Virus record (IMG/VR): IMGVR_UViG_3300006149_000003
DNA: 64,000 nucleotides
Source of the DNA: a virus
Taxonomy: Duplodnaviria; Heunggongvirae; Uroviricota; Caudoviricetes
Reading direction: 5' to 3' (one strand)
Under the pieces are notes generated by a model, which saw nothing but the letters and a program-made list of their open reading frames with translations, made no database searches and had not been told where the DNA came from. Position 1 is the stretch's first letter, and the number at the start of each line of letters is the position of its first letter. This document shows, one piece after another, positions 1 through 64,000 of the stretch. Position numbers and translations under genes: made by a program.

Positions 1-282
1 CTCATACGGCAGGTTTAGCCGATCTATCTTGAAATTTCTTTGCTCTTCATAAATCTCCCCAACAAGCATGGCGTACTTACTACCGTCTTTGGCGCACTCT
101 CGCATCTGGCGGTAATAATCCACACCATCTTGATAGCCGACAACTTCAATTTGGTCGGTGATCAGTAAAGGAGCAAGAGCTTTTACCCCAACGCCCAAAA
201 TTGTGAAGCCGACCAGCGCTACAAGAAAGAGCACCGTTATCTTTTTCACCGGCACAAGGCCGGATCGTCGTTTGTTATTCAT
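1..282 (-). CDS. membrane-anchored hypothetical protein, partial (runs off window start)
   Basis: ATG at 282 on minus strand (MNNKRRSGLVPVKKITVLFLVALVGF...), N-terminal hydrophobic helix; no stop before position 1. Confidence 0.4.
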   Translation of the reverse strand, partial: MNNKRRSGLVPVKKITVLFLVALVGFTILGVGVKALAPLLITDQIEVVGYQDGVDYYRQMRECAKDGSKYAMLVGEIYEEQRNFKIDRLNLPYE

Positions 283-365
283 ATTCTTTCCCTCACATTC
301 TTTGATTTTATTCGTTATTTACTGAAAGAAATAAAGCAGTTCGCTTTCTGAATAAAACCAGTCTT

Positions 366-581
366 TCATATGCCCTGAACGCTTATTTCAACATCGTACA
401 ATTTGAAGAGTTCAGGTTCGTCACATTTTTGGATTTCGGCATTTGCTTCCTCAATCGTTTCAAATAGTTGAGCATCCTCAGCGTCCTCACTGACTTCGCC
501 GCTTTTCATTAAAAACACTGTAGGGCGCTCTTTTGTTCCGATTGCAAACCTGCGATACTTTATGTCCATTTTTACCTCCAT
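366..581 (-). CDS. hypothetical small acidic protein
   Basis: 71-aa ORF in the co-directional minus-strand gene train. Confidence 0.3.
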   Translation of the reverse strand: MEVKMDIKYRRFAIGTKERPTVFLMKSGEVSEDAEDAQLFETIEEANAEIQKCDEPELFKLYDVEISVQGI

Positions 582-590
582 CGTGGAATG

Positions 591-929
591 TTATTGTTTT
601 GTAGTATCTTCTGGTGGCTTCGGCAGAGGCATCCAATGCGTAACACATCCCTTATTTAATAGCTTAGTTGAGTTAAGAGCCGTTTTGATTCTCCACCGTG
701 GTTCATTCTCATAGCTTATCCTGAAACACGCCCCAACGAATATTGCTTTGTTTTTACACAGAATAAGTACCAAATCATCCTCAACTGGCAGTCTTTCATT
801 TACAGCTATCCAGCCATCGTTAGACGTGATTTCAATGGTAGGTGCGTCTCGTATCCACTCTTTACAGTAAATATCACGATCAGATGATCCAAGCGCATCC
901 TCTAAAGCGTCTGCATCAATCAATCTCAT
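591..929 (-). CDS. hypothetical protein
   Basis: 112-aa ORF, tightly packed with neighbours. Confidence 0.35.
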   Translation of the reverse strand: MRLIDADALEDALGSSDRDIYCKEWIRDAPTIEITSNDGWIAVNERLPVEDDLVLILCKNKAIFVGACFRISYENEPRWRIKTALNSTKLLNKGCVTHWMPLPKPPEDTTKQ

Positions 930-948
930 TTCCGCATTTCTCCATGTT

Positions 949-1281
949 CTAATAATCGCTGGCTTGTTGTCTTGCCAGATGGTCGTTGATATAATCGCAA
1001 ATCTCGCAGTAGTTCTTCATAGCGGATCTCAACTGCTCCTGCTTTTCTGCTGGAAGTGTAGATGCCGTCTTGCCCAGCAACATGGTCATGTGGTCGAGCG
1101 GAACAACGGCTTCACTTTGCAAACTGGAAAGATTACAAGACGGAAACACATCATAGGGGCGATCCATCCACTCGTGAAACCATGCCTCTTTCTCAGGATT
1201 GAGCGGAATCCCCATAAGACCAAGTAGTGTGGCCTCGAAGAGAGGACGGGGTAGTTTGATAAGATATTCATATACGGTCAT
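949..1281 (-). CDS. hypothetical protein
   Basis: 110-aa ORF; antisense ORFs on plus strand rejected. Confidence 0.35.
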   Translation of the reverse strand: MTVYEYLIKLPRPLFEATLLGLMGIPLNPEKEAWFHEWMDRPYDVFPSCNLSSLQSEAVVPLDHMTMLLGKTASTLPAEKQEQLRSAMKNYCEICDYINDHLARQQASDY

Positions 1282-1285
1282 ATCA

Positions 1286-1630
1286 TCACCTCAATGTAAA
1301 CCCAAATGTTTGGTATCCAAGGCTAACACCTTTCCATTCTGGCTTGAGCTTTGCTTTCAGCTCGCTTGCGACACCTTTGCACATAGCTTTCGTATCGCCA
1401 AACACTTCATATTCACATAGGAACGTCTTATCTTCAGATAATCCAAAGCCTACATAAATGTTTAGTGTGTTCGCCCATGCAATTATGCTGTCGATAGCAG
1501 CCTTATGTGTTTTACAGTAAGCATTACTGTCAGCAACATTCTTTTCGAGCAACCAGGAACCACGTACAAACTGCTTCTTTGCCATTTGCTTACCTCGTTC
1601 CTGTAGAGCCAATACCGCCGCGATCTTCAT
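1286..1630 (-). CDS. hypothetical protein
   Basis: 114-aa ORF, overlaps next gene by 40 nt. Confidence 0.35.
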
Positions 1631-2246
1631 TACCCAGCGTTTCTACGGCTTCAAAAGAGATCTGAGGCTGGTGCTCCACAATGCGGAACTGACAAATGCG
1701 GTCGCCAACCTTGATTGAGGTATCACGCATAGCAATGGCCGGGAAATACCATTGATCGTTGTCTCCACAATAACTTTCATCCACCATCCCCATGTGGTTG
1801 GCCTGAATAACACCGAAATTTTTGAAAGTTGAGCTGCGGGGAATGATGTGCGCCTCATATCCCTTGGGGAGCTGCATCGCCACACCCAGCGAAATCAACT
1901 TAAAGTCGCCGGCTTTCAGATCCACATTTTCAGCGGCCCGTAAATCAATCCAATCAGACTTGCTGGCGATATAGTCCAATTTCTCAATTTTATCGCTTAG
2001 GTATTTGACCTTGATTGTCTGTCCGATAGGCTGTTCGGGTTGTCCAGGCATTTTTGCTCCCTCAGCAATGAGATAGAGAGCGTGAAAGCAGTTATCGCAT
2101 AGATGGATTTCCTTACGTTCTACAGTGGGATTCGTAAGAACAGTCCCATAATCATAACTGGTATTCAACGTGAACTCCCGCATTTTTTGATCATGCGGAT
2201 GCTGAATGACTTTTCCGCAGGCATCACATACATGAACCATCGACAT
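1590..2246 (-). CDS. dut: dUTP diphosphatase with N-terminal CxxC...CxxC zinc-ribbon extension
   Basis: C-terminal dUTPase motif V ([13 protein letters not shown]) and upstream beta-barrel motifs; N-terminal CDACGK...CDNCF ribbon. Confidence 0.75.
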
Positions 2247-2249
2247 ATC

Positions 2250-2831
2250 TTAACCCTCCGTTTTCTTTGAATTGAGCTTACTTAAAATGTCGGTTACTAA
2301 CACATCGTACCCTTCGATATCACCACTATAATGCCGACAGGCGACACCGTGGCCTACAAGAAATTCATGAAGATCACGAGAAAGCGCATCACTCTCTGCT
2401 TCAGTCTGGAAACGACCAGCACCGTTATAAGGTTTAGTGCGATTGATAAAGACATTCATAGAGTCGTATGACTCAGAAACCTTTGTGACCAACCGATCGA
2501 ACTCCTCACCCAGAACAGGATCGTTGGCGTAGAACGGAGACAGCAGGATGGGGGAGTCAGTAATAACCACATCCACCTTGTCTTGAACGCGACTGATGCG
2601 GAAATATTGCTTACCAAAGATGTACGCCTGATTCTGGAAAACAGCTTTACTTTCCTCCCACACCTTATCCTTAGCAAATTCCGTTACCAACTCAGCATTG
2701 ATTCCACGCATTTTCAGCTGAGAAAAGACATAAGCTGCTCCGGTGGATTTACCCGCTCCAGGAGCGCCATATAAATTAACGATAAGCATTTTCATCACCC
2801 TTTCTGTTTTTGTGCTGGCTCTTTTAGCCAT
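2250..2831 (-). CDS. P-loop NTPase / nucleotide kinase-like protein
   Basis: Walker A GAPGAGKST near N-terminus, 193 aa, within nucleotide-metabolism cluster. Confidence 0.5.
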   Translation of the reverse strand: MAKRASTKTERVMKMLIVNLYGAPGAGKSTGAAYVFSQLKMRGINAELVTEFAKDKVWEESKAVFQNQAYIFGKQYFRISRVQDKVDVVITDSPILLSPFYANDPVLGEEFDRLVTKVSESYDSMNVFINRTKPYNGAGRFQTEAESDALSRDLHEFLVGHGVACRHYSGDIEGYDVLVTDILSKLNSKKTEG

Positions 2832-3163
2832 GCAATAAATTCGTCCACCAGCTCCGCTACTCGGCTTTCATCCCACTCCACAAAGTCGTCAAAGCTCATT
2901 GTGCCGATAGCAAATGCTTCTTTTACCCTGGTCAAATCGAAGATATAACTGTCACCACAACTCGCCCACTGGCAGAAATACTCAATTAAAGTTTCCCGCA
3001 GTTTATCCTCTTCCAGAGTTACAAGTGTTTCCGCATTGGTTTGGGGGTCGAAATCCACACCTACCCTATCCCGATAAACAGAGCAGCGCGATCCTCGATA
3101 CATAGTGTCACATTCCTTAACAGGGCAGACTGCACAACCGGTCAAAGGTCTATCTCTTTGCAT
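2795..3163 (-). CDS. hypothetical Cys-containing protein
   Basis: 122-aa ORF. Confidence 0.3.
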   Translation of the reverse strand: MQRDRPLTGCAVCPVKECDTMYRGSRCSVYRDRVGVDFDPQTNAETLVTLEEDKLRETLIEYFCQWASCGDSYIFDLTRVKEAFAIGTMSFDDFVEWDESRVAELVDEFIAWLKEPAQKQKG

Positions 3164-3172
3164 ATTGCTACC

Positions 3173-3496
3173 TCATTCACACCGAACGAAGTGTACGGTA
3201 TTAAAACGCTGACCAGGGATTTCTTTCAGTACAATATGGGAAATCCAGCCACCTACATTGAGGCTTTCTACCTCATAAACTTCTCCCTCAGTCAGAAATT
3301 GATGCGCCTGTTTGGAATCTCCACTCATGCCGGCGTCCAGATCAACAGCCCTGACTTTGCAGCCGCGCTCACAATACAAAACATCAGTTTGATCTGCTGC
3401 ACATTTACTGCACAACCATTTTTGACTGTAATCCAGGGTTGCACCGTTCAGCAGTTTCCCGCACTTAGAACAACGAAACTCCAACTTTCCATTCAT
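3173..3496 (-). CDS. zinc-ribbon protein
   Basis: CSKCGK...CSKCA and CERGC motifs. Confidence 0.35.
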   Translation of the reverse strand: MNGKLEFRCSKCGKLLNGATLDYSQKWLCSKCAADQTDVLYCERGCKVRAVDLDAGMSGDSKQAHQFLTEGEVYEVESLNVGGWISHIVLKEIPGQRFNTVHFVRCE

Positions 3497-3684
3497 TTCA
3501 AATCATCCTCCTTGATGTATAAACCGCAATGACACATACCACTTTCCATTTCACGAAACTCCTTGCACATACATTTCGTATCTTCACTTTTTAGCAGAGA
3601 GCACGGACAATAGCCTGAGTTTTCTTTGAGTTGTCTTCTAATCTCTTTTACATATTTCTGATCAGGATTCAAACGTATTTTCAT
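3493..3684 (-). CDS. small cysteine-rich protein
   Basis: 63 aa with CPC...CMC...CHC. Confidence 0.3.
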   Translation of the reverse strand: MKIRLNPDQKYVKEIRRQLKENSGYCPCSLLKSEDTKCMCKEFREMESGMCHCGLYIKEDDLK

Positions 3685-4163
3685 TATGAAATCCTTTCTG
3701 CATATTGGTTGTCACTTGCCAGTGTTGTTCCCAGTACAGTGTCATACTTCCTGGATTGATTAGGAATGTAACGTCCAAATTTAATGATAACATTCGGAAA
3801 GTTAGCTAATGAATTAAGCCATCCTTTTTCTGTACATTCATCTCTGGTATATCCTGTGTAGATTACAAAATCGTCGCTGCTTTCATTACGAAACCTACAT
3901 AATAACTCTAACAAAGAATCAAAGGTGTCCATAGGTTCCATACCACCACAAACAATAGCTTTGCTGATAGGGTTGGAAATATAGCGTTGGATAATGTCTT
4001 CGACCCCCACCTTAATTATAGGAGAATGGGCAAGGTTGCTGTTCTGGCAACAGCAAACCTTGGCCTCCTTCTCACATTTGAAAGTGCAGTAGGGAAAGAT
4101 GATAAACATGGACGGTTTTTTGTAATTGACGAAATCTTCGTCCACCAATCCTTTAATCAGCAA
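3684..4163 (-). CDS. nrdG: anaerobic ribonucleoside-triphosphate reductase activating protein (radical SAM)
   Basis: Cys cluster FPYCTFKCEKEAKVCCCQN near N-terminus, about 160 aa, immediately downstream of nrdD. Confidence 0.7.
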   Translation of the reverse strand: MLIKGLVDEDFVNYKKPSMFIIFPYCTFKCEKEAKVCCCQNSNLAHSPIIKVGVEDIIQRYISNPISKAIVCGGMEPMDTFDSLLELLCRFRNESSDDFVIYTGYTRDECTEKGWLNSLANFPNVIIKFGRYIPNQSRKYDTVLGTTLASDNQYAERIS

Positions 4164-6066
4164 CTTTTTCCCACTCCCTCATCTGATACTCTGCCTTACG
4201 TTCCTTAGAATAGGTTGTGATAGGAACATAAAATCCTACAATACGGGTGTATTCTGTTGCAACAGGTTCCCCGCATTCAGGACAAACCTTGCCGAAAAAT
4301 GCGTGGTTGTTTTTACAAACCTGGATTTTTGTGTTAAACGCAAAGTAAGTCACACCTTGATCAGCAATGTAGTTAAGCATATCCCATGCTTGCTCGAAGG
4401 TGTTGAACGGAGCTTCAATATTGACATGAAGAATACTGCCGCCGTTGCAGAATCCGTCAAACATGGAAGCGATACGAATACGCTCTTGCATAGTGGTCTT
4501 AATCCCAAGAGGAATGAATTGATTGCCATAGAGGGGCAAATCGGTCACGGTGGCATCGGGATAGAAGAAGAGATCCTTCTTCATCAGTTTGGCAGCTGCA
4601 GTTTCACCAGGAATTTGTTCACAGTTGATTTGATAATCAACTGCCTTTGCGAACTCAGCCTTGGTATTGTGAATCACTTCAAAGATTTTTTTGCCAAATC
4701 TCTCTGCATTCTCAGTGTAATACGTATTGCCAAGAGTATCCTTGCGGACATAGCCAAAGGTTTTCATCGTTTCGTAGATACCGATAAAACCAATGGTGTT
4801 GTAAAGATGCTCAAAATCTACAATACCAAGAGAGAAGTTACGGAGCAGCCCTTTATCCACGTTTCGTTTGATGATATTTCGGACGCAATCAAGCACTTTT
4901 AGATTTAGTACGACCATTTCTTTAAGTGCTACCAAATACTCGTCCTCTGTTTTATTCTCCAAAGCCAGACGAGCCAAATTGATGGTACTAACTTTAACGG
5001 AGCCAACCTTGAGCGCAGTGCCACCGATAGAGTTAAAGTAACCTAAGTCCTCAATGTTGTTTTTCAAACGGCAGCAGTTAGATAAACTGGTGACAGAATC
5101 GTCGATAAATAGATTGCTGTCGTTCCACTTTATATTGTGAGCACAAGCATATTTAGCAAAATCTTCGTCCACGAACTTTCCGTCAACGCGAAGTAGAGAA
5201 ATGGAGTTGACAGGAAATGTCATCATGTTCTTGGAACGAATCTTTGCCATGGTTTCAAGAAATACTTTCTGGAACTCCATGATCCCGTCAATTTCGTCAA
5301 TCATAAAAGAACCGTCAGGAAACTCTGCTCCGCCGAACAGAGCTTCTAAATAAGGTCTGTCGAAGATACTGGTGTTAGTAAATGCAGACTGGATACCACC
5401 ACGAAGGAACGGCTGGTTTAATGCGTAAATCAAGCGCTGAATCTCCTGTTGGGCAGCTCGATTGCAGTCTGTATACAGATTTTCGGCGCAATCCTTCTTC
5501 CAGAAGTAGTACATATAGGGAATCAGGTTGGGCAGGCCAACAGCTCCAGAACTACGGTTACACGTCCAGCTAACAAACTCCTTGACAAAATCCACGAATG
5601 TTTCAAGATGCTGGGGCGGCTCGGCGTTGAAGTTTTCAATAAAATACAGCCCACGTTCTGCCAGACTCTTCAAGTCATATGCAAAGCAGTAATGGACAAA
5701 TGTGGAGGTATTTGCGTCATGAAGGTACAAATGACCATCCCATTCACAGCGTAACCACTCATTCGCCACTCTGAATCCATACTTTTTGTTGATCTCGTAG
5801 TAAATCTTATTGAATGCCAATAGTTTCTGATGTGGCTTAGGCATTTCGTTGATCAAAGTGACAATATCTTTTTGACCGACATTGGCGTTGCCGTCTACTG
5901 AAGCATCAGCCACAGTGTCCGAATCAATAAAGTTGTCAATAAAGTCGGTATAGCTTAACTGACCGGTAGAGAAGCCGTTGATTTTTGCCATTTCTTCTCC
6001 ATAGTCATTCTGCATTCTGTTGTATGCGTTAATAAAATTCTTTTTTAGCTCGATGTTGATGTTCAT
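4153..6066 (-). CDS. nrdD: anaerobic ribonucleoside-triphosphate reductase
   Basis: 637 aa; C-terminal Zn ribbon (CKNNH...CPECG) followed by glycyl-radical motif TRIVGFYVP. Confidence 0.9.
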   Translation of the reverse strand: MNINIELKKNFINAYNRMQNDYGEEMAKINGFSTGQLSYTDFIDNFIDSDTVADASVDGNANVGQKDIVTLINEMPKPHQKLLAFNKIYYEINKKYGFRVANEWLRCEWDGHLYLHDANTSTFVHYCFAYDLKSLAERGLYFIENFNAEPPQHLETFVDFVKEFVSWTCNRSSGAVGLPNLIPYMYYFWKKDCAENLYTDCNRAAQQEIQRLIYALNQPFLRGGIQSAFTNTSIFDRPYLEALFGGAEFPDGSFMIDEIDGIMEFQKVFLETMAKIRSKNMMTFPVNSISLLRVDGKFVDEDFAKYACAHNIKWNDSNLFIDDSVTSLSNCCRLKNNIEDLGYFNSIGGTALKVGSVKVSTINLARLALENKTEDEYLVALKEMVVLNLKVLDCVRNIIKRNVDKGLLRNFSLGIVDFEHLYNTIGFIGIYETMKTFGYVRKDTLGNTYYTENAERFGKKIFEVIHNTKAEFAKAVDYQINCEQIPGETAAAKLMKKDLFFYPDATVTDLPLYGNQFIPLGIKTTMQERIRIASMFDGFCNGGSILHVNIEAPFNTFEQAWDMLNYIADQGVTYFAFNTKIQVCKNNHAFFGKVCPECGEPVATEYTRIVGFYVPITTYSKERKAEYQMREWEKVAD

Positions 6067-6272
6067 TCTGCACTCTCCTGTTTATTAACCCAGTCATTTG
6101 CATCCGCAAACTCAAGGAGCCTACTTCCAATTTTTAGAACTGGCACCTGAGTAATCCCAAGTCCCAACATCTCCTCGACAGAGTTATTTTCTTGGTAAAC
6201 GATTCCTTTTTGCTCCAATTTCTTTTTCAGAATCGAGCACTTCGGGCATCCTGTTGAAAAAAGAACAATCAT
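6063..6272 (-). CDS. glutaredoxin/NrdH-like redoxin
   Basis: 69 aa, N-terminal GCPKC active-site motif, thioredoxin-fold length. Confidence 0.6.
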   Translation of the reverse strand: MIVLFSTGCPKCSILKKKLEQKGIVYQENNSVEEMLGLGITQVPVLKIGSRLLEFADANDWVNKQESAE

Positions 6273-7366
6273 TCAATCTTCCTTCTTTCTGCATACTGCT
6301 GTACTAAGGCGTCAACATCATCCCATGTTTCCGCACGATGAATGTCGTATTTCTCCACATCCAGACCACAATTATGCGGACGGTTAAACAGGATTTTGAA
6401 GTAGTCGCCGTTGACAAGATTGTGGATACCGTCGTCGATCAGAATGTCGCCATGCACCATCTGCTTATTTGAGGCCAAGATGATATGCTCCCAATCGAGG
6501 AACGGGAACATCTGCAAAATTCGTTCTACTTTTACCTTGCAAGTGCGGTAGTCTGAGGCAGTCACCATATAAAGCTGGTGTCCTTGGTCATACCATTTCT
6601 GGAGAACACACTGGCTACCAGGCATAGGTTCCAGTCTGTGCCACAGTTCATCGTCCAACAAAACGCCAAATACTTGCTGTTTTGTCAGAGTGGGGAATGC
6701 TATCGTCATATCCCAATCCTTAACATCCTCAAAGGCAACCGATGTGCCATACCGCTCATTCAGCAGATCAACCCAGCAGTTCAGCAAATTTTCCGCCACA
6801 TCATCGGCGTCAAAAAGGATCGTCAGAGGTGTAGGCGGTGATTCCAATTCTGTGATAAGAATGGCAACCGTAACACGCAGCTTATCCAAATCCTCATCGT
6901 TTTGGATGACGTAATCAAAGTGGTAGTCATCCAACGCTGTTTCAGATTTGTGAGCTTGCTGCTCCGGTGTCAGCGGGGAGACGAAATTGGGACGTACCAC
7001 CCTCACCAAAACCGTATCAATGCCACTGTATTTGAACAACTCGTATTCATTCGGGAAACGGCAGTCAGGCAAAATCACATAGTCCCATTCGTCTTGGAAC
7101 ATGGAAAAGAAGTTGACAATGAAATCGGCCCAGTAGTTAGGGGATTTTGCTCGAATCACATCGGTTCCGACATATTGGAGAATGTGCCGACCACGCTCGT
7201 CTTTCTGCCCATCCCAACCGAAATAGGTCTTGCAGATGTATTTGAGGAGGTCTGCAAAATGAGCAATTATGACGTTCTTGCCATTTTTCTCCAACATCTC
7301 TTTCAACATAGTGGCGGTAGTGTCCTTGCCATGCTGCGCTTTGCCGGAAATGCAAATCACTTTCAT
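6269..7366 (-). CDS. deoxynucleoside monophosphate kinase (T4 gp1-like) fused to 5'(3')-deoxyribonucleotidase-like HAD domain
   Basis: N-terminal ISGKAQHGKDTTA like T4 gp1 SGxxxSGKDT; C-terminal half begins ILFDADDVAENLL (DxD HAD motif I of NT5C family). Confidence 0.6.
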   Translation of the reverse strand: MKVICISGKAQHGKDTTATMLKEMLEKNGKNVIIAHFADLLKYICKTYFGWDGQKDERGRHILQYVGTDVIRAKSPNYWADFIVNFFSMFQDEWDYVILPDCRFPNEYELFKYSGIDTVLVRVVRPNFVSPLTPEQQAHKSETALDDYHFDYVIQNDEDLDKLRVTVAILITELESPPTPLTILFDADDVAENLLNCWVDLLNERYGTSVAFEDVKDWDMTIAFPTLTKQQVFGVLLDDELWHRLEPMPGSQCVLQKWYDQGHQLYMVTASDYRTCKVKVERILQMFPFLDWEHIILASNKQMVHGDILIDDGIHNLVNGDYFKILFNRPHNCGLDVEKYDIHRAETWDDVDALVQQYAERRKIE

Positions 7367-7992
7367 GCGGCCACCTCAATATCATCAAAGAGCACAGGAA
7401 TCAACCGCTGGAACTCTTGAAGGAGAGAAATTGCAACCTCACGCATTTGCGGATGCGCTGCCAGCGAAGTCCGGAGCTTAAAGAAATGCCGCCACTCACG
7501 GATATTGGCTGTCATAACTACCTCAGTTTTGAGACTGTTAGGGAGAACACTACGGGCTTCTTGGGGAGAACAGCCGAGATCCAGCATCCTAAAATAGAAG
7601 AACTCTGCGTTTTTCATAGCAGACTCCCATGCTACCCATTGCGGAGTGTCATGCTCCAAGAAACAAGGCTCAATAACAGTAATCTCGTTTCCAAAACCAT
7701 CCTTAGAGTAGTTGCAGTAACGGGTACTTTCCTGGCAATACGCCGCCAGCCGATTACGTACAATCTCATGGGATACGCCACGATCAACGATGAACTTAAC
7801 TCGAATGGATTCATGCTCCAGCACCGCCTCATGACCACGCTTGATAATCCCAGCAACAAATTTCTCGGCGCTGCCGTCTGTGATCTTGTCTTCGGATTTG
7901 TAGCAGACTCGTCCGGCCTGCTCAATGGATTTCAAAATCTCTGCCCCATTGGCAGGCGAAAGGATATGAAATCCCGCTTTGATAATCTTCAT
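7363..7992 (-). CDS. thyX: flavin-dependent thymidylate synthase
   Basis: ThyX signature VLEHESIRVKFIVDRGVSHEIVRNRLAAYCQESTRY (RHR-family motif with S), 209 aa. Confidence 0.8.
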   Translation of the reverse strand: MKIIKAGFHILSPANGAEILKSIEQAGRVCYKSEDKITDGSAEKFVAGIIKRGHEAVLEHESIRVKFIVDRGVSHEIVRNRLAAYCQESTRYCNYSKDGFGNEITVIEPCFLEHDTPQWVAWESAMKNAEFFYFRMLDLGCSPQEARSVLPNSLKTEVVMTANIREWRHFFKLRTSLAAHPQMREVAISLLQEFQRLIPVLFDDIEVAA

Positions 7993-8040
7993 ACTCGTTC
8001 CTCCTTGATTTTATTCGTTGCTTTGATATATTGAATACGG

Positions 8041-11000
8041 CTAAATTACATAGTCGTAACCAATCAGATACCAGTATCCAGAGCGCTCTTGCCTTACATC
8101 GCTGGCGTAGATTACATCAAGACGCTTCAATGGCCTCTTTTCAAAGAGTCTGCTACGTACCGTCAGTCTGGAGGTTTTACCACTCCCAATAGATCTTGTT
8201 TGGAGCGCATATCCCCAGATTTCTTTACTTGCCTTGCTCTTCAGTGGAAATACTTCCAAAATGATAAGTTTGCGTCGGTCTTCTTTTTTGTCCGTTGTCA
8301 AATCAATATAGCCCAGGTTCTCCATCTGGTCTTGCATTTTGCTTTTTAGGTCAAAGTCCGGAATGTGCATATCTCTTACCACACCCTCCAGATGGAGAAG
8401 CAACCCTGGCATATCTGTAAAAGTGTAGCTTTTCGCCTCTGCTCCATTTTTTGAAAGTCCAGTAGCATATTGAGCAACGATAGGTTCCAGATTTGGCGTC
8501 AACTTCTCTTTGAGGACTTTTTTCATAGTGCCATTTTTGAAGAAAGAAAACAGATCTACCATCCGCAATAATTCTTTGGCGTTGCCATATTCGATAAAGT
8601 AGTCGATCTTGATTAAGATGTCCCGCTGCCGCGTATCCAGATGTGTTTTTTCATTCATCAGTTGTAGTAGCTCCATAAAGGATTTGGGTTTTCCAGTCTC
8701 AGCCAAAGCATACAACTCGTTGGCAACATCTGCATTCATATATTTCACAGAGCTAATCCCCTTGGCAATGACCTTCTCTTCTTTATTGAGTAAGTATTTG
8801 TCCTTGGAGAGTCCAAAGCGCGGTGGAACAATTTTGATCCCGTATAAAAGCGCCAGCTCATTACCGTTTTTTACATCTTCATCGTTGTTGGCGTTGTTAA
8901 GGTAGGCTGTGATGAACTCATACGGATGGTAGTAGCGCAGATACGCACAGAGATATCCGATCATGCAGTAGCCAACTGAATGGTTATAACCGAACATATA
9001 GCTGGAAGCGTCACTGATAATTTGCAGAAACTCTTTTGCCTCCTGCTCTGCAACTTCTCTTGGCTGAGGGGATTTACTACAATATCCGTTCAGAATGTTG
9101 GGCAGTTCCTTCTCCAAGTCCTCTGGCACCTTCCGAGCAATCATCCTTCGCGTGTTATCTGCATCAGAGCCAGAATAACCACAAATCTGTTGTAGAAACT
9201 TGATAACATCCTCTTGGTAGATTAGATAGCCATTGTTGTCCGCCAGAAGTTCATCAATAATTGGGGAGGGGTTTTTGTGTGGCTTATGCTGCATAAGATC
9301 GTCACGGTAAGAAGCACCAGAAGGACGAAGTGCTGCCGTTACAAGACTCATATCAAAAATGCTATGAGGCGCATACTGCTTGAGCATTTGGAAAGCAAAG
9401 TCTCCTTCAAACTGGAAGATACCGATAGGGGAACGCAACATATCTTTCCAAACTGCCTCATCATCCCAGTTGATTTCGTGAGACTTAGGATAAGGTTTTC
9501 CCAGCAGTTCATAGGCATCCTTGATGATCTCGATATTCTTCAGCCCTAAGATATCGTACTTGACCAGGCTGACTTCATGCACGCACTCCATGTCAATCTG
9601 CAAGATCTCTTTGCCCTCTGAAATGAAAGTGCCATAATTATCTCGGAGTGTAATAGGACTTGCCACAATGCCGGCAGGGTGCATGGATTGCGAGATTGCC
9701 ACATCAAGCAGACCGTCATAGTAGTAAAAGACATCTGAATACTTTTTACGTACTTCAGCAGTCTCATCTCTCATGATTTGTTTAGCTTCTTCTTTACTCT
9801 TGCCCTCTGCTAAACTAAGTGCTCGCTGTTCTGCCGCGCTATATTCATCTTTGATTGTGGCGTTAATTTTGCCAACCCAAGGATTCTTTGCAAATATCCT
9901 TTCGTTTTCCTTTTTCAAGTGATCCAGCTCTTTGATAAGCTGCTGTGCCAGCTGATCGTTTCCTTGTTCTTTAGCCTCTGCGATCTGCTGCTTGATCTCT
10001 TTCAAATTGTGTTGGTGCTCTTTGTTCCACATAACGCCCAAGGCTCGGCATATCTCGTCAATGCACCCTTTAGATTTGATAGTGCCAATAGCAAGGATGA
10101 ATGCGGTTCGGTCTTGTCCAAACCGATTGATAATATAGTCATACACCTGATCGCGCTGAGACGGAGATACGTCGATATCAATATCGCCAATCTCTTTACG
10201 ATCCTCGTTACAAAAACGACTGAACACCGTATGCCACTTTTCAGGGTTCAAATCGGTTGTGTTGGTAACATAAGCAACACGGGAGCCACCGCACGAACCA
10301 CGGTTCGGCCCAATCGGAATACCATTCTCCTTGCACCACGTCACCATTTCGCCCATGAACAGCATAAAACCTGACATATCAATCTTTTCAAAGACCCGCA
10401 ACTCCTCCTCAATAGCTTCTCGGAATGGCGCTATCTGCTCTGGGGTAATTGCGCCATCAGCAATCTTTGCTTGAAAATTGCGTTCAATCGTTTCATGTAG
10501 CACTTGTTTATCACGATCTCCGTACAGCGGGGGATATTTGAAAGAGATATCCAATTCAAAGGGTTCTACGGAATCAGCCATGCGATTGGTGTTTTCGATT
10601 GCTTCAAGATAGAGTGTTGCAGGAATAGCATCCTGTTTGGCAAACATTGCAACCAGCTCATCATAGCTTTTGTAGGTGAGGTCAAAACTGTCCTCGTCTG
10701 CAAACTCGATATGTTTCGCCAGCTGAAGAATGCTCCGACACTCAGCTTTGTATTTGTCAATACTGTGCGTGTCAGTACCAGCAATCAAAGGGATGTTATA
10801 GCGCTGGGACAAATCGGCCAAATGGCGGTTATAAGCGATTTGCTCTGGATGATCATGCGCCTGGATTTCCAAATAGTCATAGTGCCGCAGTAACCGCTCG
10901 TACATAGGGTGGGTAATGCTCATCTTATTGAGCGGAGAAGCAAGACAAGCACTGATTTTGATAACATTATTGGAGAGGCTAAGAAACTCCTCAAACGTAA

Positions 11001-11619
11001 TTCGAGGCTTATAATAGAAGTGATCGCTGTGAGTAGAGCGGCTAATCAACTCATTCATTTCCTGTAGACCGGCATAGTTTCGGGCAATTAGGATGGTGTG
11101 GAAGTTATCACGAACCTTGTGCATCCCAGCCTTGGTCAGCTCATCGGTGCGCCAGCTAATATAATTTGCGGTATCGAAAGGCTCTGGTTCTTTGGCTTCA
11201 TTTTCATGTAGGGCATCCAAATCGTCACAAAAGCGGTCATAGTACGCTTTACCCTCTGGGTTTTTTTGCAACATCTCAAGGTATGCCTCTAACTTTTTCG
11301 GAGCTTCCCGCAGTTCGTCATATTCCTTCTCACGCTGCCAAACCTCCTCCATAACCTGGCGGCGCACCTCGCTGGGGTCAGGTGGCACCAAAAGCGCTTC
11401 CGTCAAATAAACTTCGCAGCCATGAAGATATTTCAGCCCAGCTTTCTCGCAGGCCATCTTCTTCTCAACCCACTGATAGATATGACCGTGCTCCGTAAAT
11501 GCAATAGCGGTCTGCCCCAGTTCTACCGCACGAGCAATGTAATCTGAATGCTTGGTGGTGCTATCCAACAAGGATAGCTGAGTATGCAGGTGATATACTG
11601 TATAGTTTTTGTTTCCCAT
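8041..11619 (-). CDS. dnaE: DNA polymerase III alpha subunit (DnaE-type, PHP domain N-terminal)
   Basis: PHP motif YTVYHLHTQLSLLD...FTEHG; about 1190 aa; start moved to MGNKNY (ATG 11619) which has a TAGGAG SD. Confidence 0.85.
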   Translation of the reverse strand: MGNKNYTVYHLHTQLSLLDSTTKHSDYIARAVELGQTAIAFTEHGHIYQWVEKKMACEKAGLKYLHGCEVYLTEALLVPPDPSEVRRQVMEEVWQREKEYDELREAPKKLEAYLEMLQKNPEGKAYYDRFCDDLDALHENEAKEPEPFDTANYISWRTDELTKAGMHKVRDNFHTILIARNYAGLQEMNELISRSTHSDHFYYKPRITFEEFLSLSNNVIKISACLASPLNKMSITHPMYERLLRHYDYLEIQAHDHPEQIAYNRHLADLSQRYNIPLIAGTDTHSIDKYKAECRSILQLAKHIEFADEDSFDLTYKSYDELVAMFAKQDAIPATLYLEAIENTNRMADSVEPFELDISFKYPPLYGDRDKQVLHETIERNFQAKIADGAITPEQIAPFREAIEEELRVFEKIDMSGFMLFMGEMVTWCKENGIPIGPNRGSCGGSRVAYVTNTTDLNPEKWHTVFSRFCNEDRKEIGDIDIDVSPSQRDQVYDYIINRFGQDRTAFILAIGTIKSKGCIDEICRALGVMWNKEHQHNLKEIKQQIAEAKEQGNDQLAQQLIKELDHLKKENERIFAKNPWVGKINATIKDEYSAAEQRALSLAEGKSKEEAKQIMRDETAEVRKKYSDVFYYYDGLLDVAISQSMHPAGIVASPITLRDNYGTFISEGKEILQIDMECVHEVSLVKYDILGLKNIEIIKDAYELLGKPYPKSHEINWDDEAVWKDMLRSPIGIFQFEGDFAFQMLKQYAPHSIFDMSLVTAALRPSGASYRDDLMQHKPHKNPSPIIDELLADNNGYLIYQEDVIKFLQQICGYSGSDADNTRRMIARKVPEDLEKELPNILNGYCSKSPQPREVAEQEAKEFLQIISDASSYMFGYNHSVGYCMIGYLCAYLRYYHPYEFITAYLNNANNDEDVKNGNELALLYGIKIVPPRFGLSKDKYLLNKEEKVIAKGISSVKYMNADVANELYALAETGKPKSFMELLQLMNEKTHLDTRQRDILIKIDYFIEYGNAKELLRMVDLFSFFKNGTMKKVLKEKLTPNLEPIVAQYATGLSKNGAEAKSYTFTDMPGLLLHLEGVVRDMHIPDFDLKSKMQDQMENLGYIDLTTDKKEDRRKLIILEVFPLKSKASKEIWGYALQTRSIGSGKTSRLTVRSRLFEKRPLKRLDVIYASDVRQERSGYWYLIGYDYVI

Positions 11620-11720
11620 TTTGATTACTCCTATTTCACGAGCCACAAGCGTATCGTCAACGGGAATCATCATACAATAGATTGGCGATCCCGTTTTTTC
11701 GGTACGTGGCTTCGTGCTGA

Positions 11721-13694
11721 TTATTGGTTACTCACTCTGCCAAACACCTCGTCTTCGCTATCATCCTCTACCAGTTGCTGGGGTGGGAACGGAAGTGGCG
11801 TAGTATATTTCCGTTTATCCCATGCGTATTGGTAGTCAAGCTCTGCCTCGGTTGTGAAGAACCGCTTAGACGGACGATCGTAAAAGGTTTCGATACTACG
11901 ACTTTCATAGCCCGTTAGTCGGTCTTTCAGAATATCAAAAATGACATCCGCTTTAATGGGTTTTACCTTCCATCCGCTCCCATTCATTTTGGGAACGCCT
12001 TGACGATCTGACTCCTGTACACGGTAAAGGCTAATGATACGATGAGCAAGGTCAATAATAGCTGAAATACCTTGCACATCCATTTTGCTTAACCGCCGCA
12101 TCATGTCGATTTTATGTGGATGGACAACCAGGATTACAACGACATTGAACTTTACAGCAAACGCAATCAAATCCATAATGAAATCCGCCTGCTTATCGTA
12201 CTTGTTGTTGTCATTGCTTTCCAAATTGATAGCTGTCAGATTATCGAGAATCAACAGTTTTGTGCCGTATTTCCTCACCGAATCCTCCATGGATTTTAAG
12301 AGATCTGCTGATTTGTTGGATTCACCGTCTTGCCGAATATAGAGCCGACCACGGTAAAATTCGCTGATTGCTCTTTTTGCTTCTGGTGTCACTTTATAGA
12401 AGACAGAATCATTATATTGACATTCCTTCACGTTCCGTTGGCCTGCGAAAATAAAGTTGAGCCAGTTCTTTGCCTGGAAGTTAGGCAATTCACCGGAAAA
12501 GAGGTATGCGTTTTCGCCTCGATCTAAGCATTGGCATATCACTTGATTTAAGAAGGATGATTTACCGCTGCCGTTAATGCCGGTTACAATGTTCAGCGTT
12601 CCATAGAATAGTTTCATCAGGTATCGGTCAAGATTGGGAAGTCCGGTCGGGATGCCGTCAAGAGCATCAAGGTCAATGTCTTCAATATCAGCGAAATCAA
12701 CTACGCCCGGAACAGGGGAGTCTTTGGCGTCCAATATGATCTCCATAACTTTCTCTTTACCGAAGTAGTAAAGCACTTCATTGAGATCATTAACGGAATA
12801 TCGCTGATTTGTCGTTTCGTCAACATAGAGTTGAGGAACTTCTACAACTTTTGTCCGCCAGCTTCCCAGCCGATAGATACATTCCTTTTGCATTTTGAGG
12901 CCAGCTTCGTCATTATCAGAACAAATTACGATAGAACTGAATTGTTCAAGAAAATCCCAGTTCTCTTCAATCCAGTGGAAGTTGGTGCTGCCAAGCGGAA
13001 CAGAAACTGCATTTGTGAAACCTGCTTCGATTGCTGAAAGGCAATCTGGCTCTCCCTCGCAAATCAACAATGGGACTGTAGTGTTGATCCGATTCATGTT
13101 GAAAAGAAGTGGTGTGGTGTCTGCTCCTTTTTGGCACCAACATTTGTTTTCACCCTTTTTGACTTTTCTGGACGGACGATATTTCACCATTGTCAACACA
13201 TCGTTGGTGTCGTAGTAGTTAAAAACGGCATTCCCCTCACCGTCCTGTCTTACATCAGCATAATCTATCGTATGAGGGCTAATTTTGCGTTTTTTGAAGT
13301 ATTCGTAAACCTGAGTCTTATCATCACACACGACCTCTTTTGGGTACTGGTATTGCCGTCGTGTTTTTACTCCCAACTCTCCGAATGAGTAGGATATGCC
13401 AGCCAATTCAAAGAGCTTACGACACGCTTGAGCATAGGTCATCCCTTTGTACATCAGCACATCCAAAATGTCATAGCTACGTGAACACGCACCAAAGCAC
13501 CGAAAATTGAACGCCTTTTTATTATAGATAAACGAAGCGTGATCTTCTTGGTGGAACGGGCAACAGCATTTCATATCCCGCACATCATAATCGGTTATGC
13601 CAAGCTCCTCCACGATGATTCGGGCATTATCGTCACCGAGCTTTTCTTTTGCCTGCATAATTGCGTCGCGGTCAATCTGCACAGATAAAATCAC
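11721..13694 (-). CDS. bifunctional DNA primase / DnaB-like replicative helicase (T7 gp4-like)
   Basis: CHC2 zinc finger CCCPFHQEDHASF, TOPRIM ICEGEPDCLS, C-terminal Walker A GINGSGKSSFL. Confidence 0.85.
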   Translation of the reverse strand: MILSVQIDRDAIMQAKEKLGDDNARIIVEELGITDYDVRDMKCCCPFHQEDHASFIYNKKAFNFRCFGACSRSYDILDVLMYKGMTYAQACRKLFELAGISYSFGELGVKTRRQYQYPKEVVCDDKTQVYEYFKKRKISPHTIDYADVRQDGEGNAVFNYYDTNDVLTMVKYRPSRKVKKGENKCWCQKGADTTPLLFNMNRINTTVPLLICEGEPDCLSAIEAGFTNAVSVPLGSTNFHWIEENWDFLEQFSSIVICSDNDEAGLKMQKECIYRLGSWRTKVVEVPQLYVDETTNQRYSVNDLNEVLYYFGKEKVMEIILDAKDSPVPGVVDFADIEDIDLDALDGIPTGLPNLDRYLMKLFYGTLNIVTGINGSGKSSFLNQVICQCLDRGENAYLFSGELPNFQAKNWLNFIFAGQRNVKECQYNDSVFYKVTPEAKRAISEFYRGRLYIRQDGESNKSADLLKSMEDSVRKYGTKLLILDNLTAINLESNDNNKYDKQADFIMDLIAFAVKFNVVVILVVHPHKIDMMRRLSKMDVQGISAIIDLAHRIISLYRVQESDRQGVPKMNGSGWKVKPIKADVIFDILKDRLTGYESRSIETFYDRPSKRFFTTEAELDYQYAWDKRKYTTPLPFPPQQLVEDDSEDEVFGRVSNQ

Positions 13695-13751
13695 CTCGAT
13701 TCGTTCGGCAAGTCAGCCCACTTTCGTGGGCTTGACTTTACCGATCGGAGA

Positions 13752-14603
13752 TTAGAAGCTAAAGCCGGGGCGCACACCCGCCGACCAGGAAGCACTGCCG
13801 TAGCTGATGTTGCCGTTGCCGCTCACATCACAGAAACCGGTGTTGCCGTTGTAACAGGGGGAACGCAACCCGCTGGAGCAGGGGTCGCCATCTTCATCAA
13901 GAGCGAAGTAAGGCACATCCTCCAAGCGGTAATATTCGTACCAGCTACCCTCGCCCGGAACAGAGTAGGCTACACGACCGTAAACCTCTTTCTCGCTGAG
14001 AATGAAGATACGATCAACGCTTTTGACAATCTCCTTGCTACGCCCACCAGCAGAGGTAAGTTTGACCACGGGGCGAATAACAGCCTGTAGTTCATCGGAG
14101 CAAAGTGCCAAGAACTCCGAATTAAGCCACTGCCGAAGCTCACTTTTGTCCCAGCCGCCCTCGTTAGTGCATTCACTATTCCAAGGACGCCGCTCCTTAT
14201 AAATCCGAACGGCCTCCCAAGAGAATGGAGCTTTGCCGGAACCATCCGCCAGATCGTCGTGGTCGAAACCGATGATGCGATACTCTGCGGCGAAGCCGTT
14301 CTTCATGTGATCGGTCTTTACTGCACCAACCGCGATTTGCTGTCGCGCTTTCTTACTCCGCCCAATAGCATCCAGCTCACCCCATGTCAGGTGGTTCAAA
14401 TCTGTCAAAAGCCCAGCGGCAGGCTGTTGGACAAGGGTAGGTGTAACAATCTCCTGCGGGCAGCTGGAAATGAGCAGGCCGCTCTCATCCAGATCCACAC
14501 TGAAGTTGATGTGCTTACGCTGGGCAAGCTCTTCTGCCGAAATGTAAAAATTCATATTGCAATCCTCGCTTTCTGTTTGTGAATGAAACTTAACTTTCAT
14601 CAT
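13752..14603 (-). CDS. hypothetical protein (start may be internal at about 14555)
   Basis: 283-aa ORF; C-terminal GVRPGFSF resembles DUF6273-type tails. Confidence 0.35.
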   Translation of the reverse strand: MMKVKFHSQTESEDCNMNFYISAEELAQRKHINFSVDLDESGLLISSCPQEIVTPTLVQQPAAGLLTDLNHLTWGELDAIGRSKKARQQIAVGAVKTDHMKNGFAAEYRIIGFDHDDLADGSGKAPFSWEAVRIYKERRPWNSECTNEGGWDKSELRQWLNSEFLALCSDELQAVIRPVVKLTSAGGRSKEIVKSVDRIFILSEKEVYGRVAYSVPGEGSWYEYYRLEDVPYFALDEDGDPCSSGLRSPCYNGNTGFCDVSGNGNISYGSASWSAGVRPGFSF

Positions 14604-15370
14604 AGAAATTCTTCGTACTCACACTCCACAGCTACATCACAGAGGTGTTTACAAAACCAAAAATCCAAGTTAGCATACCAGTCGTCAGTCGCTGTGATTT
14701 TGGCAATCAGCTTTGCTGCCCACATTTCCACCTCGTCTAACCGCTCTTTTCTAAATGGTTCACAAATCCATGTGCCAGTCCGAAAACAGTTAAATTCGAG
14801 ATAGTCGGGATATCGGCCATATAACTGATAGACCGCACTGGCGTAGATATAGAGCTGCCGTAGGTACTTATCCAATTCAACATCTCCGAGGGTGGGCTTC
14901 GCCCTGTTGGAGCGAGGCTTCAATGCTCTGGATTTGTGATCGGTAATGTACAGCTTACCGCTCTCATCCTCAGACAACAGATCCAGAAAGCCTATAAACG
15001 AATGCCCGGCAAATTGGAATTGCATCTTGTCCTCTACCTTTATTACTTTTCGGGCAGGGAACGACAGCGTTTTAAGGTACTGCCGTCCCTGCTCCAGATA
15101 ACCCATATGAATCTTGTGTAATGGAGCTTTATCTGTGATGTCAGTTGTAAAATGGGAAAGGTAGTAAGGTGTAAGCTCTTCCTTATGCAGCATACCAGTC
15201 AGATATTGCTGAAGAATAGAGTGCATCAGGCTTCCATATTGAGCGAAGAACTTCGACTGACCTGGTATTTCGTAGATGTACCGTTGGAGCCATAGATAAG
15301 GGCAGTCCTCAAAGGCGGACAGCCTCGAATAGCTCCACTCCATCGCCTCAATCGTTAGGTCATATCGCAT
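14600..15370 (-). CDS. PD-(D/E)XK nuclease, Cas4/RecB-like exonuclease with C-terminal Cys cluster
   Basis: LYITDHKSRA...YIYASAVYQLYG core plus C-terminal CxxxxC...CEYEE. Confidence 0.55.
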   Translation of the reverse strand: MRYDLTIEAMEWSYSRLSAFEDCPYLWLQRYIYEIPGQSKFFAQYGSLMHSILQQYLTGMLHKEELTPYYLSHFTTDITDKAPLHKIHMGYLEQGRQYLKTLSFPARKVIKVEDKMQFQFAGHSFIGFLDLLSEDESGKLYITDHKSRALKPRSNRAKPTLGDVELDKYLRQLYIYASAVYQLYGRYPDYLEFNCFRTGTWICEPFRKERLDEVEMWAAKLIAKITATDDWYANLDFWFCKHLCDVAVECEYEEFL

Positions 15371-15381
15371 TTAGTTCCTCC

Positions 15382-15816
15382 TTAGAACGGAAGCTCACCG
15401 TCATCCTCAGTCTCACCGGATTCTACCTCACTCTCGGCGGTGGGAGGAGGTGCTTTCTTTGTAGATTTACCCTTGGTGGCGGGCGCAGAGGCATTTTCCT
15501 CACCTTGCCCCTTGCTACCACAGAACTCTACACGGTCGGCCTTAATCTCCCATGCAATGCGGTTGTTGCCCTCTTTGTCCTCGTATTTGCGGCTCTGCAT
15601 CTCACCTTGCACCAAGATTTCCTGCCCTTTGGAAAAATACTTGGACACAAACTCGGCAGTCTGCCGCCAGAACACAACAGTAAAGAAATCCGTCTCCTTA
15701 TCTTTAGAATAGGGGCGATCTACGGCAACATTCACCGTACACACAGCGGTGTCACTCTGGGTGTAGCGCAGTTCAGGATCTTTGGTCAGTCGGCCTTTAA
15801 TGATGATACTATTCAT
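15382..15816 (-). CDS. ssb: single-stranded DNA-binding protein
   Basis: OB-fold SSB pattern and acidic C-terminal tail ending DDGELPF. Confidence 0.85.
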   Translation of the reverse strand: MNSIIIKGRLTKDPELRYTQSDTAVCTVNVAVDRPYSKDKETDFFTVVFWRQTAEFVSKYFSKGQEILVQGEMQSRKYEDKEGNNRIAWEIKADRVEFCGSKGQGEENASAPATKGKSTKKAPPPTAESEVESGETEDDGELPF

Positions 15817-16559
15817 GCTCCATTGCCTCCTACAAATTTCTTAACCGCTTCCAAGACATCAGTGGCGGTCTTCATGTTGGTAACAATCCGGTAGTTGCCG
15901 GACGGCTTGCCCTTTTCGTCCTTGACGTGTTTCTTCACCACGGCAGTTAGCTTAGTGCGGGCGTCTTTCAGTTTCTCCTCGTCCTGGAAGCTGTTGAGGT
16001 AGTTGGAAATAAGCTCGTCGATTTCGTCAATCATGGCGGAAACGACTGCCCGCTCCTCTTCCTCAGCGGCCTGTAGCTTCTTACTCCGCCAGTTGTCGGG
16101 GTCGTCGTCAGGTGTAGCGATCTGGAAAAACTTCAGCAGGAAGTAGCGGTGGAGATAGCTAAGACCGCTGCCGACCGCTTGGCTGGCGTCGCTCTGCTGA
16201 CCGACAATTACCCACGGCACCACCAGTGTGTCTTCCGGATTGTCCAAGTTGATCCATGTAAAGGTCATGTCGGCCTTAACCAGCACCTCGTTGACGCTCT
16301 CTTCGATCTTCTTGCCATCTTTGGCATTCTTGATCTTGGTGTAGTTGTACGGGCTTACCTCCGCCGTCTGCGGGACAATGCCGGGATACAACAGAACATG
16401 GTATTTATCCATGCCGGCTGTCACACGGGCCAGAATCTCATCCTCGGACACATACTTGTAGTTGTAGCCCGATTTGTTCTTACGGATAACCTCAACCATC
16501 TTGCGGATACCCGCCAACTTCTGGACAAGGTTTAGGTCTTTGATTTCTTCATTTGCCAT
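15813..16559 (-). CDS. ERF-family single-strand annealing protein
   Basis: N-terminal NKSGYNYKYVSEDEILARV pattern typical of ERF; sits between SSB and nuclease. Confidence 0.5.
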   Translation of the reverse strand: MANEEIKDLNLVQKLAGIRKMVEVIRKNKSGYNYKYVSEDEILARVTAGMDKYHVLLYPGIVPQTAEVSPYNYTKIKNAKDGKKIEESVNEVLVKADMTFTWINLDNPEDTLVVPWVIVGQQSDASQAVGSGLSYLHRYFLLKFFQIATPDDDPDNWRSKKLQAAEEEERAVVSAMIDEIDELISNYLNSFQDEEKLKDARTKLTAVVKKHVKDEKGKPSGNYRIVTNMKTATDVLEAVKKFVGGNGA

Positions 16560-16598
16560 ACTATCCTCCTTGATTTTGTTTGTTGTTAACCGAGATTT

Positions 16599-16856
16599 TT
16601 AATCGTCACCAAACGATTTGAGCATAAAGCATGAGTCGCAATAGCACTCACCGCTTGATTCGATTCGTACATATTCGCCGGTAATTGCTTCGCCACAGCC
16701 GTCGCACACGATTGTTGACGCATATGCCCCATCGCAGACTGGGCAACCGCTGAATTGCTCATATGGTGGCGTGTCCAATCCGTGACGTTCTTCCCATCTC
16801 TTGGGTTCATCGAAAGTCGCCCCACAGTCCAAACAGGTGTATTCTCCCAACATCAA
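16599..16856 (-). CDS. zinc-ribbon protein
   Basis: CLDCG...CPVCDG...CDGCG...CYCDSC. Confidence 0.35.
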   Translation of the reverse strand: MMLGEYTCLDCGATFDEPKRWEERHGLDTPPYEQFSGCPVCDGAYASTIVCDGCGEAITGEYVRIESSGECYCDSCFMLKSFGDD

Positions 16857-17131
16857 TGCTTAACCACTTTCCAAACGGCAGTATTGCGAGTGGTGATCTG
16901 ACTCCGGCGTTTGCCGACCACCTCTACTACACCATCCTCTTTCAACTCTGTCAAACGAGGACGAGTAAAGTTAGGGTCAATGTGAGAAATCTTTCCGTCG
17001 TGAAGAAGCTGCTGGGCAATCTCTTCCGCCGTCATACCCCCAGGATCGCCATTCTTTAGCACCTCCAGGATCATATCCTTACGGCTTTCCCGTTTCGGTT
17101 TAATCTCATTGTAGGCTTCACGACGATTCAT
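16853..17131 (-). CDS. winged-helix DNA-binding protein
   Basis: MTAEEIAQQLLHDG...VVEVVGKRR wHTH-like; annotated start codon is TTG so the ATG at about 17131 was used. Confidence 0.4.
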   Translation of the reverse strand: MNRREAYNEIKPKRESRKDMILEVLKNGDPGGMTAEEIAQQLLHDGKISHIDPNFTRPRLTELKEDGVVEVVGKRRSQITTRNTAVWKVVKH

Positions 17132-17194
17132 AATTACGATGCTCAAAGGATCTCATCCTTTCTATTAGGAAGCTGATACCAGCCCGTTTTTGCA

Positions 17195-17202
17195 CCCCCC
17201 CC
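17195..17202. repeat. C8 homopolymer tract (in C5-MTase 3' end)
   Basis: Seen directly. Confidence 0.9.
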
Positions 17203-17774
17203 ACCAGCTTCGGCTTTCAGGGCACGGGCCACGGTACTTCCATCGTAAATGCGGTTAGCATCTCCGTTGTAGTCGTTGATATATCCAAGCTGGTGGAGAT
17301 CGTCACTTTCGATAGCCCGATTTTGTTCGTCGCTATTAGGCGATTTATCAAAACTGGCAAGCGCCTTTTCAAAAGCGCCAATACCAGAGAAAAAAGATCC
17401 TACCACCATATCTTCAAAAAGATACGGCATAGCTTCACACAGTTCTCCCATAATGGCACAAAGCACATCCACCACAATGGAATTTCCGGCCTGCTTGTAA
17501 AGCTGAGAGCCGCTACGGTCATTGCCACTGTATAGGTTCTGATTCATTGCGGTTTGTGCCTTAGCGAAGTCTTCGTCTGTGAAGCCCATAAGCCGCCAAC
17601 ACTCTCGCTGGGTGAGCTTTCTCACCCGAAACCCTGGACGGATCGCGATAGGCGTTTGTCCGCCACCCATCCGTGCCGCACTGTTTACACACGGGCAAAT
17701 CCCGTCCGACCGGGGAGATTGGTGTTTCTGAAGACCACCAATCATTGTAATATCGTTCTCAATCACTCTCTTGT

Positions 17775-17783
17775 CCCCCCCCC
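17775..17783. repeat. C9 homopolymer tract at C5-MTase frame junction
   Basis: Seen directly; +1 restores the frame. Confidence 0.9.
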
Positions 17784-18215
17784 GTCAATGGTGCGAATCG
17801 TGCCGCAGACATCATCTCGGAAAAACCGAATGCCCTCGTCACATCGCTGCTCACATACAATCTTCATATCTTCTTCATCCTCCATGGTAATTTCCATAAC
17901 CAGTTGTCTTCGTTTCTTTTTAAGATACTGTTGGATGGTGGTGCCCTTATAGTAATTTGCATCAATGCAATATGCCACTGGTGGTGCAAGCAACACCTTT
18001 ACCAAGTCATTCATTCTTCTCCATCACTCCTGTCATTTGCTGGTTCCCAAAGCCTTTGTAATCGCGGGCCAGCAGTGCCAAGGCTGTATCGCAGTACCCT
18101 TCAAACTTGCTTCCTTTCTTACTCAGTTTCACGCCGGAAAGAGAGCAAATCCCATGAGTGCCTGTCTGTGGAGCCTCGACCTCCGGCTCTGACGGTGTTA
18201 CTGATTGGTTTGAGC

Positions 18216-18224
18216 GGGGGGGGG
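18216..18224. repeat. G9 homopolymer tract (in-frame PPP within C5-MTase fragment)
   Basis: Seen directly. Confidence 0.9.
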
Positions 18225-18689
18225 TAATCATGGCAGCTACTTTATCGTCAGATAGGTAATAGCGCTCGTCAACATGGTCGTCAAGCATATCGACCAGCGC
18301 CTTTTTCAGCGGAATCGGCGTGGGAAACTTGAATTTTCCGTTGTCCAGATCCTTGCGGACGATGACACAATACACACGCTCTCGGTTTTGAGGAATACCA
18401 TAGTGTTTTGCGTTCAGCACCTGCCAATAGACATTGTAGCCGTAGTCTTCCAACTCTTTTACAAAGAGGTCGAAAGTGGTGCGGAAGCGGGAACCAGTAA
18501 TGTTTTTGACATTTTCATAGATGGCAAAGCGGGGCTTCTTTTCTCTCAGGAAGCGCAACCATTCGACGAGCAAAGAAGAACGAGTCTTCTCAATCTCGGT
18601 TGAACCACACTTAGGGCAATGGTCACGCTGATCGTAGTGAGCTTCCAGAGGGTTGTACACATGACCGCAGTGTTTACAAGTCCATGCAG

Positions 18690-18698
18690 CCCCCCCCC
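18690..18698. repeat. C9 homopolymer tract at C5-MTase frame junction
   Basis: Seen directly; -1 restores the frame into a CxxC...CxxC insert and the ENV motif. Confidence 0.9.
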
Positions 18699-18902
18699 TG
18701 TTTGCCCGCTATGCTGAAGTCCTGGCACGGGCTTCCACCAAACATGGTGTTAAAATCTGGAACAGCTTTCTCGTCGGCCTGTGTGATATCACCGATGTTG
18801 GCTGTCGAATCGACACCGTGAATGGCGCAATAGCTTTCTGCGGCGTACTTATCGAACTCGCAGAAAAGGGCGGTTTTGAAATCCAAGGTTCTTACCTCCT
18901 AT

Positions 18903-18931
18903 ATTATAGCGTATTTCGGGCTTCTTGTCAA
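18903..18931 (-). promoter_or_regulatory. sigma-A consensus promoter driving the C5-MTase locus
   Basis: Minus strand TTGACA (18926-18931) - 17 nt - TATAAT (18903-18908), then AGGAGG and TTG start at 18886. Confidence 0.5.
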
Positions 18932-18959
18932 CGATTTTGTTCGTTGTTAATGAAGTTTT

Positions 18960-19486
18960 TTATGCGCTTTTGTCGATCTCCTCAAAGATGATTTGCTTCG
19001 GGAGTATGCTGTAGCACCCATACACGCTACTGAACGGCGGGTTAAGCGACGGTTTTTGATCCGTATAACTCTTGAAGTAAGAGACACGGCGGTTCAGATA
19101 CATAATCTCGAAATCGTGATCTCGGAACATACTGAACCGCCGCTGGCTCTCAAAGAGTCCCACCACACCGACCAGCATGGCAAAGGGGATTTTGAGCTGG
19201 AACAGCCGCTCAAACACTTCACCTTTCAGAGAGTAGGGCGGGTTGCTGATAATATAGTCGCACTGTGGCGGTTCCAACTCAAAGAAATCCTGCCCGTTGC
19301 AAATGTGCGTAGCAATTACGGTATACCCGCGCTGGCGGAACAGCTTTACGAATAGGCTATCCTCCGTGTCAAAGGGGCACCATATCACTGCGGGGGGGGT
19401 GCTAAATACTTGTACAGCGGAGCAATCGCATACTCCGGCGTGTAGAACTCGTCGTTGCCGCTACCGGCAACTTTATCCATCTTCAT
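18960..19486 (-). pseudogene. N6-adenine (NPPY) DNA methyltransferase, frameshifted at G8 tract (candidate phase-variable gene)
   Basis: ATG 19486 with AGGAGG SD gives MKMDKVAGSGNDEFYTPEYAIAPLYKYLAPPPQ-stop. Deleting one G from the 19392-19399 tract continues into ...VIWCPFDTEDS...IISNPPYSLKG (ORF 18960-19388). Confidence 0.7.
19392..19399. repeat. G8 homopolymer tract at N6-MTase frame junction
   Basis: Seen directly; -1 or +2 restores the frame. Confidence 0.9.
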
Positions 19487-19531
19487 AAAAGATTCCTCCT
19501 TGGTCATAAAAGTCTGCTTTCATCCTACTGA

Positions 19532-20086
19532 CTACTTTTTGTTCCCCATCATCGAATCAAGGCCAATCACGTCGGCAAGTTTTTCCCCGATTTGCCTTTT
19601 CACCTCTTCCGTAATCTTTTTCTTGATGTTGTCCGTAACTTCGGTAGTAGCCCTCTTAATTGCATATTCCATATCGTGGTTTACGGCCTTATCAAGAATG
19701 TATTCCAGGCGCGTTTTACAGGAGCCATATCCGGAGGCGGGCTTTCCAGAGCTGTCTACTTTTTGATCCAGGTATTGAGCGCAGGACTCCTTCAACTGCT
19801 CCCGAACGGTTATACCACGCTTTACAACATCTCCCCACCTATCGGTGATGTCTTTAGGCGTGTCAAAAAACTCCTGCATCATAGCATTAAGTTTTTCGCT
19901 GATTTCGTTTTCGAGGGATGCCATTTTTGCGTCTAAGAGTTTTCTCGCTTCGCTTTCCAAAGAGTTTGTGATGTTTGTTCCAACCTTTGCGACAATGCCC
20001 GAAAGAATTTCGTCCCTCAGCCGCCCGTCAAGGTTCTCTTCCTCGTCCAACCAGTCCAAGTTGACTGTTACATTAAATGTTGCCAT
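19532..20086 (-). CDS. hypothetical coiled-coil protein
   Basis: ORF; probable start MATFNV. Confidence 0.35.
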   Translation of the reverse strand: MATFNVTVNLDWLDEEENLDGRLRDEILSGIVAKVGTNITNSLESEARKLLDAKMASLENEISEKLNAMMQEFFDTPKDITDRWGDVVKRGITVREQLKESCAQYLDQKVDSSGKPASGYGSCKTRLEYILDKAVNHDMEYAIKRATTEVTDNIKKKITEEVKRQIGEKLADVIGLDSMMGNKK

Positions 20087-20106
20087 TGCAAAAACCTCCA
20101 TAGTTT

Positions 20107-20937
20107 TTAGAATGAGCACTCACAAGGCAAGTTGCCATCATCTTGGACAAGTTTCCTTGCTGCCGCCCAGAACTTTTGCGGCTTAGTCTTCTCAGATGGT
20201 GGTAATGCTTTTTCTTTGAGCCTGGCAAATTCCATCTCAAAATCTGAAAGATAGCCCTGTTTGAGAATGCTGTATCCGATAGCCGCCTCAGCCTGTTTTG
20301 CTTTCTCCCAGATCTCGGGATAAAGACAATAGACAATAAACCAGTGCTGTTTACCAGCTTTGAGGCAACCGGTGCAATTTGCATGATTGAAAATGCTGTA
20401 GGTCTTCGGACGTTCGATCCCAACCTCTTCAATATTATGAACAGTACGTATCTCCCAGGTCAGCGGGTATTCCGTGTGATATCCCATAGCAGCCATGATA
20501 CCAACCCTACGCTGAATACGATGCTGCTCATTAGTATCAAAGCCGTAGACCAGAGAAATATCGTCCCTTATCTGGGGAGGATTTGTGGGATAGTGCTCGG
20601 ATAACCACTTATGAAACGGTTCGGTCTTTAGCCTGTTTGTGCAGAAAGCGGTTGACTGAGCGCCAGACTTGAACGCTTTAATTTCCATACACACATCAAA
20701 CTGGTCTTTGACTTCCCATCCAGGCATATTGGCATAAGTGATAGGAACGCCCAAATAATCCGAAACCTCATTCTTAAAACGTTTGATATCTTCGTCTTCG
20801 GTACGGGGACATAGGTCATGATTGAGCAAAATCGTGTTCTCTGCCCCGTACCTTCTGACTACCTCCACGGCGGCGATTGCTGAAGAATGACCGCCAGAAA
20901 AACATACGATGTGTTTCATACCGACCACAACCATCAC
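20107..20937 (-). CDS. PP-loop ATP pyrophosphatase family protein (adenine nucleotide alpha hydrolase)
   Basis: N-terminal HIVCFSGGHSSAIAA (SGGxxS PP-loop), C-terminal Cys motif NCTGC...C. Confidence 0.55.
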   Translation of the reverse strand: MMVVVGMKHIVCFSGGHSSAIAAVEVVRRYGAENTILLNHDLCPRTEDEDIKRFKNEVSDYLGVPITYANMPGWEVKDQFDVCMEIKAFKSGAQSTAFCTNRLKTEPFHKWLSEHYPTNPPQIRDDISLVYGFDTNEQHRIQRRVGIMAAMGYHTEYPLTWEIRTVHNIEEVGIERPKTYSIFNHANCTGCLKAGKQHWFIVYCLYPEIWEKAKQAEAAIGYSILKQGYLSDFEMEFARLKEKALPPSEKTKPQKFWAAARKLVQDDGNLPCECSF

Positions 20938-21076
20938 TGGCTGAGGTCAACTGCCTAATCCTCCTAAGCTACTTTCCACAAACCTAAAGTCCGTGTTTGA
21001 ATAATTTCACGCTGTAACAGGCAGCTTTACCATGTACTTATCAATCTTACATGAACCTGGTTTACCAGGATTGGTA

Positions 21077-21352
21077 TTAACTCCTTCCGTTGTTATTGTT
21101 CGTTTGTGAACTCTTGAAGTATTTTCCGATTGTAGCCAGTGTTGCACAGGCCAATGGAATGAAATCCGGGGTAAATCGGGTTGTGTTGAACATTAGGTTC
21201 ATGCCACCAGCGATGGCATTGCCAACACATACTTTTAGTATCCAGCCACCGATCCATGCACACCCAAATGTGAGAACCGGACTGAAAACCAGCAATCCGA
21301 TAAATCCTAAAATGGTCGTTACAATGCCGATACCCTCAAATGTCCTTTTCAA
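21077..21352 (-). CDS. small integral membrane protein
   Basis: 91 aa, two hydrophobic helices. Confidence 0.35.
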   Translation of the reverse strand: MKRTFEGIGIVTTILGFIGLLVFSPVLTFGCAWIGGWILKVCVGNAIAGGMNLMFNTTRFTPDFIPLACATLATIGKYFKSSQTNNNNGRS

Positions 21353-21369
21353 AACTTACACTCCTTTAC

Positions 21370-22376
21370 TTATTCAATAGGCACACCGATATACTCAAGC
21401 ACTCTCTGCATACCAAGACCATGTTCTTCCCACGGCTTCATGCAGTAGCTCCAGAGTTTTGGGTGGGTTGTTTTCAGACGTTGGAAACGGTTCGGTGCCT
21501 TTTCCAGATGAGCGCCAAAGGCACAAAAGACACAGCCAGTACGCTTTTCTCCTGTTGTTGTCCACCCCCCCCGTCAGTCTTAATGATCTCGCCATAGACA
21601 GGTGCATAGGGGATTTGGTAAGTGTAAAGATATTCGAGTACGTCTTCCTCTGTCCAAAACGACATAGGCTGAGAACTGGGTTTCTTGCCAGAAAAGGCGT
21701 TGCACCCCATACGCAACCATGTAGCGCGGCGGGATCGGCTCTCATTCGCCATTGTTGCGATGATAGGCACTCTTCCAGTTTCCTTAGCGTATTTCTTCAT
21801 GGGGCGCTTTTTCATAACAGCACAGCATCGGGAAGATACCTTAAAGGGCGCATCCAGCAGATAACACCATTTCTCACAATTAAACTCTGAGGGTGTCCCA
21901 TTGCTCCGCATAATCTCGCCGTGTAGTTCCTTCCACCGGAAGGAGCCAGGCTTATGCCCGTACTCTACTGTGTCAGCTACACGCTTGGAAACCACAGGAT
22001 ATCCGTATACCTCAATAACTTTTCGGAAATTCATCTCAGGTTTTACCACTACCACATTGTCTCGGCTCATGGCAAATTGGCGAACCTCTGGAAACTCTAA
22101 CCCAGTATCCGAGAACACAGCCGGCACATCAGGATAGATACGCCGCACAATATCAAGGAGTACGGTCGAGTCCTTGCCGCCAGAAAAGGCCACATAGACC
22201 TTGCCATTGTAATGCTGATACCATTCGATGATCCGAGCTGTGGTAATCTGGATTTTGCGGGGAAGAGGCAGACGCTGCATTTCTTCCAGTTGTTCCTTGC
22301 TATGCAAAACGTCCACCTCCTTGCCCGCCACCGCCTCCTCCATCAAACAGATAGAGGAGAAGCAGTAGCAAAGCAC
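21370..22376 (-). CDS. PAPS-reductase/TtcA-like PP-loop protein (frameshifted at C8 tract 21565-21572)
   Basis: VAFSGGKDSTVLLD PP-loop. After the Gly run the current frame gives nonsense; adding one G/C restores a conserved-looking tail GCVFCAFGAHLEKAPNRFQRLKTTHPKLWSYCMKPWEEHGLGMQRVLEYIGVPIE ending at 21370. Confidence 0.6.
21565..21572. repeat. C8 homopolymer tract in PAPS-reductase-like gene
   Basis: Seen directly; +1 restores a conserved-looking C-terminus. Confidence 0.9.
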
Positions 22377-22409
22377 AACCTATGAAGATATAAACCTCAT
22401 TTGACATAA

Positions 22410-22868
22410 TTAACTCCCATGGTCTTCGGTAGCCTTCGGCAGAGCAGGCTGATGAGTAGTAGCCAACCAGTAATTGATGACTTTGTTGTAGCTGTTGTCA
22501 TTGCCCATGAAACGCTTGAGCATAGCGGCCATCAAACCAGTCTCTGCGCTGAAGGTGTCTCCCTGCTGACACTTCACCACAGTCTTCGTACCGTCACTCC
22601 AATAGACAATGGTAGCGGGATCGTTAAAGATCAAACGCTCAATCTCAGGAAGAAGTGTGTCGGAATGCTGCCGCATATGCCGCAGTGCAGCGTTCCAGCC
22701 ATTGTGAAATCCCTCGTGATCCATTGCCGTCTCAACCCCTTTGGATTCAGCAGGCAAAGACAGAAGCCGACGCAAATCACCATTTACTGGTACAGCCACA
22801 AAATTTGCGAGGGGGGGGTGAACCTGAACAGCCCTCAGCGGATACAAACTCATTTCATTGTTACGCAT
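22410..22868 (-). CDS. hypothetical protein
   Basis: 152 aa; AGGAGG SD before ATG; contains in-frame C8 tract near the N-terminus. Confidence 0.35.
   Translation of the reverse strand: MRNNEMSLYPLRAVQVHPPLANFVAVPVNGDLRRLLSLPAESKGVETAMDHEGFHNGWNAALRHMRQHSDTLLPEIERLIFNDPATIVYWSDGTKTVVKCQQGDTFSAETGLMAAMLKRFMGNDNSYNKVINYWLATTHQPALPKATEDHGS
22811..22818. repeat. G8 homopolymer tract near the 5' end of gene 22410-22868
   Basis: Seen directly; currently in frame. Confidence 0.9.
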
Positions 22869-22891
22869 TGCATTTTCCTCCTATAATTTGG

Positions 22892-23812
22892 TTAATGTGC
22901 ATGACGGTCACAGTCATTCAAGACCATAACCTGATTCCAGATATCCTCACCGAGCAAGCCTTTGAACTTTCTCTCCGTCTTGTTCGGGTTATCTGACTTT
23001 TCTACTGCGAAAGGTGCCATATGCCAGCGAATCAAAAGTGCTACTTTCAACCTTTCGTGCAGAGTCAAATCGGTAGTGTGGGCAAAGCTCTCATAAGCAC
23101 CGACACGCTCATGTTGATAAAAATGAGCAATATCTGTAGGTTCACCTTTGGCATTACAGAAAACTTTCGTATACTCCTTGCCAATATCGTGAATCGCTAC
23201 CGCCCGGCCCAAAGAGATATCATTCACCCACTGGGGATACTGTTTGTCGAAATACTCATAGGCCGTTAGCATATGTTGCCCTACAGTAAACTCATGATGG
23301 GGATTATCGTGCTCCAGAGCTGCAAGGCGGGAGAGCAGAAGGCTGATACCGCCGATAAACGGTTCCACACCCTCAACCCAGATTTCGTCCCAGCCTTCAG
23401 CTTCCATAGGGATATCAAAACCCCGGTACATTCGGTCGATCACATTCTCTGGAACACTACGTTCACGGTTGGCGTTGCGCTCTACACAGAGGATATACGG
23501 CGTCGCCATGAAAACGCACACTTTCTTGATCTGGGGATTAACAGCGGTGACACGATGCAGAAATCCCATTCGGCGCTTGTAACTGACATTCGTGGCGTCG
23601 TAGACCACATCTTTACCAGCACGCAAATCGGAGAGCACACGGTCATGGAGCGTCTGGAATACCAGCTCCTGGTGGTTTTGGTCGGAGATGTCACTCAGTA
23701 GCTCTTCACGAATGGTATCACTGGAATGGATCACGGCGTCAGGCAACTTGTTCTCGGCATACCAAGACTTTCCACTTCCAGGAAGACCAACCATCATATA
23801 GAAGCACTGCAT
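22892..23812 (-). CDS. polynucleotide kinase (P-loop) fused to HD-domain phosphohydrolase, Pnkp-like RNA/DNA end-healing enzyme
   Basis: N-terminal MVGLPGSGKSWYA Walker A; C-terminal HDIGK...H...H...D HD motif pattern. Confidence 0.6.
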   Translation of the reverse strand: MQCFYMMVGLPGSGKSWYAENKLPDAVIHSSDTIREELLSDISDQNHQELVFQTLHDRVLSDLRAGKDVVYDATNVSYKRRMGFLHRVTAVNPQIKKVCVFMATPYILCVERNANRERSVPENVIDRMYRGFDIPMEAEGWDEIWVEGVEPFIGGISLLLSRLAALEHDNPHHEFTVGQHMLTAYEYFDKQYPQWVNDISLGRAVAIHDIGKEYTKVFCNAKGEPTDIAHFYQHERVGAYESFAHTTDLTLHERLKVALLIRWHMAPFAVEKSDNPNKTERKFKGLLGEDIWNQVMVLNDCDRHAH

Positions 23813-23813
23813 T

Positions 23814-24617
23814 TTACTTACCCTCCTGTAATTCCATCAGAAACCGCCGCTTCAAAATCTCCACCGTCGCTGTCTGTAGCACCTGATCGGCGTGCTGATT
23901 GATTGCGAGAGGCACTGTATCCATATATTGCTTTTTATCGGCGATCATGGAATCAACTGCCTCCTGCATAAGCTGCCGCGCCTCCTCTAAGGTGTGACAC
24001 CCTCTTTTTACCTCTACAAGGTAATCCGACTGTTTGCTAACCAGACAATCAAAATAATTTTCGCCGGCCATATAGCGGGTCATAAATTCCCGCATCCGCA
24101 AGGCATGATGAAGCTGCTTAGGGTCGTACCCAAATTGCTCAATCTTGGCAAGAGCGGCGGGATAAGGATGCTCCATAGCGTGTTGCTTTTCCAACGCCAT
24201 ACCCAGCAGACAACTCATACCAGCATAGTTGTTATAGCGGGCAATATCTTCTCTGGCGTCCAACACCGATTGAAACAGATCGGTGTAGAGCGGGTTGATA
24301 ATGCAGTAGGGCGTGAACAGAATCTCAATGAAATTGACGTTTTGTTTGCGAATACACTCAAACATGAGCCGAATATCCTTAAAGTCCACGTGCTCATCGT
24401 TTTCCATAACATGGGTGGTGCTGACGGGCTTGTGGGTAAGAACGAAATCTGAGAAGCTGGGGAGTACGATTGCCTTGGTATCAATATCGCTACTCTCATA
24501 ATCCAGTTTGTAATTTTGTGAACCTTGCAGGAACAGGCCAACCCACGCATCTCCGAAGTGTTCTTGAACGGTAGCCAAATGCTCTTGCATCCGAGCCATA
24601 ATGCGCTCCTTATTCAT
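23814..24617 (-). CDS. Pol-beta-superfamily nucleotidyltransferase domain protein
   Basis: GSQNYKLDYESSDID (GS...D.D NTase motif), 267 aa. Confidence 0.5.
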   Translation of the reverse strand: MNKERIMARMQEHLATVQEHFGDAWVGLFLQGSQNYKLDYESSDIDTKAIVLPSFSDFVLTHKPVSTTHVMENDEHVDFKDIRLMFECIRKQNVNFIEILFTPYCIINPLYTDLFQSVLDAREDIARYNNYAGMSCLLGMALEKQHAMEHPYPAALAKIEQFGYDPKQLHHALRMREFMTRYMAGENYFDCLVSKQSDYLVEVKRGCHTLEEARQLMQEAVDSMIADKKQYMDTVPLAINQHADQVLQTATVEILKRRFLMELQEGK

Positions 24618-24921
24618 CGCTACACTCCTTCTTTCTCACACAGTCTCGTAAAATCCGCTGATAGAGGGAGGGGTCATACCCCTCCATATCAGCCCAGAAC
24701 ATCAAATACTCTGTGGTGTACTGATCGGTCACATCACCGGAGACATCGTAAAGCCGGCCACCGATTTCCTGAACGAAGTGGTTAATCACTGGCTCATACA
24801 TCATGTTTCCGCCAAATCTCTCTTGAAGAATAAAGGCAAACCAGTAACAGCAGCCATTTAGAAAAACCTCCTCAGAGCCTTTGAAGTTCTGGATAAAGTT
24901 GAGGATTGTAGACTTATTCAT
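24610..24921 (-). CDS. hypothetical protein
   Basis: 103-aa ORF. Confidence 0.3.
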   Translation of the reverse strand: MNKSTILNFIQNFKGSEEVFLNGCCYWFAFILQERFGGNMMYEPVINHFVQEIGGRLYDVSGDVTDQYTTEYLMFWADMEGYDPSLYQRILRDCVRKKECSDE

Positions 24922-26402
24922 CCCTCTTCTTCCATAACCTCCACCTCCTGGGCTTCCTCCATATCCGGCGCAGCGGCGGTATCTTTAATAAGCCCCTCCA
25001 GTGCCTTGAAGTAGAAGTTCTTATGCTTGTAGGCCGCAAACTTGGGACGATTGACAATCCGACACACAACGCCCTCTCGAATATGGGTTTTGCCAACAGG
25101 GTCGGGGCCGTCATAATACCTCTCTGCGATAGCTTTGATGTATTCGCCAGCGTCCACAGCTTGGGGAGAACCCACAGCGTCGGGAAGCTGAACCATATCC
25201 GGGATAAAGCAACGCCAGAACAGCGGCACACACTTGACACCCATCTGTTCACAGCGATAACGCATGAAGTCGGGCGGGTACTCCACCACATCACCATCCT
25301 CGTTGGTCATGGTCATCCGGTAGACATAGATGTCGGATTTGGGAACAGGCTCGGCAGATACTCCAGAACCGTCTGCTGTCGTTTTCTTGCCGGTAGGATC
25401 GCAGCCATAGCTAAAGAAAGTGGTTTTGCCGTACTGTTTGGAAAACTCCTTGTCACCAATCTTGGCGTTATTGCTAGGAGACATGATGGGCGTGCCATCA
25501 TCCGTGAAACCCACCACCTCATAGTAGACCTCCTCGCCTTTGTGGAGCTTCCCTTCAAAAATCTTGGCGTGCTGTTCACGGAAAGCATTGCTACCATAGA
25601 AACCTCCGTCAAAGCTATCCAACACTACACGGCGGGTTCCGGTAACATAACCCCAATCATAGATGGGCGTCCGCTCAATCATAGAGCGTAGCCAGTTCGG
25701 AGTTTTATCGCTCTCAAACAGCCGCTTTTGCAAACCGTTCTTATACTTGTAGCCTTGAAGCACAGGAAGATAGCCAGTACGCTGACTGGTGCCGTGCATT
25801 TTCAGCGTGATCTCTACCAGGTCGCCGGCACGGAAAGCAGACAGATTGTAGGCAAGCTGCTCTGTATCGGCGTGTTCCATGAAGAGCGGAGAAATCGGAT
25901 CGGACTTCTTGCGGACACGACTTCCGCCGCCAGGACTTCCACCACTACGGTTGCGCTTAGGAATGTACTTCTCACAGATGGTGATACCGTTCACGACAGA
26001 AATTGTGTCTCCATCTTTCAGCAAAGAGGTATCAATAAATCCCTCCATGCAGGAGATGGGCAGAAACAAGCCATCACTTTTTTCTCCTCGGAGCTTCAGC
26101 GCCTTAATGTTGCGCTTCTCTGGATCGAGGTAGCCGCCGGCGGGGTTGCCGTTCTCATCTTTTCGCCGCAGAAGGTCGTTCTTCTGAGCGAACTCTACAC
26201 CGAGCTTGCCGTCTACGGGGAAGTAGACCCCCAGCTGGTCAGGTTCGGTTCCAAGATCCACAATTACCGTGTTCCCAAAGCACTCGCCACAGAGCAGACG
26301 ATCAGCGTTGGTGTGCTTACGCAGATTGCGGATTTTGGTGACATACGCACAATACATTTGCATCTCTCCTTTGATTTTATTCGTTGTTAATAGAAAAAAC
26401 AA
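24918..26402 (-). CDS. ATP-dependent RNA ligase-like nucleotidyltransferase with N-terminal tRNA-binding (EMAP/Trbp111-like) OB domain
   Basis: Motif I KSDG (LKLRGEKSDGLF); N-terminal YVTKIRNLRKHTNADRLLCGECFG resembles tRNA-binding OB domains; probable start MQMYCAY. Confidence 0.55.
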   Translation of the reverse strand: MFFLLTTNKIKGEMQMYCAYVTKIRNLRKHTNADRLLCGECFGNTVIVDLGTEPDQLGVYFPVDGKLGVEFAQKNDLLRRKDENGNPAGGYLDPEKRNIKALKLRGEKSDGLFLPISCMEGFIDTSLLKDGDTISVVNGITICEKYIPKRNRSGGSPGGGSRVRKKSDPISPLFMEHADTEQLAYNLSAFRAGDLVEITLKMHGTSQRTGYLPVLQGYKYKNGLQKRLFESDKTPNWLRSMIERTPIYDWGYVTGTRRVVLDSFDGGFYGSNAFREQHAKIFEGKLHKGEEVYYEVVGFTDDGTPIMSPSNNAKIGDKEFSKQYGKTTFFSYGCDPTGKKTTADGSGVSAEPVPKSDIYVYRMTMTNEDGDVVEYPPDFMRYRCEQMGVKCVPLFWRCFIPDMVQLPDAVGSPQAVDAGEYIKAIAERYYDGPDPVGKTHIREGVVCRIVNRPKFAAYKHKNFYFKALEGLIKDTAAAPDMEEAQEVEVMEEEG

Positions 26403-26422
26403 AAAAGAATAAATATAGGGGG

Positions 26423-27577
26423 TTAGGAATACATAGCTTTCAGCCTATGCGCCACACTCGCAACACCCTGAGCAGCTTGACGCATTTCATCTTCCGTAGT
26501 ATCAAACCCCATTGAAATACGGACGGTACAGGCAGCGCTTTCCTCAGATAATCCAATTCCACGCAGAACGTGTGAAGTTGTGGCGTCGGATGCGCTGCAA
26601 GCGGAACCAGCAGAAAGGTAGATGTCTTGCTGATCCAGCAACAGAAGTAAAGATTCGCTGTTGACTCCCGGCAGTGTCAAGCTGATGATAGCGGAGGAAC
26701 GCCGGTCGGTATCGCCGTTGATATGAAACTCTCCATCCATTTCGACATTAAGCTCATTCAAAAACACATCCCGCAAATGTGCCCACTGTGCCATCTGCCT
26801 TGGCAGGCGCTTGGTCGCTATCTCTGCCGCTTTGCCAATCCCCACGATTCCTGGTACATTCTCGGTGCCGCCTCGCAATCCACGCTCCTGACCTCCACCA
26901 TAAACCCACGGTTCCTTTCTGATTCGATTGGAGATATACAGCACTCCAATTCCCTGGGGTGCTCCGAACTTATGACCGGAGAGAGATAGGAAGTCCACAT
27001 TATAGGCGTGAACGTCGATTGGAACGTGACCCGCCGCCGCTACTGCGTCTGTATGGAAAGGAACGTCATACTTTTTACAAAGTGTTCCGATTTCTTTGAT
27101 AGGATTCACCGTTCCAAGTTCGTTGTTGACCCACATGACAGAAACGGCACCCAGCTCTTTCTTGTTTTCAATGATAAGCCGCTCCAAATCATCCAGGTCT
27201 ACCGAGCCGTCCGACCAAACCCTTGCGTATTTCATAACAACGGGGAGCGGGCATACACACGCATTTTTCAACGGTTCAGAAATCGAATGATGCTCAATCT
27301 CGTCCGTAAGGACAACGTGTTTGGTCAGACATCGGAACCAGGCGTTGTTCGCCTCAGTTCCGCCGGAGGTAAAAAATATCTCCGAAGGGTCTGCACCGAT
27401 CATTAGCGCTACCTGTTCTCGTGCCTTTTCGATAGCGTGGCGGGCGTTGATACCCTGGGAATGGATACTGCTGGGGTTTCCAACATGACACGTCTGAAAC
27501 CATGGAAGCATGGTATCCAAGACTTCGGGAAAAGGTGCGGTCGATGCCGCATGGTCGAGATAGACCAATGATATCAC
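26423..27577 (-). CDS. cysteine desulfurase (class V aminotransferase, IscS/NifS family)
   Basis: DHAASTAP...GNPSSIHSQG, PLP-lysine SGHKFGAPQGIGVLY, active-site SAGSACSA. Confidence 0.85.
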   Translation of the reverse strand: MISLVYLDHAASTAPFPEVLDTMLPWFQTCHVGNPSSIHSQGINARHAIEKAREQVALMIGADPSEIFFTSGGTEANNAWFRCLTKHVVLTDEIEHHSISEPLKNACVCPLPVVMKYARVWSDGSVDLDDLERLIIENKKELGAVSVMWVNNELGTVNPIKEIGTLCKKYDVPFHTDAVAAAGHVPIDVHAYNVDFLSLSGHKFGAPQGIGVLYISNRIRKEPWVYGGGQERGLRGGTENVPGIVGIGKAAEIATKRLPRQMAQWAHLRDVFLNELNVEMDGEFHINGDTDRRSSAIISLTLPGVNSESLLLLLDQQDIYLSAGSACSASDATTSHVLRGIGLSEESAACTVRISMGFDTTEDEMRQAAQGVASVAHRLKAMYS

Positions 27578-27660
27578 TCCTTCGTATAAGAAGAGGCTCA
27601 GACCGTAGACAGCCGGCGTGCTACTCTATCGTTCTGAGCCTCCTTTGATTTTATTCGTTA

Positions 27661-29220
27661 TTAGTCGTTGACAACAGGACGCAGTGCGTCCTCGATAGGC
27701 TGGTAGCGCTCAGTGTTCAGCGTTTCCAACAGACACTCATAGGGATCGAGCTTGCCACTCATCACCATCTGAGCGATGTTGACGGAGAAACCGCTGACCA
27801 GCGCCACGCCCATGTCGTTCTCCCTAACGGGAATCGTCCCAGAGCGGCTGGCAACATTCCAGAACACCAATCTGGGCATTTTGTAACCTGCCTGCTGATA
27901 CCGCCTATTGATCTCGTCAAAAAGGCGGGCGTTTGGCCTCTGCGTGTTGTAGCTCCACCGATCTCTCGAAGGAGCACCGCAGCTGGCACAAGCATCAAAC
28001 TCCATATCGGAAATGATGAGAATGTTGGCAGGCAAGTCATTCTGATTCATATGCTTAGAAACCGCTGTTTCCAGGATGAGATCAAAGACTGCCTCCACGT
28101 TGGTATTGGCTCCAGCATGGCAAGCATGGACAATTTGAAGCCGCTCATAGAGGTTCTTGCCACTGGAGATGTCGAGGAGCTGCGGTCTGTCGGAGAAGGA
28201 CATATACTGATCCTTGAATTGACCAGAAGATCGCTCGGCAAAATAGATCGCCAAGGCGTTTGCCACCTCCAACGGACGAGCGGAACTCCCAGGGAGCATC
28301 ACCCACTCCATACTTCCGCTATCGTCCATAACCACCATCGTGTTTCCACAACCCTGTACCGTGTCAGGCAAATTCTGCCACAATGCCTCCAGTGTGGCGT
28401 CCACGCCGTGGCTCTGACGATACTTGTTGACAATATCGTGCGGGAACAGCGTACCAGCGTTGATCTTGGCCTCGCCGTTCTCCACCCGACTAAGGAACTC
28501 ACGGCGGCGCTCCTCATCGTGGCGGAGGAAAGCCTTGTTGTAAATCAGGTTGGCACGGGAGGGGACTCGCTGGTAATCAATCCCGTCCCAATCGTTCTTG
28601 GACATCTGCTGCTCCACAACAACCAGGTAACGGGACAGGCCAGAAAGAGTATGCCGATAGGTACGCTCGGTCATATTCAACCCTTCGCACAGAATACGGG
28701 CGTAATGACGAGACTCCTTAGAAGAGGACTTGCGGCGCGGCATCCACTTTGCCAGCAGAGAGATCGGCTTCTGCTCGACGTTGTTATGCAGATCGTCATG
28801 CAGCTGCCTTGCCACCAGCTCAATCACCTTATCGCCCACCGGCGTATCCAGCAGACACCAGAGATCGTCCCAACGCCCATACTCAGGCACCAACGACAGC
28901 ACCGGTGTAACGTACTCCGGAAACTTCTTTGCCATCGGCACCATAGCCGCACGAAACAGTCGGCGCTCACCCAGCCCGCCACGCACATCGCGGGCAAAGA
29001 ACAGCCACTTCATCGCTGTCACCTTATCCTCGAAAAACGCCTGGGTGAAGCGATCCGCGATCTCCTTAACGCTGGCGTTACGGAGAGACGCCACGGCAAA
29101 GTTGAGATCCAGCAAAGATCGACCAGTGGTGCGATAGCCGACCGCCCCATTCTCGGTAACAGAGATATTGTTTGCGCCGTCCAGCATCGTGTCCTTGACA
29201 CTTTCCATAAAGTTGCTCAT
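27661..29220 (-). CDS. vWA (MIDAS) domain protein, DUF2828/Ro60-TROVE-like
   Basis: 519 aa; MIDAS VVMDDSGSM in C-terminal half; N-terminal alpha-helical region. Confidence 0.5.
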   Translation of the reverse strand: MSNFMESVKDTMLDGANNISVTENGAVGYRTTGRSLLDLNFAVASLRNASVKEIADRFTQAFFEDKVTAMKWLFFARDVRGGLGERRLFRAAMVPMAKKFPEYVTPVLSLVPEYGRWDDLWCLLDTPVGDKVIELVARQLHDDLHNNVEQKPISLLAKWMPRRKSSSKESRHYARILCEGLNMTERTYRHTLSGLSRYLVVVEQQMSKNDWDGIDYQRVPSRANLIYNKAFLRHDEERRREFLSRVENGEAKINAGTLFPHDIVNKYRQSHGVDATLEALWQNLPDTVQGCGNTMVVMDDSGSMEWVMLPGSSARPLEVANALAIYFAERSSGQFKDQYMSFSDRPQLLDISSGKNLYERLQIVHACHAGANTNVEAVFDLILETAVSKHMNQNDLPANILIISDMEFDACASCGAPSRDRWSYNTQRPNARLFDEINRRYQQAGYKMPRLVFWNVASRSGTIPVRENDMGVALVSGFSVNIAQMVMSGKLDPYECLLETLNTERYQPIEDALRPVVND

Positions 29221-29298
29221 ATTCTCTTACCTCCTATAATTTTGAGATACCTCGGAACACAGTTGTCATCTTGCTATTGCTGTATGTGTTCAGAGAAT

Positions 29299-29422
29299 TG
29301 GAGCGGCAGGTAGGAATCGAACCTACGAATGGCAGCTTGGCTTCCTTTTTACCTTGCTGTTAGTGAAACTTCCGCTTCACATTTTTTATAGGGCTGCTGT
29401 GTTACCACTTCACCACTGCCGC
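29299..29422 (-). tRNA. tRNA gene with about 49-nt insertion in anticodon loop (isotype unresolved)
   Basis: Acceptor GCGGCAG/CTGCCGC, T-arm GTAGG-TTCGATT-CCTAC, CCA encoded, anticodon stem GCAGC/GCTGC enclosing 56 nt instead of 7. Confidence 0.55.
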
Positions 29423-29636
29423 ATAGTTGCTTGTCTTTCCAAGCTGCCACAGCCCAGTTCAAGATATTTGGGCTGATTATCTGGCGCTTATTTTCAGAGC
29501 AGACGTAAGCGATCCCAAAGCCCTGCCCTTATCCATTCATTAGCGAGAATGGATTTCGCTTGCGTTTTATCATCCGCAACTACGCCGGTTTTTTTCTTGA
29601 CGACTCGAAAGAACACCGGAAAACAAAGGAGTCTTG

Positions 29637-29760
29637 TGCCAGGGGTGGGAATCGAACCCACGACCACGGGATTAAAATTCCTTCAATCATTGCTGTGAGC
29701 GTTTCATACGATACGCATTGATACGCGCTCTATCCACTGAGCTACCCTGGCTTGAGGTGA
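29637..29760 (-). tRNA. tRNA-like gene with intact acceptor, D- and T-arms but disrupted/inserted anticodon region
   Basis: Acceptor GCCAGGG/CCCTGGC, D-arm GCTCAGTGGATAGAGC, T-arm GTGGG-TTCGATT-CCCAC; 64 nt between D- and T-arms containing the conserved ...CTCACAGCAAT module. Confidence 0.4.
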
Positions 29761-29956
29761 TAGGGTATGGGCCACTCTCCCATACAAACAGTGTTCTCCA
29801 CGGTTGCGCACCCGTTTCAATAAACATGACGTTTACAATCTTTTCGTCTATGCTACACCGTTTTACATAAGGGTTCATCCGTCGTTTTTGTACATCGGGC
29901 AGCTACTCCCAATGCGCATGGTCAGCTATTCCATGACGCCCTTCTTTTTAGTCACA

Positions 29957-38856: not shown

Positions 38857-38930
38857 ACCTTGATTTTGTTCGTTATTATAAAAAGTTGTGGATGGAGGCT
38901 TTTGAGTAGAGTCCTCCAAGAACCACGCCC

Positions 38931-38968
38931 CTATTCTTATTACAGAGGCAATTCAAATCTTGCTAACC
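38931..38968 (-). promoter_or_regulatory. promoter-like module copy 1 (minus-strand consensus GGTTAGCAAA-N13-15-CTGTAATAAGAATAG)
   Basis: Plus CTATTCTTATTACAG-N14-CTTGCTAACC; precedes the MTase-helicase gene. Confidence 0.6.
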
Positions 38969-38982
38969 ATGAAAGAGTAATT

Positions 38983-39258
38983 TTATTCGTCCTGATACAT
39001 TCCGCGTTCTTTATATAACTTGTTGCACTCACGGAAGTGGATGATATAGAGAATACTAATTTTATCCCCGACTTCAAGCTCAGGGAAGAATTTGGAGTCC
39101 AACTCGCATGAGGTTTTAACATTCATCATCCTAACGTGAGGAACACTTATCCTGCCTCCACATTTATCAACTGCATATTTTTCAATACAGTCAAAACCAA
39201 GTGTATTGGCAGCTTCCGCTGCCTTGACAGACTTTTCAGAAAACTCTTTAAGTTTCAC
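38983..39258 (-). CDS. hypothetical protein
   Basis: 91 aa; module/terminator bounded cassette. Confidence 0.4.
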   Translation of the reverse strand: MKLKEFSEKSVKAAEAANTLGFDCIEKYAVDKCGGRISVPHVRMMNVKTSCELDSKFFPELEVGDKISILYIIHFRECNKLYKERGMYQDE

Positions 39259-39296
39259 GCTAACACCTCCATAAAAGGACTGTTTTGTCTGTCTTT

Positions 39297-39572
39297 TCAG
39301 GCATCATCTCGGCATAATTTCCAATATGCCTCAAAATCGTCACCCTCCTCGTTCTCCCAAGAATCTCCTACCTGCCCATTGCGATATTGGCACACATCGA
39401 ACATATTGTAATCCACATCGTCGTTAAGTAAATCACTGTCTGCGATAGCGTCCGCAAGACGCACGGCCTGGTCAATATCCTTAACAGGGAAAATAGTCTC
39501 ATGCCCGTTCCGGATATAGATAAGAGTAAGCTGAACATTCATATCAATACCTCCATTTTTAATACAAAGCAA
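39297..39572 (-). CDS. hypothetical acidic protein
   Basis: 91-aa cassette gene. Confidence 0.4.
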   Translation of the reverse strand: MLCIKNGGIDMNVQLTLIYIRNGHETIFPVKDIDQAVRLADAIADSDLLNDDVDYNMFDVCQYRNGQVGDSWENEEGDDFEAYWKLCRDDA

Positions 39573-39590
39573 AGCGGAACTTTGCTAACC
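39553..39590 (-). promoter_or_regulatory. promoter-like module copy 2 (variant)
   Basis: CCATTTTTAATACAAAG-N11-TTTGCTAACC. Confidence 0.45.
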
Positions 39591-40457
39591 AATCTCACTG
39601 GTATATTTTTGAGTGACCTTTGCAACTGCCTCTAAAAAGCGCTCCCACTCCAGATTATACTCTTCAGTGGCCCAATGGTGATACTGCCGAATCATAGGCC
39701 AGACCGTAGTAGCAACTTGGGTGCTGTTCAGATGCTTTACCAACTGAACAAAATTAGTGATCTGCAACCACGCTCTATTCCTTATTACAATAGCACCCCA
39801 AGAATCCGCATAGATGAACTTTTCCGGTCTTAGAACGCCAAAATATTTCTTCATGTAGTACGACGTTGGCTTCCCAATATCATCCGCTGGTGGCCTCCAC
39901 ATCTGACTGAAATAGTCACTGTGGTTAATGTAAAGATCGTCACCACTTAAAAACAGTTGACACTGGCTTTTCCCATCGAAAGGAACAGATGCAAATTTCC
40001 GTATCCCTTTCAGTTCCTGCGGCTTTTGTACCTTCTTGCCAGAGCAAAGCACTGTATACTCCGATGTTGGGAAAATGAACTCTTTACAGAAGTTATCGGG
40101 AGTGGTCAATGTGAATGTGACCGGCACAACAAGCGCCCCGTTTTTCCATAGTTGGTACTTACAGAAGTCGTACCATACACCATCGCTGGCGTCCTGATGC
40201 AGCGTAGCAATGCACGTTCCAACCGATGTATTGAACCGTAGCACATGGACGATGGAACCTTTACGTTCCATCGTCTTGTGCTCATCCGCGCTGGCAAGCA
40301 TTTTGTTGATGTACTCTATATGGGATTGATCGTGACACTCGGAGATTTTGGCGTTCGGATAATGCTCCTGAGCCACCTCCATAGTGGGGTAATATAGCTT
40401 CAGAAACGTACCGTCTTCCGCCATAATTGTGAACCGTTTCAAAATAAACACCTCCAA
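39585..40457 (-). CDS. hypothetical protein
   Basis: 290 aa; annotated start is TTG, true start probably a few codons in. Confidence 0.4.
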   Translation of the reverse strand: MEVFILKRFTIMAEDGTFLKLYYPTMEVAQEHYPNAKISECHDQSHIEYINKMLASADEHKTMERKGSIVHVLRFNTSVGTCIATLHQDASDGVWYDFCKYQLWKNGALVVPVTFTLTTPDNFCKEFIFPTSEYTVLCSGKKVQKPQELKGIRKFASVPFDGKSQCQLFLSGDDLYINHSDYFSQMWRPPADDIGKPTSYYMKKYFGVLRPEKFIYADSWGAIVIRNRAWLQITNFVQLVKHLNSTQVATTVWPMIRQYHHWATEEYNLEWERFLEAVAKVTQKYTSEIG

Positions 40458-40500
40458 TTCTTATTCCTATTTACAGGCAGAAAACGGAGTTTGCTAACCT
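40457..40500 (-). promoter_or_regulatory. promoter-like module copy 3
   Basis: AATTCTTATTCCTATTTACAG-N14-TTTGCTAACC. Confidence 0.55.
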
Positions 40501-40853
40501 ATTTCCAGATAGAAAGTTCCTCGTCCAGAAAAATCCCAAGCGTTCCCTCCGTAATCCCATAGGTCTGATCTTTCATGCCTACCTCCGCATGGGTATGAGC
40601 AATCCGCAATCTGGTAGGCGGACGGTCGAATCCGAGGGAAGAATGGTATATCCCGTTAAGTCGGGCCAGTGCCTGAAGAAAATCTCCCATCCCAGCGACA
40701 TTTTTCAAGCTGTCCAGAATTTCCTCCCAGGTGTTTTCACAGTAGTCGCTTGATCCCATCCGTTCCAACTCGGTCTTGTCACCATTGATTTCCTCAGAGA
40801 CATAATATTTGCCACTTTGCGGGGAGTAAAAGTAAATCTGCCGTCGTGTCATG
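40499..40853 (-). CDS. hypothetical protein
   Basis: Start MTRRQIYFY with GGAGG SD; the longer ORF-track version overlaps the upstream gene. Confidence 0.4.
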
Positions 40854-40865
40854 ATAAAACCTCCA

Positions 40866-41414
40866 TTATTGCCGAATCGAAAGTAGGAACCCAATCCTAT
40901 CTGGGTTATGCTCCATCCAGTCCTTTGGGTACACGAACAGAGAGGGAAACTTGCTAAACTGAACGCTATACCCAATGTAAACCAAGGCGTTCGTGCCCAC
41001 AGCCTCCACGACATTTACCAGATACCAAGGATTGTAGTATCCAGTCACGGCACGTCCATCCTCCATACGGGCGGTGATCTCCACCGGCGTTGCGCCGGTC
41101 TTGCTGTCCTTGCCCTGTTTCCACGGCTTTACCAGAGCTTTCCATTCTTTGATTTTTTCCACAGTAGCGGTACAGGCCAGCACAGAATCTCCACGCTTGA
41201 CCTCCCGCTCCACCATCTCATAAATCTTCCGCATCTCCTCGCCCTCCGGCAACCCATCCGGCTTTTCGGCAAGCAGCACTGCCGAGATCCCATCGGTAAC
41301 GATCCACTTATCCCATGCGGCATGAATGCCGGGTTTTACTGCCGACTTTCGCTCCTCAAGGCGTGCATTTTCATTGGCAATAATATTGCTCAGTGCCGCA
41401 ATTTGCTTCTTTGT
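40866..41414 (-). CDS. hypothetical protein
   Basis: Start MTKKQ with AGGAGGAG SD; the 3' end contains a degenerate module copy. Confidence 0.4.
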   Translation of the reverse strand, partial: TKKQIAALSNIIANENARLEERKSAVKPGIHAAWDKWIVTDGISAVLLAEKPDGLPEGEEMRKIYEMVEREVKRGDSVLACTATVEKIKEWKALVKPWKQGKDSKTGATPVEITARMEDGRAVTGYYNPWYLVNVVEAVGTNALVYIGYSVQFSKFPSLFVYPKDWMEHNPDRIGFLLSIRQ

Positions 41415-42367
41415 CATACAGATCTCCTCCTCATGCACTGCTCCACAAACTCCTGGACATAGGCGGCGCTTCTGAATTTGATATCTACACGACCATTTTT
41501 GAACAGTTTGATAAATTTGACCTTGCTCATATTACAAGTGTCGAACTCATTTACCTTGGTCGTGTATTTGCACAACTCAGGAAACCACAGCGCGGCTTCA
41601 CCCATGCGTCCACACTGATACCACGCCAACGCATCCAGTAAGGTATGAAGATTCTCGTTCGGCTTCCACTCCGGCCCCCAGCTCCACTGGTCATCACAGT
41701 AACACCAACCACTGGTCAGCCGAAGCGTGTCGTTCTTGATTTCAAACTTTTCTTTCCCGTCCCAGTTCTGGTGACAGCAATTCCATGTGCGCTCCAGGAA
41801 CTCGTTCATAGCCTGCTCCTGGAAAGAGAAACCTCCCAGCTGGACGAAAATCTCATCCACGATCTGTTCATAACGAAGGGGGAGCGTTCTCATAGCCTCG
41901 CTATACTTGCTTTCTTCCTGATGGTAGATCTCCATCTGTTCCTTAAACTGGTCGATTTGCTCATCACTCATCTCACGATATCCACCCCAAGGCAGCTGCG
42001 GTTCTTTTGGTGGGGTAGGGATAAGATGTTCCAGAATTATTGAGCTATCCAGCTCCACGGTATATTTCCGGCTAAAGTAGTCCACGATTGCCTTAATAAA
42101 TCGCTTATTTCGTTTTTGCATCATCTCGTAGATGTGCTCATCATCACACTTAAAGCTGTTACAAGTGATGTATGTTCCATAACTATCGTTCCCAAGGATC
42201 TGCCGCTGCTCATATCTCGTGTCGGATATGACATTCGCAATTTTTTGGAGTGCCGGCCCAGATTTGTCAAACGCATCCTGGTGTCGCAGACAAAACGCCT
42301 TGTCCTCCTCAGAAATTCTGTTATCCGCCTTGATCTCCACGGACGCGAACTTATTAAGCAGACTCAT
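41414..42367 (-). CDS. hypothetical protein
   Basis: 317 aa. Confidence 0.4.
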   Translation of the reverse strand: MSLLNKFASVEIKADNRISEEDKAFCLRHQDAFDKSGPALQKIANVISDTRYEQRQILGNDSYGTYITCNSFKCDDEHIYEMMQKRNKRFIKAIVDYFSRKYTVELDSSIILEHLIPTPPKEPQLPWGGYREMSDEQIDQFKEQMEIYHQEESKYSEAMRTLPLRYEQIVDEIFVQLGGFSFQEQAMNEFLERTWNCCHQNWDGKEKFEIKNDTLRLTSGWCYCDDQWSWGPEWKPNENLHTLLDALAWYQCGRMGEAALWFPELCKYTTKVNEFDTCNMSKVKFIKLFKNGRVDIKFRSAAYVQEFVEQCMRRRSV

Positions 42368-43064
42368 CTAAATTCTCCTCACTTTCAATGTTTTGTACTC
42401 CACTTAACACCTTGTCCAGATTAGCGGAGGTAATGGTGTTAAAAAGCTCCTCCAGAATGCGCGGCGTATATGTCCGTGTTTCCAAATGCTCATGGTATTT
42501 TGTCATCTCATTCTGCAGGTTCATCAAACTGGATACCGTGCCAGAACGATGAATAGTTCCAAGCATATCGCAGACATCCTTGCACTGACGGCGGCGCTGA
42601 CGAATTTCCTGCAATGCCTTGTAGAGTTTGAACCCGTCCACTACATTGGCGTTAGTGAACTCGATCTTGTGAAGCATATCCTCCTGCGCTTTGTCCGCTA
42701 CACGGACTTGATCTGAATAGTAGGAGAGAAGTACCCGCATAATGCGTCCTGTTTCGTACATCTGTCCGATCATATCGGGTAGCGTATCCAGATACACATT
42801 GGCCTGTTCCTCGGTAATTTCAGCCCTAAGAGTACCTGAACTATCGAAAGGCATATGTGCTGTATCACAAGGAAGAATCTCCACCTCCGACTTTCTGATC
42901 TGCCCCTTGACCGCATTATTGAAATTCATACGCATGAAGTTATCCACTTTCTGTCGGTCGCTAAAACGATGAGCTTTATCCAGATCAACCCACACAGCCT
43001 CATTCCGTAGCTTTACAAGACTGAGATATTTCCCAGACTCGCAGTGTCGAATTACATATTCCAA
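42354..43064 (-). CDS. hypothetical protein
   Basis: 236 aa. Confidence 0.4.
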   Translation of the reverse strand: MEYVIRHCESGKYLSLVKLRNEAVWVDLDKAHRFSDRQKVDNFMRMNFNNAVKGQIRKSEVEILPCDTAHMPFDSSGTLRAEITEEQANVYLDTLPDMIGQMYETGRIMRVLLSYYSDQVRVADKAQEDMLHKIEFTNANVVDGFKLYKALQEIRQRRRQCKDVCDMLGTIHRSGTVSSLMNLQNEMTKYHEHLETRTYTPRILEELFNTITSANLDKVLSGVQNIESEENLDESA

Positions 43065-43072
43065 TAGAACTC

Positions 43073-43186
43073 ACTCCTCCTTGTAGCGTCGCACCACCAT
43101 ATCGGCGTACCTGTTAGCCTCTTTTTCTTGGAAAGCCTCGCAAATCAGTTTGACTGCCGTGATAATCACGCCTATCAGAATCTCCA
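43073..43186 (-). CDS. tiny hydrophobic peptide (about 37 aa), not in ORF track
   Basis: AACAAAATCAAGGAGG leader then ATG: MEILIGVIITAVKLICEAFQEKEANRYADMVVRRYKEE. Confidence 0.3.
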
Positions 43187-43255
43187 TATCGCCGCCTCCT
43201 TGATTTTGTTTGTCGCTATGATAAGGCTTGTTAGGTGCTTCGTGCTTACGGCACC

Positions 43256-43293
43256 CATTCTATATAACTGAATGAAACCATTGTTTGCTAACC
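43256..43293 (-). promoter_or_regulatory. promoter-like module copy 4
   Basis: CATTCTATATAACTG-N13-TTTGCTAACC. Confidence 0.5.
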
Positions 43294-43297
43294 TTTG

Positions 43298-43540
43298 CTA
43301 CTTTACGGTTTGTACATCTGGCATTTCCATCAGACCAATTACAACACTGTGCAAAAAGTTTTTAATTTTCGGTTCTTCCGATAAAGGAAGCAAGAAACTC
43401 TTTTCCCGTGCCGGTGGCCTGGAAAGTGACGCGCCAGGATGGTAATACTCAATGTGGAGATAGATGTTCTTCCCGTCAATCCAGTCAAATGCACGGACTT
43501 TGTATCCTCCCGCCATCCAAGTATTGATTTCTGTCATATG
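43298..43540 (-). CDS. hypothetical protein
   Basis: Start MTEINTW with GGAGGAG SD. Confidence 0.4.
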   Translation of the reverse strand, partial: HMTEINTWMAGGYKVRAFDWIDGKNIYLHIEYYHPGASLSRPPAREKSFLLPLSEEPKIKNFLHSVVIGLMEMPDVQTVK

Positions 43541-43550
43541 ACCACTCCTC

Positions 43551-43588
43551 CCATTACTATTACAGAAAAAGGGGAGAGGTCTGCTAAC
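43551..43588 (-). promoter_or_regulatory. promoter-like module copy 5
   Basis: CATTACTATTACAG-N15-CTGCTAACC. Confidence 0.55.
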
Positions 43589-43607
43589 CTCTCCCCAAAA
43601 CTTTTTG

Positions 43608-43847
43608 TTAGTCGTACTTGAAGTTCTCACGTCCGATATACTCACCATTCGCATAGTCCTCATCGACATAGCCGGAGTACCAGACCAGCTCACCGTGCTG
43701 CTCCGTCAGCTCGCCCAGCTTTTCCATGCAGTCGCTCTCATCGTTACTGCCGACTGTTACCTCGAAGTCATCCACGAACCGCCCACACATTCTGAACGGC
43801 TCCAGGATTGCGCTCTTGATGTCGGAAATGGTGTTATAATAAATCAT
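43608..43847 (-). CDS. hypothetical protein
   Basis: Start MIYYNT with AGGAGG SD. Confidence 0.4.
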   Translation of the reverse strand: MIYYNTISDIKSAILEPFRMCGRFVDDFEVTVGSNDESDCMEKLGELTEQHGELVWYSGYVDEDYANGEYIGRENFKYD

Positions 43848-43860
43848 CAGTTGTATCCTC

Positions 43861-44079
43861 CTAAATTTCACTTCTGTAAACAGTGAAGTCGTAGCTGTTG
43901 TCCGTCACCTCCTCCACCCACAACTGGCAGGTGGCGTCGTTGCCGTACTTATCCCAGGCGGTGTGCTCCGCTTCCTCCTGGCTGTCGGCCAACACCACAC
44001 CGCAACGTTTCCCGATATGCTCATCGGTACGGCGGTGGCACACAGTCATACAGAAGAAGAAAATCTTTTTACCGCTCAT
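43861..44079 (-). CDS. hypothetical protein
   Basis: 72 aa. Confidence 0.35.
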   Translation of the reverse strand: MSGKKIFFFCMTVCHRRTDEHIGKRCGVVLADSQEEAEHTAWDKYGNDATCQLWVEEVTDNSYDFTVYRSEI

Positions 44080-44161
44080 TCTGCCGTCCTTCCTCCCCGT
44101 ATAGCCGATAGGACAGCCTCATTGTATCAAACATCCAACTCATTTGCAAGGGTGCAGGCTC

Positions 44162-44199
44162 CTATTATATTTACGAATCGTTCTAAAATCTTGCTAACC
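44162..44199 (-). promoter_or_regulatory. promoter-like module copy 6
   Basis: CTATTATATTTACG-N15-TTGCTAACC. Confidence 0.55.
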
Positions 44200-44208
44200 A
44201 AAAATTAC

Positions 44209-44237
44209 AGGCGAGGTGGAGAAAATCTGCCTCGCCT
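44209..44237 (-). terminator. intrinsic terminator of the DUF932 gene
   Basis: AGGCGAGG-loop-CCTCGCCT hairpin followed on the minus strand by a T-run. Confidence 0.6.
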
Positions 44238-44245
44238 GTTTTATT

Positions 44246-45181
44246 TTACTTTGTGCCCACCCCTGCCAACAGAGAGGCCATCTTGTCCATCATAGCGTGA
44301 CCATCCATGATACGGCCCCAGTTGTTCTCCCGATAGTTGGCCGTCTGGCGGCGCGGTGCGTTGTGGCTGACCATATCGCTCATGGCATTCAGTGCTCCCC
44401 ATGCAGTCCCCATGAACTTGGCGATGTCAGGAGCGAAGTAGCAGACCATGTACTCGTCCTTGACCTTTTTGGCGTTCCGCTTCTCGCGGTCGCTCATATC
44501 TTCCGTCACGGGGAACATCTCGTCCAGAATGGCCTTGATCCGCTCGTCGGTGACGGTGGTGTTCGCCATCTGATCGGCATACTCACCCAGCCCGTCCATG
44601 TACTTATTCGCCATGTCCAAACAGACTCGCGCCTCATGGAGCTTGGCCTGAATGTCACCAGTGTGACGGACAGCCCAAGCGCGTTTCGCACTGTTCAGCG
44701 CGAAGTTGAGTGTGTTGTTGCAGACCACCCGAATAGGTGTCATACAGACCCTAATAGCGCCGCTCCCGTCATGGGTGTTGGTGAAGCACAGGTAAGGCTC
44801 CGTCTTGTCTCCCACAATCTCCGTCTCCGGCAGCTTCGCCAGCAGCCAGATCTTCTTGCCACCCTGCAAACTGCCCGCCGTCTCGTAGTGAACCTCACCG
44901 TCAATCAGGGAGTCCGTAAAGGCGAATGCCTCCGCATTCTGAACAATACGATAGCGGTCGGTCACGACACCCAGCACAGCGCCGTCACTGCTCCGCACAT
45001 TGGCCTTGTAGTTGACGATCTTCGCCCCACCACAGACCTGGATGTTCTTCTTGTCCACAGTCCAGTCCAGACCAGCCAGCCGCAGAGCGTCGGCGCTGGT
45101 GGGCGCTTCCTCAACCATCGTGCCCAGACCGTGCCAGGGCTTCTCACGAACGTACATCATAGTTTCAACATTAGCTGCCAT
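44246..45181 (-). CDS. DUF932 / TIGR03299-type phage/plasmid-related protein
   Basis: KPWHGLG, LLAKLP, FTNTHDGSGA, RVVCNNTL family hallmarks. Confidence 0.6.
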   Translation of the reverse strand: MAANVETMMYVREKPWHGLGTMVEEAPTSADALRLAGLDWTVDKKNIQVCGGAKIVNYKANVRSSDGAVLGVVTDRYRIVQNAEAFAFTDSLIDGEVHYETAGSLQGGKKIWLLAKLPETEIVGDKTEPYLCFTNTHDGSGAIRVCMTPIRVVCNNTLNFALNSAKRAWAVRHTGDIQAKLHEARVCLDMANKYMDGLGEYADQMANTTVTDERIKAILDEMFPVTEDMSDREKRNAKKVKDEYMVCYFAPDIAKFMGTAWGALNAMSDMVSHNAPRRQTANYRENNWGRIMDGHAMMDKMASLLAGVGTK

Positions 45182-45221
45182 TTTGCAAACCTCCTAAATT
45201 TTGTAGTGTGGTGAACAGGTA

Positions 45222-45258
45222 CATTCTTATAGCAGTCAGAAAATCAGTTTTGCTAACC
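45222..45258 (-). promoter_or_regulatory. promoter-like module copy 7
   Basis: CATTCTTATAGCAG-N13-TTTGCTAACC. Confidence 0.55.
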
Positions 45259-45283
45259 ACAAAGAAAAATTTACTCCTCCAAT

Positions 45284-45700
45284 TTATTTGTTGCTCTCGT
45301 ATACTGCCAGCACTTTCGGAAACAACTCCTGACGCCACTTGTAGAAATCTTCCACCAGGGCAAGCGCATCCTCCCTGCACAGCTCCAAAAACTCGTTGTT
45401 AATTCCGGCCTCACTGTCATCATTGCGTACTGCTTGGATGTACAGCTCCAGATTGTCCACATCCTCACAGAAGCGGCGCTCATTGCACAGCTTGCATACC
45501 TCATCCAGTGTCCAGCCGTTTTCCTTGCAGGCCAGCCAGTCATCCTCGGTGAAATCCATCACAGATCCCACGCTCCCGTGGTAGTCCTGAATTGCCCAGG
45601 GTAGCCCCTCATCGGTGTACCGCCAATCCAGCCTGCCATAGCGCTTGGTATACTCGGCCTTGGTATCTTCAATCTTCTTGCGCAGCGTGTTCTTCTCCAT
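45284..45700 (-). CDS. hypothetical protein
   Basis: 138 aa, GGAGG SD. Confidence 0.4.
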   Translation of the reverse strand: MEKNTLRKKIEDTKAEYTKRYGRLDWRYTDEGLPWAIQDYHGSVGSVMDFTEDDWLACKENGWTLDEVCKLCNERRFCEDVDNLELYIQAVRNDDSEAGINNEFLELCREDALALVEDFYKWRQELFPKVLAVYESNK

Positions 45701-45735
45701 GGTTGAACCTCCTTTTGCAGTAGGCTTGCCGCCTC

Positions 45736-45773
45736 CTATTCTTTTGACAGCAAAAATGTGTCGTTTGCTAACC
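45736..45773 (-). promoter_or_regulatory. promoter-like module copy 8
   Basis: CTATTCTTTTGACAG-N13-TTTGCTAACC. Confidence 0.55.
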
Positions 45774-45784
45774 GTTCAGAAAAA

Positions 45785-46291
45785 TTATTCTGTCCAGCAA
45801 TTTTCTACACAGAAAGAAAACCGTGTACAGCTACCGCCAACTGTACTAACCACCATCCGATCTGCCTTGTTCATAATGGCGGTCAGCATAGCCGTCTCAT
45901 CCTTGTTAAACGCAGCTACACTACTCACATCCAAAAAGAGAATAGCGTTCTTTTCGTACTGGTTGGGCTTAATCTCTTCCAGCTTTCGCACATCACCACA
46001 GCGTTGAAGAAACTTGGTCAGCCCCGCCTTGATCTCCTGGAACAGCCGCAGCTTGTCAAAATCAGCCCGCTTTCCATTGAAATTTTCGTTTCGCTGATAC
46101 ATCGCCTCAATCTCCTCTGGGGAGTAGGCCAGCGTTCTCCGCAGTTCCGTTACACCAATACGATCTAACGCCTCATCCTCGGCACAGTTGAGTTGATGCG
46201 CCACATCAGCGGTAGAAATCTCTCCGGCCAGATAGCCCAGCCGGAGAGAGTCAATGTCAACACGTTTCTGCAAATCCCATTTCTTTTTCAC
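45785..46291 (-). CDS. hypothetical protein
   Basis: 168 aa. Confidence 0.4.
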   Translation of the reverse strand: MKKKWDLQKRVDIDSLRLGYLAGEISTADVAHQLNCAEDEALDRIGVTELRRTLAYSPEEIEAMYQRNENFNGKRADFDKLRLFQEIKAGLTKFLQRCGDVRKLEEIKPNQYEKNAILFLDVSSVAAFNKDETAMLTAIMNKADRMVVSTVGGSCTRFSFCVENCWTE

Positions 46292-46470
46292 TGCGTCTTC
46301 CTCCTCATATCCATGTACTCTTTATAGCTCACTCCCATGAGGTCAGCGGCAGCGTGGAGCGCCGTTTTCTTGTCGGCCAGCGGGCCGGCGGCTACCTTGG
46401 GAGACTCGACTTTATGGGGATACCAGCGAGAGCTACCCTTCTGTTTGGACACATCATAGGTAATCTGCAT
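46288..46470 (-). CDS. hypothetical small protein
   Basis: 60 aa, translationally coupled. Confidence 0.3.
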   Translation of the reverse strand: MQITYDVSKQKGSSRWYPHKVESPKVAAGPLADKKTALHAAADLMGVSYKEYMDMRRKTQ

Positions 46471-46480
46471 TTTACACTCC

Positions 46481-46780
46481 TTAATTCCGATGAAGCTCCG
46501 TCAGAGCCTCGTTATATTTTCCGGCCCGAAGCAAAGCACATTCTTTGTGAAAATTGCAGTCGGTCAGCCGATACTCCACCTGTTCCATTTTCCTAATGTC
46601 TCCACACTTATAGGCTTGCCGGTGCTCAGAGAACAGCCGCTCCGCAGTTGCATATGAGATACCCCAGTTGTTACGGGCGTTCAGTCGGTCAATGCGTAAC
46701 ACATCGCCCACCGTCAGCGCCTTATAAGCGCCACTCCAGATCTCATTCTTATCCCGTTCCATGTTGTTCCTCCTCACCAA
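46481..46780 (-). CDS. hypothetical protein
   Basis: 99 aa. Confidence 0.35.
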   Translation of the reverse strand: MVRRNNMERDKNEIWSGAYKALTVGDVLRIDRLNARNNWGISYATAERLFSEHRQAYKCGDIRKMEQVEYRLTDCNFHKECALLRAGKYNEALTELHRN

Positions 46781-47211
46781 ACATTCCGCCAGCCGGGAGA
46801 CTTGACCAGCTCCTCCAGCTCCACCTCTTTCTTGTCGGCCTCGTCCTGCTCACCATCGTCAGGAAAGTCGGACACGTCCAGATCGTACACCTCGACGCTC
46901 ACATCGGCGTTGGCGTGAACCTCCTCCACCAAGCCGCCCTTAACCCGCACAGCTATCTGCACATCCAGCTCCTGTTCCTCAATTCGCCAACTCTCCACGT
47001 CGCTGTCATCACGGATAACCGCCGTGCTCTCACAGCACTCGCACTCATCCTCATCCTTGTGCTCTTTTGCGTCGTATTCCCACGCCTTGACTGTGCTCTC
47101 CCAGCTCTCCCGCATTGCGTTCTGCGCAGACAGCTTATCAGTGAACGACCGTACATCGCAGCCCCAAGCGGCGTCGGTATCCTGCTCGTGAATCAGATTG
47201 TAGATTTTCAT
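46774..47211 (-). CDS. hypothetical acidic protein
   Basis: 145 aa, D/E-rich. Confidence 0.35.
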   Translation of the reverse strand: MKIYNLIHEQDTDAAWGCDVRSFTDKLSAQNAMRESWESTVKAWEYDAKEHKDEDECECCESTAVIRDDSDVESWRIEEQELDVQIAVRVKGGLVEEVHANADVSVEVYDLDVSDFPDDGEQDEADKKEVELEELVKSPGWRNVW

Positions 47212-47241
47212 TGTGTAGCCTCCTCATAATTTTTAGTGCCT

Positions 47242-47279
47242 CTATTCTATTTACAGGGGATAAACAGGAATTGCTAACC
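47242..47279 (-). promoter_or_regulatory. promoter-like module copy 9
   Basis: CTATTCTATTTACAG-N14-TTGCTAACC. Confidence 0.6.
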
Positions 47280-47325
47280 ATTGAAATAAAAAAAGCCCAC
47301 CGATTTTTCGGTGGGCTTTGCAGTG

Positions 47326-47865
47326 TCAGGATACGGCGGCGTACAGGCGGGCACGGGGATTGGAGATGGGCTGAAAAATTGCCTCACCATTGGAAAACCG
47401 TGCGATACAGACCACTTCCTGAAATCCCCAGCGTTTTCCCAGCTCAGTCAGCTTCCGGTTAATCTTCCGCTTTTCAGCCTCATACTTCCGATACGCTACA
47501 CTTCGGCAGCAATCAAAGTAGTAGTGGCACTCGTCGTTGTCGTAGTCATACTCGTCCAGGTCGTGCTCGGTTTCCACATAGAACTGAACCCCAGAGTAGT
47601 ACCCGCTCCGCAGGCTGATTTTATGGAACATCAAATCATAGTTGAGATCGTCCAGCTCACGCTCAATCTCACGCCGGTCACACTCCCATGCCACCTCGTC
47701 GGAGAAGTAGTAATCTTCCAGTTCCTCACAGCCGCAGAGGTCGCAAGCAGTAGCATCTGCATCCATGATAGCGCCGCACTCAGGGCAGCGCTTGGCCTCA
47801 TCTTGATCTTCCCTCACAAACAGGGAGAAGTTATCCATTGTACGGTAGTTAGCAGTGCTCATCAC
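47326..47865 (-). CDS. zinc-ribbon protein
   Basis: CPECGAIMDADATACDLCGC. Confidence 0.4.
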   Translation of the reverse strand: MMSTANYRTMDNFSLFVREDQDEAKRCPECGAIMDADATACDLCGCEELEDYYFSDEVAWECDRREIERELDDLNYDLMFHKISLRSGYYSGVQFYVETEHDLDEYDYDNDECHYYFDCCRSVAYRKYEAEKRKINRKLTELGKRWGFQEVVCIARFSNGEAIFQPISNPRARLYAAVS

Positions 47866-47900
47866 TCATACCTCCTAATTATTTTTCGTGGTACTCTCCA

Positions 47901-47937
47901 CATTCTTATTACAGAGGGAAAATACGATTTGCTAACC
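47901..47937 (-). promoter_or_regulatory. promoter-like module copy 10
   Basis: CATTCTTATTACAG-N13-TTTGCTAACC. Confidence 0.6.
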
Positions 47938-47992
47938 ATTTAGAAAAAACTATAAAAAACGGGAAAGCTACATCAGCAGCTTTCCCGTCCAT

Positions 47993-48199
47993 TCAGAAAT
48001 TCAAGTCCACATTGCCTGTCCGCTTCTGATGACGATACCAGTTGAGCATCATCACAAAATCCCCAGGCGTGATGGTGTACTCGTCCTCACAGTCAGTATA
48101 ATCGTCATGGGGTGCTCCCCAGGCGGTGACTTTCACCGGGCCGTCTGGCTCGGCCTGCTCCAACTCGATCTTCCGTCCATTGTTCACAAAAAATTCCAT
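47993..48199 (-). CDS. hypothetical protein
   Basis: 68 aa. Confidence 0.35.
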   Translation of the reverse strand: MEFFVNNGRKIELEQAEPDGPVKVTAWGAPHDDYTDCEDEYTITPGDFVMMLNWYRHQKRTGNVDLNF

Positions 48200-48211
48200 G
48201 TTGCCCTCCCG

Positions 48212-48988
48212 TTAAGAAATAATATCCTCGTCCAGCAGAATCTCGCTGATATGCACGGCGGTCACTCCGTTCATACCGGATTCTCCCAGGTGCTTCAGCA
48301 GCTTTTCCATAGCCTCATTGGTGCCATGGGCGGCAATCTGATAGCCCCTTGTCATGTTTCCGAATGTCACTACGACGGCGTACTTGGGAATGAAATGCTC
48401 GTCCTCGAACTCCTCCTTTGTAAGACCCTCCACGATGTCTTTGCCGCAGTTAGGACACTCGCAGAAAGAATCACCACAAACTTCTTCATCGTGGAGAACG
48501 TCAGTGGAGAAATACTCGCCACAGGCTTCACACTGAAGCACCTTGCCGTTGTCCATGTCGCTGGTATGGCACGGCCAGCACTGAACAAACTCCTCCGGCA
48601 TCCCGGAATTGACCAGCGTATAGTCTTCATCGTCCTTAATGATTTTGCCACAGGTCTTGCAGATTTTTTTCATAGGATTTTCCTCCCATTTTTCCATCGC
48701 CTCACTCAAAGAGGCGTAGCGATTTTTGATAGCAACATTCTCGTTAAACTCGTTGAAAATATGGAGAAACGCCTGCTCCATACTGGTGTAGCGGCGATTT
48801 TTCGTATCCTTTGTGCCTAAGCGTTTTCCAGTCACATGGAACAGATAGGGAGCATAAGAATCATCTTCACGCTCCAATTTCAGCTCCCAGCCATTGAAAG
48901 TGAAAGCGCTACTCTCACCAGGCTTCCACAACCTTTCCTCCGCCAGTGTCCGGCTGATGTATTCTTTGTCAAATGCCATAACTCGCAC
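48212..48988 (-). CDS. multi-zinc-finger protein
   Basis: CKTCGK...CWPCH...CEACG...CECPNCG. Confidence 0.4.
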   Translation of the reverse strand: MRVMAFDKEYISRTLAEERLWKPGESSAFTFNGWELKLEREDDSYAPYLFHVTGKRLGTKDTKNRRYTSMEQAFLHIFNEFNENVAIKNRYASLSEAMEKWEENPMKKICKTCGKIIKDDEDYTLVNSGMPEEFVQCWPCHTSDMDNGKVLQCEACGEYFSTDVLHDEEVCGDSFCECPNCGKDIVEGLTKEEFEDEHFIPKYAVVVTFGNMTRGYQIAAHGTNEAMEKLLKHLGESGMNGVTAVHISEILLDEDIIS

Positions 48989-48991
48989 CTT

Positions 48992-49029
48992 CTATTATAT
49001 TTACAGTTAGAAAACCGTGCTTGCTAACC
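48992..49029 (-). promoter_or_regulatory. promoter-like module copy 11
   Basis: CTATTATATTTACAG-N14-CTTGCTAACC. Confidence 0.6.
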
Positions 49030-49046
49030 ACGTTTGAAATAAAATA

Positions 49047-49070
49047 GGGGAGAGGTATCGTCCTCTCCCC
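49047..49070 (-). terminator. intrinsic terminator
   Basis: GGGGAGAGG-TATCGT-CCTCTCCCC with minus-strand T-run; follows gene 49084-49311. Confidence 0.6.
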
Positions 49071-49083
49071 TCGTAGGCCAACT

Positions 49084-49311
49084 TTATTCAAGGCCAGTGA
49101 TTGCCAGCAGCACATTGTACAAAACCCGCCAGTAGTCGGAGTTGTAGGGATTCTGCGCCGTGGCTTTGACCTGATACAGCGCGTTCAGCAGTTCTTCTCC
49201 TAACTTCCCATCGTCCTCCATGTTTGCCAGCTCGATCAGTTTTTCAGCGATGTCGTTGCAGTCGTAGTACGATGCTTCATTGTACTTTTTCAGATTTTCC
49301 AGCAGTTCCAT
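49084..49311 (-). CDS. hypothetical protein
   Basis: 75 aa. Confidence 0.4.
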   Translation of the reverse strand: MELLENLKKYNEASYYDCNDIAEKLIELANMEDDGKLGEELLNALYQVKATAQNPYNSDYWRVLYNVLLAITGLE

Positions 49312-49325
49312 GTATCTGCACCTCC

Positions 49326-49363
49326 TATTATAATTACAGGCAATAGAAAATGTTTTGCTAACC
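49326..49363 (-). promoter_or_regulatory. promoter-like module copy 12
   Basis: CTATTATAATTACAG-N14-TTTTGCTAACC. Confidence 0.6.
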
Positions 49364-49377
49364 TATTCCGAAAATAT

Positions 49378-49943
49378 TCAGCTTGCCGCCTCCACTACCG
49401 TATAATCGGACGGGATACGTTTTGCGGGAATGTAGGTGCCGTCAGCCGAATTGAACCAGAACGGACGCTTGAATTGATAGGCGGGCGCGTGCTTGACAAC
49501 TGTTTTTACACCGTCACCCCATCTGAATTGAATCTGCGCTCCGATAGGGAGATTGGATAGGGCGGTAGGGGACTTTTTCTTTTCCGTTGCTTTCTTGCAG
49601 TTCTCCCGCCATTCCAGCGCTCCCTTATAATCCGTAGGGGACAGCAGTTTAAGGATAGACTGCGGGCAGTCGTAGTAGAACGGGTGCATATCCTCGGACA
49701 TATCCTTGTAATAGAAATTGTAGTAGTCTTTCATGTCCGTCTGCGTCAAAACCACCAGTCCGTAAACATGACCTTTCGGATGATGCACCGCCGCATAGTA
49801 GACAGCACCCACCATCGAAGATTTCACCAGTTTGTGTCCGTCCTCTCCCTCATGGCAGAACAGCTCATAGTCAAGCTCCGCTTTCCGATCAATCGAACCG
49901 TTGCGCTTGTAATGCGTTGCGTGATAACTTGTCCAGCCCATTT
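49378..49943 (-). CDS. hypothetical protein
   Basis: Start MGWTSYH with AAGGAGG SD. Confidence 0.4.
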
Positions 49944-49952
49944 TACGCCTCC

Positions 49953-50171
49953 TTAATAAATCACGATCTCTTTGGTGAACAGCATATATAGCGACAGGGG
50001 AAACAGTAGCACCAGCGCCGTGGCGTCCTGATCTTCCGGCGTTGTACCAGTGGAACACAGCCACAACACAAAGGCACATACGACCAATAGCCCCAGCCCC
50101 ATCAGCTTTTGCTCAACCATCTTCCTCCGGTACAGCCGACACTGATTTCTTGTCGTTTGATAGCTTTTCAT
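49953..50171 (-). CDS. small membrane protein
   Basis: 72 aa, two TM helices. Confidence 0.35.
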   Translation of the reverse strand: MKSYQTTRNQCRLYRRKMVEQKLMGLGLLVVCAFVLWLCSTGTTPEDQDATALVLLFPLSLYMLFTKEIVIY

Positions 50172-50187
50172 GTAGTAGAACCACCTC

Positions 50188-50225
50188 CTATTCTTATAAC
50201 AGCTTGATTTTGTTGTTTGCTAACC
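50188..50225 (-). promoter_or_regulatory. promoter-like module copy 13 (spacer carries AACAAAATCAAG leader motif)
   Basis: CTATTCTTATAACAG-CTTGATTTTGTTG-TTTGCTAACC. Confidence 0.6.
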
Positions 50226-50242
50226 ACTAAAGCGAAAAAAAA

Positions 50243-50268
50243 GGTGGAGAGGGAAAATCCTCTCCACC
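50243..50268 (-). terminator. intrinsic terminator
   Basis: GGTGGAGAGG-GAAAAT-CCTCTCCACC preceded on the plus strand by A8; follows gene 50275-50460. Confidence 0.6.
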
Positions 50269-50274
50269 TTGCAT

Positions 50275-50460
50275 TTACACCGTGTCATCCACCTTAAAAG
50301 TGACCATGTTACGTTTGTTGTCGCCAGCTTCAAACTCGCCAGATTTTTCATCTTCCAGCGTGATACGGTTTACCACTGTCAACAGCGCATCCCGAATAAC
50401 CGCATCATCCTGGATGCCGTCTGCCTCTTTGCCCGTAGGCATACAAATCACAATACGCAT
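50275..50460 (-). CDS. hypothetical small protein
   Basis: Start MRIVIC with GAGGAGGAG SD. Confidence 0.35.
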   Translation of the reverse strand: MRIVICMPTGKEADGIQDDAVIRDALLTVVNRITLEDEKSGEFEAGDNKRNMVTFKVDDTV

Positions 50461-50471
50461 TTCGCTCCTCC

Positions 50472-50681
50472 TCAATATTTGATCTCTATACGCTTGTTTT
50501 TGTTTTCGATTGCCTCGGCCAGCCGTGACTTGACGCTCTGATAATTTTCCCACATATGTGCAGCCAGCGCCTGTTCCATAGATGTAGCCCCGTCAGCCGT
50601 CATAGTGGCATCCAATCTGCGGGATTCTTCTTCCAGCAAATTGATTAGCCACGACACCTCCGTTTTTGTAAATGTTTTCAC
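50472..50681 (-). CDS. hypothetical protein
   Basis: 69 aa. Confidence 0.35.
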   Translation of the reverse strand: MKTFTKTEVSWLINLLEEESRRLDATMTADGATSMEQALAAHMWENYQSVKSRLAEAIENKNKRIEIKY

Positions 50682-51055
50682 GATCTCGCCTCCAACTCTT
50701 TCCGGTCATTGCTTCCATGCTCAATCTCCCATCCGTCCGCTATCCGATCTCCACCAGGGAAACGATAGACAGGGAACTCCCCGAAGTCCAGGTACTGGAA
50801 TGTCCCGATATATCCGTCCGTCGTCTTGATGTACTTGGGATATAGCTGTTTGACCAGCTCATAATTCTTGGCCTGCTGCTCTGTCAGCGGCTTCTCATAG
50901 TCGATATAACCCCATGCGTCCCGCTGAATATCGTAACAGGGCTTCCGCTCGTCGAAGTTTTCCCATCCCAGCACTTTGTTGTCTTTTGACATAGGAAAAG
51001 TCATGGGAGAAATAGGACGCTGTGTTGAATAGTATCTGTAGCTCATGGAATGCAC
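50678..51055 (-). CDS. hypothetical protein
   Basis: 125 aa. Confidence 0.4.
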   Translation of the reverse strand: MHSMSYRYYSTQRPISPMTFPMSKDNKVLGWENFDERKPCYDIQRDAWGYIDYEKPLTEQQAKNYELVKQLYPKYIKTTDGYIGTFQYLDFGEFPVYRFPGGDRIADGWEIEHGSNDRKELEARS

Positions 51056-51057
51056 CT

Positions 51058-51096
51058 CCTATTTATATAACAGCTTTAATTTTCCTTGTGCTAACC
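51058..51096 (-). promoter_or_regulatory. promoter-like module copy 14
   Basis: CTATTTATATAACAG-N15-TGCTAACC. Confidence 0.55.
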
Positions 51097-51280
51097 ACTA
51101 AAGCAAAAAAAGCGGGCAGGGACAAACCCCACCCGCAAAAAAATCACTCCTCATCGTCACTGGCCGGCTCATATGTGTCGCACCCGTCAGCAGAAATATT
51201 GATTGCCTCTCCACCATAGCCACATTTTCCACACCAGAAAAACTCGCAATCAGTACGGCTACACATAACTTCTTGCATTT

Positions 51281-51585
51281 TTACACCTCCATTCCACGAT
51301 TAAACTTTTCCTGGTCAATTACACAGCAGATCGCGCTCATAGCGTCCATAAGTTCCATGACACAACTGTCTCCCACCTCTTTCTCTCGCATTCTTTCAGA
51401 CCAGCGGCTATACAGCATCACCGTCATATCCCGCACATTCTGAAGCTCAATGTCATTGCGGGACTTGATTTCCAGCGTGGACATGATCTTCTCTGCCTCC
51501 GCTCCGCTCACGATGCCTCTCTGTGTCGGCCTATACGCCTCTTTCAATTCCATGATGGCGTGAAAATCGGTCTTTGTTGTCATAT
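51281..51585 (-). CDS. hypothetical protein
   Basis: Start MTTKTDF after AGGAGGTG. Confidence 0.4.
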
Positions 51586-51595
51586 TCGACACCTC

Positions 51596-51936
51596 CTAAA
51601 AGTTTTCACATCGTTTGGCGTTACATCCCAGCCACAGCGCGGCCTGCTTCCAGATTGCGTCATGTCCGTGGTTTTTGTTATGCACCTTTGTGACATAAAG
51701 ATGAGCGTATTCGTGCCGAATAACATTGATTATATGTTCCACCGCTCCATGCTCCATCAGCCGCTCCGCAAACACAAGCTCCTTGATGTAATACTTCTGA
51801 CCTTTTCGTTGCCAGCAGCACTTGCCCCATGTTCTCGTCATTCTGGACGATATGCGAATTGGTACTTCACTGGTATCCAGGCCAGAAATTTTATCCAGCC
51901 GGTTCATTTCTTCACGAATGATACTTGTGTCCATGC
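51596..51936 (-). CDS. SprT-like zinc metalloprotease domain protein
   Basis: HEYAHL (HExxH) plus downstream His; start MDTSII after GGGAGGTG. Confidence 0.45.
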
Positions 51937-51946
51937 CGACACCTCC

Positions 51947-51983
51947 CATTGATATAACATCCAGATTTATGTATCTGCTAACC
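51947..51983 (-). promoter_or_regulatory. promoter-like module copy 15
   Basis: CATTGATATAACAT-N14-CTGCTAACC. Confidence 0.5.
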
Positions 51984-52034
51984 GAACACAAAAAAAACGG
52001 GGAGAAAGTTTTATCTCTCTCCCCGTTGTCCGTT

Positions 52035-52334
52035 CTACACCGCAGCCTGCTCCTGCCGCAGCTTCCAGTTGTTCATACGCTCCCGCTCCATCTTCATCGC
52101 CTCCACGTGGCCCGCCGCAGCCCTCGCAGCCCACCTCGCAGCCCGCTTGGGGTTGCGGGACTGCGCCTTGGCGTTGACCGTCTGTGCCTCTCCCCAAGAC
52201 GGGATGCCAGCCGCACGATGACGGCGATACTCCGCCTTGGTGATCTCCACCGCACCGTCCAGGATGTCCAGCCGCGTCGCATGGGCAACAAACTTCTGCC
52301 CGTTCTTCTCGCCGATCATGTACTGCTTCTTCAT
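52035..52334 (-). CDS. hypothetical basic protein
   Basis: 99 aa, Arg/Ala-rich C-terminus. Confidence 0.35.
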   Translation of the reverse strand: MKKQYMIGEKNGQKFVAHATRLDILDGAVEITKAEYRRHRAAGIPSWGEAQTVNAKAQSRNPKRAARWAARAAAGHVEAMKMERERMNNWKLRQEQAAV

Positions 52335-52375
52335 GTTGTGTTCCTCCGTTTTATTTTTTTTGTTGGGATGTCTCC

Positions 52376-52413
52376 CATTCTTTTTTACAGGTGAATAAAT
52401 CCGCTTGCTAACC
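52376..52413 (-). promoter_or_regulatory. promoter-like module copy 16
   Basis: CATTCTTTTTTACAG-N14-CTTGCTAACC. Confidence 0.55.
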
Positions 52414-52458
52414 TATCACATAAAAAAAGCGGGCCAGCTTTTCGCCAGCCCGCTCACA

Positions 52459-52890
52459 TCATTCACACCACGCCTTTTTCCGTCCGGTACTTGAATACCA
52501 GGGATGATAGTCAAACTCGCCCCGCTTATTGGAGAGAAACCGGCGCAGCCGCTCTTTATCTTCCCGCCCCATCCAGCAAGTCAAGTTCGGATTGTCCCAT
52601 CTCCCATTGTGCCGCTCCTTGCGTAGCATGGACTTTACAGCGGCAATCAACCAATCTTGGTTAATATCCAGCATATCACAGACAGTAGCCAGACTCCAGC
52701 CGATCTGCCTGGAGCGCTCGGCCAATTCGCCCAGCCGATACGCCTCAGAGCCTCCCAGCGTTGAAACCCAGAGGTAAGCATCAGGGGAATACCCCTTGTT
52801 TTTCCGAACTTCCAAATTATACTTCTTACCCTCTGCCTCAGCATCGAAAAGCTCACATACGAGAGACACCAATTTTTCAACATCGTACAT
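52459..52890 (-). CDS. hypothetical protein
   Basis: 143 aa. Confidence 0.4.
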   Translation of the reverse strand: MYDVEKLVSLVCELFDAEAEGKKYNLEVRKNKGYSPDAYLWVSTLGGSEAYRLGELAERSRQIGWSLATVCDMLDINQDWLIAAVKSMLRKERHNGRWDNPNLTCWMGREDKERLRRFLSNKRGEFDYHPWYSSTGRKKAWCE

Positions 52891-52941
52891 ACCAATACCT
52901 CCATTATTATATAGCAGTTTTGTGTTGGCTTCTATTACTAT

Positions 52942-52979
52942 TACAGAGAATTTTCAGGTTTTGCTAACCGTCAAAATAA
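52942..52979 (-). promoter_or_regulatory. promoter-like module copy 17
   Basis: CTATTACTATTACAG-N13-TTTTGCTAACC. Confidence 0.6.
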
Positions 52980-53017
52980 AAAAGTTTTGGCCGGGAGAAA
53001 TCCCGGCCTCCACCTTA

Positions 53018-53776
53018 TCAGCTATTCGCTTCCCGCATATATTCCCGTCTCGCGGCCCAATATGCTTTCCTTTGCGTCTCCGTGAAATGCAGCTCGTCAA
53101 AATACTGCTCAACCTCGTTTTCATCGTGGCCGTGGTACTGAATATTGCCGAACGCGCTCAGGGTATCCCAGTCCGCCTGCCAGTTGATTGCATACTCGTG
53201 ATTTGCCATCTCGTACTTAAAAGCGGACTTCCAATACTCAAAATTGTCTCCCATAGCGTCCCGCGCCGCTTCCAGCCGCTGGAAAAGTGCAATGTGTTCC
53301 CGTACAAAATCGGCGTTGGTGTAGTAGGCAAAACCGACAGGATTGAAAATCATCGTGGCGATTTTCTTCTTGCGCTCCTCTACCTCCTGCTTTGTGCCTC
53401 CGGCGTCAAATAGGGAGATGTTGTCCTCCTGCATCCCGTAGTAGTTATGGAGATATCTGCTTCGGCGCTCGTATTCAGCATAATCCGACAGGGGAGAGGC
53501 GATTTCCTCCAGCGTAAAGAGAATGTTGCCCAGCTTCTCCACATAAACCTCCCGCAGCTGCTTCTGCGTTGCTTTCCTCCACTTGTGATGTAGCTCGTAG
53601 TCGTTCGCGTAGTAAATATGGTGGCCGTTCTTGAATACCAGACAGCTATACCCGAAGTAGCCGCCGAAGTCCACCAGATAAACCGTGTGCCCCTTTACGT
53701 CCAGCTTTTCCAGCGCGATAGCGGCGGCATCCGTTTCCGTCATGGCCTGAATCATGTCGATTGTGTAGTTTTTCAT
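53018..53776 (-). CDS. hypothetical protein
   Basis: Start MKNYTID after AAGGAGGG. Confidence 0.4.
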   Translation of the reverse strand: MKNYTIDMIQAMTETDAAAIALEKLDVKGHTVYLVDFGGYFGYSCLVFKNGHHIYYANDYELHHKWRKATQKQLREVYVEKLGNILFTLEEIASPLSDYAEYERRSRYLHNYYGMQEDNISLFDAGGTKQEVEERKKKIATMIFNPVGFAYYTNADFVREHIALFQRLEAARDAMGDNFEYWKSAFKYEMANHEYAINWQADWDTLSAFGNIQYHGHDENEVEQYFDELHFTETQRKAYWAARREYMREANS

Positions 53777-53801
53777 TTTTAGCCCTCCTTGCGGCAAAAC
53801 T

Positions 53802-53839
53802 CTATTGTTATTACAGAGCGTTTCCGGCGTTTGCTAACC
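53802..53839 (-). promoter_or_regulatory. promoter-like module copy 18
   Basis: CTATTGTTATTACAG-N13-TTTGCTAACC. Confidence 0.6.
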
Positions 53840-53856
53840 ATTCAGAAATAAAAATA

Positions 53857-53880
53857 GGGCGCTCCGTCTCCAGAGCGCCC
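53857..53880 (-). terminator. intrinsic terminator
   Basis: GGGCGCTC-CGTCTCCA-GAGCGCCC preceded by an A-run on the plus strand. Confidence 0.55.
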
Positions 53881-53886
53881 ACAAAT

Positions 53887-54033
53887 TTAATCGTCATCTT
53901 CATCATGTAAAGAACAGCTGCACCAGCATTGCGTTTCTTCCTCATAATATTCACTTAAAGGATTTTCACATACTCCAGCCGTTACATCCCACTCCCGTTC
54001 TCTGTTCCAGCATGGACAGTCTCTACATAGCAT
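53887..54033 (-). CDS. small Cys-rich protein (48 aa), not in ORF track
   Basis: AGGAGG SD then ATG: MLCRDCPCWNREREWDVTAGVCENPLSEYYEEETQCWCSCSLHDEDDD. Confidence 0.35.
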   Translation of the reverse strand: MLCRDCPCWNREREWDVTAGVCENPLSEYYEEETQCWCSCSLHDEDDD

Positions 54034-54186
54034 AAAAATCCTCCTTTACTATGACAAACTGAATTTTCAAAAGCTCCTCAATCGTTCCGTTCCTCAGAAC
54101 CTTCCGATTTTTCGCCTCGATCTCCTTGGCCTCCGCCTCAGTAATCTCTTTATCGCCGATGAAGTATTGCTTCAATCTTTCGCCTC

Positions 54187-54223
54187 CATTACTATTACAG
54201 GATGAAATGGGTATTTGCTAACC
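54187..54223 (-). promoter_or_regulatory. promoter-like module copy 19
   Basis: CATTACTATTACAG-N13-TTTGCTAACC. Confidence 0.6.
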
Positions 54224-54265
54224 GTTTCTAAAAAATAGCCGGGGAATTTTCTCCCCGGCCAGCGC

Positions 54266-54826
54266 TCACAGATAGATTGCCAGCATAGTTTCAGCCTCTG
54301 CAATCTCCTTTCTCGTGCGCTCCAATGCGTTCCGTTCACACTCTATACCGTGAATCCATCCCTCAGACTCCGACTCGGCCAGGTCTGCTAAAATATCCTC
54401 TAACGCCTCTTGCAAATCGGCAATCTTTGCGCGGTAACGGCGGATACGCTGCTCCAGCTTCTCCGGCGCATTCTCCCGCGCCCACGCCGCCCATTTGCGC
54501 TTGCGCTCCATGCGCTCCTCAGCTTCCTGACGCTTCTCCTCAGCGTGGCGACGACCTGCATCCTCAGCCTCAGCCGGTGTAAATCCAAAAGTAATCTGCC
54601 CGCAGCCATTCAGTTTGGAGTAATTCAAGAAAACTTTCCTCCCGCTCCACTCCAATGTATAGTAATTGTGGCGGTAATAGTCTCCCTGAAACTGAGCAAC
54701 CATCGTGGTATGTTTTTCCATCTTTTCGATGCAGATGGCCGTCTGCTTCCGTGACAGCCACATACCCTTATTTGTGCCGGCTCGCTCCAAGAGTGAAGGA
54801 AGAAATGTGTCATAAAACCAATTCAT
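54266..54826 (-). CDS. hypothetical protein with basic/acidic coiled-coil C-terminus
   Basis: 186 aa; AGGAGG SD. Confidence 0.4.
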   Translation of the reverse strand: MNWFYDTFLPSLLERAGTNKGMWLSRKQTAICIEKMEKHTTMVAQFQGDYYRHNYYTLEWSGRKVFLNYSKLNGCGQITFGFTPAEAEDAGRRHAEEKRQEAEERMERKRKWAAWARENAPEKLEQRIRRYRAKIADLQEALEDILADLAESESEGWIHGIECERNALERTRKEIAEAETMLAIYL

Positions 54827-54860
54827 TATGTATGCCTCCTGATTTGAAATTTTGTGTCCT

Positions 54861-54898
54861 CTATTCTTATTACAGCGCTAAAATATGTTTTGCTAACC
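54861..54898 (-). promoter_or_regulatory. promoter-like module copy 20 (exact consensus)
   Basis: CTATTCTTATTACAG-N14-TTTTGCTAACC. Confidence 0.65.
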
Positions 54899-54940
54899 AT
54901 GAAAAAGAAAAAGCGGCGGGAATATTCCCGCCGCTACCGT

Positions 54941-55270
54941 TCACACTGCCAGACTAACCCGAATTGCCTGATTGACCTGCTCCTGCGTGTCCGTATCAAT
55001 CCGTCCCAGATGTCTACCCAGACGGCGCTTGTCAATCGTTCTGATCTGTTCCAGTTCCACAAAAGACGGGCGCTGGAGACAGTGCAAATTTACGTGCGTG
55101 GGGAACCTGGACTTGCGCATCCGGCTACTAATCGGCGCAATAATCACCGTGGGCGAATAGGTGTTCCCTGTGTTGTTTTGGATAACCAGCACTGGCCTAA
55201 CTCCGCCTTGCTCACTGCCCCCCGATACCGTCAAATCCGCCATGTAGATTTCTCCGCGTTTGACTTCCAT
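54941..55270 (-). CDS. mazF: MazF/EndoA (PemK-family) endoribonuclease toxin
   Basis: Near-collinear with B. subtilis EndoA: MEVKRGEIYMADL..GSEQGGVRPVLVIQN...PTVIIAPISS...ELEQIRTIDKRRL. Confidence 0.8.
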   Translation of the reverse strand: MEVKRGEIYMADLTVSGGSEQGGVRPVLVIQNNTGNTYSPTVIIAPISSRMRKSRFPTHVNLHCLQRPSFVELEQIRTIDKRRLGRHLGRIDTDTQEQVNQAIRVSLAV

Positions 55271-55527
55271 TATTGTAGCCTCCTTCCGTCCCAAATGACA
55301 TTAAATTGAACCCGTGGCCGCTCGATCATGTAGCACCAGCTATCCGCGTGCGCCTCATCCGCCGCCTGCATTTTGGGGATATACATTCCATCATCCACCT
55401 CGAAAATAGCGATCCAGCCGTCGTTCATTGTGGCGAACGCATAGTCAATCCCGTTGAAATGCTTGCGGACTACATGACCCGTTCCGTTTTCGGCTACCCA
55501 CTTTTCAAAGCCGTTCCTATCCAGCAT
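55270..55527 (-). CDS. hypothetical protein translationally coupled to mazF (candidate non-canonical antitoxin)
   Basis: 85 aa; its TAA overlaps the mazF ATG (TAATG); not RHH/AbrB-like. Confidence 0.4.
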   Translation of the reverse strand: MLDRNGFEKWVAENGTGHVVRKHFNGIDYAFATMNDGWIAIFEVDDGMYIPKMQAADEAHADSWCYMIERPRVQFNVIWDGRRLQ

Positions 55528-55564
55528 GATTGCACCTCCGATTGTTTCAGACTTATTGCCCGTT

Positions 55565-55602
55565 CTATTCTTATTACAGGCGATTTCCCGCCTTTGCTAA
55601 CC
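55565..55602 (-). promoter_or_regulatory. promoter-like module copy 21
   Basis: CTATTCTTATTACAG-N14-CTTTGCTAACC. Confidence 0.65.
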
Positions 55603-55824
55603 ATTCCGACAAAAAAATAACGGCGGGAAAATTCCCGCCGTTCAGCTGTTCCGCTATCATACCTCCCGATATACGCAGCCCGTCCAGACCTGTTCCGTAG
55701 TACCAGGGCATCCGTCCACCGCACGACCAAGCCGCTTGCACCTCCAGCAAATGCTGTTGAGCTTTTCCAGGCCACCCAGCCAATCCACAGAGCGGATATA
55801 ATCGCAGATGTCCGGGTTATAGTC

Positions 55825-56010
55825 CTACTCCAAAATGTACTTGCACAGCGCGGCCTGTACTTGAGCGTTGTTTCTGGCATTCATCGCCCGTGTAATCTCT
55901 CCGCCTATGTAATATCCAAAAATTCTCTGCTCCTCCATGCAGTAGTTATAGAAGTCTTTCGCGTCATACGGTTCGCCGTCCTTACGGTCAAGAATCCTGT
56001 CAACGATCAT
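55825..56010 (-). CDS. hypothetical small protein
   Basis: Start MIVDRIL preceded by the ACAAAATTCAAGGAGG leader. Confidence 0.35.
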   Translation of the reverse strand: MIVDRILDRKDGEPYDAKDFYNYCMEEQRIFGYYIGGEITRAMNARNNAQVQAALCKYILE

Positions 56011-56042
56011 TTTGTGTTCCTCCTTGAATTTTGTTTTGGCCT

Positions 56043-56080
56043 CTGTTATAATTACAGAAAGATTTTCCGCTTTGCTAACC
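56043..56080 (-). promoter_or_regulatory. promoter-like module copy 22
   Basis: CTGTTATAATTACAG-N13-TTTGCTAACC. Confidence 0.6.
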
Positions 56081-56423
56081 AATCCATCAAATTTTCCAGG
56101 GGACAAAAAAATGAGATTATACGATAATCCATGGATGGCCGTTACCTATCTATTAGGTGCAAGCGCTAAAGGCTTAAAGAATTGCCTCCAAAATGCCATT
56201 GATAAAAGAGATGATAGAAAAGAATCCGAATCCAGAGCGAACCTTCCCACAAATGACCAGGAGCGCAAACGATATAACGCAACACACAAACGACGGGAAA
56301 GGGGAGCCACAATTTCCCTTGTGGCATCCGTTTAATACCATCCATTCTTTATGGCCTCTGGTATTCCTTTTTTGGCAAATACTGAAATGAAAAAAGGCGG
56401 GGAATTTCCCCGCCTCCGTTCCT

Positions 56424-56774
56424 TTATGCGCAAAATGTCAACAGCTTTTTCATGTTATACCGGCCTGCGACCTCCAGTTTTTCCTCCGTCCGTCCTCCTA
56501 CAACCTGCCACGCTTCACCGTTCTTTTTCCGTGTGAACGTCTCCGCGATATACTCGCCCGTTCCATCATAGTGCTTGAAGTAGTAAACGCGGCGGATTGT
56601 CTGCTCCGTCTCCGTCTCCGCTATAACCTTTTGAAAGGCCGGGTACTCGTTCCCGTAGGCGGGATTGTAGAGGTAGTTTGCGATGTCGAACTTGTAGCCG
56701 TTCGGCGCTTCCAGCTTCCGGATTTTGTTTATGTATTCCGGTTTGAGATTTCTTGCCATGTTCGTAACCTCCAA
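56424..56774 (-). CDS. hypothetical protein
   Basis: 116 aa. Confidence 0.4.
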   Translation of the reverse strand: MEVTNMARNLKPEYINKIRKLEAPNGYKFDIANYLYNPAYGNEYPAFQKVIAETETEQTIRRVYYFKHYDGTGEYIAETFTRKKNGEAWQVVGGRTEEKLEVAGRYNMKKLLTFCA

Positions 56775-56795
56775 AAATTTGTTGTGGGCGTTGCC

Positions 56796-56834
56796 TCTAT
56801 TCTTATTACAGCCCCTTTTCCCGTTCTGCTAACC
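56796..56834 (-). promoter_or_regulatory. promoter-like module copy 23
   Basis: CTATTCTTATTACAG-N15-CTGCTAACC. Confidence 0.6.
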
Positions 56835-56894
56835 GTTTCAAAAAATCTTTTTGAGATGACAAAAGGCCGGGGATAATTCCCCGGCCCGCCGTCT

Positions 56895-57116
56895 TTATGC
56901 CTCCAGAATCGCCTTGATTGTCTCATCCGTCGTGATGATCTCCCGATTGTAGAGACTGAGCGCCCGCGCCACGTTGCGGAATTTTTCGGCCTTGTGTTCC
57001 TCTTTCATCAGAGTATTTCCCGCTATCCGCTCCATAACATCGGCGGCATAGTCCAGCACAAACTTTTTCATGTGTTCAACTCCTTCCATGTTCAGCGGGC
57101 GGACACCTCGCAGCAT
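56895..57116 (-). CDS. hypothetical protein
   Basis: 73 aa. Confidence 0.35.
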   Translation of the reverse strand: MLRGVRPLNMEGVEHMKKFVLDYAADVMERIAGNTLMKEEHKAEKFRNVARALSLYNREIITTDETIKAILEA

Positions 57117-57137
57117 CCGCCCGCCGTTTCTGTTCTG

Positions 57138-57497
57138 TTAGATGAAGTACATCTCGCCGTTGATTTCCAGCGCGACGGCCTCTTGTCCCATCTCCTGCTT
57201 CAGCGCCTCGCAGTGATCGACCACGGCGGCGATCCCGTTCTGCAAATCCGCATCGCTGGCGTAGGCGAAAACAACGGTGGTATTCTCAGCGACCAGGCCG
57301 GCCACGGGAGAGAGCCAATAGCCCAGCGCGGCGGTAGAGGTGGAGCCGCCGAAAAGATCGGCCAGCAGCGCGGCGGTTTTCTTCACCTGTTCCGTATTGT
57401 CGGCGGCGTCGGCCACTCCGTTTGTGGCGGGCACGTAAACGGTAACTTTGCTGGAGAGCTTGATGCAGGCTTTCAGTTTGGCGTTGTTGATAGTCAT
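57138..57497 (-). CDS. hypothetical protein
   Basis: 119 aa. Confidence 0.4.
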   Translation of the reverse strand: MTINNAKLKACIKLSSKVTVYVPATNGVADAADNTEQVKKTAALLADLFGGSTSTAALGYWLSPVAGLVAENTTVVFAYASDADLQNGIAAVVDHCEALKQEMGQEAVALEINGEMYFI

Positions 57498-57558
57498 GAT
57501 ATGTAACCCCTTTCAATTTTTGGGGGAGCCGGTGGTGGTGATTTCCACCGGCCCGCCC

Positions 57559-57597
57559 TTTATTCTAATTACAGCTTGATTTTGTTCGTTGCTAACC
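57559..57597 (-). promoter_or_regulatory. promoter-like module copy 24 (spacer carries AACGAACAAAATCAAG leader motif)
   Basis: TTTATTCTAATTACAG-CTTGATTTTGTTCG-TTGCTAACC. Confidence 0.55.
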
Positions 57598-57613
57598 TAA
57601 ATTTGAAATTTTT

Positions 57614-58405
57614 TCAGGCAATCCCGACGTTCTGGAGAGCCGCCCGGATTTTCACAATCCGCTTGTGTACGGCCACATTGGAGATTTTGACAACATCGGC
57701 GATCTGGCGTTCCGTATAATTCTCTTGCACAAGCTCGATGATCTTCCGGTCGATCTCATCCCGTCCAGCCGTGAACCGTTCCAGATCGGCCCGGATGATG
57801 GCGCTTGTCTCCGTGTTCACAGAGCCGCCCGCGCTTACTCTCGTTTCAATGTAGCTTTCGATCTCGCCGTTATCGTTCATGATCTCAGGGTCTTGCACTG
57901 CGCGGCCATGTTTCCGGTCATCTTCCCAGATTTTCATAATGGCAGCTTTTGCGGCGTTGTAGACAAGGGACTTCAGGGAGCGCGGGCGCAACCCTTTAGC
58001 GGCGCGGCGCTCGTTGGTGATGGGCAGACGGTCAAAGGCATCGAACAGCCTGCAGTATGCCTCATCGGTGAACTCGTCGAACTGGTGCCCACGCAGCCCC
58101 CAGGCGGCGCACTCGTTGAACTGGTGATAGTGATCTTCAGTGCTGTAGCCGATAACGTCTTTCGCGGCCCGCACGACACAGCGCTGGAGCCATTCAACTT
58201 GCTTTTCGGGAGTGGTAGCGGCCCACTCAGCGACCACGGCGGCGGCGTTGATCTCAGCGTTGACGCCTTCAGCCTCGGCCCACGCCTGCTTCAGACACAG
58301 AGAAAAAACGACCTCGGAAACCTTGCAACCCATTTCAGCGGCGGCGCTTTTGCGGATAGCCCAGGCACGGCCCATAATGGCGGAGAGATTGAAAGACTTT
58401 TTCAT
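57614..58405 (-). CDS. phage-encoded sigma-70-family (ECF-like) sigma factor
   Basis: C-terminal region-4 HTH: DEIDRKIIELVQENYTERQIADVVKISNVAVHKRIVKIRAAL; start MKKSFNL. Confidence 0.6.
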   Translation of the reverse strand: MKKSFNLSAIMGRAWAIRKSAAAEMGCKVSEVVFSLCLKQAWAEAEGVNAEINAAAVVAEWAATTPEKQVEWLQRCVVRAAKDVIGYSTEDHYHQFNECAAWGLRGHQFDEFTDEAYCRLFDAFDRLPITNERRAAKGLRPRSLKSLVYNAAKAAIMKIWEDDRKHGRAVQDPEIMNDNGEIESYIETRVSAGGSVNTETSAIIRADLERFTAGRDEIDRKIIELVQENYTERQIADVVKISNVAVHKRIVKIRAALQNVGIA

Positions 58406-58506
58406 AATATGTATACCCCTTTGCAATGATTTTATTCGCCCTTAAAGGGAAGGAGCACGACGGCAAAAGCCGCCCGGACTGCCCACCCCCCTTTTGGGTA
58501 TACCCT

Positions 58507-58536
58507 ATTATACCATATCCTTTTCCAGTTTGTCAA
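58507..58536 (-). promoter_or_regulatory. sigma-A consensus promoter for the sigma-factor gene
   Basis: Minus strand CGAACAAAATCG-TTGACA-18 nt-TATAAT. Confidence 0.55.
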
Positions 58537-58589
58537 CGATTTTGTTCGTCATTAAGATATTTTAAGGGGTGAAAAATAGCCAAAGATAC

Positions 58590-59260
58590 AGCCTTGTATT
58601 TGTGTATTTTGCCATGTGCCCGCCTGCCTGATCTGCCGCCCAGCATCACCCCAGAGAGCCGCGCCCAGCTTGCCACAGTGCCCCAGCAGAGGCACAGCCA
58701 CAGAGGACAGCCCAGCACCCGCAGCCCCTGCCCAGCATGGGCACAGACAGCAATACGCCCAGAGGGACAGAGACAAGGCCAGCAGCAGAGGACGCACGGA
58801 GAGAGAGGGAGAGAAGCGGAAGCGAAGAACACCCCAGCACCTACCCCAGCGGCCTGGAGCCTACCAGCCCCGCCCCAGCCGGAGAGCCGCCGACGATCTC
58901 CCAGAAGCCGCCCAGCCTGAACCCGTCCCAGCATTCCACCCAGCCGCCGCGAGACAGCCCAGCAGAGCAGAGTGGGAGAGGGGAGAAGGGGAAAGAGTGA
59001 GGAGCAAGCCGGAAGCACAGAGCCGCCCGCCTTCAAAGTCATAATATACCGAACCCCAGCAACACCCCGACCCACCTGCCGCCCGTCTGCCGTACAGCCT
59101 GCCCGCCGTCACCATCTCAGGCCAGCCGCCGCCGCTGTGCTGCCGTCGTTTCAATTCTGCTTTTGGAGAGAAAACAGAACCCGCCCCCAATAACCCCGAA
59201 TTTACACGGGAAAAGCCCGCCCCACCTGCCAGCACCGCCCACCATGACCGAGGGGAGCCT
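58590..59260. repeat. T-depleted C/A-rich low-complexity region with reiterated CCCAGC/CCAGCA units
   Basis: Extreme strand asymmetry; G-runs on the minus strand; ORFs on both strands are compositional artefacts. Confidence 0.6.
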
Positions 59261-59504
59261 CTACATTTTGAACTTCACGCCATATCTACGATATGTCTCC
59301 AGTACCCTCCTCTCCACACGAAACCCCTCTCACCCGTTCGATTCATCGCTCGGCCTTACAGCCGTACAAACTCGAACCTTAGAAGAGTTAAACCTTACAT
59401 AAAAATTATCATATTAGCATTTGTTTCGACTTAAATTGTCCACCTAACCTACCCGCAAACTCGCCATTTCTTCCGAATAATGAAGAACTAAATCAAAGTT
59501 ATTG

Positions 59505-59533
59505 TTGACATTTTGATCAAAATAGAGTATAAT
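59505..59533 (+). promoter_or_regulatory. sigma-A consensus promoter of the integrase
   Basis: TTGACA-17-TATAAT; leader contains CGAATAAAATGGAGGG. Confidence 0.6.
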
Positions 59534-59594
59534 AGAACTGTGGGAAACCACGAATTTCCCCGTCCGTAGTGACGAATAAAATGGAGGGTTTTCG

Positions 59595-60434
59595 ATGAAT
59601 ACTCAGTTGTCGCTCTTCGAGCATGAAGCTACCATCCCTGTGGCCTCCCACACCAGCACTAAGGTTATCCAGCTATTTCCCAATATTCCTCCTCGGAAGC
59701 CTAACTATCGTGCTGGTGGAGAGCAGACCGTATTTCCCATCAAGCGTCAGGAGGATCTGAATGCTATGGCTTCTTGGCTCTACCATAACGCAGATCGCAA
59801 ATATCTCCTTGGCTTTATCCTTGGGATCAACCTTGGCCTAAGAGCCAACGAGCTTCTGGAACTGAAGCACTCTGACATCTTTTTCCCTAATGGAGAATTG
59901 AAATATGTCTCTGACGATTTCTCTGACACTACGGATAAGATGAGTGTCTATCAGAATAAGGTGCATAAGCGACGGGGAATGTACCTTAACTCCTCTTGTG
60001 TTAAGGCTCTTGACTGGTACTTTCCTGTGAAAAGCCCCAGCCTATGCAGAGACACCTACCTATTTCCGTCCAGGGAGTGCCAAGCTCGTAAAGACAGAGA
60101 TGGCAAGGTTCGCACAGATAACATCAAGGACATAGATGGAAATTACCATGTAGAGGTTGATACTCTTCGTAAGATTCTGAAAGACGCTGCTAAGGCTTGC
60201 GGACTGAAGCAGAACATCGGGACTCACACCCTACGCAAGACCTTTGGCTACTTCCACTACCAGAGCAATCACGATATTGTATTTCTTCAAAGACTATTTG
60301 GACATTCCTCCGCCTTAATTACCATGCGCTACATCGGTATCGCTGATGAGGAAGAGAAGAAATCCTACCATAAGGTTTCCATCGACCTGATGGGAATGCT
60401 GGAACCGGAACTGGCGTCCGCTGATGTACGGTAG
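59595..60434 (+). CDS. int: tyrosine recombinase / phage integrase
   Basis: LGLRANELLEL (Arg I), HTLRKTF (H-x-x-R), LFGHSS...ITMRY (catalytic Tyr). Confidence 0.85.
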   Translation: MNTQLSLFEHEATIPVASHTSTKVIQLFPNIPPRKPNYRAGGEQTVFPIKRQEDLNAMASWLYHNADRKYLLGFILGINLGLRANELLELKHSDIFFPNGELKYVSDDFSDTTDKMSVYQNKVHKRRGMYLNSSCVKALDWYFPVKSPSLCRDTYLFPSRECQARKDRDGKVRTDNIKDIDGNYHVEVDTLRKILKDAAKACGLKQNIGTHTLRKTFGYFHYQSNHDIVFLQRLFGHSSALITMRYIGIADEEEKKSYHKVSIDLMGMLEPELASADVR

Positions 60435-60470
60435 CTTTACCCCAGTCAGCTCCTACTATCGGAGTGCAGA

Positions 60471-60479
60471 GGGGGGGGG
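60471..60479. repeat. G9 homopolymer tract downstream of int
   Basis: Seen directly. Confidence 0.9.
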
Positions 60480-60545
60480 CTTATCCTGCGATAAGTTTCC
60501 AGCAACTGCCGAGCGAAGCGAGGCAGGATAAGCCGCATTTTTTCA
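60471..60545 (+). terminator. G9 tract followed by 12-bp inverted repeat and T-run (terminator and/or att-associated structure)
   Basis: GGGGGGGGG-GCTTATCCTGC...GCAGGATAAGC-CGCATTTTTTC immediately after the int stop codon. Confidence 0.4.
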
Positions 60546-60756
60546 AATTCAGAGAATACGATTTTCACAACTTTTTCGTGATTTTTGAGCGTAGCGAAAA
60601 TACCCCTTCCCCTTCTAAGGGACGATTTTGAAAAAACCAGTAATATCAAGGCTTTGAGGGGCGTCAAAAACCGAATTTATAACCTTGGAAGTCATAAACC
60701 GATTTTGACCGCCTCTAAAATCCGAACATTTTTAACCGAAAATGGAGGTGCTATAA

Positions 60757-61338
60757 GTGGCAAAGAATTTTTACATCGCAGACACCCATTTTGGGCACAA
60801 GAACATTCTCAAATACGACAACCGACCGTTCTTCACCACCGAGGAAATGGACAATGAGCTGGTGGAGCGGTGGAACGCGGCGGTTGATCCGTCTGATACG
60901 GTATACATCTTGGGGGACTTCTGCTGGAAAGGCGAAGAGATGTGGTTCAACATTCTGAGCCGTCTGCATGGTCATAAGGTGTTGATCCGAGGCAACCACG
61001 ATCCGGAGAAGCTGAGTGATCGCGTAGCAAAGTGCTTTGATGAGGTGGCCGACTACAAGGAGGTAGACGACGCTGGCAGAAAGATTGTCCTATGCCACTA
61101 CCCGATTCCGTGTTTCAAGAACCACTTCTGCGGTTGGTATCACCTGTACGGTCATGTCCATATTTCGTTTGAAGCGAATATGATGGAGCATAACAAGTTC
61201 CTTATGCGGGATCTGTACGAAAAGCAGTGCAATATGTACAATGTTGGCTGTATGATGCCTTGGATGGATTACACACCCAGGACATTGGACGAGATCATTG
61301 AACGATACACCGCTGCTGGAGGACAATTCAATGGCTAA
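60757..61338 (+). CDS. calcineurin-like metallophosphoesterase
   Basis: ADTHFGH, ILGDFCWKG, GNHD motifs. Confidence 0.65.
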   Translation: MAKNFYIADTHFGHKNILKYDNRPFFTTEEMDNELVERWNAAVDPSDTVYILGDFCWKGEEMWFNILSRLHGHKVLIRGNHDPEKLSDRVAKCFDEVADYKEVDDAGRKIVLCHYPIPCFKNHFCGWYHLYGHVHISFEANMMEHNKFLMRDLYEKQCNMYNVGCMMPWMDYTPRTLDEIIERYTAAGGQFNG

Positions 61339-62101
61339 GTATAAGATTGGAGCAACAGACGGCGGTGACGCTGGACTGGATCTCTCATGGAAAGACAAGC
61401 TAAATACTGTAGATGGCGCGGTGCTTATTACAAAGCGTGTCACACCGGCGTTCATTGAAGCGGTAAAGGGCTTGCCAAATGTAGTTATTCATGTAACCTG
61501 TACGGGGTATGGTGGTACAGTTGTTGAACCGAATGTACCTCACCCAGAAGAGCAGATGGAAGCAGCCTTGCAGTTGATAGGCTCCGGGTTTCCGAAAGAA
61601 AGAGTCGTGGTGAGAATTGACCCGATGATCCCCACTGTAAAGGGTATGATGCGGGCCACAAGGGTCTTTGGGATGTTTACAGAACACGGGTTTTCGCGCT
61701 ATCGGGTGAGTCTTATTGATATGTACCCTCATGTAAGAAAACGGTTTGCAGACTGCGGACTTCCGAGTTTGTATGGTGGAGGGTTCTCGCCTGATAAGGA
61801 AACTATCGAATATGCAAATCATGTTTTGCGTGGATGGAAGCTCCTGTGGGAAAGCGCATTACCCGATGTACCGTTGAGAGTTGAGGCTTGTGCAGAACCC
61901 ACACTGACGGAGGCTATTCGGTGCGGTTGCGTCTCCGAATATGATATCCAGCTGATGGGATTGACAGTGGGCGACGACATGGATGCCGCTGGATACCAAA
62001 GACGGGATTGTCTTTGCTACTCAGGAAAGAAAGAACTGCTGAATAGCCGAAAGCCATGTCCACACCAATGTCTCTATTGCTTTTGGAAGGATGTGAAGTA
62101 A
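61331..62101 (+). CDS. DUF1848-like protein with C-terminal CPHQCLYC cluster
   Basis: Start MAKYKIG; C-terminal Cys motif. Confidence 0.4.
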   Translation: MAKYKIGATDGGDAGLDLSWKDKLNTVDGAVLITKRVTPAFIEAVKGLPNVVIHVTCTGYGGTVVEPNVPHPEEQMEAALQLIGSGFPKERVVVRIDPMIPTVKGMMRATRVFGMFTEHGFSRYRVSLIDMYPHVRKRFADCGLPSLYGGGFSPDKETIEYANHVLRGWKLLWESALPDVPLRVEACAEPTLTEAIRCGCVSEYDIQLMGLTVGDDMDAAGYQRRDCLCYSGKKELLNSRKPCPHQCLYCFWKDVK

Positions 62102-62448
62102 TGGCAAATCGTCGGAAGTTGACTCAAACCGAGCGCCGTACCATTTATGACAAGATGGGTGGTCACTGTGCATACTGTGGGGAAGAACTGGCGTTTGAGG
62201 ATATGCAGGTAGACCATGTACTTGCGCTTCGGAGCGATGGTGAGGACGATTTGGCGAATATGTTACCGGCCTGTCGTAGCTGCAACCACTATAAACGTGG
62301 CAACTCTTTGGAGGGTTGGCGAAAGATATTAGAATCGACGCCTGATACCTTGGCGCGGGATTACTACACATATAGGCAGGCAGTCCGATTCGGCACGGTG
62401 ACACCAACGCCAAAGAAGATAGTGTTCTATTTTGAGCGACAACGCTGA
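62101..62448 (+). CDS. HNH endonuclease
   Basis: CAYCGEEL...QVDHVLALRSDG...CRSCNHYK (HNH with Zn-binding cysteines). Confidence 0.65.
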   Translation: MANRRKLTQTERRTIYDKMGGHCAYCGEELAFEDMQVDHVLALRSDGEDDLANMLPACRSCNHYKRGNSLEGWRKILESTPDTLARDYYTYRQAVRFGTVTPTPKKIVFYFERQR

Positions 62449-62489
62449 TTTGAATTTATATTAACGACAAACAAAATCGAGGTGATGTT

Positions 62490-62855
62490 GTGAGTATGGT
62501 AGCTTTTATCAGTCCCTTTGTCAACGATCCTTTCGCTCTGGTGTGTCAGGCTTATAAAAACCTATATGATAAGCCTTTCACGGCGTTCTTTGACCAGCAT
62601 GAAGATGACGACCACAAGGAAGAGTATGGATTTACGCACTTTGTCGAGGGAGAGATCCCGCAAATCGTCATCTTTGCGGAGCACTCCATCAATGTCTGTG
62701 TAGAGACATTTGCCCATGAGCTTGCTCATGTTGCGGTCGGTGTGGAGCACGAGCACGATGAGATATGGAATGCGGCATTCGACGCAATCTTTACAGAGTA
62801 TAACCGCTTGGGTGAGGAGCTTTATGGCAAAGAGGAGGGGGCGGGTGATGAGTAA
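62490..62855 (+). CDS. HExxH motif protein (putative metallopeptidase-like)
   Basis: FAHELAHVAVGVEHEHDE; the AACAAAATCGAGGTG leader lies upstream on the plus strand. Confidence 0.35.
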   Translation: MSMVAFISPFVNDPFALVCQAYKNLYDKPFTAFFDQHEDDDHKEEYGFTHFVEGEIPQIVIFAEHSINVCVETFAHELAHVAVGVEHEHDEIWNAAFDAIFTEYNRLGEELYGKEEGAGDE

Positions 62856-63024
62856 AGGTAATGAGTACAGAAAGCTCTTCAGCATTGACGGGTTTGCCCG
62901 GTATATGTACTGCCAACACGCACGGCTGAACCAGTTGAGGAGCGACAAGCGGGATGCAAAGCGAAAATTGCGTCGGCAGGTGAAAGACGAAATCAGAAAG
63001 GAAAGGGGTGGTGAATATGATTGA
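62853..63024 (+). CDS. hypothetical basic small protein
   Basis: ATG at 62853 overlaps the upstream stop; MSKGNEYRKLF... Confidence 0.3.
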
Positions 63025-63400
63025 GCATGACGAAGCTGTGAAAGAGCTGAAAGAGAAATGTGAACGACTGGTAGCGGAGGTTCAGATCTACCACGACGCC
63101 GCAGCTCTATATGGTATTGACCCGATGACCATGTTGACACTGGCGAAGAGCCAAATCAAGACCTGTGCGGACAACATTCGTCTCATGGAAAAGATGGAGA
63201 GCGTGCTGGATATGTTCAAGTGGGTGCCAAAAGATCTGACGGTGGACGAGGTTTGTAAGGCAATCACACATTATGACGGCGACGGTTCCAAACCGTATTG
63301 TGATTTGGTCTACTGTGGGCTTGATGTTATCCGCAAATATCTTGAAGAAAGGAGTGAGCTAAATGAATGGAGAAAAAGCAATCTGCCACTTAGTCAGTAA
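63017..63400 (+). CDS. hypothetical protein
   Basis: Start MIEHDEAV after GGAAAGGGGTGG. Confidence 0.35.
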   Translation: MIEHDEAVKELKEKCERLVAEVQIYHDAAALYGIDPMTMLTLAKSQIKTCADNIRLMEKMESVLDMFKWVPKDLTVDEVCKAITHYDGDGSKPYCDLVYCGLDVIRKYLEERSELNEWRKSNLPLSQ

Positions 63401-64000
63401 CGGTGTTTTGCTGAGTGCCCCACAGTTCGATATAGGGCAAATCGCCGAGTCCGGCCAATGTTTTCGGATTCAGTCACTTCCCGATGGTAGCTTTCTGGCG
63501 ATAACAGGGCAGCATTTTGTAAAGATTGACTGTCAAAGCAACGGCGGGTATGTGTTCCGCTGTACTTGGGAAGATTTTCGGGATGTGTGGTTGGCATACT
63601 TCGACCTGAGCGAAGATTATGGAGTATATCAGCGACAGATGGCCGACGATCTGTTTTTGATTGAAGCAATTCAGAGGGGCGGCGGAATCAGAATCTTGCG
63701 GCAGGACTTGTGGGAAATGGTCGTTACTTTTGTGATTTCCCAGCGTAACAACATTCCCAGGATCAGGAGTGCGGTGGAGTGCCTATGCCAAAACTTTGGT
63801 ACACAGCTGGGAGAGGTGGCCGGTCACGAGATTTACAGTTTCCCTACTGCGGAACAGTTGAGAGGAAAGGATCTGGCCTGTGCATCCCTGGGATACAGGG
63901 AGAAGTATGTCAAAGAGCTTTGTAATTATCAGCCTGATTTTTGGATTGGTCTTGCGGCGCAGGATGATAATGAGGCTAAGAAGACACTGCTGGATCTGAA
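63363..64000 (+). CDS. HhH-GPD superfamily DNA glycosylase (OGG/AlkA-like), 3' partial
   Basis: MNGEKAICHLV...CFRIQSL...FVISQRNNIPRI...; runs off the window end. Confidence 0.5.
   Translation, partial: MNGEKAICHLVSNGVLLSAPQFDIGQIAESGQCFRIQSLPDGSFLAITGQHFVKIDCQSNGGYVFRCTWEDFRDVWLAYFDLSEDYGVYQRQMADDLFLIEAIQRGGGIRILRQDLWEMVVTFVISQRNNIPRIRSAVECLCQNFGTQLGEVAGHEIYSFPTAEQLRGKDLACASLGYREKYVKELCNYQPDFWIGLAAQDDNEAKKTLLDL

Follow-up and report, generated by a model that had tools for sequence, protein, structure and literature searches.

Length-variable G/C tracts in methylase and other accessory genes of a temperate phage family of gut Oscillospiraceae as probable slipped-strand contingency loci

The window, i.e. 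the whole stretch of 64,000 nt of phage DNA analysed here, contains nine G/C runs of 8-9 nt (Table 1), which probably act as slipped-strand contingency loci switching counter-defence genes ON and OFF in a large temperate phage family of gut Oscillospiraceae. The excess and clustering of the tracts, the conservation of their positions, length changes that outpace substitution, the full-length family matches restored on correction, and the purifying selection on out-of-frame parts have all been observed. A preliminary description of the sequence had proposed slipped-strand, phase-variable tracts with the assembly catching arbitrary OFF states, and the length variation of the relatives at conserved codons supports it.

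Table 1. Tracts and tract-associated reading frames of the window (tract names give coding-strand letters)
Feature	Position	Strand	Window-strand letters	Context	State in window
C5 cytosine methylase ORF2	17143..18014	-		Variable region, motifs IX and X, then motif I-like FFSGIGAFEKAL	Broken at 17775
Tract G8	17195..17202	-	C8	AEAGGGGAK; C-terminal tail of C5-methylase ORF2	
Tract G9	17775..17783	-	C9	TIDGGGDK; C5-methylase ORF2	OFF; in frame at 10 (or 7)
C5 cytosine methylase ORF1	18007..18886	-		Motifs II-VIII, CxxC...CxxC insert	Broken at 18690
Tract C9	18216..18224	-	G9	Pro codons, ITPPRS; C5-methylase ORF1	In frame
Tract G9	18690..18698	-	C9	Gly codons past motif IV, PCQDFSIAGKQGG; C5-methylase ORF1	OFF; in frame at 8
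N6-adenine DNA methylase	18960..19507	-		DEFYTP ... NPPYS	Split by the 19392 tract
Tract C8	19392..19399	-	G8	YLAPPP; N6-adenine methylase	OFF; in frame at 9 (or 6)
PAPS-reductase / PP-loop ATPase-like gene	21370..22376	-		SGGKDS	Last 64 codons (C-terminal) out of frame
Tract G8	21565..21572	-	C8	KTDGGGW; PAPS-reductase-like gene	OFF; in frame at 9 (or 6)
Putative 152-aa ORF	22410..22868				
Tract C8	22811..22818	-	G8	VHPPL, codons 17-19 of the 152-aa ORF	In frame
62-aa membrane-protein ORF	about 32480..32668				
Tract G8	32653..32660	-	C8	Overlaps second ATG of the membrane-protein ORF (read from sequence)	
Tract G9	60471..60479	+	G9	Intergenic, 37 nt past integrase stop, followed by an imperfect inverted repeat	No reading frame

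All nine tracts listed earlier were found at their coordinates, and the claim that they lie far above chance is borne out by an order-3 Markov model. The window holds 19, 2, 0 and 9 G/C runs of 5, 6, 7 and at least 8 nt, against expected counts of 37, 7.9, 1.5 and 0.55, respectively, and simulated sequences never contained more than two runs of at least 8 nt. The distribution is bimodal, the runs of 5-7 nt being depleted, and seven of the nine tracts fall inside 5.7 kb (binomial P = 1.4e-6). Related metagenome contigs totalling 266 kb contain 71, 8, 26, 117, 50 and 12 G/C runs of 5, 6, 7, 8, 9 and 10 nt, and their A/T runs fall steadily (470, 222, 9, 2 and 1). The 13 contigs carrying both modules have 3.63 tracts per 10 kb of modification module vs 0.23 per 10 kb of replication module, i.e. 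the modification and RNA-repair module is 16-fold denser in tracts.

Four tracts coincide with frame breaks, two in the split C5-methylase (18690 and 17775) and one each in the N6-methylase (19392) and the PAPS-reductase-like gene (21565). That these genes are otherwise intact, as described earlier, was confirmed by recomputing the joins, with family matches crossing the junctions. In window-strand letters, C8 at 18690, C10 at 17775 and C9 at 21565 rejoin the frames as reported previously; the N6 gene, said to be in frame with G7 or G10, gains zero upstream codons at these lengths and needs 9 (or 6). The required changes in the N6 gene, at 18690, at 17775 and at 21565 were given as +1, -1, -1 and +1; they are indeed non-uniform, with recomputed values of +1, -1, +1 and +1. 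Profile searches of the corrected proteins matched C5-methylase ORF1 to PF00145 DNA_methylase (1.2e-48), ORF2 to PF00145 (1.6e-08, profile positions 271-322) and the PAPS-reductase-like protein to PF01507 PAPS_reduct (1e-19) and phrog_424 (7.6e-51, residues 10-311, spanning the junction). The corrected N6 protein matched the DNA methyltransferase phrog_799 (7.5e-29, residues 8-172, spanning the junction) and gave no match to Pfam.

The relatives comprise about 70 contigs, which include prophages of Oscillospiraceae isolates and human-gut metagenome contigs; these prophages and the anaerobic NrdD encoded by the phage agree with the earlier assignment to an anaerobic Firmicute. Comparison of tract lengths across related genomes, suggested earlier as a check, favours the phase-variable reading. 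These relatives have the same tracts at orthologous codons, 6-11 nt long and between identical flanks, although DNA identity is only 70-77% and dS is 0.35-1.36 (near saturation), and they stay pure GGG or CCC codons amid saturated synonymous sites. The 422 pairs with an identity of at least 99% (the pairs are not independent) gave 1,661 tract comparisons, 830 of them with unequal lengths, against 0.58% substitutions and 114 non-tract indels over 1.4 Mb. Half of the tracts are unequal in genomes with 0-0.6% substitutions. Between L005 and L032, there are 7 substitutions in 20.8 kb and 6 tracts of unequal length, and L030 and L031 are unequal at 3 tracts. The window itself differs in tract lengths from L034, L045, L077 and L141, its C8 being replaced in near-identical genomes by C7, C9 or C10, and its G9 by G8 or G10; in the prophage L034 (94-98% identical), all four frame-broken genes are in frame. 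Other lineages carry separate tracts in unrelated methylase families (DPPY, NPPF), an RNA ligase and a nucleotidyltransferase.

These differences and frame breaks may also be read as homopolymer errors of sequencing, PCR or assembly in genes that are intact everywhere. Library PCR and several platforms are prone to errors at tracts of 8-10 nt, many metagenome contigs have a very low coverage of 1-5x, at which one wrong read can fix a tract length, and zero-substitution contig pairs share identical tracts, as expected for one dataset deposited twice. However, errors are unable to make conserved tracts or a bimodal run distribution, and relatives show both +1 and -1 states at a single site between identical flanks. 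No frame is broken at any of the 14 A/T runs of at least 7 nt, and non-tract indels are as few as given above despite 1,781 A/T runs of at least 6 nt in the same 1.4 Mb of alignments. Moreover, isolate genomes and contigs at about 30x follow the same pattern as low-coverage contigs, the pairs L030/L031 and L032/L005 being among the isolates and high-coverage SPAdes contigs that differ, and inequality in half of the comparisons is far beyond consensus-level Illumina error. An artefact is very improbable.

In C5-methylase ORF1, which starts with TTG preceded by AGGAGG and whose stop is overlapped by the ATG of ORF2, the CxxC...CxxC ribbon noticed earlier was confirmed from the sequence and gave weak Zn-ribbon matches under the Pfam cut-offs. 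The 18690 tract has lengths of 8, 9, 7 and 6 in 43, 12, 6 and 1 of 62 relatives, and is ON in 44 of them (71%; 43 of length 8 and one of length 7). The 18216 tract is mainly C8 (OFF) or C9 (ON), with 44% ON (n=55), and is C8 in L045, which is near-identical to the window. In ORF2, the 17775 tract is G10 in L034 and L045, and ON in 26% of relatives (n=50). The all-ON combination across these three tracts was observed 7 times vs 3.6 expected, a mild enrichment only. At 17195, where each of the three frames ends 9-24 codons on, lengths are 7-9 in 14 relatives.

The N6 tract at 19392 is C8 (OFF) in 38 and C9 (ON) in 5 of 47 relatives, i.e. 11% ON, with C7 in L141, C9 in L034 and C10 in L077, all near-identical to the window. 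The 21565 tract of the PAPS-reductase-like gene is G9 in L034 and ON in 35% of relatives (n=31), and the 22811 tract is C9 in L034; homologues of the 152-aa ORF in other lineages have a C-tract at different N-terminal positions. The 32653 tract lies just past the first start codons with a third ATG directly downstream, and its consequence for the membrane-protein ORF is uncertain; the integrase upstream of the 60471 tract matches phrog_216 (2.1e-41). The 17195, 32653 and 60471 tracts have no clear ON/OFF consequence. The predominance of OFF assemblies for some genes, such as the N6-methylase and ORF2, would fit recoding or weak selection in lysogens too.

Purifying selection on the coding sequence 3' of the tracts is strong, with dN/dS values of 0.03-0.08 that include OFF alleles; the value is 0.036 among N6 alleles that are all OFF, and 0.06 for the 64 codons past the PAPS tract, which 30 of 32 relatives retain intact. 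Whatever the tract state, nearly all relatives have unbroken flanking ORFs. As judged from these substitution patterns, the tract-bearing genes are functional over evolutionary time. Neutral decay, in which G/C runs would be mutational hotspots and the breaks incipient pseudogenes of dispensable prophage genes, with no selected switching, agrees with the frequent decay of accessory prophage genes and with the OFF majority in several tract genes, but it is countered by these dN/dS values, the intact flanking ORFs and a lack of build-up of other stops or frameshifts. It also leaves the persistence of GGG and CCC in the tracts, codons that make up 17.5% of Gly and 23.5% of Pro codons, and the genome-wide purge of short G/C runs alongside tract enrichment in one module, in need of explanation, and is considered very unlikely.

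Strong purifying selection on the N6 gene, despite its being out of frame in 89% of genomes, also speaks for recoding, wherein the tracts would be programmed frameshift or transcriptional-slippage sites, one-nt-short alleles being decoded full length at a set efficiency through -1 slippage of the ribosome on C CCC CCC / G GGG GGG or stuttering of the RNA polymerase, with DNA variation secondary. An 8-nt homopolymer is formally a perfect slippery heptamer, and OFF alleles are mostly one nt short of ON (N6 38/42, PAPS 16/20, C5 ORF2 25/37), the class that a -1 slip would rescue, which counts for recoding; a mutational equilibrium near 8, however, accounts equally well for this excess. For five tracts, the 80 nt that follow showed no significant RNA structure (z -1.3 to +1.2), every site has in-frame alleles, and the OFF alleles of the mostly in-frame 18690 tract are mainly one nt too long. 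A fixed recoding signal needs no DNA length variation of the kind seen among near-identical genomes, and recoding is, on balance, very unlikely.

In the favoured contingency-locus model, the tracts, encoded as GGG (Gly) or CCC (Pro) codons, would gain or lose one base at high frequency by slipped-strand mispairing during replication, and each gene would alternate between an in-frame ON and a truncated OFF form, the window genome being OFF for the C5-methylase, the N6-methylase and the PAPS-reductase-like gene. The genes so affected would be accessory, putative counter-defence genes, i.e. in the window the two-ORF C5-methylase, N6-methylase, PAPS-reductase-like gene, 152-aa ORF and small membrane protein, and in relatives also the other methylases, RNA ligase and nucleotidyltransferase. 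With 7-11 independent switches, many combinations of DNA modification may arise per burst or lysogen population, hedging between hosts whose restriction-modification demands methylation and hosts whose modification-dependent nucleases punish it; the pattern looks like phage bet-hedging against host defences. We infer slippage, the reversibility and rate of switching, the enzymatic activities and the bet-hedging benefit from the comparisons above. Lysogens would differ epigenetically from one another if the host chromosome were a substrate of the prophage methylases.

M.AquI is a split C5 methylase of two subunits and M.BssHII a circularly permuted one. The window enzyme resembles them in having catalytic motifs over two polypeptides or in non-canonical order, but differs in that its predicted ORF1 begins past motif I, ORF2 places a motif I-like segment after IX and X, and each ORF has its own homopolymer switches.

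The tracts of the window family are probably similar in their dynamics to those of C. jejuni, and share with the Fletchervirus / C. jejuni system a bimodal run-length distribution with a modal length of 8-9. Campylobacter (Fletchervirus) phages have hypermutable polyG tracts (Sorensen et al. 2021, Cell Rep 35:109214, cited in PMC12823448); these are likewise G/C homopolymers of about 8-10 nt in phage ORFs, whose length change switches frame and yields mixed phage populations. They lie in receptor-binding genes of virulent phages whose Gram-negative host itself uses polyG switching, whereas the window family is temperate, has Gram-positive gut anaerobes as hosts and carries its tracts in genes for DNA modification and RNA repair; the window has no receptor-binding gene.

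In phage T2, the DNA-modification gene agt is a contingency locus between two Type IV systems, its frameshifts giving escape from one modification-dependent (Type IV) nuclease and sensitivity to another (Gomez, Barrick and Waters 2025 preprint, PMC12633550). It offers a homopolymer in a phage DNA-modification gene with reversible frameshifting, the logic suggested above for the methylases. In T2, whose genome is AT-rich, the repeats are A runs; more than 100 runs of at least 6 are spread over every class of gene, and neither a purge nor clustering is evident (PMC12633550), in contrast to the G/C-only runs, depletion of shorter G/C runs, deep conservation and concentration in one module in the window family. 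The T2 case is experimental (PMC12633550), whereas the evidence for the window family is comparative.

Phasevarions of Haemophilus, Neisseria, Helicobacter and Moraxella (ModM, PMC6902483) similarly have a simple-sequence repeat in a methylase ORF with stochastic ON/OFF switching. They belong to restriction-modification systems of Type III (or Type I or IIG) on the chromosomes of Gram-negative pathogens, often with tetra- or pentanucleotide repeats, in contrast to the putative orphan phage methylases of the window family, each of which may carry several tracts and whose host is a Firmicute; no nuclease gene adjoining the methylases was identified. The earlier view that several such switches would be unusual in a phage of an anaerobic Firmicute implied less precedent than there is, as phage contingency loci, including one in a DNA-modification gene, have been described (Sorensen 2021, cited in PMC12823448; PMC12633550). 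The window family is, from its sequences, a new and unusually dense case of a known kind in temperate gut Firmicute phages.

All nine G/C runs of the preliminary description were confirmed at their exact coordinates, and its remark that such runs are far more numerous than expected is borne out by an order-3 Markov model, which predicts 0.55 runs of at least 8 nt against the nine recorded, with a maximum of two in any simulation. The run-length spectrum of the window is anomalous in both directions: runs of 5, 6 and 7 (19, 2 and 0) fall below the Markov expectation (37, 7.9 and 1.5), and the longer runs lie above it. Over-representation was judged by the Markov nulls and not by a synonymous-codon shuffle, which is uninformative here, as the frame-break tracts lie outside the called ORFs and are never shuffled, so that its mean of 5.1 runs of at least 8 is spurious. 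Seven of the nine tracts are clustered within 5.7 kb (P = 1.4e-6), and seven of the nine lie inside ORFs. The methylase-region genes are on the minus strand, where each tract reads as consecutive GGG (Gly) or CCC (Pro) codons; GGG accounts for only 17.5% of Gly and CCC for only 23.5% of Pro codons in the window.

The comparison set consisted of 26 related viral contigs, 6 genome loci and 39 metagenome contigs. The DNA of the relatives is only 70-77% identical to the window. Cultured Oscillospiraceae, among them Dysosmobacter segnis and Hominicoprocola fusiformis, carry relatives as prophages, and human-gut metagenomes commonly contain them. INPHARED phages gave no Megablast match to 15-25 kb of the window, and its nearest cultured relatives, judged by DNA polymerase, are C. 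difficile phages (42% identity); hence, there is no annotated reference. Every relative in the set displays a window-like run spectrum. The metagenome contigs (266 kb) contain 71, 8, 26, 117, 50 and 12 G/C runs of 5, 6, 7, 8, 9 and 10 nt, while A/T runs show a steady fall (470/222/9/2/1). Genome-wide, G/C runs of 5-7 are strongly depleted in the window and in all family loci, with about 4 G/C 5-mers against about 35 A/T 5-mers per 20 kb at ~50% GC, even in the tract-poor replication module; this depletion suggests that G/C runs are generally mutagenic for the phage or its host.

The frame joins were re-derived by shortening or lengthening each tract by at most 2 nt and determining the stop-to-stop frame that runs through it. 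The join lengths proposed earlier for the tracts at 18690 (8), 17775 (10) and 21565 (9) were reproduced, and those proposed for the N6 methylase (G7 or G10) proved wrong, leaving no upstream frame whatever. The required changes are +1, -1, +1 and +1; the direction is therefore still non-uniform, as the preliminary description had it, though not with the values it listed. Profile searches with the corrected frames, which it had suggested, gave family matches across the junctions for the C5, PAPS-reductase-like and N6 proteins. As evident from the four joins, the in-frame alleles of relatives and the matches spanning the junctions, a change in tract length toggles the genes between a full-length and a truncated frame.

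Homopolymer tracts and associated features of the window
Feature	Position	Strand	Observation
Tract, C5 ORF2	17195		C-terminal tail; every frame stops within 24 codons
Tract, C5 ORF2	17775		Frame joins at 10 or 7; 80 + 209 codons
Tract, C5 ORF1	18216		In frame in window
Tract, C5 ORF1	18690		Frame joins at 8; 66 + 226 codons
Tract, N6 methylase	19392		Frame joins at 9 or 6; 40 + 143 codons
Tract, PAPS-reductase-like gene	21565		Frame joins at 9 or 6; 269 + 64 codons
Tract, 152-aa ORF	22811		In frame in window
Tract, predicted 62-aa membrane protein	32653		Overlaps early start codons
Tract, intergenic	60471-60479		G9, 37 nt past integrase stop; no reading frame involved
C5 methylase	17143-18886	minus	Two overlapping ORFs; ATGA overlap at 18007-18014
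phrog_424 paralogue	20107-20937	minus
91-aa ORF	21077-21352		Between the paralogues
phrog_424 paralogue	21370-22376	minus
RNA-repair-like cassette	22892-29220	minus	Adjoins methylases
AAA_33 kinase	22892-23812	minus	Weak HD match, below threshold
Nucleotidyltransferase	23814-24617	minus
RNA ligase	24918-26402	minus
phrog_12787	26423-27577	minus
phrog_850 'RNA-binding protein'	27661-29220	minus
Start of predicted 62-aa ORF	32645-32668	minus	G8 overlaps second ATG
1041-aa helicase	35794-38919	minus	phrog_24008; no tract
Imperfect inverted repeat	about 60480-60560		After G9 tract

The split C5 gene can be assigned, by profile scores above the cut-off and by conserved motifs, to the C5 cytosine DNA methyltransferase family. 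PF00145 matches the joined ORF1 at 1.2e-48 (166.6 bits) and ORF2 at 1.6e-08 (34.8 bits; cut-off 22), and PCQDFS, ENVKN, QNRER, RKLTQRE and GNSIVV are seen in the translations. The CxxC...CxxC insert noted earlier is present in ORF1, after motif IV. ORF1 begins directly after motif I (LDFKTALFCEFDKYA...). The methylase appears to be permuted: motif I (FSGIGAF) is absent from its N-terminus, a motif I-like segment (FFSGIGAFEKAL) is located after motif X near the C-terminus of ORF2, and with this segment grafted onto ORF1 the PF00145 score rises from 166.6 to 176.9 bits. The split, permuted arrangement is kept in relatives (L031 at 15720-17670, L023 and L035), some of which have a third small ORF, a variable-region fragment of the C5 methylase with its own tract. 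In the L031 clade, a tract at the start of ORF2, nearly always G8 and at a site absent from the window, could be either ON (in frame) via an internal ATG or OFF (out of frame) by two steps.

The joined N6 protein matches phrog_799 over residues 8-172 (7.5e-29), and the Pfam profile search gave no match for it; once the frame is joined it carries NPPYS and EFYTP, the motifs from which alone its base specificity is predicted. The joined PAPS-reductase-like protein matches PF01507 (1e-19, 71.7 bits; cut-off 22.5) and, over residues 10-311, phrog_424, with an SGGKDS PP-loop present, and falls in the PAPS reductase / PP-loop ATPase family. Of the two neighbouring phrog_424 paralogues, only one bears a tract; the tract-free one is 100% identical in the relative L034. 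The paralogues possibly act in DNA modification. At the site orthologous to 21565, two relatives (L006 and L026) have GATA+G8 and the others GAT+G9: the first base of the tract has changed from G to A, which shortens the tract and retains the frame, as if the switch had been retuned in evolution or partly locked.

The preliminary description had also called for a comparison of tract lengths in related phage and prophage genomes. The tracts of relatives were found at identical codon positions with identical flanks, and their lengths vary from 6 to 11. The state was called by the flank frames, longest-total-ORF calling having been dropped because it sometimes picked antisense ORFs. The ON fraction spans from 71% for the first tract of C5 ORF1 (n=62 relatives), through 44% for its second tract (n=55), 35% for the PAPS-reductase-like gene (n=31) and 26% for C5 ORF2 (n=50), down to 11% for the N6 methylase (n=47). 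Other lineages have tracts of their own in DPPY- and NPPF-type methylases, RNA ligase and nucleotidyltransferase, and their homologues of the 152-aa protein bear a tract at shifting positions. A tblastn outgroup comparison of codon use at the tract positions with six distant loci (L027-29 and L036-38) returned nothing, the three genes not being encoded there.

In near-identical genomes the tracts appear hypermutable. Alignments of 422 locus pairs that share at least 99% identity cover 1.4 Mb with 0.58% substitutions; tract lengths differ in 830 of 1,661 comparisons, and only 114 indels occur elsewhere despite 1,781 A/T runs of at least 6 in the alignments. Over 20.8 kb, the isolate prophage L032 and the metagenome contig L005 show 7 substitutions and 6 tract-length differences. 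In L034, 94-98% identical to the window, all four broken genes are in frame (G9, C9, G8 and G10), and six of the seven shared tracts differ from those of the window. The relative L045, with 2 mismatches in 4.5 kb, has C8 and G10 against 9 and 9 in the window; L077 has C10 and G8 against 8 and 9. A 1.7-kb contig (L141), the sole match of an exact-protein look-up for copies of the window phage, has C7 at the N6 site.

Sequencing error could add noise in low-coverage contigs, and isolates and ~30x contigs behave like the low-coverage ones. It cannot create conserved tracts and a bimodal run spectrum. Both +1 and -1 states are found at one site on identical flanks, and none of the 14 A/T runs of at least 7 in the window lies at a frame break. 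In 13 contigs containing both regions, tract density per 10 kb is 3.63 in the modification module against 0.23 in the dUTPase/replication region, and G/C 5-mers are scarce in both alike. Whatever the tract state, nearly all relatives keep the flanking frames intact. Downstream of the tracts, dN/dS is 0.03-0.08 (dS 0.35-1.36), and in a set of N6 alleles confined to OFF states it is 0.036. These data indicate that the tract-bearing genes are kept rather than decaying. As the homopolymers persist amid saturated neighbouring synonymous sites, the tracts themselves are under selection.

Rescue of OFF alleles by a -1 ribosomal slip or polymerase stutter at the tracts is a minor possibility. OFF alleles are mostly one nucleotide short of ON, which is the class such an event would rescue, although this excess would equally arise if mutation holds tract length in equilibrium near 8 and the genes are in frame at 9-10. 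The slippery heptamer is supplied trivially by the homopolymer, and the sequence after five tracts (80 nt each) is no more stably folded than its shuffled versions (z from -1.3 to +1.2); structure-stimulated -1 frameshifting at these five tracts is therefore unsupported. The N6 site, with 89% of alleles out of frame, comes nearest to a fixed out-of-frame arrangement, but in-frame alleles occur at all sites, alongside alleles that are out of frame in either direction.

The window belongs to a large temperate phage and encodes a DnaE-like polymerase, primase-helicase, exonuclease and ERF recombinase, together with anaerobic NrdD, dNMP kinase, dUTPase, a DarB-like helicase and an integrase. The RNA-repair-like cassette may counter anticodon nucleases; its RNA ligase and nucleotidyltransferase have no tract in the window, and G8 tracts occur in both genes in relatives. 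The 1041-aa helicase, whose N-terminal region matches methyltransferase and DarB-like antirestriction families, is likely another counter-defence gene. The third ATG of the 62-aa ORF (ATG CTT ATG GGG GGG GTA GAG ATG...) is 5 nt downstream of its G8 tract, and hence a change of tract length may do no more than alter an N-terminal extension of 7 residues or the context of ribosome binding. The intergenic G9 tract and the inverted repeat following it (CTTATCCTGC ... GCAGGATAAG) may act as a terminator or be situated close to the attachment site.

Among the features that mark contingency loci, over-represented repeats in ORFs, length polymorphism between close relatives, frame switching and selective maintenance were found here. 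The tracts are best explained as slipped-strand contingency loci that would toggle counter-defence genes; the slippage, its switching rate and reversibility, the enzyme activities and the fitness trade-off are what we infer from these comparisons. The benefit would most likely be hedging between hosts with restriction-modification systems that require methylation and hosts with Type IV nucleases that attack it.

A more elaborate joint reading is tentative and, taken as a whole, rather doubtful. The phage DnaE-type replicase, or the host, would be highly slippage-prone on G/C runs, which would be purged everywhere but at selected codons of counter-defence genes. How far the in-frame length (8, 9 or 10) lies from the mutational equilibrium length (about 8) would determine the ON probability of each gene, the phages of a burst would form a tuned mix of as many as 2^7-2^11 states of modification and RNA repair, and predicted phase-variable methylases of prophages would make lysogens epigenetically heterogeneous. 

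If the contingency-locus reading itself is right, up to eleven homopolymer switches would randomise the arsenal for DNA modification and RNA repair in abundant temperate phages of human-gut Oscillospiraceae, a testable bet-hedging system between classical and modification-dependent restriction. Methylome heterogeneity is then predicted in lysogens, and prophage-carrying isolates exist (Dysosmobacter segnis BX15 and Hominicoprocola fusiformis CLA-AA-H269). Automated annotation will label tract-bearing methylases as pseudogenes or fragments, and real OFF states may be silently "repaired" by polishing tools.

A literature search directed at Oscillospiraceae phages turned up no paper, and none of the papers listed by other searches concerned such tracts in phages of gut Firmicutes. 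The same hedging logic has been shown experimentally for agt of phage T2 (PMC12633550), and a precedent is provided by polyG tracts in receptor-binding genes of Campylobacter phages (Sorensen 2021, as cited in PMC12823448). The present loci, if they act as proposed, would take phage contingency loci beyond Campylobacter and T-even phages into phages of Gram-positive gut commensals, and beyond receptor binding into epigenetic camouflage. Phage contingency loci are already known; this case is new, unusually dense and well conserved.

Follow-up and report, generated by a model that had tools for sequence, protein, structure and literature searches.

A cysteine desulfurase and two PAPS-reductase-type proteins as a candidate route to sulfurated nucleic acid in a gut Clostridia phage

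Why would a phage encode a cysteine desulfurase together with two PP-loop-type proteins, and what would receive the sulfur? We addressed these questions for a window of 64 kb (the whole stretch of DNA analysed), in which the desulfurase and the two other ORFs, here PP1 and PP2, were confirmed; these and all further genes and motifs given below with coordinates lie on the minus strand. The desulfurase and the two PAPS-reductase-type enzymes of this gut Clostridia phage most likely act together to sulfurate nucleic acid. To the more specific reading of a self-contained phage sulfur-mobilising module, in which the desulfurase would serve PP1 and PP2 for the thiolation of nucleic acid, likeliest phage DNA, with PP2 under the control of a switch, we assign a probability of roughly 45%.

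The desulfurase and its gene neighbourhood

As the preliminary description had proposed, the gene at 26423-27577 encodes a PLP-dependent class I (IscS/NifS-type) cysteine desulfurase of 384 amino acids. The protein matched Pfam Aminotran_5 over residues 5-365 (1.7e-72), the PADLOC models SspA (5e-114) and DndA (3e-111), and the NCBIfam models NifS (366 bits), DndA (303) and IscS (297), each of the latter below its own equivalog cut-off. Alignment with E. coli IscS (35% identity) located the PLP-binding lysine K203 (IscS K206) in the motif SGHK (26969-26980) and the persulfide-forming C327 (IscS C328) in the SAGSAC loop (26597-26614). The desulfurase is full-length with both catalytic residues retained and is, on sequence grounds, predicted to be active. 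The suspicion that it might be a host-derived moron was refuted, as it lay inside the same phage cassette in both homologue sets for which contigs were fetched (P0332 and P0296).

The desulfurase belongs to a co-directional array that runs from a Ro-like gene to PP1, its genes spaced 1-139 nt apart, and in which terminator signals do not rise above chance level. Directly upstream lies the gene for a Ro60-like DUF2828/DUF7788 (vWA) RNA-binding protein (27661-29220; Pfam, PHROG). The interval between the desulfurase and PP2 is largely taken up by RNA-repair genes (22892-26402; Pfam, PHROG, NCBIfam), namely an RNA ligase (24918-26402), a YunG-like protein (24610-24921), a nucleotidyltransferase (23814-24617) and a P-loop kinase plus HD protein (22892-23812), in agreement with the RNA repair enzymes described earlier. 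They are followed by a 152-aa protein of no assigned family (22410-22868), which contains C8 at position 22811, close to the 5' end of the gene, and matched nothing in Pfam, PHROG, PADLOC or the PDB. A small predicted membrane protein (91 aa; 21077-21352; ORF and PHROG search) separates PP2 from PP1 and occurs in only some relatives. Immediately upstream of the cassette with the Ro-like gene are tRNA-like genes; of the postulated tRNA cluster, one canonical tRNA-Ser(GCU) stands, the remainder consisting of three tRNA-like genes that carry insertions of 43-55 nt and a single match below threshold.

The desulfurase was flanked on one side by the Ro-like gene and on the other by the RNA ligase gene in every one of about 30 relatives (identities down to 44%), those without PP1 and PP2 included. 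Three relatives (L004, L005 and L006) have the desulfurase and RNA-repair genes, with PP1 and PP2 absent within the fetched ±10 kb, and L004 and L005 show a clean PP1-sized gap. Such relatives, with the desulfurase in an RNA-repair cassette and neither PP1 nor PP2, count against a dedicated trio. Since they retain the desulfurase, it should have a role beyond PP1 and PP2, either in the supply of Fe-S clusters or in a process related to RNA. Besides, no desulfurase occurred within 8 kb of PP1 at any of ~68 unrelated PP1 loci, so the pairing is confined to one phage clade and could be explained by shared ancestry alone.

These occurrences bear on a tentative alternative, which we consider doubtful, in which the desulfurase gene has a general auxiliary function and maintains Fe-S assembly and sulfur trafficking for phage Fe-S enzymes (an NrdG activase, PP2 and perhaps PP1) or for the infected cell. 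There would then be no dedicated relay to PP1 and PP2, and the three genes would be mere neighbours in a long early-gene array. The best NCBIfam model was indeed the Fe-S type NifS, the window has genes for NrdD and for an NrdG-like activase (Fer4_12), and crass-like phages have a desulfurase 43% identical to ours with no PP-loop gene nearby; the retention in relatives lacking PP1 and PP2 and the usually solitary occurrence of PP1 elsewhere fit as well. Yet the window ORFs scanned (a subset of all ORFs) comprised no IscU, NifU or SufU scaffold, a PDB entry with a PP1 relative and IscS (see below) speaks for a direct partnership in the PP1 family, and in one relative, L129, the desulfurase adjoins PP2 and PP1 inside a methylase island.

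Two PP-loop-type proteins

PP1 (20107-20937; 276 aa, probable start M7 at 20919) is a PptA-like/SspD-like protein of PP-loop fold. It matched nothing in Pfam or NCBIfam, and its assignment came from phrog_424 (2.2e-29), the PADLOC SspD model (6.6e-14) and its sole PDB relative, PptA (21fy_C; 4e-12, or 5.7e-18 with a family profile). An AF2 model (pLDDT 90) had an MnmA-tRNA complex as its best PDB match in Foldseek (7.7e-4, TM-score 0.31). The family alignment revealed a variant PP-loop, SGGHSS (residues 14-19; 20881-20898), in which S14, G15, G16, H17 and S19 are invariant, and the segment FCTNRLK (20626-20646), whose invariant C99 takes the CC..K position of PAPS/APS reductases. Further invariant residues are C188 and C191 of a CxxC, CTGC (20365-20376), and C272 and C274 of the C-terminal CEC within CECSF (20116-20124), which the AF2 model places in a flexible, low-confidence tail. 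Both SGGHSS and CTGC had been reported for PP1, but CTGC sits in the C-terminal third and not at the C-terminus. In total, PP1 sequences down to 58% identity all retain seven cysteines together with the S-G-G-H-S motif, and three cysteines fall on positions of APS-reductase iron-sulfur ligands. Because its PP-loop is without the usual aspartate, ATP pyrophosphatase activity of PP1 is not assured.

PptA of Vibrio phage VH-5, deposited with E. coli IscS in one entry (21fy), has SCGAPS in place of SGGHSS and ends in IECS...C where PP1 has CECSF, while C99, the CxxC (CVGC in PptA) and an E-C-S tail are common to both. A literature search for the function of PptA returned none. In other genomes PP1 normally stands alone in phage early regions. 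In a lambdoid phage its relatives lie within the nin region, and in a T7-like phage behind the RNA polymerase gene; no tRNA genes were annotated there in the stretches read, and this distribution speaks against the suggested phage tRNA modification as the role of the family.

That PptA was deposited with a host-type IscS and not with a phage partner could also indicate a hijack, with PP1, like PptA, acting mainly as a desulfurase binder or inhibitor that blocks a host sulfur-dependent defence (e.g. Dnd/Ssp phosphorothioate) or host tRNA thiolation, and not as a transferase. While the degenerate PP-loops of both proteins and the solitary early-region genes are in line with this, an inhibitor leaves the phage's own desulfurase unexplained, the invariance of the seven cysteines and of S-G-G-H-S suggests catalysis, and a second PP-loop enzyme, of canonical type, accompanies PP1. 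We therefore regard the hijack as very unlikely.

This second enzyme, PP2 (21370-22376; probable start ATG at 22343), is a frameshift-split member of the PAPS_reduct family, with matches to PF01507 (1.4e-19), phrog_424 (2.7e-41) and the PADLOC models BrxP (7.5e-20), SspD and DndC; its top Foldseek matches were CysH and APS reductase (4e-8). PP2 has a canonical PP-loop, SGGKDS (22167-22184), that is invariant in its family. The motif RCCAV (21816-21830) aligns with the K-V-E-P-M segment of CysH and places a Cys-Cys dyad at the CC cluster-ligand position of APS reductase (C174 invariant, C173 nearly so in the A2 alignment), and a CxxC, CVFC (21523-21534), contributes the invariant C271 and C274 (A2 alignment). 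Calling PP1 and PP2 paralogous is backed by their common match to phrog_424, but not by a mutual jackhmmer match, and hhalign gave a probability of 1.7%.

Profile searches assigned neither protein to TtcA (score 18.7 bits, cut-off 272), nor did the NCBIfam search support MnmA, ThiI or QueC for either. The PAPS_reduct and DndC models, also considered at the outset, were matched by PP2, with PP1 drawing no Pfam or NCBIfam match at all. As for CysH, the cysH, PAPS_reductase and APS_reductase models of NCBIfam gave 26-42 bits against cut-offs of 165-254. Both proteins do fall into the generic phage PAPS-reductase PHROG, yet they carry residues of sulfur chemistry.

Phage 'cysH' genes are usually read in viromics papers as auxiliary genes of sulfur assimilation. 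Applied here, PP1 and PP2 would be true CysH-type PAPS/APS reductases that, with the desulfurase, enhance the host's sulfate assimilation or cysteine turnover. We hold this to be highly improbable. The PHROG does bear the name phosphoadenosine phosphosulfate reductase (category auxiliary metabolic genes), PP2 matches PAPS_reduct and has CysH and APS reductase as its closest solved folds, and the E-C tail of PP1 recalls the ECGLH tail motif of CysH. However, the reductase-model scores are far below their cut-offs, PP2 has the adenylating SGGKDS where E. coli CysH has SSSFGIQ and is without the ECGLH tail, and the neighbours are DNA methylases and replication genes, not genes of sulfur metabolism. 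In addition, phase-variable switching is suited to surface or epigenetic traits and not to core metabolism.

RNA is a further conceivable target. The desulfurase might work with the Ro-like, RNA ligase, nucleotidyltransferase and kinase-HD cassette and supply sulfur for s4U, s2U or s2C on phage tRNA-like RNAs or repaired host tRNAs, with PP1, PP2 or host enzymes as thiolases. Its fixed place in that cassette, even without PP1 and PP2, the tRNA-like genes upstream and the MnmA-tRNA match of PP1 point this way; moreover, the sole canonical phage tRNA is Ser(GCU), and E. coli TtcA acts on tRNA-Ser(GCU). Still, PP1 and PP2 reached no tRNA-thiolase model (MnmA and ThiI without any match), the TM-score of the MnmA match is low, and the lambdoid and T7-like relatives lie in stretches without annotated tRNA genes. 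As L129 has the desulfurase, PP2 and PP1 without RNA-repair or tRNA-like genes, and DNA methylases recur beside PP1 and PP2, we judge an RNA target to be rather unlikely.

A length-variable G tract and adjoining DNA methyltransferases

PP2 contains a G8 homopolymer (21565-21572; C8 on the plus strand) that behaves as an ON/OFF switch. As assembled, only 21474-22376 is intact (300 aa), and CVFC is lost because it lies downstream of the tract; with G9 the frame is restored to 335 aa (full-length homologues: 312-324 aa), regaining RTGCVFCAFG and the conserved tail. The earlier account of PP2, with SGGKDS and a Cys-rich tail within 21370-22376, thus holds once one G is added to the run and not for the assembled ORF. 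Over related loci the tract counted 8 (13 loci), 9 (six) or 10 (one), and strains ~99% identical to each other carried either G8, giving a 267-aa product, or G9, giving 312 aa. Homopolymer control of a PP-loop gene, as first suspected, is thereby borne out.

Runs of G or C reaching 8 nt or more exceeded chance, with nine in the 64 kb (1.25 expected) and seven in 5.7 kb (0.11 expected). Directly downstream of PP1, DNA methyltransferase genes (17143-19388; ORFs, with C5 methylase Pfam matches on orthologues) are interrupted by such tracts at 17195, 17775, 18216, 18690 and 19392, whose length varies in relatives with an effect on the frame. PP2 and the adjoining methylases hence have the same type of conserved, length-variable tract in common. 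Among the 68 unrelated PP1 loci, nine had a methylase less than 3 kb from PP1, as against three beyond 3 kb. The methylase neighbourhood of PP1 and PP2 comes back in unrelated elements: three PAPS_reduct genes precede a C5 methylase at one locus (L085), and an N6/N4 methylase, PP1 and PP2 follow each other at another (L067). At L129, where RNA-repair and tRNA-like genes are absent, the order is Dam, desulfurase, the 152-aa protein, PP2, PP1 and C5 methylase, with desulfurase, PP2 and PP1 nearly adjacent.

A candidate sulfur relay to nucleic acid

The general logic of a desulfurase feeding PP-loop sulfurtransferases, proposed at the outset, gains support from the catalytic residues, the PptA-IscS entry and SspD match of PP1, the SspD and BrxP matches and G-tract evidence of PP2, the invariant cysteines and the adjacency at L129. 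In such a relay the desulfurase would abstract the sulfur of cysteine, forming a persulfide on the enzyme, and, judging by homology to PptA, whose structure was solved with IscS, pass the sulfur to PP1. It probably supplies PP2 too, a DndC/BrxP-like enzyme of putatively adenylating type (SGGKDS) with CC...CxxC, either with sulfur or with an iron-sulfur cluster. PP1 and PP2 would then thiolate nucleic acid.

The target is probably phage DNA: the methylase neighbours, the arrangement at L129 and a homopolymer switch common with the methylases favour DNA over tRNA. The product could be a backbone phosphorothioate or another thio-mark. A full Dnd or Ssp system is not supported, as the window ORFs scanned included neither a DndD/SspC-type ATPase nor a DndE/SspB-type DNA-binding partner; an NTPase is regarded as required for phosphorothioation (PMC12914056). 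The thio-mark may form part of a variable anti-restriction DNA-modification island that runs on into the methyltransferases. Poly-G slippage would switch PP2 ON (G9) or OFF (G8), and the neighbouring methylases likewise, and mixed modification states within the phage population would follow.

Gene order and the sulfur enzymes

In our favoured reading, to which we give a probability of roughly 45%, a phage-borne cysteine desulfurase feeds two sulfurtransferases of the PAPS-reductase type within a phase-variable DNA-modification island. The window is part of a large gut Clostridia phage or prophage and codes for NrdD, an NrdG-like activase, ThyX, a dNMP kinase/nucleotidase and a large DNA polymerase, along with a primase-helicase, an exonuclease, Erf and SSB. 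A megablast search of the region against GenBank phages returned no match. A 100% identical copy of PP1, the first of the two PP-loop proteins discussed here, lies on a 110.8-kb scaffold (QXXE01000004.1, locus L127) of 'Clostridiaceae bacterium strain 9', from which the window probably derives, and close relatives are found in Oscillospiraceae isolates, e.g. Dysosmobacter and Hominicoprocola, so that cultivable hosts may exist. Relative loci L060-L063 sit on contigs of 134-388 kb from the cultured Dysosmobacter segnis, Hominicoprocola fusiformis and an Oscillospiraceae isolate. Strains carrying such phage or prophage relatives are D. segnis BX15, H. fusiformis CLA-AA-H269 and 'Clostridiaceae bacterium strain 9'.

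From 32461 down to ~17143, every gene lies on the minus strand in close packing. In transcription order, a Band_7/SPFH protein gene (31529-32461) comes first and is followed by one tRNA-Ser(GCU) and three tRNA-like genes with insertions (31085-29302), a Ro60-like DUF2828/DUF7788 (vWA) protein (27661-29220), the cysteine desulfurase (26423-27577), an RNA ligase (24918-26402), a YunG-like protein and then a nucleotidyltransferase, a protein with a P-loop kinase and an HD domain (kinase-HD, 22892-23812), a 152-aa ORF (u152, 22410-22868), PP2 (21370-22376), a small membrane protein, PP1 (20107-20937), a 195-aa ORF (g195) and, last in the array, DNA methyltransferase genes (17143-19388). The genes from the desulfurase to PP1 thus form a co-directional, closely spaced series. 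A promoter and terminator scan gave counts at chance level and is uninformative on operon structure.

Judged by its match to PF00266 (1.7e-72, residues 5-365, profile positions 1-368 of 371), the desulfurase is a class V aminotransferase of full length. Alignment with E. coli IscS gave 35% identity (E 1e-73) and set the PLP lysine K203 (SGHK) and the persulfide cysteine C327 (SAGSAC) against K206 and C328 of IscS. Its scores stay under the NCBIfam equivalog cut-offs for NifS (366 vs 531 bits), DndA (303 vs 480) and IscS (297 vs 643), and by sequence we place the predicted enzyme within the class I IscS/NifS group with no named-orthologue assignment. Two homologues, P0332 (59% identical) and P0296 (61%), occur in the same phage cassette at eight of eight loci. 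The notion of a host-derived moron was dismissed, since the P0332 and P0296 contigs place all eight in one phage cassette.

PP1 found no match in Pfam or NCBIfam even at E 10. Matches were obtained with phrog_424 (2.2e-29), which is a generic 'PAPS reductase' family of phages, and with the SspD model of PADLOC, which carries no curated cut-off, over profile positions 1-201 of 277 (6.6e-14). Its sole solved relative is PptA, chain C of PDB entry 21fy (phmmer 4.1e-12, family profile 5.7e-18), with 27% pairwise identity (BLASTP 4e-17). A search with the window's desulfurase recovered the E. coli IscS sequence in 21fy as well; as both sequences are in this entry, PptA and IscS were solved together. 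This provides a direct-partnership precedent for the PP1 family, known only for PptA and E. coli IscS, and gives structural backing to one part, PP1 with a cysteine desulfurase, of the sulfur-relay logic that the preliminary description had proposed for the desulfurase and the two PP-loop proteins and that is supported as such. PptA is 100% identical to the hypothetical protein QGH73774.1 of Vibrio phage vB_VhaP_VH-5, a T7-like phage of 42 kb in which the gene comes after the RNA polymerase gene. A literature search turned up no published account of PptA. Its structure is evidence that other groups have worked on the PP1 family before. Neither g195 nor u152, searched as possible PptA partner proteins, had relatives in the PDB, and g195 is not conserved in relatives of the locus.

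PP1 and PptA match in size and fold class, both are phage early-region genes, and the PptA partner in 21fy is a class I cysteine desulfurase. Common to the two proteins are a variant PP-loop, which reads SGGHSS in PP1 and SCGAPS in PptA, a single cysteine in an A/F-C-T..LK motif, a CxxC, and E-C-S in a flexible C-terminal tail. Within a 32-sequence family alignment, PP1 cysteines C12, C99, C188, C191, C204, C272 and C274 are invariant, and C99, C188 and C191 fall at APS-reductase cluster-ligand positions (hhalign for the CC..K segment). This pattern suggests a cluster bound by three cysteines and a persulfide-accepting cysteine in the tail. On the other hand, PptA is a solo gene using the host's IscS, whereas the present phage has its own desulfurase and a second PAPS_reduct enzyme. 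We consider a hijack of IscS, for which PptA would be the model, highly improbable here.

PP2 scores 71 bits against PF01507 (PAPS_reduct, cut-off 22.5), a model that does not match PP1, and its family is a very large one in phages, with >7,800 matches. SGGKDST, a CC dyad, GCNAF, CxxC and C301 are invariant or nearly so in the family alignment. In PP2 itself, the dyad is C183/C184 of RCCAV, and the CxxC is the CVFC further downstream (21523-21534); in alignment numbering, these are C173/C174 and C271/C274. The top defence-model match is PADLOC BrxP (7.5e-20), confined to the PP-loop region (positions 117-177 of 779), and the PADLOC DndC model is touched over residues 40-77 only (E 0.0014). On such sequence comparisons, PP2 is best described as a putative DndC/BrxP-like adenylating sulfurtransferase, probably containing an Fe-S cluster.

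The nearest solved folds of PP2 are CysH and APS reductase (Foldseek, E 4e-8; TM about 0.6 on target). Likeness to CysH extends to CC...CxxC, which matches the APS-reductase cluster ligands, and to the E-C tail of PP1. PP2 differs, however, in its canonical adenylating PP-loop, where E. coli CysH has SSSFGIQ, and in its end, which reads ...EYIGVPIE and is without ECGLH. It remains below the cut-offs for cysH (41.9 vs 165 bits), PAPS_reductase (32.9 vs 254) and APS_reductase (25.9 vs 235), and from these scores together with the motifs, PP2 was judged not to be a true CysH. Few phage 'auxiliary metabolic genes' are reported as often as 'PAPS reductase', which is usually read as a sign of sulfate assimilation. 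Here, two PAPS-reductase members stand with a desulfurase and methylases, and one of the two families has been solved with IscS, which indicates nucleic-acid sulfur chemistry rather than metabolism; sulfate assimilation thus appears scarcely credible for this array, and a very common phage 'metabolic' gene gets re-read.

As to the three sulfur genes themselves, the preliminary description had their coordinates and motifs right, with three qualifications. PP2 (21370-22376) is broken by a G8 run as assembled; the CTGC motif of PP1, reported as C-terminal, is internal, the C-terminus being CECSF; and the idea of PP1 and PP2 as close paralogues gives way to a common superfamily only, for jackhmmer yielded no cross-detection and hhalign a probability of 1.7%.

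How tightly the desulfurase is tied to PP1 and PP2 varies among relatives. A link is favoured by the 21fy precedent and by the co-directional, close spacing of the genes in the window. It is also favoured by the related locus L129 (PP1 82% and the desulfurase 59% identical), where the genes run Dam methylase, desulfurase, one unknown ORF, u152, PP2, membrane protein, PP1 and C5 methylase, and the RNA-repair and tRNA-like genes are absent. Against a dedicated link, the desulfurase lies between the Ro-like gene and the RNA ligase in about 30 relatives. Loci L004 and L005 are colinear with L042 except for the PP1 segment, which is precisely missing; they have no PP2 and keep the desulfurase, as does L006, where PP1, PP2 and the methylases are absent at that position. 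A desulfurase of 43% identity is present in crass-like phages, where no PP-loop gene lies within 10 kb of it, and a desulfurase within 8 kb of PP1 was found at 0 of ~68 unrelated loci in bacterial genomes. Our reading is that PP1-family proteins normally rely on the host's IscS and that this phage clade brings its own desulfurase, which probably serves more than one client. A general role of the enzyme in Fe-S or sulfur supply is a possibility of the second rank: the loci that keep the desulfurase without PP1 and PP2 are consistent with it, and the order at L129 and the precedent of 21fy point instead to delivery of sulfur to PP1 and PP2.

Homopolymer tracts in PP2 and the methylase genes

The run that breaks the PP2 frame (G8, 21565-21572) leaves a product of 300 aa without the CxxC, whereas one more G (G9) gives 335 aa, the added tail containing RTGCVFCAFG. 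Because the CxxC is downstream of the tract, G8 should be the null state. The tract keeps its position in relatives; 13 loci have it at a length of 8, six at 9 and a single one at 10. Of three strains with ~99% identity, obtained from different samples, L056 and L059 show G8 with called products of 267 aa each, and L058 shows G9 with one of 312 aa. Truncated and full-length PP2 protein clusters are both abundant. The tract accordingly has the hallmarks of a phase-variable gene: it is intragenic, a change of +/-1 nt switches the frame, its position is conserved and its length polymorphic. In this respect, and in its clustering with methyltransferase genes, PP2 resembles the contingency genes with their in-gene G/C tracts, yet the switched gene is a PAPS-reductase-type enzyme instead of a methylase, and the carrier is a phage.

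Alternatively, the G8 run might be bridged by programmed -1 frameshifting or transcriptional slippage. This is less economical than phase variation, given that genomes with G9 or A+G8 are in frame and that the methylase tracts act alike. A sequencing error behind the frameshift was ruled out separately, since some 20 independent assemblies, and the ~99% identical strains as well, have the tract in place and at varying length.

Over the whole window, nine G/C runs of at least 8 nt were observed vs 1.25 expected; within 17195-22811, there were seven vs 0.11 expected. The other G/C runs cut into methyltransferase genes, and their lengths vary in relatives too. As these runs likewise interrupt genes and vary, PP2 and the DNA methylases make up one switchable set with a common type of switch. 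For experiments, it is convenient that both forms, G8 (off) and G9 (on), occur in nature.

C/G runs of 8-9 nt divide the C5 methyltransferase region (17143-19388, minus strand) into several ORFs. Its tracts lie at 17195, 17775, 18216, 18690 and 19392 and differ in length among relatives; C8 at 18690 or C10 at 17775 would join adjoining methylase ORFs. Judged from these runs, the locus looks like several phase-variable switches in a single phage locus. A perfect (12/12) sigma-70-like promoter lies inside the region (18931-18903, minus strand). Another C8/G8 tract is located near the 5' end of u152 (22811-22818), for which no orthologous tract alignment was recovered in relatives. Elsewhere in the window, a 1041-aa protein (35794-38919, minus strand) combines DNA methyltransferase-like and helicase regions and matches phrog_24008 and, more weakly, DarB-like antirestriction/methyltransferase proteins; it is a candidate for another DNA-modification or anti-restriction gene.

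Likely target and comparison with known systems

The preliminary description had left the sulfur target between tRNA and DNA. Of the two, tRNA has become less likely, owing to genomic contexts and the lack of a thiolase match, and DNA is favoured by context. In divergent elements, PP1-type and PP2-type genes occur together beside DNA methylases of different families. Locus L067 combines an N6/N4 methylase with PP1 and PP2, and at L085 (5924-10337), from a Eubacteriales MAG, three consecutive PAPS_reduct-type genes of 270, 327 and 274 aa, the second PP2-like and the third PP1-like, precede a 500-aa C5 DNA methylase. A methylase lies <3 kb from PP1 in nine of 68 unrelated loci and >3 kb away in three, despite more sequence beyond, in what is a small sample from few queries. 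The type of switch that PP2 has in common with the methylases points the same way. Besides, one PP1 relative is found in the nin region of the lambdoid phage Huey and another behind the RNA polymerase gene in a T7-like phage; in the fetched stretches of Huey and the T7-like phage, no tRNA genes are annotated near these relatives. Upstream of the L085 genes lie a Lin1244_N replication-type protein and an MmcB-like nuclease.

Thiolation of RNA we hold to be unlikely, though not negligible. The desulfurase does sit in an RNA-repair cassette, tRNA-like genes are nearby, and there are weak structural matches to MnmA and TtuA; yet no tRNA-thiolase model was matched, and the surroundings of PP1 and PP2 in relatives are DNA-related. 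The structural matches come from an AF2 model of PP1 (pLDDT 90), for which Foldseek found generic PP-loop folds only in the PDB (MnmA, TtuA, CysH and LarE, TM-scores 0.3-0.4), MnmA and TtuA being the best. TtcA and TtuA activate sulfur by means of a cluster held by three cysteines. TtcA, TtuA/Ncs6, MnmA and ThiI resemble the phage proteins in their PP-loop fold and in drawing sulfur from a cysteine desulfurase, but differ in that there is no family-level sequence match, structural similarity stays within the TM range just given, and the genomic contexts here are DNA-related. The labels TtcA, MnmA, ThiI and QueC, once considered for the PP-loop proteins, fail in that no family model score was reached; for PP2, the values are 18.7 vs 272 bits for TtcA and 16.8 vs 150 for LarE. 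An identity as tRNA thiolase, QueC or LarE was excluded on NCBIfam and Pfam scores. In the PDB and in BFVD, Foldseek found nothing beyond PP-loop or PAPS-reductase matches of a generic kind, and a review of jumbo phages does not mention these enzymes.

Among DNA-directed systems, SspABCD carries out single-strand phosphorothioation with the desulfurase SspA, the PAPS-reductase-like ATP pyrophosphatase SspD, the DNA-binding nickase SspB (DUF4007) and the ATPase SspC. The window's desulfurase matches the SspA model at 5e-114, but this model cannot tell SspA from an ordinary IscS/NifS; PP1, matched by the SspD model, is nearly equal to SspD in length. Ssp, however, resides in defence islands, and the setting here is a phage. 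SspB and SspC were not found among the scanned ORFs of the 64-kb window, where each ORF of 490 aa or more has another assignment, namely NrdD, DNA polymerase, primase-helicase, methylase-helicase, Ro-like protein or RNA ligase.

Double-strand phosphorothioation is the work of DndABCDE, with DndA, the Fe-S protein DndC, the SMC-like ABC ATPase DndD, and DndE. The likeness here lies in a NifS-like desulfurase and a PAPS-reductase-family PP-loop protein, PP2, which has SGGKDS and a Cys-Cys dyad and is likely to hold a 4Fe-4S cluster, DndC having been described as a PAPS-reductase-family Fe-S protein (PMC10853773). A complete DndA plus DndC system, as formerly suggested, is nevertheless not borne out: PP2 touches the DndC model over the PP-loop only and is not DndC-type by that test, the desulfurase falls short of the DndA cut-off, and DndD and DndE were not found among the scanned window ORFs, where a small DndE could be missed.

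BrxP of BREX type 4 is a PAPS reductase fused to DUF4007. It is the top PADLOC match of PP2, which differs in being without DUF4007 and without the Mog1p/PsbP-like domain; the BREX partners BrxC, PglZ and BrxL are absent from the window. BrxP, as an enzyme of the PAPS-reductase type, has been credited with DNA phosphorothioation in gut bacteria (PMC12914056). Full membership of Dnd, Ssp or BREX type 4 is thus not borne out, with no DndD/SspC-type ATPase or DndE/SspB-type partner among the scanned ORFs. An NTPase is treated as required for phosphorothioation (PMC12914056, PMC12707154), and a DNA target would call for chemistry or partners other than those of the known systems.

In a bolder form, which we advance as tentative and doubtful, the array would be a minimal phage-autonomous system of DNA sulfur modification. 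Its own desulfurase, a PptA/SspD-like protein and a DndC/BrxP-like Fe-S enzyme would place a phosphorothioate or other thio-mark on phage DNA without a DndD/SspC ATPase or DndE/SspB; with one writer phase-variable through its poly-G tract in step with the methylases, the population would show shifting epigenetic disguises to host restriction and modification-dependent defences. If DNA is indeed the target, phosphorothioate-type marks could arise with far fewer components than in Dnd or Ssp, phages would put such marks to offensive use, and sulfur marks could be phase-variable as methylation is.

The RNA-repair cassette and its tRNA-like genes

The Band_7 gene, the tRNA-like RNAs, the Ro-like gene, the desulfurase, the RNA ligase, the YunG-like gene, the nucleotidyltransferase and kinase-HD together make up a cassette, conserved in many contigs of gut phages, in which the Band_7/SPFH and Ro60-like genes flank the tRNA-like genes. 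The latter, of 115-121 nt, are located at 30257-30372, 29637-29751 and 29302-29422 (all on the minus strand). They match the Rfam tRNA model end to end, with an insertion of 43-55 nt at the anticodon loop, and ARAGORN misses all three. Two to three such genes are kept directly upstream of the Ro60-like gene in relatives, also at L021, L037, L052, L056 and L006. Within the insertion, a hairpin showing compensatory base changes precedes a near-invariant ACAGCAA. These genes may encode tRNAs with an intron, to be spliced by the neighbouring kinase-HD and RNA ligase, or else tRNA mimics of the Y-RNA kind that serve the Ro-like protein. A fifth tRNA-like element (29953-30028, minus strand) scores 25.6 bits vs the Rfam gathering threshold of 29, has mispaired acceptor positions and may be a decayed tRNA.

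The kinase half of kinase-HD matches bacterial Pnkp, but also PSTK, the L-seryl-tRNA(Sec) kinase (2.4e-12), and KTI12. Given the PSTK match, the nearby PLP enzyme and the odd tRNA-like genes, a conversion of tRNA-bound amino acids is conceivable; against it counts that the desulfurase is far nearer NifS (1.7e-109) than SepCysS (6.4e-09 to 1.1e-11). Finally, P0093, a PP1 homologue (66% identical) called at 440 aa, also has AAA_33/KTI12 domains and may represent PP1 fused to the kinase of the RNA-repair cassette, be it as a read-through artefact or a true fusion.

Follow-up and report, generated by a model that had tools for sequence, protein, structure and literature searches.

The minus-strand array of two-box modules that runs from position 57597 down to 38931 of this phage sequence (64,000 nt, the whole of which is called the window here) raises the question of what reads the modules. 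Sigma cascades in phages are textbook knowledge, and the sequence-only reading had proposed that host RNA polymerase makes a phage sigma factor, which then fires the array. This model is supported in every part open to computational testing, and we give a probability of about 70% to the explanation that a phage sigma factor reads its own two-box promoters, which serve 24 insulated cassettes. Most likely, the locus encodes a divergent sigma factor carried by a large temperate phage of gut Oscillospiraceae; the window would be a portion of such a phage or prophage from Oscillospiraceae-type Clostridia.

Box 1, GGTTAGCAAA, matched the window 30 times with at most one mismatch, compared with 4.1 matches expected, and this count was equalled in 0 of 100 shuffles of the window. 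Box 2 gave 19 matches with at most three mismatches (1.5 expected). When both boxes were demanded, 24 modules remained, all on the minus strand, which confirms that the array is real. The two boxes had been called almost invariant, which is true of box 1, with GGTTAGCA unchanged in 24/24 modules, but of box 2 only the CTGTAA core is well kept (at most one mismatch in 19/24); the other 9 nt are variable, with 0-7 mismatches across all 15 nt. The spacer between the boxes is 13 nt in 22 modules and 14 nt in two, and the distance from GTTAGCA to TAATAA, given earlier as 17 nt, was recounted as 18 nt. Nine genomes together supplied 133 modules, in which the information content is 1.7-2.0 bits per position for GGTTAGCAA and tCTGT; 127 of these modules have a 13-nt spacer. 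The bipartite arrangement with fixed spacing that characterizes a cognate-type promoter is thus present in the 24 modules of the window, listed below, and in more than 200 modules of relatives.

57560..57597, minus: module 1, beginning 17 nt past the stop codon of the sigma-like gene; the phage-specific motif ACGAACAAAATCAA forms its spacer, with a conserved hairpin after it
56797..56834, minus: module 2, box 2 perfect
56043..56080, minus: module 3
55565..55602, minus: module 4, perfect, driving the putative antitoxin and MazF
54861..54898, minus: module 5, perfect; its cassette is missing in L001, a 98% identical relative
54186..54223, minus: module 6, its end adjoined by a Shine-Dalgarno sequence
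53802..53839, minus: module 7
52932..52969, minus: module 8
52376..52413, minus: module 9
51946..51983, minus: module 10, box 2 core ATGTTA, driving the SprT-like gene
51059..51096, minus: module 11, driving the DarA_C gene
50188..50225, minus: module 12, spacer containing the 14-nt motif variant AACAACAAAATCAA
49325..49363, minus: module 13, spacer 14 nt
48992..49029, minus: module 14
47900..47937, minus: module 15, driving a Zn-ribbon protein
47242..47279, minus: module 16
45736..45773, minus: module 17
45221..45258, minus: module 18, box 2 core CTGCTA, driving DUF932
44162..44199, minus: module 19, box 2 core TCGTAA
43551..43589, minus: module 20, spacer 14 nt and holding the terminator T-run; box 1 in the loop of the upstream hairpin
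43256..43293, minus: module 21, box 2 weak
40462..40499, minus: module 22
39553..39590, minus: module 23, box 2 weak
38931..38968, minus: module 24, box 2 perfect, driving the MTase-helicase

The suggestion that most genes are followed by a terminator holds in part: a hairpin of -10 kcal/mol or stronger with a T-run lies within 55 nt upstream of 16/24 modules, not of all, and box 1 is enclosed by a hairpin in one further module (module 20). The suggestion of one module per small gene had to be abandoned, as the 24 modules compare with about 43 ORFs in a rough ORF call, and 2-5 genes are present in several cassettes. The start codon lies 5-84 nt downstream of the module, except for module 20, which is 364 nt away by the script's assignment or else lies inside an alternative ORF (43298-43693). 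The cargo named previously (MazF/PemK, SprT-like, DUF932, Zn-ribbon and MTase-helicase proteins) was confirmed by domain matches, and a DarA_C domain was found in addition. In the first cassette lies the gene for a conserved protein, phrog_3543.

43571..56887, minus: span of the intrinsic terminators (GC hairpin and T-run), which end 10-30 nt upstream of modules
56887-56864, 55642-55619, 54935-54912, 54261-54236, 53880-53857, minus: first five terminator stems
53008-52989, 52455-52427, 52027-51996, 51136-51112, 50270-50241, minus: next five stems
49071-49046, 47990-47957, 47319-47292, 44239-44207, 43596-43571, minus: remaining five stems
54941..55270, minus: MazF/PemK toxin (PF02452, E 9e-33)
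55270-55527: presumed antitoxin, an 85-aa ORF upstream of MazF
51596..51934, minus: SprT-like metalloprotease domain protein (PF10263, E 5e-15)
50678..51046, minus: DarA_C "defence against restriction" domain protein (PF18789, E 1.5e-23)
44246..45181, minus: DUF932 protein (E 4e-59)
35794..38847, minus: N6-methyltransferase fused to a ResIII/DEAD helicase, cargo of module 24

The sigma-like gene, which had been described as the last of the block, is the first in the direction of transcription.

57614..58405, minus: gene of the divergent sigma-like protein, 263 aa

Its product was claimed to be a sigma-70-family protein with a region-4 HTH. The HTH is present, and the model TIGR02937 (sigma70-ECF) matched residues 105-259 over model positions 24-163 of 165 with an E value of 5e-7, as it did in 25/28 family members; however, none of the curated thresholds for Pfam Sigma70_r2/r4 or TIGR02937 was reached, the TIGR02937 score of 29.4 bits falling short of the cutoff of 42.9. 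In the profile search that had been proposed as a check, Sigma70_r4_2 scored 17.3 bits (E 4e-3), below its cutoff of 25.7, and Sigma70_r2 matched none of the 28 family members. PHROG 1740, "sigma factor", was matched with an E value of 4.5e-6, and hhalign against E. coli RpoE aligned the HTH alone. The N-terminus carries a Gp111/AcrIIA3-N-like domain (about residues 1-60) and a helix (66-84), followed by a middle domain whose fold resembles sigma-2 (about 100-166) and a C-terminal sigma-4 domain (about 199-260) with the HTH of regions 4.1-4.2, the part that in sigma-70 family members reads the -35 element. The helix ISNVAVHKRI of this HTH is invariant, which parallels the invariance of box 1.

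The perfect host-type promoter reported ahead of the sigma-like gene stood up, with 12/12 consensus positions and an upstream TG, and it is kept in relatives at 9-12 of 12; relatives also have a box-1-like sequence upstream of the gene. The array genes do differ in this respect: all five strong sigma-A-type promoters of the window (11 or 12 of 12 consensus positions; 0.6 expected) lie outside the array, and the weaker 9-10/12 matches on the array strand include no module. Upstream control of the sigma-like gene probably involves the immunity switch, included below as context.

58507..58536, minus: TTGACA-18-TATAAT sigma-A-type promoter of the sigma-like gene, TG-extended
58536..58549, minus: ACGAACAAAATCGT, a near-palindromic operator-like site adjoining the -35 hexamer
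58426..58439, minus: GCGAATAAAATCAT, second copy of the phage-specific 14-nt motif, directly 5' of the ribosome-binding site of the sigma-like gene
34253..35434, plus: immunity switch
34253 (plus) and 34347 (minus): divergent sigma-A promoters of the switch
34294 and 34357: palindromic ACGAA-N4-TTCGT sites of the switch
34405-34770: XRE/RstR-like repressor
34835-35434: ImmA/IrrE protease
59595-60434: tyrosine recombinase, divergent and adjoining the array

The search of related genomes that had been called for showed that the modules and the sigma-like gene co-occur. The comparison covered nine genome loci and 21 viral loci, with homologs of 49-98% identity. All but L036 have their first module no more than about 60 nt from the stop codon; in L036 it is about 550 nt away by strict criteria, and a variant module is found about 40 nt after the stop. 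The 21 viral loci have 6-19 modules per 10 kb downstream of the gene (fewer where the sequence is shorter), with a total of two upstream and one on the opposite strand, and the distribution in the nine genome loci is similar. Among the IMG/VR contigs with at least two exact modules, 20/25 encode the sigma-like protein, and in the remaining five the array extends to the sequence edge. No array was recognisable at the locus of a distant homolog (L037, 33% identity). Box 1 is constant among relatives and so carries no information on covariation between sigma and promoter.

Relatives also bear on where transcription starts and on how the cassettes move. Counted from the C of CTGTAA, the Shine-Dalgarno core begins at an offset of 13-14 in 58/199 cassettes and earlier in 1/199. 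This boundary fits the distance of 6-9 bp between element and start measured for the sigma factors of phages phiEco32 and 7-11 (PMC8948821). In comparisons of the window with L001, L015 and L016, the breakpoints of indels and order swaps fall on modules or terminators: one entire cassette of the window (54941-54232) is exchanged for 216 bp in L001, and two cassette pairs are in swapped order in L015 and L016. These three pairwise comparisons suggest recombination at the modules.

We therefore suggest, as the reading preferred above, that host sigma-A RNA polymerase transcribes 57614-58405 from the consensus promoter, which in a lysogen would probably be silenced by the XRE-type repressor through the operator adjoining the -35 hexamer. 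The product would be an ECF-like two-domain sigma (sigma-2 and sigma-4) with an extra N-terminal domain. On host core polymerase, its sigma-4 HTH (ISNVAVHKRI) may take GGTTAGCAAA as the -35 element, and its sigma-2 domain may take (t)CTGTAA, exactly 13 nt on, as the -10 element. Transcription is predicted to begin at most about 7 nt past CTGTAA, where the module ends in the A/T-rich "...ATAG", often just 1-2 bases ahead of the Shine-Dalgarno sequence. The 24 promoters, mostly fused to the terminator of the preceding unit, would divide 18.7 kb into insulated cassettes of 1-5 genes, many apparently of the anti-defence or host-takeover type (DarA_C, SprT-like, DUF932, MazEF, MTase-helicase). The cassettes may be exchangeable by recombination because each is bounded by the same sequence of about 40 nt, so that they could be gained, lost and reordered while correct expression is kept.

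It could be proposed instead that the protein is an HTH activator (LuxR/GerE- or sigma-4-like) rather than a sigma factor, binding box 1 and recruiting sigma-A holoenzyme to a weak -10-like hexamer within box 2, which is AAGAAT in the window and TATAGT or TATAAT in relatives. We regard this as unlikely. The middle domain has a sigma-2-like fold, the ECF model aligns from end to end, and the invariant CTGT of box 2 is not explained by sigma-A. A -10 element at AAGAAT or TATAGT would also place the start inside or past the Shine-Dalgarno sequence in the 58 cassettes with the offset of 13-14, and the 22-nt gap between box 1 and the hexamer is excessive for a sigma-A -35/-10 pair. It is less probable still that the modules are promoters read by a host alternative sigma, or by a polymerase or factor that the phage encodes beyond the window, with the sigma-like gene having a different target. 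The link between protein and modules is our inference, and synteny by itself is compatible with another phage-encoded factor, such as could lie in a phage that possibly reaches 70-138 kb, of which 64 kb is visible; the conserved phrog_3543 protein of the first cassette also leaves room for this. However, the array adjoins the sigma-like gene in about 30 loci with 0 counterexamples, the invariant box 1 is matched by an invariant recognition helix, and a polymerase gene is absent from both the window and the examined relatives' 10-kb flanks.

The modules might also be RNA-level sites (processing, stability or antitermination) or recombination sites of an integron-like system, which the adjoining tyrosine recombinase and the gained, lost and permuted cassettes superficially resemble. 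This explanation is largely refuted and has the lowest probability. RNAalifold over the 24 modules gave 0 pairs and 0 covariation, Rfam had no match in the array, and the modules stand downstream of terminators, which speaks against a structured RNA element and leaves the RNA-only alternative raised earlier unsupported. The array hairpins are ordinary, unrelated terminators. The recombinase scored 39.6 bits against a cutoff of 265 for the integron-integrase model TIGR02249, as a generic tyrosine recombinase and not an IntI-type integrase would. There is no attC-like structure, because box 1 lacks an inverted partner: its inverse core occurs within 150 nt upstream of 2/24 modules and downstream of 2/24, the background rate (about 2.6 expected on each side).

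As a probable phage sigma factor with its own promoters, the system follows a principle for which other phages provide precedent; the protein family and the promoter, however, are undescribed. The closest analogues are gp36 of phiEco32 and gp47 of Salmonella phage 7-11, small divergent phage-encoded ECF-like sigmas (PMC8948821; PMC12276001). The promoters of 7-11 are bipartite (GTAAtg-16-aCTA), and the phiEco32 element is tAATGTAtA (PMC8948821; PMC12276001), which has a TGTA core in common with box 2. As in these phages, a small divergent sigma made from a host sigma-70/sigma-A promoter would redirect core polymerase to a phage-private consensus. However, tblastn of the protein against 50,697 GenBank phage records (E 1e-5) gave no match, so that homology to gp36 or gp47 is undetectable. 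In those lytic Gram-negative podophages the sigma has 6-8 middle or late promoters to serve, whereas the 24 promoters here, most of them terminator-fused, would belong to an island of accessory genes in a temperate Clostridial phage, with a longer and stricter -35 element and an extra N-terminal domain in the sigma.

The earlier mention of CGTTAGA as the SPO1 late -35 was correct: these promoters are CGTTAGA(N17-19)GATATT and are read by gp34 with gp33 (PMC3601020). SPO1, too, is a phage of a Firmicute and has its own sigma, and when GGTTAGC is set on CGTTAGA the downstream block starts after 18 nt, within the SPO1 range. The likeness to box 1 is nevertheless limited to the 5 nt GTTAG, the -10 block is CTGTAA/GTAATA and not GATATT, and SPO1 promoters serve late structural genes. 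The same tblastn search showed no homology to gp34, no SPO1 product has similarity to the protein, and no gp33-like co-factor was identifiable; we therefore do not assign the locus to the gp34/gp33 late system.

The promoter-early stem-loops (PeSLs) of T4-like phages combine a terminator hairpin and promoter motifs between small genes; in these lytic Gram-negative myoviruses the promoter is an early one of the host sigma-70 type (PMC2839356; PMC4122927). The array is similar in that terminator and promoter recur together among small genes, most of them uncharacterised, in hyperplastic regions (16/24 modules), and insertions, deletions and replacements between close relatives end at the motifs (three comparisons). 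It differs in its promoter, which does not resemble that of sigma-A and is linked to a phage sigma gene heading the array. Group 4 (ECF) sigmas, such as E. coli sigma-E and B. subtilis SigW, have sigma-2 and sigma-4 without sigma-3, and their promoters are bipartite with rigid spacing and a G/T-rich -10 (CGTC, TGTC, GTT). The protein resembles them in its putative sigma-2/sigma-4 architecture, rigid bipartite promoter, G/T-rich -10 and position at the head of its presumed regulon. Unlike them, it scores below threshold, has an N-terminal extension of about 95 residues with the Phage_Gp111/AcrIIA3-N-like domain, has no evident anti-sigma gene, and has a sigma-A-type promoter of its own that is not autoregulated.

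The 14-nt motif, and this motif only, recalls the start-associated sequences of cluster K mycobacteriophages, which are 13-14-nt repeats directly 5' of some ribosome-binding sites: it is also gene-oriented and lies before the ribosome-binding site of a subset of genes. Unlike those sequences, it is also found directly next to the -35 of sigma-A promoters and makes up the spacer in two modules, and it varies between related phages, yet its three copies around the sigma gene co-vary.

We suggest, with a probability of about 0.7, that the genes of this region are controlled by a sigma cascade, in which a host promoter drives the sigma-like gene (57614-58405, minus strand) and its product in turn serves the module promoters downstream. 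Host promoter, phage sigma factor and private promoters form a textbook principle, with SPO1, T4, phiEco32 and 7-11 as examples. The window carries 24 modules, all on the minus strand, from 57597 to 38931, a module being called only where box 1 and box 2 were both present. Box 1 (GGTTAGCAAA) has 30 matches with at most one mismatch in the window, compared with 4.1 expected, and none of 100 shuffles gave as many; box 2 (CTGTAATAAGAATAG) has 19 matches with at most three mismatches, compared with 1.5 expected. The repeated array described in the sequence-only reading is therefore real. Its view that both boxes are nearly invariant holds for box 1, whose core GGTTAGCA is unchanged in 24/24 modules, but in box 2 CTGTAA alone is well kept. 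The boxes are separated by 13 nt in 22/24 modules and by 14 nt in 2/24. A strong upstream hairpin (−10 kcal/mol or lower) with a T-run was found within 55 nt of 16/24 modules, and in one further module the hairpin encloses box 1 and the T-run lies inside the promoter spacer; terminator/promoter compaction of this sort is found in relatives too. About 43 ORFs were counted roughly against the 24 modules; several cassettes must then be polycistronic, and the proposal of one module per gene has to be abandoned.

Host-type promoters are arranged differently. The window has five TTGACA-N17/18-TATAAT sites with a score of 11 or 12 out of 12 (0.6 expected); they serve the sigma-like gene, the recombinase, the immunity switch and one other gene, and none of the five is within the array. 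The promoter that had been assigned to the sigma-like gene is one of these sites and is conserved in relatives. In L018, L019, L020 and L026, four loci with homologs of the sigma-like gene, the TTGACA of this promoter is preceded, at a distance of 11-12 nt, by a perfect box 1 (GGTTAGCAAC/G), about 180-200 nt 5' of the gene; the box is degenerate in L008 and L009, and also in the window (CTTAATGA). This may be a module remnant or a feedback site for the sigma factor. The idea that TTGACA stands in register for CTGTAA after this box-1-like sequence was dropped, the register being off by 1-2 nt.

The matches of the sigma-like protein to TIGR02937 and PHROG 1740 point to a divergent, putative ECF-like sigma factor with an N-terminal extension. 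TIGR02937 (sigma70-ECF) aligns residues 105-259 with model positions 24-163 of 165 (E 5e-7) and is matched by 25/28 family members, and PHROG 1740 ('RNA polymerase sigma factor') covers residues 112-259 (E 4.5e-6). The earlier assignment to the sigma-70 family is supported by these profiles but not by Pfam, where Sigma70_r4_2 (17 bits), HTH_AsnC and an N-terminal Phage_Gp111 match are all sub-threshold on the protein, and region 2 (Sigma70_r2) has no match in any of the 28 members, HTH families again remaining sub-threshold. The sigma-2 assignment is less secure than the sigma-4 assignment. A profile search against PDB sequences matched generic HTH proteins (AsnC/LuxR-type) only, and hhalign of the family profile with E. 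coli RpoE aligned the HTH alone at 3% probability, a result that is uninformative with a single sequence as template. Ten short remote relatives (170-200 aa) from the exhaustive search gave only weak Pfam Sigma70_ECF/r4 matches and so provide no bridge to curated sigma families. The family comprises 262 proteins by word-indexed search and 531 cluster representatives by exhaustive search, with no match in 50,697 GenBank phage records (tblastn, E 1e-5), and its predicted recognition helix, ISNVAVHKRI, is constant. The N-terminal domain (58225-58405, residues 1-60), with the motif IMxRAWxIRK...CLKxAWAEA, is also found in loci L010-L014 and L038. All 28/28 members match Pfam Phage_Gp111 in this domain, and 22/28 show a weak match to the N-terminus of the AcrIIA3 family of anti-CRISPR proteins; the Gp111-like domain also stands alone in many short proteins, including some from Lachnospiraceae genomes.

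The sigma-like gene and the modules occur together in relatives, as a search of related genomes, proposed in the sequence-only reading, has confirmed. Arrays follow the gene in 9 genome and 21 viral loci whose homologs are 49-98% identical to the window's protein, and the first module lies no more than about 60 nt past the stop codon in all of them except L036, where the first module by strict criteria is about 550 nt downstream, with a variant one some 40 nt past the stop. The viral loci have 6-19 modules per 10 kb downstream, with a total of two upstream and one on the opposite strand, and the distribution in the 9 genome loci is alike. Among 25 IMG/VR contigs with at least two exact matches to GGTTAGCAAA-N13-CTGTAA, 20 encode the sigma-like protein; in the other five the array continues past the end of the available sequence, so these are no counterexample to the linkage. 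In 133 pooled modules, the information content of GGTTAGCAA and tCTGT is 1.7-2.0 bits per position, and 127 have the 13-nt spacer. Box 1 is constant across the family and box 2 is variable: the window has CTGTAATAAGAATAG, most relatives have CTGTAATTATAGTAG, and L036 (49% identity) has CTGwaGATATAACaG. The altered box 2 of L036 is accompanied by N150D, A151S and R152H in the putative region-2.4 helix, with box 1 kept, which is an anecdote from a single locus rather than evidence. A covariation test on the more distant L037 (33% identity) found no module array and no convincing other repeated motif by k-mer counts and repeat search. This locus (IMGVR_UViG_3300012973_000028, gene 1097-1897) keeps the domain order and has the recognition helix SAPAVHKRIVK; the 10 kb downstream of the gene hold a tRNA cluster, with no GGTTAGCA modules and no obvious substitute repeated promoter. 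A literature search for the module motif string returned incidental primer matches only.

The position of the transcript start can be judged from the Shine-Dalgarno core, which, across 199 cassettes of the family, starts 13-14 positions from the C of CTGTAA in 58 and earlier in 1. Given this limit, the predicted start must lie within about 7 nt past CTGTAA, which would make CTGTAA a −10-like element, and the promoter spacing is TTAGCA-16-TGTAAT. The same boundary would exclude the AAGAAT/TATAAT-like hexamer further downstream as the −10, and an extended −10 (TGn plus hexamer) was dropped because the hexamers are inconsistent among relatives. The predicted start distance agrees with that of the phage sigmas of phiEco32 and 7-11, where 6-9 bp were measured between element and start, and the phiEco32 element tAATGTAtA has TGTA in common with CTGTAA (PMC8948821). 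The likeness to SPO1 noted earlier extends to GTTAG but to nothing beyond it, and there is no protein homology. Directly 3' of module 1 (57520-57556, minus strand) is a GC-rich hairpin, GGCCGGTGGAAATCACCACCACCGGC, with a hairpin of different sequence at the same position in L002-L009 (GCCGGCGTTCCGTTTTGCCGGC in L003, CTGGCAGTCGTTGGAATTGCCAG in L008). It may be the 5'-terminal stem-loop of the first sigma-dependent transcript, which would fit a start at the module end.

It could also be proposed that an HTH activator, and not a phage sigma, recruits the sigma-A holoenzyme to the modules, with the −10 at AAGAAT. We regard this as distinctly unlikely, since it leaves the sigma-2-like domain, the invariant CTGT and the Shine-Dalgarno boundary unexplained. 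That another factor reads the modules and the sigma-like protein has a different target is compatible with the synteny taken alone, and appears very improbable to us. Searches of the first cassettes for a co-factor or anti-sigma (PHROG, NCBIfam) gave nothing informative. A module acting at the RNA level only, which would have told against the promoter reading, gained no support and was rejected: RNAalifold found 0 pairs, and Rfam had no match in the array. An integron was rejected as well, because the recombinase scores 39.6 bits against an integron-integrase cutoff of 265 bits and box 1 has no inverted partner.

The cargo genes annotated within the cassettes include those listed here, of which the DarA_C domain protein was not named in the sequence-only reading:
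MazF/PemK with a presumed antitoxin
SprT-like protein
DarA_C domain protein
DUF932 protein
Zn-ribbon protein
methyltransferase-helicase fusion

The remaining cargo genes are mostly without a family, and the array looks like an anti-defence or host-takeover island. Compared with L001, whose sigma is 98% identical, one entire cassette (54941-54232) is replaced; compared with L015 and L016, two cassette pairs have exchanged places, and the breakpoints fall on modules or terminators. Such replacement and swapping resemble the behavior of the promoter-early stem-loops (PeSLs) of T4-like phages, for which cassette exchange with breakpoints at the motifs has been described (PMC2839356, PMC4122927). 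However, PeSL promoters are of the host sigma-70 type, whereas the module promoters are assigned to the phage's own sigma.

The sigma-like protein family, with its Gp111/AcrIIA3-N-like N-terminal domain, is new, as are the module promoter consensus and a PeSL-like exchangeable accessory-gene island under a putative phage sigma in a temperate gut Clostridial phage. The cascade would define a widespread new phage sigma family with an unusually information-rich promoter in more than 200 natural instances; with a family and promoter set of this size, the sigma-promoter pair is directly testable. The pair could also be used to switch expression orthogonally in gut Oscillospiraceae and in other Clostridia, for which genetic tools are scarce. 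The PeSL idea, that a terminator-promoter cassette is the unit of exchange, would be extended to phage-sigma promoters and to a temperate Gram-positive phage. Finally, about 40 small genes would be marked as a co-regulated set, and since this set contains several known anti-restriction-type domains, its other genes are good candidates for new anti-defence functions.

A second, 14-nt motif, ACGAAYAAAATCAA, has 21 matches with at most two mismatches in the window (1.3 expected), in gene orientation, at sites including:
302, 8005, 16570, 17317, 18931, 26371, 27645, minus strand
32672, 38860, 43200, 50204, 57576, 58426, 58536, minus strand
59483, 59572, 62467, plus strand

It lies directly upstream of the −35 in three perfect sigma-A promoters, including that of the sigma gene, adjoins the Shine-Dalgarno sequence of about nine genes, and makes up the spacer in modules 1 and 12. 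Its sequence differs in each relative, and the three copies around the sigma gene co-vary. A palindromic form, ACGAw-N4-TTCGT, is present at 4/5 strong sigma-A promoters, and the two that belong to the immunity switch at 34.3 kb are among these four; the palindromic sites read ACGAACAAAATCGT and those flanking ribosome-binding sites ACGAAYAAAATCAA. At the 18931 and 58536 promoters, similar near-palindromes adjoin the −35. The ACGAAC motif was rejected as a LexA/Cheo box on spacing. The switch comprises:
34200-35434, ImmR/ImmA-type immunity switch
34253 (plus) and 34347 (minus), divergent sigma-A promoters
34294 and 34357, palindromic ACGAA-N4-TTCGT sites
34405-34770, plus strand, XRE/RstR-like repressor
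34835-35434, plus strand, Peptidase_M78/IrrE (ImmA/IrrE) protease

From this arrangement, the sigma gene may plausibly be under a repressor lock. A tentative and rather doubtful extension is a two-layer private code, in which the sigma and its 24 cassettes form an exchangeable anti-defence island gated by a phage-specific lock, the 14-nt motif. In the first layer, any gene inserted between two modules would be expressed automatically. In the second, the motif would gate the cascade at the −35 flank of the sigma-A promoter, the ribosome-binding-site flank and the spacer of module 1, and would also mark the Shine-Dalgarno flank of about nine other genes, acting as an immunity-specific lock on transcription and translation, with the XRE/RstR-like repressor or some other factor of the phage as its reader.

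Elsewhere the window carries genes for a PHROG-405 DNA polymerase, NrdD, dNMP kinase, ERF recombinase, PD-(D/E)XK nuclease, RNA ligase, a kinase, tRNAs, an XRE repressor with ImmA protease, and a tyrosine recombinase. Dysosmobacter, Butyricicoccus, Hominicoprocola and further Oscillospiraceae-type Clostridia carry close relatives in their genomes, with L003 in the cultured Dysosmobacter segnis BX15 and L005 in the cultured Hominicoprocola fusiformis CLA-AA-H269, and other close relatives lie on IMG/VR contigs as long as 138 kb. From this gene content and these relatives, the source of the window is a large temperate phage.

Several other features were observed. Between the sigma gene promoter and the recombinase gene, about 500 nt (58600-59100) have 65-67% GC and an AT skew of up to +0.76 on the plus strand, so that the minus strand is almost without A; no convincing ORF and only trivial tandem repeats were found there, and alignment with relatives is limited to the 59.0-59.6 kb flank. 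A 70-aa ORF (18674-18886, minus strand) under a perfect TTGACA-17-TATAAT promoter matches C-5 cytosine DNA methylases in their N-terminal part alone (PF00145, E 7e-15) and could be what is left of a methylase gene that was truncated or split. Three complete tRNA folds of 115-121 nt (29302-29422, 29637-29751 and 30257-30372, minus strand; Rfam 48-56 bits) were not called by ARAGORN. In the last, 49 nt are inserted into the anticodon loop, and judging by their lengths the other two have similar inserts; the three are candidates for short-intron tRNAs or for tRNA-like (Y-RNA-type) decoys. They adjoin a normal tRNA-Ser, the RNA ligase (24918-26357), an AAA_33/PNK-like kinase (22892-23812) and a DUF2828+DUF7788 protein (27661-29220; PHROG 'RNA-binding protein'). 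Among the replication and RNA-repair genes, a PAPS-reductase-domain protein (21474-22331) and a class-V, cysteine-desulfurase-like aminotransferase (26423-27568), both on the minus strand, may act together to transfer sulfur in the modification of DNA or tRNA.
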